Shown piece by piece: positions 1-25,274 of a DNA stretch of 25,274 nucleotides. The translations under genes and the position numbers were made by a program. Source of the DNA: Kofleriaceae bacterium (GTDB taxonomy: Bacteria > Myxococcota_A > Polyangia > Haliangiales > Haliangiaceae); NCBI GenBank assembly GCA_016763395.1, contig JAESTW010000877.1, forward strand, positions 1-25,274. Reading direction: 5' to 3'. Below the pieces are notes generated by a model. That model worked only from the letters and a program-made list of their open reading frames with translations, was not told the DNA's origin and did no database searches. Every line of letters starts with the position of its first letter. The stretch's first letter is position 1.

Positions 1-32
1 GTGGGGGACGAAGTACCGATTCTCAGATTCTC

Positions 33-41
33 TGTGGATAA
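33..41 (-). promoter_or_regulatory. Single perfect DnaA box (TTATCCACA on the minus strand)
   Basis: TGTGGATAA at 33-41 is the exact reverse complement of the consensus DnaA box. It is the only copy noticed, so function is unproven. Confidence 0.45.
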
Positions 42-58
42 CTTTCAAAATCCGCCGG

Positions 59-133
59 CATGTAGACCATTGCCTAGTAGCAAGTACATGTAGATTAATA
101 GGTCAGGCGCAAGAGTTCGGCTCACCATGTAGA
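59..133 (+). repeat. Three direct copies of CATGTAGA upstream of gatB
   Basis: Exact 8-mer at 59-66, 87-94 and 126-133. Confidence 0.75.
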
Positions 134-141
134 CTCGACGT

Positions 142-1605
142 GTGCCGGAAGAAACGCAATGGGAAGCTGTGATCGGGCTGGAAGTTCACGTCCAGCTCAA
201 GACTGAGAGCAAGGCCTTTTCTGCCTCAGCAGTGCGCTTTGGTGAGTCGCCAAACACGCTTACCGATCCGACGGTGCTCGGTCTGCCCGGTGCGTTACCG
301 GTGTTCAACGCCCAAGGGCTGCGTCACGCGATTACCCTGGGGCTCGCCCTGGGATGTGAGATTCGGCGGGATTCGCGCTTCTCTCGCAAGCATTACTTTT
401 ACCCGGATTCGCCCAAGGGTTATCAAATCTCCCAGTTCGAAGATCCAATTTGCGATGGCGGTGCTGTCGAAATTGTCCGGGATGGCGAGAATCATAAAGT
501 CGCGCTCACACGCATTCACCTGGAAGACGATGCTGGCAAGAGTACGCACTTGCCTGGCGGGCGTTCGCTGGTAGATCTAAACCGAGCCGGCGTTACACTC
601 TGCGAAATTGTCTCAGAACCCGTGATTCGATCGGCCAAAGAAGCGGGTGACTACATGCGCAGCCTTCGGCAAGTGGTGCGCTATGTCGGCGTGTCCGAGG
701 CGGACATGGAGAAGGGCCAGATGCGCTGTGACGCCAACGTCTCGATTCGCCCCAAAGGGCAAGAAATCCTCGGAACACGCACAGAACTCAAAAACATCAA
801 CTCCTTCAAGTTTGTCGAGAACGCGATTGAGCATGAGATCGCCAGACAAATCTCACTCGTCGAAAACGGCGAAAGGGTAGTGCAAGAGACTCGTCTTTGG
901 GATTCGGAGGTAGGTATTTCTCGTAGCATGCGCAGCAAAGAGGATGCAATGGACTATCGCTACATGCCCGACCCGGATTTGCCGCCGCTTCTCGTGAGTG
1001 AGCAGCTCATCGAATCGCTGCAAGCCGCATTGCCCGAATTGCCCGCCGCTGCAATCGGGCGCTTGGTGACGCTGGGCCTGTCCACGGACGACGCTGCAAA
1101 CCTGTGCTCCGAACGCCAAAAGCTAGCCTACTTTGATCAAACTCTTGCAGCCTATGGCACGAAGCCCGACACAAAGTCCGGTGGCGCGAAGCTCATCGCA
1201 AACTGGATCGCCGGCGAGCTCTTGCGCGAACTCAACCAAGACAAGCGCGACATTGCAGATTGCCCAGTCACGCCCGAGCAGTTGGCAGAACTTCTCACTC
1301 TTTTGAGTACAGACGTGGTCAGTGGCAAAATCGCCAAAGGGGTTTTGACGACAATGTATAGTAGTGGAGACTCAGCCCAGAGCATTGTCGAGCGGGAAGG
1401 GCTGCAGCAAATCACTGATACTGGGGCTATCGAGTCGTTGGTCGACAAGGTGCTGGACGAAAATCCCAGCCAGGTTGCCAAGTACAAAGAGGGCAATATG
1501 AAGATGCTCGGCTACTTCGTTGGCCAAGTTATGAAGGCAAGTGGGGGCCAAGCGAAGCCGAAACTGGTCAACGAACTCATCAGATCGAAGATCTCGGGCG
1601 CATAA
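142..1605 (+). CDS. gatB: Aspartyl/glutamyl-tRNA amidotransferase subunit B
   Basis: 487 aa with GTG start. Motifs VIGLEVHVQL, RKHYFYPD, RIHLEDDAGK, DLNRAG, EIVSEP, RCDANVS, ELKNINSF, YRYMPDPDL and a C-terminal YqeY-like GQVMK..G.A.P. Confidence 0.98.
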   Translation: MPEETQWEAVIGLEVHVQLKTESKAFSASAVRFGESPNTLTDPTVLGLPGALPVFNAQGLRHAITLGLALGCEIRRDSRFSRKHYFYPDSPKGYQISQFEDPICDGGAVEIVRDGENHKVALTRIHLEDDAGKSTHLPGGRSLVDLNRAGVTLCEIVSEPVIRSAKEAGDYMRSLRQVVRYVGVSEADMEKGQMRCDANVSIRPKGQEILGTRTELKNINSFKFVENAIEHEIARQISLVENGERVVQETRLWDSEVGISRSMRSKEDAMDYRYMPDPDLPPLLVSEQLIESLQAALPELPAAAIGRLVTLGLSTDDAANLCSERQKLAYFDQTLAAYGTKPDTKSGGAKLIANWIAGELLRELNQDKRDIADCPVTPEQLAELLTLLSTDVVSGKIAKGVLTTMYSSGDSAQSIVEREGLQQITDTGAIESLVDKVLDENPSQVAKYKEGNMKMLGYFVGQVMKASGGQAKPKLVNELIRSKISGA

Positions 1606-1660
1606 TGTGGGCAAAAAACCAAAATCGACACTCCGGATTGGAGATCGAGGAGAAAATAGC

Positions 1661-1688
1661 TTGACGCACAGCCACTTACGATTAGACT
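1661..1688 (+). promoter_or_regulatory. sigma70-type promoter for rplU-rpmA
   Basis: TTGACG (1661-1666), 16-nt spacer, TAGACT (1683-1688). SD-like GGAGAG at 1720-1725 precedes ATG 1731. Confidence 0.7.
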
Positions 1689-1730
1689 GCCGACTTCTTA
1701 CTTCAAGACCTTTCAAAGCGGAGAGTAGCG

Positions 1731-2045
1731 ATGTACGCTGTAATTCAAACAGGCGGTAAACAGTACCGTGTAGAACCCGGCCAAACCCTTAGCGTGGAAA
1801 AACTTCCAGGCGAGCTTGGCGAAAACATCGAATTTGGTGAGGTGCTCCTCGTCGCTGGCGAAGACTCTGTCTCCGTCGGTAAGCCAACAGTAGCAGGCGC
1901 GAAAGTGACTGCTGAGATCGTTGAGCATGGCAAAGACAAAAAAGTCATTGTCTACAAATTCCAAAGACGACAGAACTATCGACGTCGTTATGGACATCGA
2001 CAGGCTTTCACCTCAATCAAAATCAACGAGGTTGTAGCTCCTTAA
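1731..2045 (+). CDS. rplU: 50S ribosomal protein L21
   Basis: [15 protein letters not shown]-terminus and [13 protein letters not shown]-terminal motif; 104 aa. Confidence 0.99.
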
Positions 2046-2076
2046 GGGGAGTTGCAGCACTTATAAAAGGCTCGCA

Positions 2077-2337
2077 ATGGCACATAAAAAAGGACAAGGT
2101 TCCACACGGAACGGTCGCGACTCCAACCCCAAATACCGTGGCGTTAAGCGCTTCGGTGGCCAGGTTGTAAGCGCAGGTAGCATTCTGGTTCGCCAGTGTG
2201 GTACCAAAGTGTACGCCGGCAAGAACGTCGGAACAGGCAAAGACTGGACACTGTTCGCTCTTTGTGACGGAACGGTGGAGTTCCAGCGACAAGGTCGCAG
2301 CAAGAAGCGCATCACAATTGTGCCTCTTGAGAACTAG
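2077..2337 (+). CDS. rpmA: 50S ribosomal protein L27
   Basis: [23 protein letters not shown] and DWTLFAL motifs. It follows rplU directly, with no prp gene and no N-terminal extension. Confidence 0.99.
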
Positions 2338-2441
2338 TTCAACTGGGCTAGTCCAACTGGGCTAATCCAACTGGGCTAATCCAACTGGGCTGTTCCAAAG
2401 ACTAGTCTTCCAAGGCTGGTCTTCCAGCTAATCTTCGTGAC
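2335..2441 (+). repeat. Decaying 14-bp tandem repeat array, consensus TA(G/A)T(C/T)CAACTGGGC
   Basis: Near-identical units at 2335-2348, 2349-2362, 2363-2376 and 2377-2390. Degenerate 12-14 nt units follow at 2391-2402, 2403-2416, 2417-2428 and 2429-2441. Confidence 0.9.
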
Positions 2442-2461
2442 TAGCTACTGAAATCTCAATA

Positions 2462-2512
2462 TTGAGTATGGAAAGGGCAACTCTCGGTTGAGAGTCGTTC
2501 TTTCCAATTCAA
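2462..2512 (+). other. Long imperfect RNA hairpin (about 23 bp stem, GGTT loop)
   Basis: TTGAGT-A-TGGAAAGGGCAACTCTC, loop GGTT (2486-2489), then GAGAGTCGTTCTTTCCA-ATTCAA. It pairs with one A-C mismatch, G-U wobbles and one bulge. Confidence 0.7.
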
Positions 2513-2513
2513 C

Positions 2514-2545
2514 AAAGTCAGTCGTCACTCGACACTGACTTTTTT
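2514..2545 (+). terminator. Intrinsic terminator after rplU-rpmA, just upstream of obgE
   Basis: AAAGTCAGT (2514-2522) pairs perfectly with ACTGACTTT (2534-2542). 11-nt loop; T6 run at 2540-2545. Confidence 0.75.
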
Positions 2546-2583
2546 GTGTTGCCAAAAATCTCCCCTTAAAACTCTAGGCCATC

Positions 2584-3633
2584 ATGCAGTTCATCGATCA
2601 CGTTAAAATTCACGTCAAAGCCGGCAACGGTGGAAATGGCTGTGCTGCTTTTCGACGCGAATCGCATACGCCCAAAGGTGGGCCTTCTGGTGGCGATGGC
2701 GGCAACGGCGGCAACGTCATTCTCATTGCCGATCATCAGCTCTCAACTCTAATCAACTTCCGCTTTCGCCACGAGTTCAAAGCGATTCGTGGAGAAGATG
2801 GCCGGGGTAAAGATCAGTACGGCAAAGGCGGCCCAGATCTGATCCTCAAAGTTCCGCCAGGAACGATGATTTACGATCACGAGTCTGGCGAGCTACTTGC
2901 CGATCTCGCAAAAATTGGCGAAGAGTTCCTTGTTGCCAGTGGCGGACACGGCGGGCGAGGTAACATTCACTTCGCTAGCCCGTGGAATCAGACACCAACA
3001 GAGGCGGAACCGGGAACCCTGGGAGACGAAGTCGATCTCCGTTTGGAGCTCAAACTACTCGCCGACGTGGGCCTTCTGGGCTACCCGAGTGTGGGCAAGA
3101 GCACGTTTATCTCTAAGATTTCCAAAGCGAAGCCCAAAATCGCTGACTATCCATTTACCACCTTGGTGCCTAACCTCGGAGTGGTTCGTCTCGACACCGA
3201 ACGCCACATGGTGGTCGCCGACATTCCTGGACTTATAGAAGGCGCCGCCGATGGCGCTGGACTCGGACACCAGTTTTTACGCCATGTAGAGCGTTGCCGA
3301 ATTTTGGTTCACATCGTGGAAGCCTCTGTTTTTACAGGGCCTGATCGGGATCCGATCGGTGATTTTGACCGCATTAACATTGAGCTTGCCCGCTATGCAC
3401 CCGAACTCTCGGATAAGCCGCAGATTGTCGTGCTCAACAAGATCGATCTGACCGAAACCCGTGATTCTTTGGAGGAAATCGAAGCTGCCTTCAAAGAAAA
3501 GGGGATCTCGCTCGTTACGATGTCTTGCATCACGGGAGACGGGCTCAAATCGTTACTTCAGTCGATGTGGAGCCTCCTCGTAGAGAATCCAAAGCCTGTC
3601 GAGCCTGTTGAGCCCAAAGATTCCAACGTTTAG
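2584..3633 (+). CDS. obgE: Obg/CgtA family GTPase
   Basis: Gly-rich Obg fold (GNGGNGCAAFRRE, GGPSGGDGGNGG). G motifs GYPSVGKST, YPFTTLVPNLG, DIPG and NKID. 349 aa with no OCT domain; typical rplU-rpmA-obg synteny. Confidence 0.98.
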   Translation: MQFIDHVKIHVKAGNGGNGCAAFRRESHTPKGGPSGGDGGNGGNVILIADHQLSTLINFRFRHEFKAIRGEDGRGKDQYGKGGPDLILKVPPGTMIYDHESGELLADLAKIGEEFLVASGGHGGRGNIHFASPWNQTPTEAEPGTLGDEVDLRLELKLLADVGLLGYPSVGKSTFISKISKAKPKIADYPFTTLVPNLGVVRLDTERHMVVADIPGLIEGAADGAGLGHQFLRHVERCRILVHIVEASVFTGPDRDPIGDFDRINIELARYAPELSDKPQIVVLNKIDLTETRDSLEEIEAAFKEKGISLVTMSCITGDGLKSLLQSMWSLLVENPKPVEPVEPKDSNV

Positions 3634-3782
3634 CTCTCCAGAGCTCTCTCGGTTAATGCTACCGGGCTATTGTCACATTTAGATAAACTCGCCAACTGCC
3701 AGAAAAGCACCAGGTTTTCTGGTGATCGGTCGATTGTCGGCTTGTGAGTACTCTTTCTCAGCCGTGTTCATTTCCGTTGCCG

Positions 3783-3816
3783 GGCCTTCTTACGGCCTTC
3801 TTGTGGCCGTCTTCTT
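3783..3816. promoter_or_regulatory. Three direct repeats at 11-bp spacing upstream of the Glt-like operon (candidate transcription factor sites)
   Basis: GGCCTTCTT at 3783 and 3794; GGCCGTCTTCTT at 3805. The repeats are directly visible, but the regulatory role is inferred. Confidence 0.4.
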
Positions 3817-3930
3817 GCCGCGTTCGCGTTGCAATGCTAAAAATGTGGTTACAGATTTTGCAAAAACACAGCGATCATTTTCGTTTGTCGTTTCGCAATA
3901 TTCTTTGTTCAGCAATTTGAGGATCCTGCA

Positions 3931-4698
3931 ATGCGCAACTTAACTAGCCTATCTCGGAGCAGCTTAGCTGCTATTTTCGCTGTCTTTTTCGCTCTTAGCT
4001 TCGCTCAAGTGGCGAGTGCTCAGCCGGGTGAAGAACCTGGTGGTGGCCCGGACACAACAGCACCAGATGCAACCCCTGAAGAGCCGTTAGGTGATCCGAC
4101 CTCTCCCGAAGACCCTGCAACTGACCCGGGTGAAGTGCCCGCCGCTTCTCCTGAACCAACAACTGTCGGCCCAGAAATTCCCGTTAATCTTCGATTGCGC
4201 CGATTGGAGCAACGCGTACAAGCACTAAAAGAGCGCGCATGGCGAGCCAAAGCACGGGTCGGAATGCTCAAAGAAGCAGTGCTTGGTGGTGGTGTTGGCG
4301 CGCGAGCAAACATCAAACACATCAACAAGATGGGCAACAGCTATCGCCTAATCAAGCTGGTCTACGCTCTCGACGGTGCTCAGGTATTCGCCCGTAGTGA
4401 TGCATCTGGCGCACTTCACAAAGAATCTGAGTTCGACGTACTGACGGGTCCCATTTCACCCGGTAGCCATACCATCAGTGTATTGGCACTTTACCGAGGC
4501 CACGGCTACGGCGTTTTTAAGTACCTCAAGAAGTACAAGTTCACGGTTCGCTCAAGCCATACTTTCACTGCTAGTGAAGGTAAAGGAACCAGCATCAAAG
4601 TTGTCGCGTTTGAACGTGGCGGCGTGACAACTCCTCTGGACAAGCGTCCGGCTTTTGACTTCAAGGTCAATGTCATCGACAGCGGTAAGAGTAAATAA
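3931..4698 (+). CDS. Conserved myxobacterial secreted hypothetical protein, first gene of the Glt-like operon
   Basis: SD GAGGA at 3919-3923. Sec signal peptide ending ASA-Q, acidic Pro-rich linker, coiled-coil LRRLEQRVQALKERAWRAKAR, then a beta-rich domain (YALDGAQVF, YRGHGYGVFKYL, FERGG). Confidence 0.85.
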   Translation: MRNLTSLSRSSLAAIFAVFFALSFAQVASAQPGEEPGGGPDTTAPDATPEEPLGDPTSPEDPATDPGEVPAASPEPTTVGPEIPVNLRLRRLEQRVQALKERAWRAKARVGMLKEAVLGGGVGARANIKHINKMGNSYRLIKLVYALDGAQVFARSDASGALHKESEFDVLTGPISPGSHTISVLALYRGHGYGVFKYLKKYKFTVRSSHTFTASEGKGTSIKVVAFERGGVTTPLDKRPAFDFKVNVIDSGKSK

Positions 4699-4700
4699 CG

Positions 4701-7097
4701 GTGTTTGGTCGCCTACTACTCGCGGCAGCACTTTGCGGCACAACTTTCTCCTTGGCGGAGCGCAATGCGCACGCCGAGTCTCTTGAGAAAATTGCCAAGA
4801 AGCTGATTGGCATTGACGCGGAGATCGGAAACCTGAGTTCCGGTATCCGACGTCCGAAACAGATCGGAAAAGTGGAAACACAAGATCTGGCATCACGCCG
4901 GCTTATCGACGCCCAAGTCAACTTTGGTGTCGGTAACTACGATGATGCTGCGGTTATGCTCTACGATTTTGTCGAGAAGCATCCAACCCATCGTTCATGG
5001 GATGAGGCGCTTTACTACCTGGCCGAATCACTTTTTCAAAAAGGTGACTACGTCGCATCGCGCTCGTACTTCATTCGTCTGGCGAGTGAGCGGGGCAATC
5101 GCAGCAAGTTTTACCAGCAAGCGTTGGAGCGACTGATTGAGCTCACACTGAAGCTCGATGACTCCAAAGATGTCGACAAGTGGCTAACTGCGCTCGACGG
5201 CGTTCCGCAGCAACAGTTGCGCGACTCCGTGCCTTACGTGCGCGGCAAGTACGCTCACTTTCGAGAGCAGTTTGACGAGTCACTCAAGCACTTTGGCATG
5301 GTGCCGAAGACCTCTGAGTACTATTCGCAAGCGCAGTACTTCATGGGCGTCAACTACGTCGCCAAAGGAGAGCTTGGCCTCGCCCTCGACCTATTCAAGA
5401 AACTCGTATTGGTTGGTGGCGAGAGCAAAGAAGCACTTCGTGTTGCCGAGCTTAGCCACATGGTTCTCGGACGTCTCTACTACGAGCGAGATCAACCTTC
5501 GAAAGCAGTCGATGAGTACCTGCGAATTTCTCGGCGCTCTGACCTCTTTGACGAAGCACTATTCGAAGTCACTTGGGTTTACGTTAAAAACAAAGAGTTT
5601 GATAAGGCGCTTCGAGCTTTAGAGCTTCTCGCACTGGCGGACCCAAATTCCCAGCGCATGCCGGACGTTCGTATCCTCGAGGGCAATCTTCGTATTCGCA
5701 AGGCACAGCGAATTGCTATCGATGGCAAAGGCAATAGCAAAGAAGAATACGACCGAGCGATCGAAGTCTTTGACGAAACTCGCAACAACTTTCGCGAGTC
5801 TCACGAAGAGCTCAAAGAAATTATTGCAGAACATGGCGACGCTTCCACATTCTTGCAGCAAATCACTGGCCGAAGCTCGGACACCTTCGATGTTACGTCA
5901 ACCATTCCCGAAGTTGCGGCGGCTTGGCTACGGGAGCAGCCCGAAGTCGCGCGAGTTGTGGATATCGAGACCAACCTCGGACAGATCGAGGCAGAGATCG
6001 CTGAAGCGGAAGCAACGATTGTTCGCCTAGAAGCCGCGATTGACACTCCTTCACGAGTCAACATCTTCCCGAGTTTGGCGCAAAAGCGTATTCGCAGCAC
6101 TGAGATCTTGGATGAAACCGTCAAGCTTCGTGTTGATCTAGCTACTCAAGCGCGGAACCTCGCGGACAAGTACGCTAGTGGTACTCAAAGTGGCCAGCTC
6201 GACAATCTTCGGGCTCAGGTCTTCCAAATTCAAAAGGAAATCAGCGCACTTCCCGACGGTGACTCTAGTGAAGGCGAGAAAATCACCAAGGCGCGGAATC
6301 GCTACACGAAGCTGAGTGAGCGGGCGGCGGAAGTTTCAACGATTATCGATGTAACCGAAGCTCAACTAGTCGCATTGGAAAAATACGTAATCGATCAGGG
6401 CTCTGCGCTCAAGGTCGACGAAATTGAGACATTCAACAACGATCTGAAAACGCTTCGGGCTGTTGTCGATGAGTTGCGTGGTGAACTAAAAAGCATTCGC
6501 AGCGACACCGTCTTGGCCAAAGATCGAGCGGGCACTGGAGACGAGGCTGCATCGAAGCGCAACGCGTTGCGGGCAGATTTGCAGCGCGCACTAGACGCTG
6601 AGCACGGCGCGATGATGAGTACCAGTTCTGCGATGAGCAGTAGTGATCGCGGCAAAATGCAGCAGATTGGTCGTTTGACGACACAGGCCAAGAACGCAGC
6701 CTCAAAACTCAGTCGAGTGAAGGGGACCATCGATAGTATTGTCGATGAGGCTTTGGGCGAAGTTCGTGATGCGCTCTCGGAAGAGAAGGCACATTTGGGC
6801 GCATATCGTCGAGAGTTTTTGAATTACGAACGCGAGTCTCATGAGATTGGCGGCGAAATTCTGGTGCTCAGCTTCCAAAACGTCTCTGCGAAGTTCTACG
6901 ATATTTTAGTACGCTCCGACGTTGGCATCGTCGATGTGGCTTGGTCTCTAAAAGAGGCCGCAGAAACATCTTTGAAACGACTCACTCTCGATCAGGCACG
7001 CGAACGGCGTACTTTGGACTCTGACTTTGCGGACGTAATCCGTGAAATCCGCGAAACCAGAGCGCAAGAGCTCTTCGATCAGGCTGCAGGCAAGTAA
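4701..7097 (+). CDS. Secreted TPR/coiled-coil protein, GltC/NfsC-like
   Basis: 798 aa with GTG start 2 nt after the upstream stop. Signal peptide ends AHA-E. TPR-like helices (ALYYLAESLFQKGDY, AQYFMGVNY, LSHMVLGRLYY, ALFEVTWVY) precede a long coiled-coil C-half. Sits directly upstream of the GltD-like gene. Confidence 0.75.
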   Translation: MFGRLLLAAALCGTTFSLAERNAHAESLEKIAKKLIGIDAEIGNLSSGIRRPKQIGKVETQDLASRRLIDAQVNFGVGNYDDAAVMLYDFVEKHPTHRSWDEALYYLAESLFQKGDYVASRSYFIRLASERGNRSKFYQQALERLIELTLKLDDSKDVDKWLTALDGVPQQQLRDSVPYVRGKYAHFREQFDESLKHFGMVPKTSEYYSQAQYFMGVNYVAKGELGLALDLFKKLVLVGGESKEALRVAELSHMVLGRLYYERDQPSKAVDEYLRISRRSDLFDEALFEVTWVYVKNKEFDKALRALELLALADPNSQRMPDVRILEGNLRIRKAQRIAIDGKGNSKEEYDRAIEVFDETRNNFRESHEELKEIIAEHGDASTFLQQITGRSSDTFDVTSTIPEVAAAWLREQPEVARVVDIETNLGQIEAEIAEAEATIVRLEAAIDTPSRVNIFPSLAQKRIRSTEILDETVKLRVDLATQARNLADKYASGTQSGQLDNLRAQVFQIQKEISALPDGDSSEGEKITKARNRYTKLSERAAEVSTIIDVTEAQLVALEKYVIDQGSALKVDEIETFNNDLKTLRAVVDELRGELKSIRSDTVLAKDRAGTGDEAASKRNALRADLQRALDAEHGAMMSTSSAMSSSDRGKMQQIGRLTTQAKNAASKLSRVKGTIDSIVDEALGEVRDALSEEKAHLGAYRREFLNYERESHEIGGEILVLSFQNVSAKFYDILVRSDVGIVDVAWSLKEAAETSLKRLTLDQARERRTLDSDFADVIREIRETRAQELFDQAAGK

Positions 7098-10000
7098 TGA
7101 ACGCAATTGGCAAAACACTATCTCGTGGCCTGTTTTTCGGGGCTTTGCTCTCGATTGGCTTTGGTGGATCGCAAGGCTTTGCGCAACCCGCTGCCGGACA
7201 ACCTGGCGGCCCAGTCGCTGGACAACCAGGAGGACCCGCCGCTGGACAGCCCGGTGGACCGGCTGCTGGACAACCAGTTGCGCCTCGCATGGGCCCCGGT
7301 TCCAACTTTGGACCGACAGTCCTAACTCCAGAAGAACTGGAGATTCTTGCTGAGGTCGAGCAAGATCTCATCCGATACGAGAAGGCAGCGAATCTACATC
7401 ACAAGCGTGTCCGTATCATATTGGCATCTGAGTACAAAGATCGCAAAGGTCAGCTGGAATCTCGCTACGCCGAGAAAATCGGGAACGCAGAAAAGCAGGA
7501 ACTGGCACGCCGGCTCAGTGCAATCGTACTACTAGAAAAATTCGTACAAGATTATCCAAACCACCAGAAGTTTACGCCCGACGCAATGTTTCGTTTGGCC
7601 GATCTGTATTTGGAGCAAGCGGAGTACGACTTCAACGTCAGCTTCGACGAAGACCTCGATTTTGGCGATGACGATGATGACGACACGTTCCTGGCCTCGG
7701 CAGACTATTCCAAGTCCATCGGAATGTGGGACAAGATTGTCCGTAACTTCCCCAAATATCGGCAGAAGGCCAATACTCTCTATTTACTGGCGTACTATCT
7801 CAAGCAGACTGAGCAAGAGCGTCCGGCATTGCAAATCTTTCGCGGGCTCGTTTGTTCCAACAAGTACGATGCTCTCGCAGAACCAGAACCAGCACCGGAC
7901 ATGGCATTGGCTCGCGCCGCGCTGGGAACGGCGATTCCTGACGACAAGAGCGGGATTTACGAGGGTTGCATTGCACTCTCGGACAACAAAGAGCTTCTGC
8001 AGGATGCTTGGGTTCGCGGCATTGGCGACATCCACTTTCTGACTCCCGGTGAACTTGGCGAAGCCATTGGCGCATACGAAAGAGTAGCGGGCGACGAGCA
8101 GAGCAAGTTCTACGACGAAGCGCTCTACAAACTCGCTTGGTCGTACTACCGCAATGATGATTTCTTGCTGAGTATCGAGGCTTTTGACAAGTCTGTTGTG
8201 TACTCGGACAAGCAAGTAGCAGAAGGCAAAGAAGAACTGGAGCTTCGTGACGAAGCAATTCAGTACATTGCCATTTCGTTTACCGATCCATGGAGCGTGG
8301 ACGAAGATCCAGACCCATCTCGCAGTTGGGATCGGGCGATGGACTTCTACAAAGATCGCTTTGACGAGCCTCATGTCCGGGATGTCTTTATCCAGCTCGG
8401 CGATACCTTCTCAGTGCTCGAGTCGTACTCGCAGGCGTCCGATGCATGGCGTCTAGCGCTCACCAAGTGGCCGCTACACCCGGAGAATCCAGAGATTCAC
8501 CAAAACATTGTAAATGCCTTTGTTGAGCTTGGTGACACCGATTTAGCGAATGAGGAGGCGGGTCGATTGGCGGCTCGTTACGCTCCGGGCACCGAATGGT
8601 ACACCGCCAACGAAACCAATCGCATCGCTATGGAGAACCAGCGGCGCATTGGCGAGCGCATGCTCAAAGCGGCGGCAGAGAATACTCACAAGTCAGCACA
8701 GGCGGCTCGTCAAGATTGGTTGGCGGACTCAACTGAAGAGAACAAGGCGATTTACATCGACCTCTATCTCAAGGCTGGCGCACTCTACGAACGTTTCTTA
8801 AAAGAGAATCCAACGGCAGAGAGCTCATACGAGTTTACCTACCGCTTGGGCGAAGTTCTCTTCTTTGCTGAGCACTACCAAGAGGCCATCCCGCATTACG
8901 TTTGGGTTCGCGACCATCGCGACTTGAGCGAAACGCGCTTCGAGAAGGCAGCTCGCTCCGTGGTTCAGTCCTATCAAAAGGAGCTGGAGAAACAAATTGC
9001 GGACAACACGGTGGTCGAGCCTTCGATTCCGACGATTGATGAACTCTTGGCGATGCCAAAGCCTATCGCTGGCAAGCCTCTGCCGCAGGCCTATGTCGAT
9101 TTGCAAGACAGTCTGGACAAGTACCAGACCATGGTCAACGATCCAGAGACGGCACCCAACATGGGGTACGAGGCTGCTCTGATTTCATTTCGCCATCTTA
9201 ATCTGGCCGACGCAGAAAACCGTTTTCAAGCGACTCTCGACAGGTTTTGCGGAAGCGACCAATCGGTAAAGAGTAAAGACGCTCTCTTGGCAATCTACGA
9301 AGCTCTCGGCGATGACGAGAAGTTCAAAGCGACCAACGAGGCGTTTATCTCTTCCAAGTGCGGAAGTGACGATGATGTTGCGCTGGCGCAAGCACAAAAC
9401 CGCTCTAAAGAGTTTCGTGAAGCTGCTGCTCTCTTCAAAGAGCAGAAGTTTGCCGATGCGGCGATCGCGTTCTATGTCTTTTACAAGACTGCGCCGCCGG
9501 ACGATCCCAACCGTCCGATTGCTCTGTACAATGGAGCGATTGCCTACGACAAAAGCGGTAAGCCCAAGACAGCGGTCTATTTGCTCAAGGAGTTCACCGA
9601 GAATACCAATTCGGCATTCCGTGACAGCGAATACTTCTTACCCGCTCTCTATCTAACAGCGGTTTCGTACTACAAGGCATTCGATTACGACAATGCAGTA
9701 AAAGTCTATTTGGACGTCGTTAAGGCAGCCGCGGACAAGAGTCGCAAGCCACCAGCAGGCGAGCGAACGGCTCCTGAGATGCGTTTGGATGCGCTTTACA
9801 ATGCTGCGAATATCCGAGAACTGGACAGGGTCTACAAAGATCCACGTTCGGCACCCGGAACCGGAGCTGCTTCACTCTTCGAGCGTTATGCATCGCTGGA
9901 AACCGACGGTCGCAAGGCAGATCGAGCTCTCTTTGCAGTGGCTCGCGTTTGGAAAGGGGCCAAGAACCTCCGATTGCAAGAGCGTGCGTATGCGACTTGG

Positions 10001-10693
10001 CGCGGAAAGTACGGCAACCTGGCGATCAACTCGAACGACTATGTCTTTTCCTATTATGACATGGCCAAGCAGTACGAGAAGTCTGGCAATTCTCGGGCGA
10101 CAGCAAAAGCCAAGAAAGCGACGCTGAGCGCTTGGATCAAAGTGGGTAGTCCGAAGGATGCAATCGCTTCAGATTTGGCTGCGGAGTTTGCATTCCAAGA
10201 GGCGGACAAATACTACGACCGGACATTCACTCCCTTTAAAATCAAGCGTTCGCCCAAAACGGAGAAAGAGGCCAAGAAGGTCTTTGCCGATTTGATCCGA
10301 CTTGCGGACAATGCGCAGAAGAAGTTCACTGACATGAACCGCTTCGAAAGTGGACCCTGGTCTTTGGCATCTCTTGTCCGGGTCGGCGATATTCGCTTTT
10401 TCCAGGCATTGAAAATTGCGGAGATTCCGATTCCGAAGGAAATTATCCGACTCGATAACCTATATCCGTCCAAAGATATTCTCATTCAGTACGAGGATAC
10501 GATTGCCAGCTTGGTAAAGCCTCTGGAAGAGCAAGCCAAGATTCAGTGGGAAAAGGTTGTCAACGCAGGCAAGGCGCAACGGCTATCCAACGAGTGGACC
10601 CAACTGGCGCAAGAACGCCTACACGACTTTGTTTCTCAGGACGAATTTCCCGTGCTCCGTACCGAGCTTCGGGAGGGAACGGAGACACCCTAA
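7097..10693 (+). CDS. Large TPR protein, GltD/AgmU/NfsD-like
   Basis: 1198 aa; start overlaps the upstream stop (TAATG). Signal peptide plus many TPR motifs (PDAMFRLADLY, DEALYKLAWSYY, LRDEAIQYIA, IALYNGAIAY). The C-terminal W.LASLVRVGDI...NEWTQLAQERL resembles AgmU-family tails. Confidence 0.8.
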   Translation: MNAIGKTLSRGLFFGALLSIGFGGSQGFAQPAAGQPGGPVAGQPGGPAAGQPGGPAAGQPVAPRMGPGSNFGPTVLTPEELEILAEVEQDLIRYEKAANLHHKRVRIILASEYKDRKGQLESRYAEKIGNAEKQELARRLSAIVLLEKFVQDYPNHQKFTPDAMFRLADLYLEQAEYDFNVSFDEDLDFGDDDDDDTFLASADYSKSIGMWDKIVRNFPKYRQKANTLYLLAYYLKQTEQERPALQIFRGLVCSNKYDALAEPEPAPDMALARAALGTAIPDDKSGIYEGCIALSDNKELLQDAWVRGIGDIHFLTPGELGEAIGAYERVAGDEQSKFYDEALYKLAWSYYRNDDFLLSIEAFDKSVVYSDKQVAEGKEELELRDEAIQYIAISFTDPWSVDEDPDPSRSWDRAMDFYKDRFDEPHVRDVFIQLGDTFSVLESYSQASDAWRLALTKWPLHPENPEIHQNIVNAFVELGDTDLANEEAGRLAARYAPGTEWYTANETNRIAMENQRRIGERMLKAAAENTHKSAQAARQDWLADSTEENKAIYIDLYLKAGALYERFLKENPTAESSYEFTYRLGEVLFFAEHYQEAIPHYVWVRDHRDLSETRFEKAARSVVQSYQKELEKQIADNTVVEPSIPTIDELLAMPKPIAGKPLPQAYVDLQDSLDKYQTMVNDPETAPNMGYEAALISFRHLNLADAENRFQATLDRFCGSDQSVKSKDALLAIYEALGDDEKFKATNEAFISSKCGSDDDVALAQAQNRSKEFREAAALFKEQKFADAAIAFYVFYKTAPPDDPNRPIALYNGAIAYDKSGKPKTAVYLLKEFTENTNSAFRDSEYFLPALYLTAVSYYKAFDYDNAVKVYLDVVKAAADKSRKPPAGERTAPEMRLDALYNAANIRELDRVYKDPRSAPGTGAASLFERYASLETDGRKADRALFAVARVWKGAKNLRLQERAYATWRGKYGNLAINSNDYVFSYYDMAKQYEKSGNSRATAKAKKATLSAWIKVGSPKDAIASDLAAEFAFQEADKYYDRTFTPFKIKRSPKTEKEAKKVFADLIRLADNAQKKFTDMNRFESGPWSLASLVRVGDIRFFQALKIAEIPIPKEIIRLDNLYPSKDILIQYEDTIASLVKPLEEQAKIQWEKVVNAGKAQRLSNEWTQLAQERLHDFVSQDEFPVLRTELREGTETP
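7187..7276 (+). repeat. In-frame 24-bp (8-aa) repeat P(A/V)AGQPGG, about 3.75 copies
   Basis: Units at 7187-7210, 7211-7234, 7235-7258 and partial 7259-7276. Copies differ mostly at synonymous positions. Confidence 0.9.
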
Positions 10694-10695
10694 CG

Positions 10696-11967
10696 ATGAG
10701 TGAATTAGATCCCAGCGAGACATCGCGCGTATTCCTAAGGGTAGAAGGACCATCATCACGCAGAAGTGGCAAGTTTGCAGGGCTCAAGTCGGGCGCTCTG
10801 TGGGCTCTGCTTCTAGCTAGCGCGGGCTCACTTGCAGCATGCGGCGGTGGTGACAAGAAAAAGAAGTCAACTCCCGCTTCGAGCGGAACGGTGAGTGATG
10901 GAACGCCTATGGGACCGGTTGTGGATCCGGCGAATATCGACCCCATTGACGGAATTCCGACGGCAGATCCCAACGATAGGCCACCTGAGCAAACGGAGCC
11001 AAGTGCTCCGAGCGATCCTGACGATCCCGATGTGCCACCTGAGATCAAGCCGCCTGGCTTGGACATCAGCCCAGCGGAAAAGCAGGCGCGAGTGCAATCT
11101 CTGCTGCAAAACGCCACCGCGGCGATCAAAAACAATGCAGATCCAAGCCGAACTATCAGTGAGGCAAAGGCGGCATTGCAGATCGACGAGACCAGTATTG
11201 ACGCGATGGTTCTCTTGGCCCACGGCAATGTAGTCAAGGGCTTCTACGATATGGCCGAAGATGTGCTCATGAAGGCGTTCGAGCGCGGTGGCAAGAGCAA
11301 CAAGAAAGCGTTTTTCTTGCTTGGACTTGTGTATGACAAGACTGAGCGCGAGGACAAGGCTCCTATCGCCTATCAAAACGCGCTCACTCTCGACCCCAAT
11401 TACAAGAGCGCACTGGTCAACCTGGGTGTTAGTCACCTTCGCACCAAGCGCTACCAAGATGCGGTTGTAATCTACGAGCGACTTACATCGAGTCTTGGGC
11501 TCGACCGAGCCGCAGTTTGGACCAACTTAGGCTCCGCGTACCGAGGGCACTCTACTGATTTTGTCTCGGACATTACGCGTCGCAATCAGATGGTACTCAA
11601 GGCAGAGGCTGCGTACAAACACGCAATCAGCAAGGATAAGAACTATCCTAATGCCTACTACAATATGGGCTTGCTCTACTTAGACGCTGATCCATTCCCC
11701 ACCCGGTCTGGTGGAGAACTCGACAGGTTGGTGCGGCTGAAGAACGCCAAAACCTATCTTGACGAGTACCGCCGGCTTCCTAAGGCCGACCAAAAGCTTG
11801 TCGATCAGACAGCGGCAGTGGCACAAAAACTTATCGATCGGGAGCTCAAGCTTCGCAAGAAGCAAGCAGATCGAGAAGCCAGGCGACGTGCTCTAGAAGA
11901 GAAGAAACGCAAACGTGAGGCAGAGGGTGGCGGCGATGATTTTGATAGCGACGAGGGATTTGAGTAA
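10696..11967 (+). CDS. TPR lipoprotein, GltE/AglT/NfsE-like
   Basis: Start moved from 10546 to ATG 10696 (SD GGAGAC at 10681-10686, 2 nt after the upstream stop). Lipobox LAAC-GGG, Pro/Asp linker, TPRs (AFFLLGLVY, ALVNLGVSHL, VWTNLGSAY, AYYNMGLLY) and a charged C-terminal helix. Confidence 0.8.
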   Translation: MSELDPSETSRVFLRVEGPSSRRSGKFAGLKSGALWALLLASAGSLAACGGGDKKKKSTPASSGTVSDGTPMGPVVDPANIDPIDGIPTADPNDRPPEQTEPSAPSDPDDPDVPPEIKPPGLDISPAEKQARVQSLLQNATAAIKNNADPSRTISEAKAALQIDETSIDAMVLLAHGNVVKGFYDMAEDVLMKAFERGGKSNKKAFFLLGLVYDKTEREDKAPIAYQNALTLDPNYKSALVNLGVSHLRTKRYQDAVVIYERLTSSLGLDRAAVWTNLGSAYRGHSTDFVSDITRRNQMVLKAEAAYKHAISKDKNYPNAYYNMGLLYLDADPFPTRSGGELDRLVRLKNAKTYLDEYRRLPKADQKLVDQTAAVAQKLIDRELKLRKKQADREARRRALEEKKRKREAEGGGDDFDSDEGFE

Positions 11968-12315
11968 ATGAAGTCTAAACGATCAAATAGTCTAAGTCGC
12001 ATAGTCGGGTATGTCGCCATGACGGCGGCGCTGCTGATGGGTACTTCTCTAGTCTCTTCAGATATCGCTCATGCTGATAAATGTTCTGATAGGCAGGACG
12101 AGGCGGACAACGGTGGCAAGAACTACAAAACAGTTATTGGCCCGGACGGACGCAAGGTTTTTGTGATTCAAAAGGCATTTGTGGTTTGCGGGACCGTGCC
12201 CAGACCCAATGTGATCTACGTCTTGCAGGCAACTGCAATTAACTACGAGTGGGAAAACCTCAAGCAGGATTTCATGCCACTAATTCGCAAATCAGTAAAG
12301 AAATGGCCGTTCTAG
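11968..12315 (+). CDS. Small secreted protein, GltF/CglF/NfsF-like
   Basis: 115 aa with signal peptide ending AHA-D. The C-terminal RPNVIYVL...QDFMPLIRKSVKKWPF resembles GltF-like small proteins. Lies between the GltE-like and GltG-like genes. Confidence 0.75.
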   Translation: MKSKRSNSLSRIVGYVAMTAALLMGTSLVSSDIAHADKCSDRQDEADNGGKNYKTVIGPDGRKVFVIQKAFVVCGTVPRPNVIYVLQATAINYEWENLKQDFMPLIRKSVKKWPF

Positions 12316-13736
12316 TGGGAAAGAGTACGAAAAGACAGCCGGGAAAAGGGGCTCAGCAGGGGCCAGCACCTAGAATTCTCCGTATCGGAATTGTTCTGGG
12401 CGGCAACATTATCGAAGAACGCCTCGTTCGCAAGCGCGAGACCGTGACGATTGGCCAGAGTGCGGCCAATACCTTTGCGGTTCCGATTGAGGGATTGCCA
12501 AAGACGCTTCCGATTTTTGAACTCGTTGACGGTCGATACCATCTGCACTTCCAGGACAACATGGACGGCAGGATCTCTGCTGGCGGAGCGGTTCGGACAA
12601 TTTCGCAACTGAAGCAAGACGGAGCTACCAAGCGCGGCACCGATTGGGTGTACCCGCTCGACGACAAAGCCCGCGGAAAAATTTCCGTAGGCGCGATGAC
12701 CTTGCTCTTTCAATTCGTCACGCCTCCACCACTTCAGCCTCGACCAAGATTGCCCGCTTCGGTGCGCGGTACCTTGGCAGATCGTATCGAGCCACGGCTG
12801 GCAATCATTCTCAGCCTATCTATTCTGACCCACTTTTCTGTCGGTCTGTGGGCATACACGCAAGACAAAGTTATCGAGCGTCCAGCGGAGCGTATCGCTC
12901 GGACATATTCTGTTGATCAATATGTAGAGCCTCCACCGCCTGAACCCATTGTGGCCGAGCCGGAGGAGGGGGATACCACTGAAGCTGGTGGCTCAGACGT
13001 TGTCGAGCCGAAAACTCCAACCAAGGTTCGCACTCCCAAAGAAAATACTGGTGGTGGTGAGACAACCCCCAATGAGGGCGGTAGCAACGACGGTTCGCCG
13101 GACGAAGCTGCTGTCGCCGAAGCAATTCAGAATACCGCGGTGGTCTCTGTACTAACTGGCCTCGGCGGACCCAATGGCGCGTTCAGTAAGATGAGCGGTA
13201 CCGACCAGGGCGCGAGTTTGGACAAGTCAATTGCGCACGCAAAAGGCAAGGCTACTGCCACCAACGGAACCGGTACCGAGCGTCAGCGTGGTCAGAACAC
13301 CGGAAAAATTGGTACAGACAAAGGCACTAAGGTCGGTGGTCCTACGGGCACAGACGGCGGCGGCGGCGGCGGTCCGAAACAAGAAGAGAAGATCGTATCG
13401 AAGCTCAAGCTCGGCAGAGCGGATGATCTGAGTCTTAGTGACCTGGACCCGAACGCAGTTGCCAAGCGAATTCGTGGCAAGTACCTCTCTGGTATCAAGC
13501 GTTGTCACCAACGTGCACTGAAGATCGATCCTCGGGCTCAAGGTAAAGTCACAATACGCTTTACGGTTGGACCTACCGGACGCGTGACCAGAGCCACGGT
13601 AAAGGGCTTCAGCGCAACTGTTGATGCATGCATCAAGGGGCAAGCTTCCAAGTGGCGCTTCTCTGCACCAAAGGATGAGGGCAAGCCGACCAGCGCGGAC
13701 TTCTCGATTCCACTCTTGCTCAAGCCCGGCGCATAA
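12315..13736 (+). CDS. GltG/PglI-like protein: N-terminal cytoplasmic beta domain, one TM helix, TonB/TolA-like C-terminal domain (AgmX/PglI type)
   Basis: Probable GTG start overlaps the upstream TAG (alternative ATG 12303). Beta-rich LRIGIVLGG..EERLV domain; TM 12798-12857 with S-x3-H (SILTH); long Gly/Thr/Pro linker; C-terminal IKRCHQRALKIDPRAQGKVTIRFTVGPTGRV...WRF. Confidence 0.85.
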   Translation: MGKSTKRQPGKGAQQGPAPRILRIGIVLGGNIIEERLVRKRETVTIGQSAANTFAVPIEGLPKTLPIFELVDGRYHLHFQDNMDGRISAGGAVRTISQLKQDGATKRGTDWVYPLDDKARGKISVGAMTLLFQFVTPPPLQPRPRLPASVRGTLADRIEPRLAIILSLSILTHFSVGLWAYTQDKVIERPAERIARTYSVDQYVEPPPPEPIVAEPEEGDTTEAGGSDVVEPKTPTKVRTPKENTGGGETTPNEGGSNDGSPDEAAVAEAIQNTAVVSVLTGLGGPNGAFSKMSGTDQGASLDKSIAHAKGKATATNGTGTERQRGQNTGKIGTDKGTKVGGPTGTDGGGGGGPKQEEKIVSKLKLGRADDLSLSDLDPNAVAKRIRGKYLSGIKRCHQRALKIDPRAQGKVTIRFTVGPTGRVTRATVKGFSATVDACIKGQASKWRFSAPKDEGKPTSADFSIPLLLKPGA

Positions 13737-13777
13737 CGCTCAGGTACAAATCACAGAGTCTGTGAAAACAGCTACAA

Positions 13778-13808
13778 AGAAAGCATCCACAAACGTGGGT
13801 GCTTTTTT
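13778..13808 (+). terminator. Intrinsic terminator closing the Glt-like operon
   Basis: AAAGCATCCAC, loop AAAC, GTGGGTGCTTT (11-bp stem with one G-U pair); T6 at 13803-13808. A small upstream hairpin TCACAG-AGT-CTGTGA lies at 13751-13765. Confidence 0.85.
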
Positions 13809-13851
13809 GTCTGTGGGCTGACTGGTTTGCAATACGGGTAAACATCAAAAC

Positions 13852-13860
13852 TGGTACACT
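13852..13860 (+). promoter_or_regulatory. Extended -10 element, probably giving a leaderless mRNA for the 13866 gene
   Basis: TG-G-TACACT ends 5 nt before ATG 13866; no SD is visible. Confidence 0.45.
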
Positions 13861-13865
13861 ATCCC

Positions 13866-14783
13866 ATGCGTAGTTGGGCAAGTCTGATGGTTGTAGGTCT
13901 CAGTGCTTGCGCTTTTGACACCAGTAATTACGCTGGCCCGAGCGATGGCGGCACGCAAACACCCATAGCCGTTGATTCTGCGCCCATCAATGCAATAGAT
14001 GCAGTAACAGCGATCGATAGTGGACCGCCGCCAGCTGCATGTTCGCTCTACGGTACTGAGAATACTCCCATTGCCTTTCTTGGCCAAATAAACACATTGA
14101 CTGCTGGCCGGTACTACTTTGCCATAGACGGTAAGACCTTTGAAGGAGAAGTAAGCGTCGATGAGGGGGGCGATTCCTGGCTTATGGTGCTCAACTACTT
14201 GCATCGCTCTGGCAGCAACCCCAATCTCACCGTCTACAGCGATCGATTGCCAGTGCTCTCCGGCGCATCATTGGGTAGCGACGAGAGTGGGACCCTTTTT
14301 TGGGGGCATAGCTCCAATGAACTCTTTGCCTCTTTAGCGGGTGAGGAGCTGCGATTCTTTGGCCTTAGTGGTAATCACAATCGCGTTATGCACTTCCGGA
14401 CAAAGAATGCAGCAACAGTGGACTACTTCAAATCCGGACAGGGGTCGGCACAAGGGTTACGGGGGCAGTTTGAGCCATATACGGATCATACGACTGAACT
14501 GCCCGCCAGTCAGGACAACCGCTACACCAACCAGGGGGACGAGGCACAGACTAACTTTCCCTTCTATCGCTTTGGCTCACGACACTGGGCCATACGTGGG
14601 GGCAGTTACCGATGGGAAGTCGACGATTACAACGGTGGAGCACAACCTGATACCTTGCATCGCATCTGGGTGCGTAGCCAGGCGATTTGTGGCAATGGCT
14701 TGGTTGAGGGGAATGAGGTCTGCGACGACGGCAACCAGCTGTCCGGTGATGGCTGCGGCTGTTGTATCGACGAAGGCAACTGA
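13866..14783 (+). CDS. Lipoprotein with a fibrinogen-like (FReD-like) domain and one C-terminal Myxococcus cysteine-rich repeat
   Basis: Lipobox LSAC. YYFAIDGKTFEGEVSVDEGGDSWLMV resembles G.Y..YCDM..GGGW.LV, and the domain ends in HRIWVR. The tail ICGNGLVEGNEVCDDGNQLSGDGC matches the CGdG...EeCDDGN..sGDGC repeat. Confidence 0.75.
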   Translation: MRSWASLMVVGLSACAFDTSNYAGPSDGGTQTPIAVDSAPINAIDAVTAIDSGPPPAACSLYGTENTPIAFLGQINTLTAGRYYFAIDGKTFEGEVSVDEGGDSWLMVLNYLHRSGSNPNLTVYSDRLPVLSGASLGSDESGTLFWGHSSNELFASLAGEELRFFGLSGNHNRVMHFRTKNAATVDYFKSGQGSAQGLRGQFEPYTDHTTELPASQDNRYTNQGDEAQTNFPFYRFGSRHWAIRGGSYRWEVDDYNGGAQPDTLHRIWVRSQAICGNGLVEGNEVCDDGNQLSGDGCGCCIDEGN

Positions 14784-14819
14784 ATGCCGAAGCGATATGG
14801 TGCTCTAAGGAAACTCTTA

Positions 14820-15284
14820 CTAGGCAGCTTGCAGCGACGACTCTAGGCGCACTACCGCTTGCGGCGCAGTGCTGCGTCCGCGGCTCCATCGAATCATGAC
14901 CGGATTGCCGATGAAGTCGAAACCGACCTTGCATTCGTCTTCGGCGCTGACGTGTTCTACCCAGGATACCTTGACTCGAAAGAGGTAGCTCTGGTTTTCA
15001 CAAGCGTCATCGAGGCGCAAGCCCATGGTCCCACTTGGCAACGCGCCGGGGGCATTGGTGCATACAACTCCGTGTTGCGCGATACGAATTACTCGTATGC
15101 GGTGGTCAACTGTGTTGGTCGTAAGAACTCCACTTATGGGAGCTGATAGGGGCAAGGATGCCTGAGATTCTAGTCCGGCTCCCAAGACCTCCATTGCCAA
15201 CGCCTCGCTTATGTTGAGCTTAGCGCCAGCTTCTCTCAGTTGTTGAAGCTTTCGATACTGATAGATTTGGGTTAAACAACTCAT
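14820..15284 (-). CDS. PilZ-like domain protein with degenerate motifs
   Basis: 154 aa. An N-terminal helical segment precedes a beta-barrel pattern (IRVIRIAQHGVVC, LRLDD, YLFRVKVSWV, VGFDFIG). It fills the gap between two plus-strand genes and has a sigma54 motif just upstream. Confidence 0.7.
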   Translation of the reverse strand: MSCLTQIYQYRKLQQLREAGAKLNISEALAMEVLGAGLESQASLPLSAPISGVLTTNTVDHRIRVIRIAQHGVVCTNAPGALPSGTMGLRLDDACENQSYLFRVKVSWVEHVSAEDECKVGFDFIGNPVMIRWSRGRSTAPQAVVRLESSLQAA

Positions 15285-15296
15285 GCTCTCAGTAAA

Positions 15297-15312
15297 AGCA
15301 AGTGCTAGGCCA
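15297..15312 (-). promoter_or_regulatory. sigma54 (-24/-12) promoter for the PilZ-like gene
   Basis: Minus strand reads TGGCCTAGCACTTGCT, i.e. TGGC-N7-TTGCT with exact GG-N10-GC spacing, 13 nt upstream of ATG 15284. Confidence 0.7.
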
Positions 15313-15521
15313 AGACACTAGTTTAAGCTAAGTGATTGAAATTAGTAGAAATGGCTGGTTCGAATTCGGAAAAACGCACAGTCAGTGTTGCCATCTTGAC
15401 ACGATATTGCGTGGTTTGTGAACGGAATGTCGCGAATCAAATGGCAGGTGATCTGCGCCACATGAGCCCAGTGGCTTCTTATAGCTTGGGCAATTGTGCT
15501 AGCGTTATGTGTATGAGCCCG

Positions 15522-16250
15522 ATGTACTGGATCCGTATTTCTGCAGCCGCCTGCTTTTTAGTGGCGTGCGGAGGAGGCGAGACACCTGTCATCGATGCCG
15601 GGATCCCGGACGCAATGCCCGACGCCATGGCACCTGACGCGACTGTGGCGCTTGGCCCAATGTACTCAGGAGTGGTCAACGCCGGCGCTGGTCCACTGCC
15701 CGGAGCCACCATCGAGCTTAGCTACTCAGGAGGCACGGTCAATATCACGACAAGCGATACGGGAGAATTCTCAATTCGGCTGCCCTTAGTCGACACAGAC
15801 TACCAAGTGTACATCCCGGGGCCGGACGGATTTTGGTCACACTCGTCGTGGCTGCTCGATGTGTCCGAAGCAGGGCGTACCGGTCTTGAGTATGCGCTGG
15901 CTGATGACCCTTTGTTTGAGGGGCTGAGTTCAGTCTTAGGGCTACCGAGTATTGAAAAAACGGTCGGTGTCGTGAGCCTGGACATCCGCGTTGGAAATCT
16001 CGAGCAACAAGGCCTGGGGTTTACCTTTGATACTCCCGCGGATCCCATCTTTAGCTTTATTGATGGCATGCCGCTAGAGACGCCACACTTATTGGGCATT
16101 GGCGACACCGTGCTCATATTCACCAATATCGCACCACAAACGCTAATACCCGCAATCCCCAATATGGGGGCTACGGGGTGTAGGCAACTTGCGCCAGCCT
16201 CGATTGTCCGGGCTGGTTCTGTGTTGACCTTGGTCGTCGACTGTAACTAG
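15522..16250 (+). CDS. Lipoprotein with a carboxypeptidase-regulatory-like beta-sandwich domain
   Basis: Likely start ATG 15522 (alternatives 15513, 15507), not 15336. Lipobox LVAC-GGG, PDA x3 linker, and a GVVNAGAGPLPGATIEL...TTSDTGEFSI pattern. Confidence 0.7.
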   Translation: MYWIRISAAACFLVACGGGETPVIDAGIPDAMPDAMAPDATVALGPMYSGVVNAGAGPLPGATIELSYSGGTVNITTSDTGEFSIRLPLVDTDYQVYIPGPDGFWSHSSWLLDVSEAGRTGLEYALADDPLFEGLSSVLGLPSIEKTVGVVSLDIRVGNLEQQGLGFTFDTPADPIFSFIDGMPLETPHLLGIGDTVLIFTNIAPQTLIPAIPNMGATGCRQLAPASIVRAGSVLTLVVDCN

Positions 16251-16266
16251 CTACAGTCCGAATCAG

Positions 16267-16788
16267 CTAGAACGTGCACTCGTAGTTGGCGGACACGGAC
16301 AGAAAGGCTGTGACGTGGGCTTCGAGTTCTTCGAGTAGTGGGTTTTGCCTGCTGTGAAAGACTCGTTCGGCAGCCTGGGCTGTGTCCGGGTCGAGCATCG
16401 TGAGCATGCCTACTTGGTGAGCGCGAATCTCGACACGCAATTCTTGGAGCGCGATTAGAGCATCCGAACGTTCCATTGAGTCATGGTCCGTATTGAGACA
16501 TGCGGCTAGAGTTTCTAGATGGAATTGCATGTCGTTGAGAGAGGTAAAGCTATCATTGTGAAAGGTAAGTTCATCAATGGCAATATCTCGAAGTTCGCCT
16601 CGTAACATCACATTTTCTCTGTGCGTGTCTGCAAGACCAACGAGAATATCACGTGATTTGCCAAGTTCGGTGACAGTGTTCACCGCGTCCTCAGTCGGTG
16701 GAAGCTCTTCGGGGTCGTCGGCGCATCCTATGAGACATAGGGAAAGTCCGGCAGCGAGTACAAAATTTCTGGTTACTAGGTAGGTCAT
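16267..16788 (-). CDS. Predicted all-helical lipoprotein of unknown function
   Basis: Likely start ATG 16788 (MTYLVTRNFVLAAGLSLCLIGC-ADD). Lipobox LIGC followed by amphipathic helical segments; divergent from wza. Confidence 0.7.
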   Translation of the reverse strand: MTYLVTRNFVLAAGLSLCLIGCADDPEELPPTEDAVNTVTELGKSRDILVGLADTHRENVMLRGELRDIAIDELTFHNDSFTSLNDMQFHLETLAACLNTDHDSMERSDALIALQELRVEIRAHQVGMLTMLDPDTAQAAERVFHSRQNPLLEELEAHVTAFLSVSANYECTF

Positions 16789-16827
16789 GGTATGTCCAAT
16801 CGGCAAAATTGAGTGTGTATGCACCCA

Positions 16828-16843
16828 AGCAATACGGTGGCCT
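16828..16843 (-). promoter_or_regulatory. Possible sigma54-like promoter for the helical lipoprotein gene
   Basis: Minus strand reads AGGCCACCGTATTGCT with correct GG-N10-GC spacing and TTGCT, but has A instead of T before GG. Confidence 0.35.
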
Positions 16844-16946
16844 GGGCATAGACTTGATAGTTCCCAGGTTTTTTCTTGTGATTCTCTTGAACGACCGCCA
16901 GAGAGTTGACGACTATGATGGGCGAGATACCCTTGCTTGGCTCAAC

Positions 16947-17543
16947 ATGATCGTTTATTTCCGCCTACTTATTGTACTTCTCCTCATCCCACTTGCGTCC
17001 GCGTGTGGAGATCCCCCCGCGAGTGTGTATCCAGATCAGCAGGCGTATCAGGAGGACACAACCATAGGTGTAGGTGATGTTTTTGACGTTCGAGTCTTTC
17101 AACACAAAGAGATGAGCGCGACATATTCCACCAGTGCAGAGGGCAGTATTTCCTTCCCCTTAATAGGCAAGGTCATGGTCTCCGGCAAAACCCCAGCGGC
17201 CGTAGAAGAAGAGATTCAATCCCGACTTGCCGATGGCTACTTGGTGAACCCGCAAGTGTCGGTGTTTGTCAAAGAGTACAAGAGTAAGAAATTGTCTATA
17301 TTCGGACAAGTCAGGAAGCCCGGCACCTTGGCCTACACGGAGGGCATGACAATTATCGAGGCGATTTCGCAAGCGGGTGGCTTTACCGGAATGGCGCGCA
17401 AGAATGCAGTCACTGTGACTCGTGAGCTTGATGGCAAAAAGTCGAAGTATACGATTCCCGTAGACAAAATCGGACGCGGCTCAGCTGGGAACTTTAACTT
17501 GCGTCCGGGCGATGTAGTCTTTGTGCCCGAGCGACTTTTTTGA
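16947..17543 (+). CDS. wza: Short OPX/Wza-family polysaccharide export lipoprotein (Poly_export plus one SLBB domain, no C-terminal membrane helix)
   Basis: Likely start ATG 16947, giving 198 aa. Lipobox ASAC; IGVGDVFDVRVF, GSISFPLIG, YLVNPQVSVFV, IFGQVRKPG, EAISQAGGF; ends at LRPGDVVFVPERLF. Confidence 0.9.
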   Translation: MIVYFRLLIVLLLIPLASACGDPPASVYPDQQAYQEDTTIGVGDVFDVRVFQHKEMSATYSTSAEGSISFPLIGKVMVSGKTPAAVEEEIQSRLADGYLVNPQVSVFVKEYKSKKLSIFGQVRKPGTLAYTEGMTIIEAISQAGGFTGMARKNAVTVTRELDGKKSKYTIPVDKIGRGSAGNFNLRPGDVVFVPERLF

Positions 17544-19870
17544 TCCGTGGTGCTACGCGCGATACGATAGCGGCTCCTCTAGCGGCGCTTAGCCTGCTCT
17601 TTGCGGTGTTTGCCGTCGGTTCCGCGCATCGTTGGGCTGTGGTAATTGGCGCTGGGCTTTCGCTAGTCAGCACAGTGCCATATTGGGGGGCACGCCGGAA
17701 GCTCTCGGGTTGGTCTCCTCTACTGGTTTTTCTGGGTGTGTGTGCTGGGCTAACTGCGTTGCAAGTCTTGCCCTTGCCCGCAGCGGTGGTCGGACTACTT
17801 TCTCCTGCGAAGTATGAACTGGTCATGAGCAATGCCAAGGTCATGCAAGAGTCGGCGTCCGCCTTTTTTCCGCTGAGTCTCGATCCACCGGCCACCTTGC
17901 GTGAACTCGTTAAGCTCATCAGTTACTTTGCGTTCGCCTACACTTGTTTGCGACTGCGGGCAAAGAAGGGCTCTGGGAATAAATCGCAGATGGCGGGTGC
18001 TGTTGTTGTGCTCGGATCTCTGGTGGCTCTTACCGCAATCGGACATCGCCTACTCTCGATAGACACTCTCTTTGGCCTCTACGAGCCGCAATACATCAAA
18101 GCACCGACCTTTGTGGCGCCTTTGCTCAACTCCAATCACTTTGCCGGACTGATGGCTCTGTGCGCTCCTGCTGCGCTCGGGTTAGCGGTTTTCCACCGGG
18201 GTAAAAAACGCGCCTTCTTTATCGCCTCGATGCTTCTTTGTAGCGGTGTATGTGTTCTCAGTGAATCTCGCGGGGGTGTTTTGGCGCTCGGCTTTGGGCT
18301 CTTGCTCGCCGCCGGACTTTGCTTCGCTGGCCGCAATCGCAAGAGCGACTCAAGTGGCCGAGAAATTCCTAGGAAAATCCCCGTACCGCAGATGATAGTC
18401 GGCTTGTGCGTCTTTGCCGTTTTGGGACTAGCTACCGGCAATGGTGTTTTAGAGGAGCTGAGCAAGACCAGCGCAGAGGAGATTACCGGCCAATCGGGGA
18501 AGGTTGATTTATGGCGAAGTGCAAAGCCGCTAGTGGCGCGTTACCCCGTGTTCGGCATTGGACGAGGCGCATTTGAGCAGGCAGTATCGCAGGTCCGGTC
18601 ATCCTCGCCACAGTTCAGCTACGCCTCGCTTGAAAATGAGTATCTGCAAGCGATTGTGGATTGGGGCCTGCTCGGTGCTCTCTTGGCATCACTGGCGCTA
18701 CTGATGCTGGCGACGCTGGTGTTTCCAAAGTGGAGAGTGAGTGCCATTGAAGCGGGTGCAGTGTCCGGTATTGTCTCCATAGCACTGCAAAACACTGTCG
18801 ATTTTGGGCTCTCCTTGCCAGGCATTGCCATGCCAACGCTCGCTCTCACCGCGCTGGTAACTGGCGCGAGTTTGTCCGTGCGCAAGAAGGGCAGTGTGAA
18901 GAGAAAGTACTTTCATGCGAGTACAGCCGTTGTAGCAGCCGGGCTACTGGTGCTTCTCGCACTGCCGGGAAATCGGCCGGCGCGCGAGGAGACATGCAAG
19001 GCTCCTTGTTCTGTTGCAAGTGCAAGTGAAATTTGGCACCGGCATCCTGCGGACTACGCAGCGGCTGGCCGGACGGCGATCGCCTTGTACGATGCCGGTG
19101 ATCAGCGAGCCATCCAAGTGCTGAACCGAGCTCTCATCGCCAATCCGAGACAGTGGGGGCTGCACGTACTCGCCGCAAGATGGCTCGGCGCTTCGTCGGC
19201 TAACTCACAGGCTGCGATTGAGTATTCATCCGCCCTGCAAGATGCTCCTCTCGGACAAGTTGGCGGCCTAGTGAAAGAAATCGTCAGCGTATCTGCATCG
19301 CCCGAGATGGCGGCGAAGGCGTTGCCTCGGGATGGCACACGCATGCACTACATCGCCCGTGCCCTCAGGGGACTGGGGCAAATGGAAGTCCGTTTGGCGT
19401 ACGCGCACGTGGTCATGGCGAACGCAAAAGAGGACAAGGTTGCGCTTGGGCTAGTCGCCACAATCGCTACCCAAAGCAAAGGCTTTGCCTTGGCTCAGCG
19501 CGCCGCCAGACGAATCCACCAACTTTGGCCAAGTGCGGAGTCCATTCACCGCTTGGCGGATGTTGAGCTCGCATCCGGTAACACCGTGAAATCGCGGGAA
19601 ATTTTGGATACCGCGCTTACGGATACAAGGCTCACTGGTGCCGACCGCTCTCGGCTTCTGCAAATGTTATCTAAGTTATTGATAGCAGGCGGAAAATTTG
19701 AAGAGGCACGCAAACCACTGGCTCAGGCCTTGGCGATTCCGAGTGCTGGAAATGAAGAAAAAATACGTATTCACAGGCAGTTAGCGAAGATCGAAGCGGG
19801 ACTGGGCAATCGAAATCAGGCAGCCCTAGAGCGCAGGATTGCAGACGAGCTCGCGGCAAAGCGTCGATAA
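17540..19870 (+). CDS. O-antigen ligase/Wzy_C-family polytopic membrane protein with a C-terminal TPR-like region
   Basis: TTG start overlaps the wza TGA. About 11-12 hydrophobic segments, with LLNSNHFAGLM, SESRGG, PVFGIGRGAF and ENEYLQAIVDWGLLG motifs. Helical tail of about 270 aa. Confidence 0.8.
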   Translation: MIRGATRDTIAAPLAALSLLFAVFAVGSAHRWAVVIGAGLSLVSTVPYWGARRKLSGWSPLLVFLGVCAGLTALQVLPLPAAVVGLLSPAKYELVMSNAKVMQESASAFFPLSLDPPATLRELVKLISYFAFAYTCLRLRAKKGSGNKSQMAGAVVVLGSLVALTAIGHRLLSIDTLFGLYEPQYIKAPTFVAPLLNSNHFAGLMALCAPAALGLAVFHRGKKRAFFIASMLLCSGVCVLSESRGGVLALGFGLLLAAGLCFAGRNRKSDSSGREIPRKIPVPQMIVGLCVFAVLGLATGNGVLEELSKTSAEEITGQSGKVDLWRSAKPLVARYPVFGIGRGAFEQAVSQVRSSSPQFSYASLENEYLQAIVDWGLLGALLASLALLMLATLVFPKWRVSAIEAGAVSGIVSIALQNTVDFGLSLPGIAMPTLALTALVTGASLSVRKKGSVKRKYFHASTAVVAAGLLVLLALPGNRPAREETCKAPCSVASASEIWHRHPADYAAAGRTAIALYDAGDQRAIQVLNRALIANPRQWGLHVLAARWLGASSANSQAAIEYSSALQDAPLGQVGGLVKEIVSVSASPEMAAKALPRDGTRMHYIARALRGLGQMEVRLAYAHVVMANAKEDKVALGLVATIATQSKGFALAQRAARRIHQLWPSAESIHRLADVELASGNTVKSREILDTALTDTRLTGADRSRLLQMLSKLLIAGGKFEEARKPLAQALAIPSAGNEEKIRIHRQLAKIEAGLGNRNQAALERRIADELAAKRR

Positions 19871-19973
19871 GCGAGATCTATCAACTGGAATGTGTCCGCA
19901 AAGGCACTTTTGAGCGAATCTCCGGGCGATTTCGTGAACACGAATCGATTATCCAACAACTCAGAGAGTACCC

Positions 19974-20963
19974 GTGAAAAAGGCATTGATAACCGGCATT
20001 ACTGGCCAAGACGGCTCCTATTTGGCAGAACTGTTGCTCGACAAGGGCTACGAAGTCCATGGCATCATCAGGCGATCCAGTAGCTTCAACACCGACCGAA
20101 TCGAGCACATTTACCAAGACCCACATGAAGGTGGCCGTCTGAAGTTGCACTATGGCGATCTAAATGATGCCAGTTCACTCAACCGCATCTTGCGTTTGGT
20201 CGAGCCAGAAGAAGTGTACAACTTGGGCGCGCAGAGTCATGTCCGGGTTTCTTTTGACACACCCGAGTACACGGCCGAGGTAACAGGTCTGGGAACGCTC
20301 CGACTCTTAGAGGCGCTGCGGGAAACTGGTATGAAGCCCAGGTTTTACCAAGCTTCATCCTCAGAATTATTCGGATCGACACCGGCGCCGCAAAACGAAG
20401 AGACAGTCTTTGCGCCGCGCAGCCCCTATGCGATTGCTAAGCTTTTTTCGTATCACACTGTGCTCAACTATCGCGAGGCCTACGACATGTACGCTTGCAA
20501 CGGGATTCTCTTTAACCACGAGTCGCCTCGTCGGGGGGAGACCTTCGTAACGCGAAAGATCACCCGCGCTGCCTCGCGAATTCGCATGGGCTTGCAAGAT
20601 AAGCTCTTTCTCGGAAACCTAGAAGCCCAGCGCGATTGGGGCTTTGCCGGGGACTACGTCGAAGCGATGTGGATGATGCTTCAACAGGACGAAGCCGACG
20701 ATTTTGTTATCGCCACCGGTGAAATGCACTCGGTACAAGAGTTTTTGGAACTCGCATTTGAGAGTCTCGATTTAGATTGGAAGAAGTACGTTGAGATTGA
20801 TCCACGCTACTTCCGTCCGACAGAGGTTGATGAGCTTCGCGGCGACTTTAGCAAGGCACGAGAAAAACTCGGATGGAGCCCCAAGGTCGATTTTCGAGCG
20901 TTGACCGAGATGATGGTTCAGTCTGATCTCAAGATGGCCGAGAAGGAAGCAAAGTTAAAATGA
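19974..20963 (+). CDS. gmd: GDP-mannose 4,6-dehydratase
   Basis: [66 protein letters not shown]. Confidence 0.98.
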
Positions 20964-23146
20964 GAGACGATACCGACTTCGCGCGTGAGGATGAGGAAGA
21001 GGGTGGAATTGACATCCGGCATTTCGTCGACATTGTTCTGAAACGCAAGTGGCTGGTGATGGCCGCCATGGCCGTCGGTATTACTCTGGCTGTTCTTTAC
21101 ACCATGCGGCAAACACCGCTCTACAAGGCAACTGCGAGTGTTGAGGTAAATCCGCAGGCTCCACAGGTCTTCGGACGTGACCAGCAAGAAGTCGTGCAGC
21201 TAGGCTCGGGCAACTACTGGTCGAGTCAGGAATACTACAATACTCAACTCGAGATTCTGCGCAGTCGTAGTCTTGCTCGGATAACGGTTCTACAACATGA
21301 CTTGCACAATGACACTCGACTTGTCCCGGAGTCTCCCAAGAAGAAGCTGACAGAAGAGCAGCGGATTGAGAAGGCCTCGAGAAGTCTTCGAGCTGCGGTC
21401 ACGGTCACTCGCAAACGCGATAGCCGAATTATTCTTATTAGTATTACTCACCCCGATGCCGAGTTGGCTGCCGACTTGGCCAACATGCATGCAGATAGTT
21501 ACCAGCACAACAACGTGCAGGTGCAGAAGGGCGGAACGGGAATCGCGGCGAAATTCCTTGCTCGCGAAGTGGATACCGCAGAGAAATCTCTGACTGACTC
21601 TGAAGCAGCGCTAGTTGCCTTTCGCGATGAGAACGAGATTTTGCACATTACCTTGGACGGCAAGGCAATTGAGGACCGGCAGAATATGCTGTCCGCCAAT
21701 CTGACGCGCTACAACAGTGCGCTCTCCGATGCTCGAATCAAGCGTATTGAACTGGAGGGCTTGCGCAGGCAAGCGGCCCATGCTCTGAAGAAGGACGAGA
21801 TTTTAGAGTCGGCGATTTTTGGCCTGGTGGGCAATTCCACGGTCAATATTCTAAAAGAACAATATCTGCGAGAGCAACAGGTCTTTATCGATTTGAGAAC
21901 AACTCTGGGTCCTAAAAATCCGGGATTTATCGCTCAAAAGAAGAAGGTTGCTGACATCTACAAGGCGATTCAGCGAGAGGGCAGGTTGGCGCTAAGTGAA
22001 ATAGAAGAGCGTCTCGGGGCAGTTCGCAACAATGAGGGCCGCCTTGTTGCCGAACTCAAAGGCTTCAAGGAGGAAGCGAAACTGCTCGGCTCCAAGACCG
22101 GTGTCTACAACAAGCTGCTTCGGCAAAATAGCGAAGACAAAGAGAATTACGCCATGCTGAGAGATCGATTACGGACAAGTAATCTCTCTCTGAAAAACGA
22201 CGCTTCAAACAACATTCGCAGCCACGATGTCGCGCAAGTACCGGCAGCTCCCTTTAGTCCAAGAATGCCTGTGAACGTCGCGGTGGCGGCAGTGATGTCG
22301 CTTCTCTTGGGAATCGGGCTGGTATTCTTGCTTGAGTATCTCGACCGGACTGTAAAGACAGCAGAGGATGTGGTCTTGGCCGCCAAGACTCCGATGCTTG
22401 GCTTGATTCCTGTTTTGCATGACATCTCGGACAGCTCCAGCGACTTGCAGGAACGCGATCTCTACATATTTAACAAACCCAAACCGCGCGCGGCGGAGTG
22501 CTGTCGTTCGATTCGGACAAACTTGCTTTTCAGTGCTGCGGACCGCGATCTGACGATCCTGACTGTGTCGAGCCCGAACCCGCAAGAGGGCAAGACGACC
22601 TCGGTGATTTACCTGGGTACCACCATGGCGCAAAGTGGGCAGCGAGTTTTGTTAGTTGATACGGACATGCGCCGACCGAGACTGCACAAGTCGATGGGCG
22701 TCTCTCGGGGCAAAGGTATCTCCAACCTGATCGTTGGTGACTCGAGCTACGAAGATTGTATCAAGAGCACTGATGTTCCCAATCTCTTTGTATTGCCCTG
22801 TGGCCCCACTCCGCCGAATCCGGCAGAGCTCTTGCTGACCGACCGCTTCAAGTCCATCATCGAAGAGCTGCGCGGCAAATTTGACCGTGTGATTTTTGAT
22901 ACCCCGCCGCTGCAAGCAGTGACCGATGGCGTGGTTCTGGCCAAGCTCTCCGATGGCGCCATCATGGTGGTCAAGGCCGGACAGACCAATCGCGAGGCAC
23001 TGACAGCCAGCTCCAAGATGTGGAGAGACGTCGGTGTGCATCAGCTCGGTGTTATTCTCAATGATATCGATCTAAACGACAAGAAGTACGGATACAACTA
23101 CTACGCCTATGGCTATGGTGAGACAGCCGCGGAGGCAGCAGAATAA
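20960..23146 (+). CDS. wzc: Polysaccharide co-polymerase fused to a BY tyrosine kinase (Wzc/Ptk)
   Basis: ATGA overlap with gmd. Two TM helices flank a coiled-coil periplasmic region. Walker [13 protein letters not shown]' [15 protein letters not shown]; terminal Tyr cluster [10 protein letters not shown] (6 Tyr). Confidence 0.95.
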
Positions 23147-23148
23147 GC

Positions 23149-25065
23149 ATGAGTCCGGTACGCAAAGCACTCTTGGGGCCGAAGGCGGTTCGAGTTATTC
23201 AACTGGCAATCGACTTTGTCATGGCAATGCTGTGTGTGGTGCTGGCGTATTTGGTGCGATTTGACGCGGTGCTGCCCGAAGCCTTTGCTCAGCAAATGCT
23301 CATTATGGCGCCGGTAATTGCCGTAGCTCGGCTTGTCACCAATCGCATCGTTGGTGTCTATCGCGTCGTTTGGCGCTATGTTGGTGTCCGAGAGGCAATC
23401 CTCTTTGGGCGTGCTGTTCTCTCTCTGAGTGCGGTGTTGTTGGTTCTGCGATTTGTGGCTCCTCCAGGCTCGATCGCCAAGTTGCCTTTCAGCATTATCG
23501 TCATGGAGGCCACTTTCTTCTATCTTGGCCTTGCCGGCACGCGTCTCTTGCGCCGAATTCTCCACGAGTCGCAAAAGGCGACAAACGAGTCGAGCTCCGA
23601 TGCGACTGCGACCTTGCTCATCGGTGCCGGACAAAATGGTCTTGCCATCGCCAAAGAATCGCTCAAGCACCGAGCTGCTCTGGGCATCCACGCCGTTGGT
23701 TTTCTCGATGATGACCAGACCAAGCGAGGCATGGAAGTAAACGGTCTGAAGGTTTTAGGAACGCTTGAAGACATTCGGGATGTCATCAAAAACACCGATG
23801 CCAAGCAGGTGATCATCACCTCCAGCGCTGTGCCTTCAAAGGCTATCTTGGAGCTAATCGATATCTGTCGGCCCATGGGCGTTCCTGTCCGAACCGTTCC
23901 TGGCCTGCTCGAACTCTTGGACAAAGGCCTGAGCGCTCAATCCTTGCGAGATGTGCGAATCGAGGATTTGCTCAGCCGCGACCCGGTTCCGCCATCGATG
24001 TCTATGGATGACTTGCGCGGCATATTCTCAGGCAAACGCATTATGGTGACCGGGGCGGGCGGGTCCATCGGACGTGAACTCTGCCGTCAGCTCATGGCAC
24101 TGTCGCCGTCCAAGCTCTTCTTCTTAGAGCGAGATGAAAACAACCTATTTGAAGTGCACCGCGAAGTGGAAGGTACAGCCGGACAGGGCATTACCGTTCT
24201 CGCGGACATCCAAGACCGCAAAGAGCTGCACAAGATATTCAAAGAGCACAAACCGCAGATCGTGTTTCACGCTGCTGCCTATAAACACGTTCCTATGATG
24301 GAGCGCTTTCCCACCGAGTCTGCCAAGAACAACGTCTTTGGCACCAAGACCTTGGCCGAACTTTCGGACGAGCACGGTGTGGAATCCTTCCTGATGATCT
24401 CTACGGACAAAGCGGTCAACCCCAGCAGTGTCATGGGCGCGACCAAGCGCATGGCCGAAGTCATCATTCAAAACCTTGCTCCGCACAGTAAAACCAAGTT
24501 TTCTTGTGTCCGCTTTGGAAACGTCCTTGGCAGCCGCGGCAGTGTCATCCCCATCTTTCGCGAGCAAATTCGCAAAGGCGGCCCGGTCACTGTCACCCAC
24601 CCGGACGCAACTCGCTACTTCATGACCATCCCCGAAGCTGCCAACCTGGTCATCCAGGCCAGTACCCTCGGTGATTGTGGCGAAGTCTTCGTGCTCGACA
24701 TGGGCCAGCCAGTGAAGATCATGGACCTCGCTCGGCAGATGATCCACCTCAGCGGCGCCAACGAAGACCAGGTCAAAATCCAGATCATGGGATCTCGTCC
24801 GGGCGAAAAACTCTTCGAAGAACTCAAGACCAAAGACGAGGGCATCTCGGACACCAGCTTGCGCAAAGTCTTCCGCGTACAACCCGAAGAATTCAGCCAA
24901 AGTACCATCGACGAAACTCTCAAGCGCATGGATTTTGCCATCCGCGCCACCGACCACGACGGCATCCGCGCCGCCCTAGAAGACCTCGGCATCGGCTTCA
25001 CCAAGCAAGAGAGCCGCATGGTAACCGGCTCACATCCCAGCTACGAGCCTCCTGGCTCGGCCTAG
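23149..25065 (+). CDS. Membrane-bound nucleotide-sugar 4,6-dehydratase, CapD/WbpM/PglF family
   Basis: Four N-terminal TM helices and an LLIGAG/GFLDDD domain. SDR domain with TGAGGSIG, HAAAYKHVP, STDKAVNP, MGATK (Met-x3-Lys) and RFGNVLGSRGSV. Confidence 0.95.
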   Translation: MSPVRKALLGPKAVRVIQLAIDFVMAMLCVVLAYLVRFDAVLPEAFAQQMLIMAPVIAVARLVTNRIVGVYRVVWRYVGVREAILFGRAVLSLSAVLLVLRFVAPPGSIAKLPFSIIVMEATFFYLGLAGTRLLRRILHESQKATNESSSDATATLLIGAGQNGLAIAKESLKHRAALGIHAVGFLDDDQTKRGMEVNGLKVLGTLEDIRDVIKNTDAKQVIITSSAVPSKAILELIDICRPMGVPVRTVPGLLELLDKGLSAQSLRDVRIEDLLSRDPVPPSMSMDDLRGIFSGKRIMVTGAGGSIGRELCRQLMALSPSKLFFLERDENNLFEVHREVEGTAGQGITVLADIQDRKELHKIFKEHKPQIVFHAAAYKHVPMMERFPTESAKNNVFGTKTLAELSDEHGVESFLMISTDKAVNPSSVMGATKRMAEVIIQNLAPHSKTKFSCVRFGNVLGSRGSVIPIFREQIRKGGPVTVTHPDATRYFMTIPEAANLVIQASTLGDCGEVFVLDMGQPVKIMDLARQMIHLSGANEDQVKIQIMGSRPGEKLFEELKTKDEGISDTSLRKVFRVQPEEFSQSTIDETLKRMDFAIRATDHDGIRAALEDLGIGFTKQESRMVTGSHPSYEPPGSA

Positions 25066-25105
25066 CGGCCGGAAGGGCCTGATTTTCTGTAATTCTTAGA
25101 CTCTT

Positions 25106-25122
25106 GTTATTTACTAAATAAC
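25106..25122. promoter_or_regulatory. Perfect AT-rich palindrome (candidate operator)
   Basis: GTTATTTA-C-TAAATAAC is an 8+1+8 inverted repeat in the capD-antitoxin intergenic region. Confidence 0.5.
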
Positions 25123-25174
25123 GGAGAGCCGAAAGATCTAGCAAGGAAACTCAATGCAAAGTAGGCTAGTAGCC

Positions 25175-25274
25175 ATGCCAACGCTCAAAGCAATTGTTTC
25201 CGGAGGTCGCGCCATCATTGAAGATGTGGGCGATTATCCTGACGGAACTGAGCTTGAGGTTGAGATCGTAGCAA
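25175..25274 (+). CDS. 5' fragment of a probable type II antitoxin (DUF104/AF2212-like swapped-hairpin pattern), truncated by the window end
   Basis: Not in the ORF track. Translates to MPTLKAIVSGGRAIIEDVGDYPDGTELEVEIVA..., matching the 'lkA.v..G...l.e..dlPeGteVel.i' pattern. The toxin partner is not visible. Confidence 0.55.
   Translation, partial: MPTLKAIVSGGRAIIEDVGDYPDGTELEVEIVA

Follow-up and report, generated by a model that had tools for sequence, protein, structure and literature searches.

Organization of the six-gene operon

The window, that is, the whole stretch of 25,274 nucleotides of Kofleriaceae DNA that was analyzed, carries six open reading frames of the same direction between positions 3931 and 13736 (p1 to p6, Table 1). 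Four of the five junctions measure +2 (p1/p2), -1 (p2/p3), +2 (p3/p4), and 0 nt (p4/p5) and agree with the gaps of -1 to 2 nt given in a preceding sequence-only reading of this DNA. The p5/p6 junction does not; with the ATG at 12303 as the start of p6, the two genes overlap by 13 nt. GTG 12249 is an alternative start. The unit ends in a hairpin followed by a U-run, which had a z value of -5.6, with none of 200 shuffled sequences being equally stable; a simple pattern scan had missed this hairpin. The open reading frames and the terminator confirm the earlier description of a six-gene set closed by one strong terminator. A promoter scan of the window gave nothing above chance.

Export or membrane anchoring of every product, also proposed in that reading, was found as well: Sec-type signal peptides are readable in p1, p2, p3, and p5, p4 has a lipobox, and p6 has a hydrophobic segment, all of these calls coming from reading of the sequences and a Kyte-Doolittle scan and not from a dedicated signal peptide predictor. 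Upstream of p1 lie the housekeeping genes rplU-rpmA-obg. In almost every Haliangiales locus, and also in 7 distant genomes, obg is the gene immediately 5' of p1.

Table 1. Features of the locus, in window coordinates
Feature	Position	Strand	Description
rplU-rpmA-obg	1731-3633	+	Conserved upstream neighbors of p1
p1	3931-4698	+	255 aa, secreted, without a Glt name
p2	4701-7097	+	798 aa, GltC-like periplasmic TPR protein
p3	7097-10693	+	1198 aa, GltD-like periplasmic TPR scaffold
p4	10696-11967	+	423 aa, GltE-like TPR lipoprotein
p5	11968-12315	+	115 aa, small secreted protein at the GltF position
p6	12303-13736	+	477 aa, GltG-like TonB/TolA-type transducer; start uncertain
Intrinsic terminator	13777-13808	+	End of the six-gene unit; hairpin then U-run, dG -19.2 kcal/mol
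WzaB-type Class-3 OPX	16809-17543	+	Short Wza without outer-membrane helix; Pfam and PDB match
Wzy_C-TPR	17540-19870		Pfam assignment; followed by Gmd
Wzc	20960-23146		Pfam assignment; followed by a WbpM-like gene

Properties of the gene products

Pfam TPR families match p2, p3, and p4. In p2, the NCBIfam GltC model (NF033756) covers residues 60-315 only, with 78.7 bits against a cut-off of 450; the C-terminal extension of ~400 residues reads as coiled-coil-like. A weak match of p2 to BamD/YfiO was also seen. For p3, the matches were to TPR families and to the YbgF/CpoB type of TPR, and the tol_pal_ybgF TPR model scored 52 bits with p2 and 73 bits with p3, both below its cut-off of 90. Among 8000 candidates scored, 420 homologues of p3 were found at E <= 1e-5, and the best 120 of these 420 are nearly all full-length, with 41-87% identity. 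In tblastn searches, cross-class orthologues of p3 scored ~130-423 bits, whereas the top-scoring paralogue within the same genome reached 84 bits. p4 has the lipobox SLAAC, followed by a Lys-rich and Pro-rich linker; it matches the GltE model NF033758 with 30.1 bits (cut-off 225) as well as TPR_1, TPR_2, TPR_8, TPR_11, and TPR_17. The neighboring NCBIfam entries NF033757 and NF033759 are CglB and TraA, respectively, and not models for GltD or GltF.

The transducer p6 has a single hydrophobic segment at residues 166-184 (Kyte-Doolittle scan), a Pro/Gly-rich linker, and a C-terminal tail of the TonB_C or AgmX-PglI type. The tail matches Pfam TonB_C (27.2 bits, cut-off 24.6), TIGR01352 (27.2 bits, cut-off 27.1), and the myxo_SS_tail model NF033768 (56 bits, cut-off 40). 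The membrane anchor, the Pro-rich linker, and the C-terminal TonB_C domain are those of a TonB/TolA transducer; in contrast to TonB itself, p6 carries a cytoplasmic domain of ~165 residues ahead of the transmembrane segment. The GltG model NF033760 gave 66.1 bits against a cut-off of 650 and was matched at positions 196-635 only, and no FHA domain was found in p6.

The C-terminal part of p5 contains a motif that is conserved in the alignment, VCGKVPRP..YVLQ..INYEWE.LKQDF.P....APF. In hhalign, p5 was compared with the open reading frame at the F position of the paralogous cluster on contig C151; the match fell on the same motif, with a probability of 46% and an E value of 2e-4, weakly suggesting homology of p5 to GltF. 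When p5 and the tail of p6 were modeled as a complex, the score was 0.39, compared with 0.01 for the best control. Of 80 solved complexes 58 attain that mark, as do 2 of 110 mismatched pairs, but a pass at <= 0.60 is wrong more often than right if the contact was not already likely on other grounds. The model lends weak support to a predicted p5-p6 contact.

In the first gene product, p1, the signal peptide is followed by a linker that is acidic and Pro-rich, by one long helix at residues 85-117, and, at residues 124-250, by a beta-sandwich. Its AF2 model has a mean pLDDT of 78, with ~95 in the sandwich. Searches in Pfam and NCBIfam gave no match. Against the PDB, the fold gave weak transthyretin/Ig-like matches, none at E <= 0.001; in AFDB the top match was labeled CarboxypepD_reg-like, and in the ESM Atlas only unnamed or mislabeled Myxococcota clusters were retrieved. 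Relatives of p1 carry the wrong label "dihydrolipoamide acetyltransferase." The gene was found upstream of the C-like gene at all loci examined, with 34-76% identity, and there was one strong match per genome in each of five genomes searched. Judged from sequence and position, p1 is a previously unlisted sixth subunit and the conserved opener of the cluster.

Relationship to the gliding and spore coat machineries

The sequence-only reading had assigned the operon to a Glt/Nfs-like family with the order C-D-E-F-G and had placed it in neither the gliding (Glt) nor the spore coat (Nfs) set. Both statements hold. The GltC, GltE, and GltG models match, but the scores given above stay far below the equivalog cut-offs, and Pfam and NCBIfam searches of the window detected no gltA/B/K module and no gltH, gltI, or gltJ. 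Neither the 5 complete genomes examined nor the 401 genomes sampled from the phylum contained a protein that reached the GltG cut-off. Nfs, the closest relative of Glt, is encoded by the eight-gene set nfsA-H, with beta-barrel subunits of the A/B type and an H-type subunit class among its products, whereas only C/D/E/F/G-like genes and p1 are present here.

An ordinary Glt or Nfs locus, split so that its other genes lie elsewhere in the genome, was considered because the host assembly consists of 918 contigs (83% complete) with Glt-like genes on several of them. However, separate C, D, E, F, and G genes with better scores exist on other contigs. GltC reached 321 bits on C532, GltE 111 and GltG 134 bits on C151, and GltG 254 bits on C348, and the sets on C151 and C348 are accompanied by a GltA/B-like outer-membrane beta-barrel and a giant open reading frame of 3922 residues. 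Furthermore, p2 and 35 synteny-defined orthologues were split from 12 other GltC-like paralogues with 100% SH-aLRT support in an unrooted, quick-search tree of the C-like subunit alone, in which the groups were defined by synteny and no bona fide Nfs sequence was included. From the missed cut-offs, the better Glt sets elsewhere, and the separation of the C-like protein from the best GltC matches, we therefore find no placement of the operon inside the bona fide Glt or Nfs clade. The split locus was rejected on the same grounds and is extremely improbable.

Conservation and counterparts in the literature

The order p1-C-D-E-F-G is kept in 80 Haliangiales/Kofleriaceae loci. Because the same genes recur in the same order in essentially all of these loci with enough flank, the arrangement is not due to chance. 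It is also found in 27 genomes from ~25 families, including Bradymonas sediminis, a cultured species in which the cluster has the embedded motor (see below) as well as Wzp-Wza.

Among the Glt homologues to which Luciano et al. 2011 assigned no function (Table S3, PMC3169522) are two comparable clusters, Hoch_6494-6498 of Haliangium ochraceum and G4 of M. xanthus (MXAN_1919-1923). Both show C-D-E-F-G without A/B/H/I/J/K-like genes and without a motor in the cluster, like the operon here, and the G-like protein is short in all of them, with no FHA domain annotated in the published ones. The proteins have 823/1202/422/120/490 residues in Hoch_6494-6498 and 809/1111/490/91/447 residues in G4, compared with 798/1198/423/115/477 residues for p2 to p6, a match based on published sizes, gene order, and neighbors and not on the sequences. 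For MXAN_1919-1923, the entries under "homolog to" in Table S3 were taken in reverse, because the sizes fit only that way. p1 does not appear in Table S3, whose scope is homologues of the 14 glt/agl genes. The flanks differ, with mglBA next to M. xanthus G4 and obg next to the operon here. A search with MglA gave ~8000 near-identical clusters, and the 120 listed included no named Myxococcus.

The operon shows the G4-type layout in its compact gene order, its matching sizes, and its short G-like protein without FHA domain. It is very probably a copy of an ancient single-copy Glt-like orthogroup of this type, separate from Glt and Nfs. This kind of cluster is already catalogued, and the window adds a further copy, not a new type of machine; the idea of an unnoticed paralogue had to be given up, since gene order and sizes fit the tabulated clusters. 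In the literature searched, no later functional assignment of the G4, G5, or M2 clusters was found.

Motor genes

No genes for an ExbB/TolQ-like and two ExbD/TolR-like motor proteins are present within the window. In 14 of 26 evaluable genomes with an orthologous cluster, genes for MotA_ExbB, ExbD, and ExbD are embedded between F and G, and these embedded motors form a clade in a MotA/ExbB tree. A motor on contig C373 of the host genome shares 37-44% identity with each of three embedded motors compared and joins their clade at 98% support, within which the tree shows a three-way split between C373, C711, and the embedded motors. The C373 motor is the best candidate for the putatively displaced motor of this lineage, and the motor on C711 is a second candidate.

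The motor-bearing layout recalls the ancestral "core complex" defined by Luciano et al. 2011 as GltC, GltD, GltE, and GltG together with AglR, AglQ, and AglS, for example Geobacter GM21_0438-0445 (PMC3169522). The Geobacter order is C, D, E, an unlisted locus tag, R, Q, S, G, and it corresponds to the layout C-D-E-small gene-ExbB-ExbD-ExbD-G of the 14 motor-bearing clusters. Compared with the core complex, the copy in the window has lost the motor from the cluster, and in the Myxococcota the cluster is extended by p1 on its upstream side and by x-Wzp-Wza on its downstream side.

The homology to the Glt core could also point to a second engine for surface motility, either another gliding machine or a focal-adhesion-like transporter. 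Many lineages have their own Agl-like motor, in a clade that also holds other Agl-like motors, and Luciano et al. speculated that expanded core complexes mark gliders (PMC3169522). However, a polar insertion in MXAN_1922, the gltD homologue of G4, caused no motility defect, and according to the same authors the core genes alone are insufficient for motility (PMC3169522). The GltA/B/K/H/I/J-like genes are absent here, and p6 is devoid of the FHA domain of GltG. We regard a motility engine as improbable.

Association with polysaccharide export genes

The Wza gene of the window lies ~3 kb downstream of the operon, beyond the operon's own terminator and four unrelated open reading frames. Its best match in the PDB was 9N9A, M. 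xanthus sWzaB, with an E value of 3.4e-46 and 161 bits, compared with 53 bits against 9N9A for the sole other Wza paralogue of the genome. Class-3 OPX systems lack a domain that spans the outer membrane, and how they operate across the envelope is being actively studied.

Of the 24 loci with sufficient flanking sequence, 21 have genes for Wzp and/or Wza, often followed by Wzc, no more than ~6 kb beyond G; these genomes are related and are not independent samples. The full Wzp and Wza pair follows G in the majority of the distant orthologous loci. Within Haliangiales the link is looser, with Wza after the cluster in ~10 of 80 loci and Wzp in 2. In other lineages a gene termed x, which belongs to no Pfam family, lies between G and Wzp; no homologues of Wzp or x were detected in the window or in the genome (83% complete). 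In M. xanthus, WzaB and WzpB are MXAN_1915/1916, two genes from G4 (PMC9603273, PMC12819527, PMC3169522). In Sandaracinus, wzaB is contiguous with the genes of the BPS pathway (PMC7310880). A link between G4-type clusters and polysaccharide export was not found in the literature searched.

The operon had been described as self-contained. This was not the case: the motor is absent, 14 of the 26 orthologous clusters embed ExbB-ExbD-ExbD, and most lineages extend the conserved block to a beta-barrel and a Class-3 Wza.

The looseness of the Wza link within Haliangiales, where it is often broken, and the housekeeping genes rplU-rpmA-obg next to the cluster in many genomes would suit a role in Tol-Pal-like envelope maintenance. 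p6 and the CpoB/YbgF-like TPR proteins would then tether or remodel the outer membrane, and the Wza neighborhood would reflect inherited gene order only. The TonB_C domain of p6, the sub-cut-off tol_pal_ybgF matches of p2 and p3, and the weak BamD/YfiO match of p2 are in line with such a role. The operon shares with the Tol-Pal and TonB-ExbBD systems a single-pass inner-membrane transducer in which a Pro-rich linker leads to a TonB_C-type tail, a presumed ExbB/ExbD-type energizer, and CpoB/YbgF-like TPR partners. It differs from them in lacking Pal, TolB, and a TonB-dependent receptor, in the very large size of the TPR scaffolds p2 and p3, and in small subunits that are Myxococcota-specific. 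The absence of Pal- and TolB-like genes from the cluster argues against envelope maintenance, as does the separate bona fide Tol-Pal system of M. xanthus (PMC3169522). Moreover, it is difficult to see how G, x, Wzp, and Wza could have stayed adjacent across classes, as in the 21 of 24 loci, in the absence of selection. A Tol-Pal-like function is unlikely, although less so than a motility engine.

Proposed role of the complex

The balance of the evidence leans slightly toward a G4-type, PMF-driven TonB-like/TPR complex that works with BPS-type polysaccharide export, the link between cluster and polysaccharide being one of synteny only. In such a complex, p6 would be a TonB/TolA-like inner-membrane transducer energized by an ExbB/ExbD-type proton channel, the motor being embedded in about half of the lineages and presumably encoded elsewhere in this one. 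The periplasmic TonB_C-like tail of p6 would pass force to the periplasmic TPR scaffold of p2 and p3 and to the outer-membrane lipoprotein p4, and it may clamp the conserved hairpin of p5. p1 would be an extra secreted subunit. The complex would cooperate with the Class-3 OPX and beta-barrel pore of a BPS-type Wzx/Wzy pathway, and the polymer would be secreted, positioned, or moved with its help, on the model of Agl-Nfs and the spore coat polymer.

Agl-Nfs is likewise a Glt-like envelope complex; it is powered by a motor of the TolQR type and handles a polymer from a Class-3 Wza pathway, and we propose it as a functional analogy. Agl-Nfs moves a Wza-exported polymer (PMC3858216). That the job of the complex itself is polysaccharide export or handling is plausible from the gene neighborhoods, at somewhat under an even chance. 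More tentative still is the fuller proposal that the G4-type complex and its own ExbB/ExbD motor (M2-like if displaced) form the PMF-driven partner of the Class-3 OPX/Wzp pore and thereby keep the ancestral core-complex architecture.

Luciano et al. 2011 left the function of G4, G5, M2, and the wider core complex, the ancestor of the gliding and spore coat machines, explicitly unknown (PMC3169522). The phylum-wide view provides a testable lead, with the cluster often having its own motor and lying almost always ahead of a WzpB/WzaB-type pore. An energized TPR/TonB-like partner would bear on the trans-envelope mechanism of Class-3 OPX systems, and the role of G4 and M2 would become directly testable in M. 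xanthus and Bradymonas sediminis. If the proposal is true, Glt-like machines first served the export or movement of surface polysaccharide, and gliding and spore coat assembly would be later specializations.

Organization of the Six-gene Cluster

The window is a 25-kb contig of a fragmented genome that comprises 918 contigs and 5.9 Mb (83% complete, ~53% GC); the MAGs related to it most closely carry the labels Kofleriaceae, Haliangium or Myxococcales. The genes p1-p6 were confirmed as six plus-strand ORFs with exported or membrane-anchored products, closed by a single strong terminator. Gaps of -1 to 2 nt, as claimed in the sequence-only reading, were found at four junctions (p1/p2 +2, p2/p3 -1, p3/p4 +2, p4/p5 0 nt); p5 and p6 overlap by 13 nt, given the ATG at 12303 as p6 start. 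Signal peptides, lipobox, and TM segment were assigned from the sequence and hydropathy scanning alone.

Features of the window and related loci
Feature	Location	Strand	Remark
gatB, rplU, rpmA, obg	upstream of p1; rplU-rpmA-obg 1731-3633	+ (rplU-rpmA-obg)	
p1	3931-4698	+	Sec-type signal peptide
p2 (GltC-like)	4701-7097	+	Sec-type signal peptide
p3 (GltD-like)	7097-10693	+	Sec-type signal peptide
p4 (GltE-like)	10696-11967	+	lipobox
p5 (GltF position)	11968-12315	+	Sec-type signal peptide
p6 (GltG-like)	12303-13736	+	cytoplasmic N-domain, one TM segment, Pro/Gly-rich linker, TonB_C / AgmX-PglI tail
Terminator	13777-13808	+	strong hairpin then U-run; dG -19.2 kcal/mol, z -5.6; closes six-gene unit
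DUF4215 protein	13866-14783		secreted, Cys-rich
CarboxypepD_reg-like domain protein	15336-16250		
Two small ORFs	within 13866-16824	-	
Wza	16809-17543	+	3 kb downstream of operon
Wzy_C-TPR	17540-19870		coupled to Wza
Contig C532			GltC 321 bits, then D-like gene truncated by contig end
Contig C151			D-like C-terminus, GltE 111 bits, small ORF, GltG 134 bits, outer-membrane beta-barrel
Contig C348	L125:343-12111	-	GltG 254 bits, TPR gene, 3922-aa ORF
Contig C733			C-like and D-like genes
Contig C432	L124:2523-3794	-	orphan p6 paralogue at contig edge
MotA/ExbB pair, genome G167	C1:933094-934659	opposite	Agl-like clade, adjacent genes
MotA/ExbB pair, genome G237	C1:1168938-1170626	opposite	Agl-like clade, adjacent genes
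p1-like gene, genome G237	C1:3809693-3810220		34 bits

Separation from the Glt and Nfs Sets

The Glt-like products stayed far below the NCBIfam equivalog cut-offs: p2 reached 79 bits for GltC (cut-off 450), p4 30 bits for GltE (225), and p6 66 bits for GltG/GltJ (650). The p2 protein extends ~400 aa C-terminally past its GltC-like part. The match of p6 to the GltG model sets in only at position 196, so the N-terminal part annotated as FHA in Glt-proper GltG is missing from p6. The TPR protein p3 (1198 aa) has repeats of the YbgF/CpoB type. Among rival readings, a Tol-Pal-like envelope role of the cluster was considered unlikely. The small secreted p5 has a strongly conserved C-terminal motif, on which it aligns weakly with the ORF at the F position in a paralogous cluster (hhalign probability 46%, E 2e-4).

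Higher-scoring Glt-like genes are present on contigs C532, C151, C348, and C733 of the same genome. The 3922-aa ORF on C348, which follows the highest-scoring GltG match in the genome and a TPR gene, resembles GltI/AgmK in size and position (4074-4104 aa in Anaeromyxobacter; Luciano et al. 2011, Table S3, PMC3169522); judged by these two features, the genome probably also holds a Glt-proper gliding set. Among the ~3 GltC-like paralogues in each of five other genomes, that of the conserved cluster always scored lowest. A maximum-likelihood tree of 48 C-like proteins (this subunit only, unrooted, quick search, groups defined by synteny) split the 36 synteny-defined orthologues, the window's included, from all 12 other paralogues by a branch with 100% SH-aLRT. 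A Glt or Nfs locus split over the genome, named in the sequence-only reading as the refuting case, is therefore contradicted by this tree and the better-scoring genes on other contigs, and retains next to no probability. The missed cut-offs and the tree bear out the proposal that the cluster is neither the gliding nor the spore-coat set.

No family was matched by p1 in Pfam or NCBIfam. In its predicted model, a long helix is joined by a beta-sandwich of high confidence, fold matches were no more than generic, and its relatives carry the wrong database label "dihydrolipoamide acetyltransferase." One strong match per genome was found in five genomes searched. The AFDB entry A0A2E3NNV7, a 693-aa TPR protein with a p1-like beta-sandwich matching p1 residues 74-246, may be a natural p1-GltC-like fusion; if so, this would point to joint action of p1 and the C-like protein. 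The weak second p1-like gene of G237 lies directly upstream of its C733-type GltC-like paralogue, and a p1-like first gene may be common to two of three paralogue types. The p6 paralogue on C432 is 53% identical over 426 aa; no second copy of p1, p2, p3, p4, or p5 was found in the 83% complete genome.

Conservation and Catalogued Relatives

Of the candidates scored for p3, 420 were homologues at E ≤ 1e-5, and nearly all of the 120 listed were full-length. The order p1-C-D-E-F-G is kept in 80 loci of related genomes wherever the flank suffices, nearly always right after rplU-rpmA-obg. The same placement was seen in Haliangiales and seven loci of several distant families (L094, L095, L096, L108, L115, L116, L119), an unusually stable site next to ribosome-associated genes. 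Across the phylum, the cluster was present in 27 of 27 genomes from ~25 families, among them Bradymonas sediminis, named from an exact protein match.

Two catalogued sets match the cluster in sizes and gene order (Luciano et al. 2011, Table S3, PMC3169522): Hoch_6494-6498, homologues of C, D, E, F, and G (823/1202/422/120/490 aa), and M. xanthus G4, MXAN_1923 to 1919 (809/1111/490/91/447 aa), the latter only with the "homolog to" column taken in reverse order. From these literature sizes and order, we infer orthology with both. The cluster is thus of a known, already catalogued kind without assigned function and not a new kind of machine; it is an old and conserved orthogroup, very probably a separate one of G4 type. 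The function of G4 and of the further M. xanthus clusters G5 and M2 was given as unknown by Luciano et al. 2011 (PMC3169522). Insertion in MXAN_1922 left motility unaffected (PMC3169522), and an alternative motility engine was judged quite improbable.

Motor Genes

The cluster had been called self-contained, which did not hold: it has no motor, and in most lineages it continues into Wzp and/or Wza. MotA/ExbB, ExbD, and ExbD genes are embedded between F and G in 14 of 26 evaluable loci phylum-wide, a layout equal to that tabulated for the Geobacter core complex (C-D-E-small gene-R-Q-S-G; PMC3169522). In the window's family, as in several others, the cluster lacks the motor. The analysis indicates that the motor is ancestral to the cluster and displaced in the window's genome. 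ExbB+ExbD pairs occur in the window's genome on contigs C373 (37-44% identity to the embedded motors tested) and C711 (32-36%). Both share a clade with the embedded motors at 98% support, within which the tree does not separate the three. G167 and G237, Polyangia genomes with a motor-less G4-type cluster, each carry two adjacent MotA/ExbB genes; these may correspond to the displaced G4-type motor and an AglR-like gene.

Gene-order Link to Polysaccharide Export

Where the flank after G is long enough, 21 of 24 loci carry x (a small gene of no assigned family), Wzp (a beta-barrel) and/or a short Wza there, and then, in many cases, Wzc. In the window, Wza precedes Wzy_C-TPR, in which an O-antigen ligase/polymerase-like domain bears a TPR tail; Gmd, Wzc, and a WbpM-like gene come after it. 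The best PDB match of this Wza is 9N9A, the crystal structure of M. xanthus WzaB (E 3.4e-46, 161 bits), compared with 53 bits for the genome's sole other Wza paralogue. WzaB and WzpB (MXAN_1915 and MXAN_1916) lie two genes away from G4 (PMC9603273, PMC12819527, PMC3169522); wzaB was called an orphan by Islam et al. and is contiguous with BPS genes in Sandaracinus (PMC7310880). A Glt-Wza link is absent from the searched literature, since the OPX papers do not mention Glt (PMC9603273, PMC12819527, PMC7310880) and Luciano et al. 2011 mention neither Wza nor polysaccharide (PMC3169522). The phylum-wide adjacency to a WzaB/WzpB-type pore is a result of the present analysis.

Within the order to which the window belongs, the link weakens: of 80 loci, ~10 have Wza after the cluster and 2 have Wzp; the window's operon ends at its own terminator, before Wza. 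Between the two, the DUF4215, CarboxypepD_reg-like, and two small ORFs fill the position of x and Wzp in other lineages. The CarboxypepD_reg label recalls that of p1's top AFDB fold match. No Wzp beta-barrel to go with this Class-3 OPX protein was found in the 83% complete genome.

Proposed Function

The working mode is modelled by homology on TonB/TolA systems and Agl-Glt/Nfs, starting from the observed parts list and conservation. p6 would be energized by an ExbB/ExbD channel, and its periplasmic tail would engage p2 and p3 as the TPR scaffold, p4 as the lipoprotein of the outer membrane, and the small subunits. Complex prediction weakly supports a contact of the p6 tail with p5, pairing the last strand of p6 with the conserved hairpin of p5. 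The score was 0.39 compared with 0.01 for the best control. Of 80 solved complexes, 58 reached that mark, as did 2 of 110 mismatches; passes ≤0.60, however, prove wrong more often than right, except for guesses that were likely from the outset. Because of the synteny and the precedent of Nfs as a machine acting on a polymer (Agl-Nfs; PMC3858216), we tentatively propose that the G4-type complex could work in export or handling of BPS-type polysaccharide. It would assist secretion or surface handling of the polymer via the Class-3 OPX/Wzp pore. The phylum-wide comparison brought out p1 as a conserved sixth subunit; with the ancestral motor, displaced in the window's genome, and the adjacency to a WzaB/WzpB-type pore, this gives a testable function for G4 and for the motor genes M2.

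Follow-up and report, generated by a model that had tools for sequence, protein, structure and literature searches.

Does the proximity of a Glt/Nfs-like gene set and a Wza–Wzc polysaccharide operon on one contig reflect a surface machine that works with polymer export, or only a shared neighbourhood? The window analysed here is a complete 25-kb contig (25,274 nucleotides) of a marine Kofleriaceae MAG (Myxococcota). A preliminary description had placed the two sets side by side with about 3.2 kb of small genes between them, and this arrangement was confirmed. Both sets are on the plus strand: positions 3931–13736 hold six co-directional genes (p255, then GltC-, GltD-, GltE-, GltF- and GltG-like genes, with obg upstream), and the polysaccharide set runs in the order short lipoprotein OPX (Wza), Wzy_C–TPR fusion, Gmd, Wzc with fused kinase and PglF-like dehydratase. 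The closest point of reference is the Myxococcus xanthus G4 cluster (MXAN_1919–1923), which has no known function (Luciano et al. 2011, PMC3169522).

Two gene sets and the spacer between them

The features of the window are as follows.

3931–4698, plus: p255, secreted protein that heads the array and marks the G4-type cluster
4701–7097, plus: GltC-like TPR protein, 798 aa, signal peptide (TPR matches in Pfam)
7097–10693, plus: GltD-like large TPR protein, 1198 aa (TPR and YbgF-like repeats)
10546 (ORF opening; likely ATG 10696) to 11967, plus: GltE-like TPR protein, 473/423 aa (TPR matches in Pfam)
11968–12315, plus: GltF-like small secreted protein (p115), 115 aa, signal peptide visible in the sequence
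12249 (ORF opening; likely ATG 12303) to 13736, plus: GltG-like TonB-type transducer, 477–495 aa
13866–14783, plus: p305, predicted lipoprotein with Cys-rich DUF4215 repeat (Pfam DUF4215, NCBIfam myxo_disulf_rpt, lipobox LSAC)
14820–15284, minus: m154, uncertain as a real gene; no family match, no homologue in other loci
15336–16250, plus: p304, weak CarboxypepD_reg-like domain (Pfam, 24.8 bits, below cut-off)
16267–16824, minus: m185, predicted lipoprotein (lipobox LIGC)
16809 (ORF opening; likely ATG 16947) to 17543, plus: Wza, class-3 (short, D1D2) OPX lipoprotein of the WzaB type
17540–19870, plus: Wzy_C (O-antigen ligase/polymerase family) membrane protein with C-terminal TPR, 776 aa (Pfam Wzy_C, E 4e-17; TPR_12)
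19974–20963, plus: Gmd, GDP-mannose 4,6-dehydratase (TIGR01472, 530 bits, above the 415-bit cut-off)
20960–23146, plus: Wzc, PCP-2a with fused BY-kinase (Pfam Wzz, GNVR, AAA_31)
23149–25065, plus: PglF/CapD-type membrane-anchored UDP-sugar 4,6-dehydratase (Pfam Polysacc_synt_2, E 4e-116; CoA_binding_3)

The Glt/Nfs-like identity proposed for the first set was borne out by gene order and size, by weak but significant homology to GltC, GltE and GltG, and by an AgmX/PglI tail that scored above its cut-off. The GltC-like protein matched the NCBIfam GltC model (NF033756) with an E value of 4e-22 (78.7 bits, short of the 450-bit equivalog cut-off), and its gene kept its position in all surveyed loci. 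The GltE-like protein gave a weak match to GltE (NF033758; E 2e-7, 30.1 bits against a cut-off of 225 bits); its likely start codon directly follows the GltD-like stop, and the position of this gene is also conserved. No GltD model in NCBIfam matched the 1198-aa protein or its paralogues, the library apparently being without such a model; an orthologue of this protein was found in all 24 genomes of the family and, at E ≤ 1e-40, in 125 of 401 genomes of the phylum. The GltF-like protein matched no family in Pfam or NCBIfam and is conserved between the GltE- and GltG-like genes in most loci. An alignment of 11 GltG-like orthologues revealed a conserved cytoplasmic N-domain, one transmembrane helix, a Pro/Gly-rich linker and a TonB_C or AgmX–PglI tail (Pfam TonB_C, E 5e-6; NCBIfam NF033768, 56 bits against a 40-bit cut-off). 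Its match to the GltG model itself (NF033760; E 2e-18, 66.1 bits) lies below the 650-bit cut-off, and the GltJ model matches it through the tail domain only. Counterparts of gltA, B, H, I, J, K or cglB were absent among the window ORFs, and Pfam and NCBIfam recognized no extra outer-membrane barrel genes in the window.

The leading protein, p255, matched nothing in Pfam or NCBIfam. It consists of a signal peptide, an acidic Pro-rich disordered linker, a helix of ~37 residues and a beta-sandwich domain. The AlphaFold2 model of p255 reached pLDDT >90 for residues ~85–250; a fold search with this model returned generic beta-sandwich matches only (transthyretin-like and Bacteroides 'cell adhesion' proteins; TM 0.2–0.45).

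At the head of the polysaccharide set, Wza contains Poly_export and one SLBB domain and is without the Wza_C helix (Pfam). Translation from position 16947 gives a 198-aa precursor with the lipobox LASAC and a C terminus ending in VFVPERLF, and M. xanthus sWzaB (9N9A, E 3.4e-46) is its closest entry in the PDB. In a tree of OPX proteins, grouping broadly along family codes, the G4-adjacent proteins are separate from the other paralogues and the window Wza nests within their clade; it is thus orthologous to the G4-adjacent, WzaB-type clade. The start of the Wzy_C–TPR gene overlaps the Wza stop, and the two are neighbours in Kofleriaceae relatives too. The C-terminal P-loop tyrosine autokinase part of Wzc scored 184.8 bits against TIGR01007 (cut-off, 108 bits). 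Given the presence of Gmd and a PglF-type 4,6-dehydratase, the polymer that the adjacent Wzy–TPR, Wzc, Gmd and PglF-like proteins would make probably contains 6-deoxy sugars. The contig, which carries no flippase or glycosyltransferase genes, ends 209 bp past the PglF-like gene, and because the window is the complete contig the operon may run beyond position 25274.

The spacer covers the 3210 bp that separate the stop of the GltG-like gene (13736) and the likely start of the Wza lipoprotein (ATG 16947). Of its four small ORFs, two lie on the minus strand, and the two gene sets are therefore probably not one transcript in the window. p305 is its own sole match among the loci and lies outside the conserved array, p304 has a homologue in a genome of the same genus (G005; 49% identity), and genomes of this genus carry m185 homologues (38–43% identity) downstream of their GltG-like gene. 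A scan of positions 3500–20200 for sigma-70 promoters and terminators found fewer sites than in shuffled sequence, and the window sequence was found in DNA metagenome runs only, with no RNA run among the matches. In four independent metagenome runs, short unitigs cross the junctions GltG/p305 and m185/Wza without any sign of a rearrangement joint, which confirms the local junctions only. An assembly chimera was rejected as the source of the adjacency, as the same arrangement occurs in many independent assemblies.

The array across Myxococcota and in Kofleriaceae

The preliminary description had suggested that M. xanthus wzaB lies near an uncharacterized glt-like cluster. This is correct: G4 (MXAN_1923 to MXAN_1919) is followed by two genes (MXAN_1918 and MXAN_1917), wzpB (MXAN_1916) and, 23 bp further downstream, wzaB (MXAN_1915) (PMC9603273). 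The published G4 proteins have 809 (MXAN_1923), 1111 (MXAN_1922, the 'gltD homologue' of G4), 490 (MXAN_1921), 91 (MXAN_1920) and, for the fifth, 447 aa (Luciano et al. 2011, PMC3169522), close to the 798, 1198, 423–473, 115 and 477–495 aa of the window proteins, which are encoded in the same C-D-E-F-G-like order. From the order and sizes of the genes and the linked match to WzaB, we infer that the Glt-like set is the counterpart of MXAN_1919–1923.

The preliminary description had also called for a synteny survey, and the survey showed that the adjacency is not unique to the window genome. It covered 111 species-representative Myxococcota loci, 88 of them outside the family of the window (31 families); related genomes are non-independent samples, and conserved synteny and matching phyletic patterns are in part shared descent. 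Of the 111 loci, 84 have an OPX gene on the same strand ≤6 kb downstream (76/88 outside the family, spread over 22 of the 31 families). Genomes of this group have 1–3 OPX genes in 4.6–10 Mb, so a random site would have one so placed in roughly 0.1–0.2% of cases, and the observed adjacency is far above chance. Outside the family, 84 of the 88 loci have a porin, 76 have the canonical porin–OPX pair and 39 (~44%) carry TolQ–TolR–TolR motor genes after the GltF-like and before the GltG-like gene. The array most often reads p255-C-D-E-F-(TolQ-TolR-TolR)-G-p200-porin-OPX, and gaps between successive stop-to-stop ORFs in the run from G to OPX amount to tens to hundreds of bases. Of 401 Myxococcota genomes, 301 have a p255 orthologue, mostly in single copy, and 301 match the porin profile, with an almost identical distribution: neither was found in families f33, f36, f28, f5 and f22 or in three genomes of f10. 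In the complete genome G212, the single OPX is the G4-adjacent one. No OPX follows the porin in families f14, f16, f27, f32, f39 and f48, and the array is split in f29. We found no mention of a linkage between G4 and polysaccharide export in the searchable open literature.

Kofleriaceae, the family of the window, carry the most eroded version of the array. The six G4 genes are intact and conserved in all 24 family genomes. By tblastn coordinates, 11 of the 22 assessable genomes have an OPX within 6 kb and 17 have one within 40 kb, despite inversions; in five genomes it is on a separate contig. The figure from the profile survey (8/23) is an undercount, as it omits stop-to-stop ORFs that overlap the end of GltG. 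None of the 23 family loci contains the motor, p200 directly follows the GltG-like gene in none, and only one has a porin on the same strand ≤5 kb downstream. In same-genus genomes the Wza–Wzy–Wzc operon is inverted and about 19–28 kb from the GltG-like gene. The porin is present as a single copy elsewhere in all six sampled family genomes, and in G008 a porin gene lies after Wzc. The window itself gave no match to MotA_ExbB or ExbD, so the motor genes are absent from the locus; two TolQ ORFs similar to in-array motors are on other contigs of the MAG (C373 and C711). Single-protein, HMM and profile searches found neither a WzpB-type porin nor p200 in the window or the rest of the MAG, which is 83% complete, and the canonical next-door partner of a class-3 OPX, an 18-stranded beta-barrel porin, is not encoded in the window. 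Taken together, the window is best explained as the form that an ancient Myxococcota array takes in Kofleriaceae, with a G4-type paralogue of the Agl-Glt/Nfs machines linked to the outer-membrane exit module (WzpB-type porin and WzaB-type short OPX) of a Wzx/Wzy pathway.

A possible motor for polysaccharide export, and competing readings

We infer from the comparative data that the G4 machine may be functionally coupled with polysaccharide export, and give this explanation of the window, with its proposed mechanism, about even odds. In that mechanism, the GltG-like protein would couple a TolQ–TolR–TolR proton motor, which about 44% of loci encode within the array and the window genome encodes elsewhere, to a periplasmic TPR scaffold formed by the GltD-, GltE- and GltF-like proteins. 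The GltC-like end of the scaffold may dock under the porin/OPX translocon, as GltC is placed beneath the GltA/B/H porins in the published Agl-Glt model (in which the transmembrane segment of GltG is bound to AglR). The machine could then gate, position or move the translocon or the polymer, much as Agl-Nfs moves the Exo spore-coat polymer (Wartel et al. 2013, PMC3858216). In its strongest form, which we consider somewhat less probable than even, the class-3 OPX/porin translocons of all Myxococcota would have in the G4-type machine a dedicated partner driven by a proton motor, with export or deposition mechanically assisted and the array near an ancestral 'capsule motor'.

The most serious competitor is that G4 and the OPX/porin pair function independently of each other in the envelope and share a neutrally inherited or merely co-regulated neighbourhood, with G4 serving, for example, Tol-Pal-like envelope maintenance or another cargo. 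Such a role would suit the matches of the TPR proteins to YbgF/CpoB- and BamD-like repeats. The genetics of M. xanthus also fit: an MXAN_1922 insertion mutant has wild-type gliding and twitching (Luciano et al. 2011, PMC3169522) and lacks the swarm defect of mutants in the BPS (biosurfactant polysaccharide) pathway. Swarm spreading is severely impaired in wzaB and wzpB mutants, and mutants of the BPS pathway, including wzcB, spread poorly. G4 is accordingly not essential for BPS export in the tested conditions. The linkage decays, moreover, in Kofleriaceae and the seven other families in which the OPX does not follow the porin or the array is split. Against independence, the adjacency outlasts divergence of the GltD-like protein to 25–30% identity as well as local inversions and insertions, the spacing is tight and co-directional, the occurrence of p255 follows that of the porin (also in the separate absences within f10), and neutral synteny seldom persists over the classes of a phylum. 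We therefore regard independent inheritance as the less likely account, although a substantial one.

A narrower alternative concerns the Kofleriaceae lineage of the window: the two modules would have cooperated in an ancestor, and the OPX may since have been captured by a self-sufficient Wza–Wzy–Wzc operon, leaving G4 on its own or with other partners. The absence of the motor, the porin and p200 from nearly all family loci speaks for such a capture, as do the opposite-strand ORFs (including the m185 lipoprotein gene) in the spacer and the distant, inverted operon of the same-genus genomes; the intact G4 genes across the family, the single-copy porin in every genome sampled for it and an OPX within 40 kb in most genomes make it rather improbable. 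A TonB-like importer, in which the GltG-like protein and a TolQR motor energize uptake through the beta-barrel, is suggested by the TonB_C domain and by the ExbB/ExbD-type motor embedded in many loci. We consider it very improbable, as the barrel orthologue in M. xanthus, WzpB, is needed for BPS secretion and binds WzaB, the barrel is followed by an OPX in 76/88 loci outside the family, and no plug-domain signature of TonB-dependent receptors was found.

For the reading of G4 as a partner of export, one array common to most families of the phylum, often with its own TolQRR motor, provides a concrete G4 function to test. An evolutionary link of capsule biogenesis with these motors was reportedly proposed by Agrebi et al. 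in 2015, and the linkage described here lends genomic support to a shared origin of surface motors and capsule-type export. It also raises the question of whether secretion through short OPX proteins and porins is energized or spatially organized. If G4 is indeed a dedicated partner of the translocon, the array would stand near the ancestor proposed for the gliding (Glt) and spore-coat (Nfs) machines.

Comparison with characterized systems

The window set resembles several described machines in part. The 'core complex' of Luciano et al. 2011, in which aglRQS and gltC, D, E and G form one locus in Gammaproteobacteria and Geobacter, is a minimal Glt-like set; the window locus is without the motor, and the Myxococcota array adds p255, p200, porin and OPX to this core. 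The modules GltC, D, E, F and G of the Agl-Glt gliding machine (GltA–K, AglRQS) are homologous to the window set, and input from a TolQR-type motor through the GltG-like protein is expected in both, whereas the window proteins miss the Agl-Glt equivalog cut-offs of NCBIfam (GltC, GltE and GltG) by a wide margin; the MAG has other, closer GltG-like paralogues elsewhere.

Agl-Nfs with Exo (WzaS/WzpS) is the precedent for a Glt-paralogous TPR/TonB-like complex paired with a Wzx/Wzy polysaccharide exported by a short OPX (Wartel et al. 2013, PMC3858216). Unlike the pair in the window, the nfs and exo genes are non-adjacent in M. xanthus, and the eight-gene nfsA–H operon has outer-membrane components (NfsA/B/C/H) for which Pfam and NCBIfam recognized no counterpart in the window. 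The function of Nfs was shown by experiment, whereas that of the window set is predicted from its genes.

The nearest likeness is to M. xanthus G4 and the BPS pathway. Besides the shared gene order and sizes, G4 and the window are alike in having no motor gene in the locus and a WzaB-type class-3 OPX just downstream; in the window, unlike M. xanthus, four unrelated small ORFs and no wzpB or p200-type gene precede Wza. The BPS pathway (Islam et al. 2020; Nat Commun 2026, PMC12819527) and the window have in common a lipoprotein OPX of the WzaB type that bears a hydrophobic motif at its C terminus. WzcB of M. xanthus is, like the window Wzc, a PCP-2A protein with a fused kinase. The Wzy, Wzc and sugar-nucleotide genes follow Wza directly in the window, whereas the rest of the BPS pathway lies ~1 Mb away in M. 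xanthus. The polymers also appear to differ: that of BPS is ManNAcA-based, whereas Gmd and the PglF-like enzyme point to a deoxysugar polymer in the window, where the putative polymerase is a Wzy_C–TPR fusion.

Gene content of the locus and identity of the Glt-like set

Genes of the window, a whole 25,274-bp contig of a metagenome-assembled genome (MAG; 83% complete, 918 contigs), were identified by open reading frame (ORF) listing and Pfam/NCBIfam scans. Metagenome runs with the window sequence are marine, subsurface and plastisphere.

Genes of the window, in order
gatB, rplU, rpmA and obg (obg 2584–3633): first genes of the window
p255, 3931–4698: secreted protein, first of six co-directional genes; no match to any Pfam/NCBIfam family
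Second of six: GltC-like TPR protein, 798 aa; weak, significant match to NF033756 (E = 4e-22; 78.7 bits against a 450-bit cut-off)
Third of six: GltD-like TPR protein, 1198 aa
Fourth of six: TPR protein, 423–473 aa; weak GltE match
Fifth of six: GltF-like secreted protein, 115 aa
Sixth of six: GltG-like protein, 477–495 aa; TonB_C domain, GltG match of 66 bits against a 650-bit cut-off
Wza, first gene past the spacer: short outer-membrane polysaccharide export protein (OPX); Poly_export and one SLBB domain
Wzy_C-TPR fusion, 17540–19870, after Wza
Gmd, after the fusion: TIGR01472, score above cut-off
Wzc with fused tyrosine kinase, after Gmd
PglF/CapD-type dehydratase, after Wzc; the contig ends 209 bp further on

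The AgmX/PglI tail of the GltG-like protein matches NF033768 with 56 bits, exceeding the 40-bit cut-off. The annotated 244-aa Wza is probably 46 residues too long, given that both the conserved region and a lipobox (LASAC, in a 198-aa precursor) begin at the ATG at 16947, the likely true start; the additional part of the long ORF (16809–16946) overlaps the 5′ end of the minus-strand spacer gene m185 (start codon at 16824). With this start, the spacer between the GltG-like gene and Wza measures 3210 bp, as the preliminary description had it when placing about 3.2 kb of small genes between the two operons. Of its four small ORFs, two lie on the minus strand, two encode predicted lipoproteins and two have homologues in same-genus genomes.

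Paralogues of the Myxococcus xanthus gliding genes were described by Luciano et al. 2011 (PMC3169522), with G3 being nfs; G4 (gltD homologue MXAN_1922) and G5 (MXAN_1327) have no known function, and insertion mutants of both show wild-type motility. The window's GltG-, GltF-, GltE-, GltD- and GltC-like genes share the order and nearly the sizes of G4 (MXAN_1919, 447 aa; 1920, 91 aa; 1921, 490-aa TPR; 1922, 1111-aa TPR; 1923, 809 aa; Table S3 of PMC3169522). The assignment to a G4-type Glt-like cluster, likened by gene order and size, next to a WzaB-type OPX operon is well supported. The earlier reading of a Glt-like cluster beside a Wza–Wzc operon holds on the GltC, GltE and GltG matches, G4 order and sizes, and WzaB-type OPX.

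The set does not constitute the gliding machine: its scores fall far short of the NCBIfam equivalog cut-offs, and Pfam/NCBIfam scans found no gltA, gltB, gltH, gltI, gltJ or gltK counterparts at the cluster. The MAG encodes at least three other GltD-like paralogues (contigs C733, C95 and C532) and at least two other GltG-like ones (C432 and C151), the C151 protein being nearer M. xanthus GltG than that of the window (133.7 versus 66 bits). These genes, like the TolQ genes on C373 and C711, all lie on short contigs. Four relatives have a GltD-matching open frame of approximately 2000–2300 aa (G024:C12, G022:C38, G012:C37 and G027:C9), which suggests fused GltC–GltD frames or a missing stop between them.

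The array and its OPX across Myxococcota

Among solved structures, the window's Wza comes closest to chain 9N9A_A (E = 3.4e-46), identified as sWzaB of M. xanthus, which serves the biosurfactant polysaccharide (BPS) pathway as its class-3 OPX (Nat Commun 2026, PMC12819527). WzaB and WzpB, its beta-barrel partner, are encoded by MXAN_1915 and MXAN_1916, respectively, with wzaB 23 bp downstream of the latter (Saidi et al. 2022, PMC9603273). Published gene numbers and this spacing give the order GltC(1923)-D-E-F-G(1919)-1918-1917-wzpB(1916)-wzaB(1915), so that the earlier reading was correct in placing M. xanthus wzaB near an uncharacterised glt-like cluster (G4, MXAN_1919–1923). A link of G4 with wzaB/wzpB was not found in the searchable open-access literature, in which MXAN_1917–1922 are mentioned by Luciano 2011 alone, and may have been mentioned in the Agrebi 2015 review. 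In the examined papers with both 'WzaB' and 'Glt', the latter denotes only the gliding machine or a control strain; 'Glt' was not found in Saidi 2022 (PMC9603273), nor the link in Wartel 2013 (PMC3858216).

Orthologues of the GltD-like protein were searched for in 40 relatives and 400 genomes sampled from the phylum, and those of p255 in the same 400; genes in 20-kb stretches around them were mapped by tblastn and HMMs made from those loci. An array recurred, on a single strand throughout: p255-GltC-GltD-GltE-GltF-(TolQ-TolR-TolR)-GltG-p200-porin-OPX. Within G-p200-porin-OPX, successive stop-to-stop ORFs lie tens to hundreds of bases apart, and Pfam confirmed the embedded motor genes (MotA_ExbB and ExbD). 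One protein of approximately 450 aa ahead of OPX weakly matched the beta-barrel-porin family BBP2_2 (Pfam); by position and size, the ~450-aa proteins preceding OPX would correspond to WzpB. The conserved ~200-aa protein p200 (L129 12294–12890 and homologues), which has no family match, separates the GltG-like gene from the porin at most non-Kofleriaceae loci and may correspond to MXAN_1918 or MXAN_1917.

Linkage in 111 species-representative loci with at least 3 kb past the GltG-like gene (88 outside the window's family)
OPX within 6 kb downstream, same strand: 84/111 all loci; 76/88 outside the family
Porin within 5 kb downstream, same strand: 85/111; 84/88
TolQRR motor embedded in array: 39/111; 39/88

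The proposed survey of short-OPX genes relative to gltD-like genes thus found an adjacency that is not unique to this genome. OPX linkage is present in 22 of 31 families, and the G4–OPX adjacency is an ancestral trait conserved phylum-wide. Six families (f14, f16, f27, f32, f39 and f48) keep the porin with no OPX directly after it. In f29 (L213–L217), the array ends past the GltE/F-like genes, and in the three genomes with both coordinates (G128, G181 and G190) the porin lies ~20 kb downstream, on the same contig but on the other strand, which suggests that an inversion split the array in two.

Genomes in the group have 1–3 OPX genes; in each of five near-complete genomes one is G4-adjacent, and G212 has no other. 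In a maximum-likelihood tree of 50 OPX domains, one branch (SH-aLRT 93) separates all 44 G4-adjacent sequences, which come from about 20 families, and a single long-branch outlier from the other paralogues, among them the MAG's second OPX (C791). The window's Wza is nested in the Kofleriaceae G4-adjacent group, and internal grouping broadly tracks family; the window's adjacency is therefore inherited rather than a chance meeting of its two gene sets.

Of 401 genomes, 301 contain p255 and likewise 301 match the porin profile, and the tallies by family barely differ. Five families yielded neither: f33 (11 genomes), f36 (8), f28 (2), f5 and f22. In f10, the same three genomes lack both and one congener has both. 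Most of the checkable discordant genomes are fragmented assemblies or contig ends. Since kin are not independent, the matching pattern counts as supportive evidence only. p255 is secreted; its predicted structure comprises an acidic disordered linker, a long helix and a beta-sandwich modelled with high confidence, and a fold search returned generic matches only.

The gene directly ahead of p255 is obg in nearly all Kofleriaceae loci, as it is in several distant families (f47, f29 and f56; L043–L122). A GTPase gene likewise stands beside the array head in M. xanthus, namely mglA (MXAN_1925), two genes past GltC-like MXAN_1923.

The Kofleriaceae version

Kofleriaceae carry a derived, partly dismantled version of the array. 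All six G4 genes are intact in 24/24 genomes, with obg immediately upstream in nearly all loci. Among 23 loci, none contains the motor and only one has a porin less than 5 kb downstream in the same orientation; p200 was not seen directly after the GltG-like gene in any Kofleriaceae locus.

Distance between orthologous Wza and G4 cluster coordinates in 22 assessable Kofleriaceae genomes
Within 6 kb: 11/22
15–28 kb: 5/22
About 39 kb: 1/22
On another contig despite long flanks: 5/22

G001 and G004, both of the window's genus, carry the Wza-Wzy-Wzc(-PglF) operon inverted, with Wza ~19 and ~28 kb from the GltG-like gene. In Kofleriaceae, the genes after OPX are usually those for the Wzy_C-TPR fusion and Wzc. 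This fused membrane protein (C-terminal TPR region of ~270 aa; 28–48% identity beside OPX across the family) holds the position taken elsewhere by neighbours of the porin–OPX pair. The porin is single-copy in all six sampled genomes and in G008 comes after Wzc, on the opposite strand. Searches did not recover it from the window's MAG, which may reflect mere incompleteness (83% complete), given that the contig ends soon after the PglF-like gene. With no motor gene at the locus, the window's motor must be encoded elsewhere in the genome; the TolQ ORFs on C373 and C711 score highest in the MAG against the in-array TolQ profile and are only candidates for this machine.

Possible coupling of the machine to polysaccharide export

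In the structural model of Agl–Glt (PMC11761067), GltC lies beneath the porins of the outer membrane, whose N-terminal segments it orders; GltF connects GltC with GltD and with the GltG TonB-like domain, and GltE binds GltD; GltG contacts the AglR5QS motor through its transmembrane helix and juxtamembrane domain, and its long disordered linker crosses the peptidoglycan; AglR–GltG binding was also seen by two-hybrid assay (PMC3169522). The WzpB-type porin is the sole outer-membrane barrel encoded in the G4-type array, with OPX next to it save in the exception families. In the simplest transfer of the model, the chain would run from the motor through the GltG-like, GltD/E/F-like and GltC-like proteins to the porin/OPX, and the machine might gate, position or move the translocon or its polymer.

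Functional coupling of the G4-type machine with the OPX operon is a well-motivated, directly testable hypothesis, to which we give about an even chance. Against it, several families, and the window too, show a looser G4–OPX link. In addition, the only published G4 mutant, the MXAN_1922 insertion, has wild-type gliding and twitching (PMC3169522), whereas M. xanthus wzaB, wzpB and wzcB mutants spread poorly (PMC12819527 among others), indicating that G4 is dispensable for BPS export in those conditions and that the insertion is evidently not polar on wzpB/wzaB. The role proposed here would mirror the action of Agl–Nfs on the Exo polymer on spores (PMC3858216).
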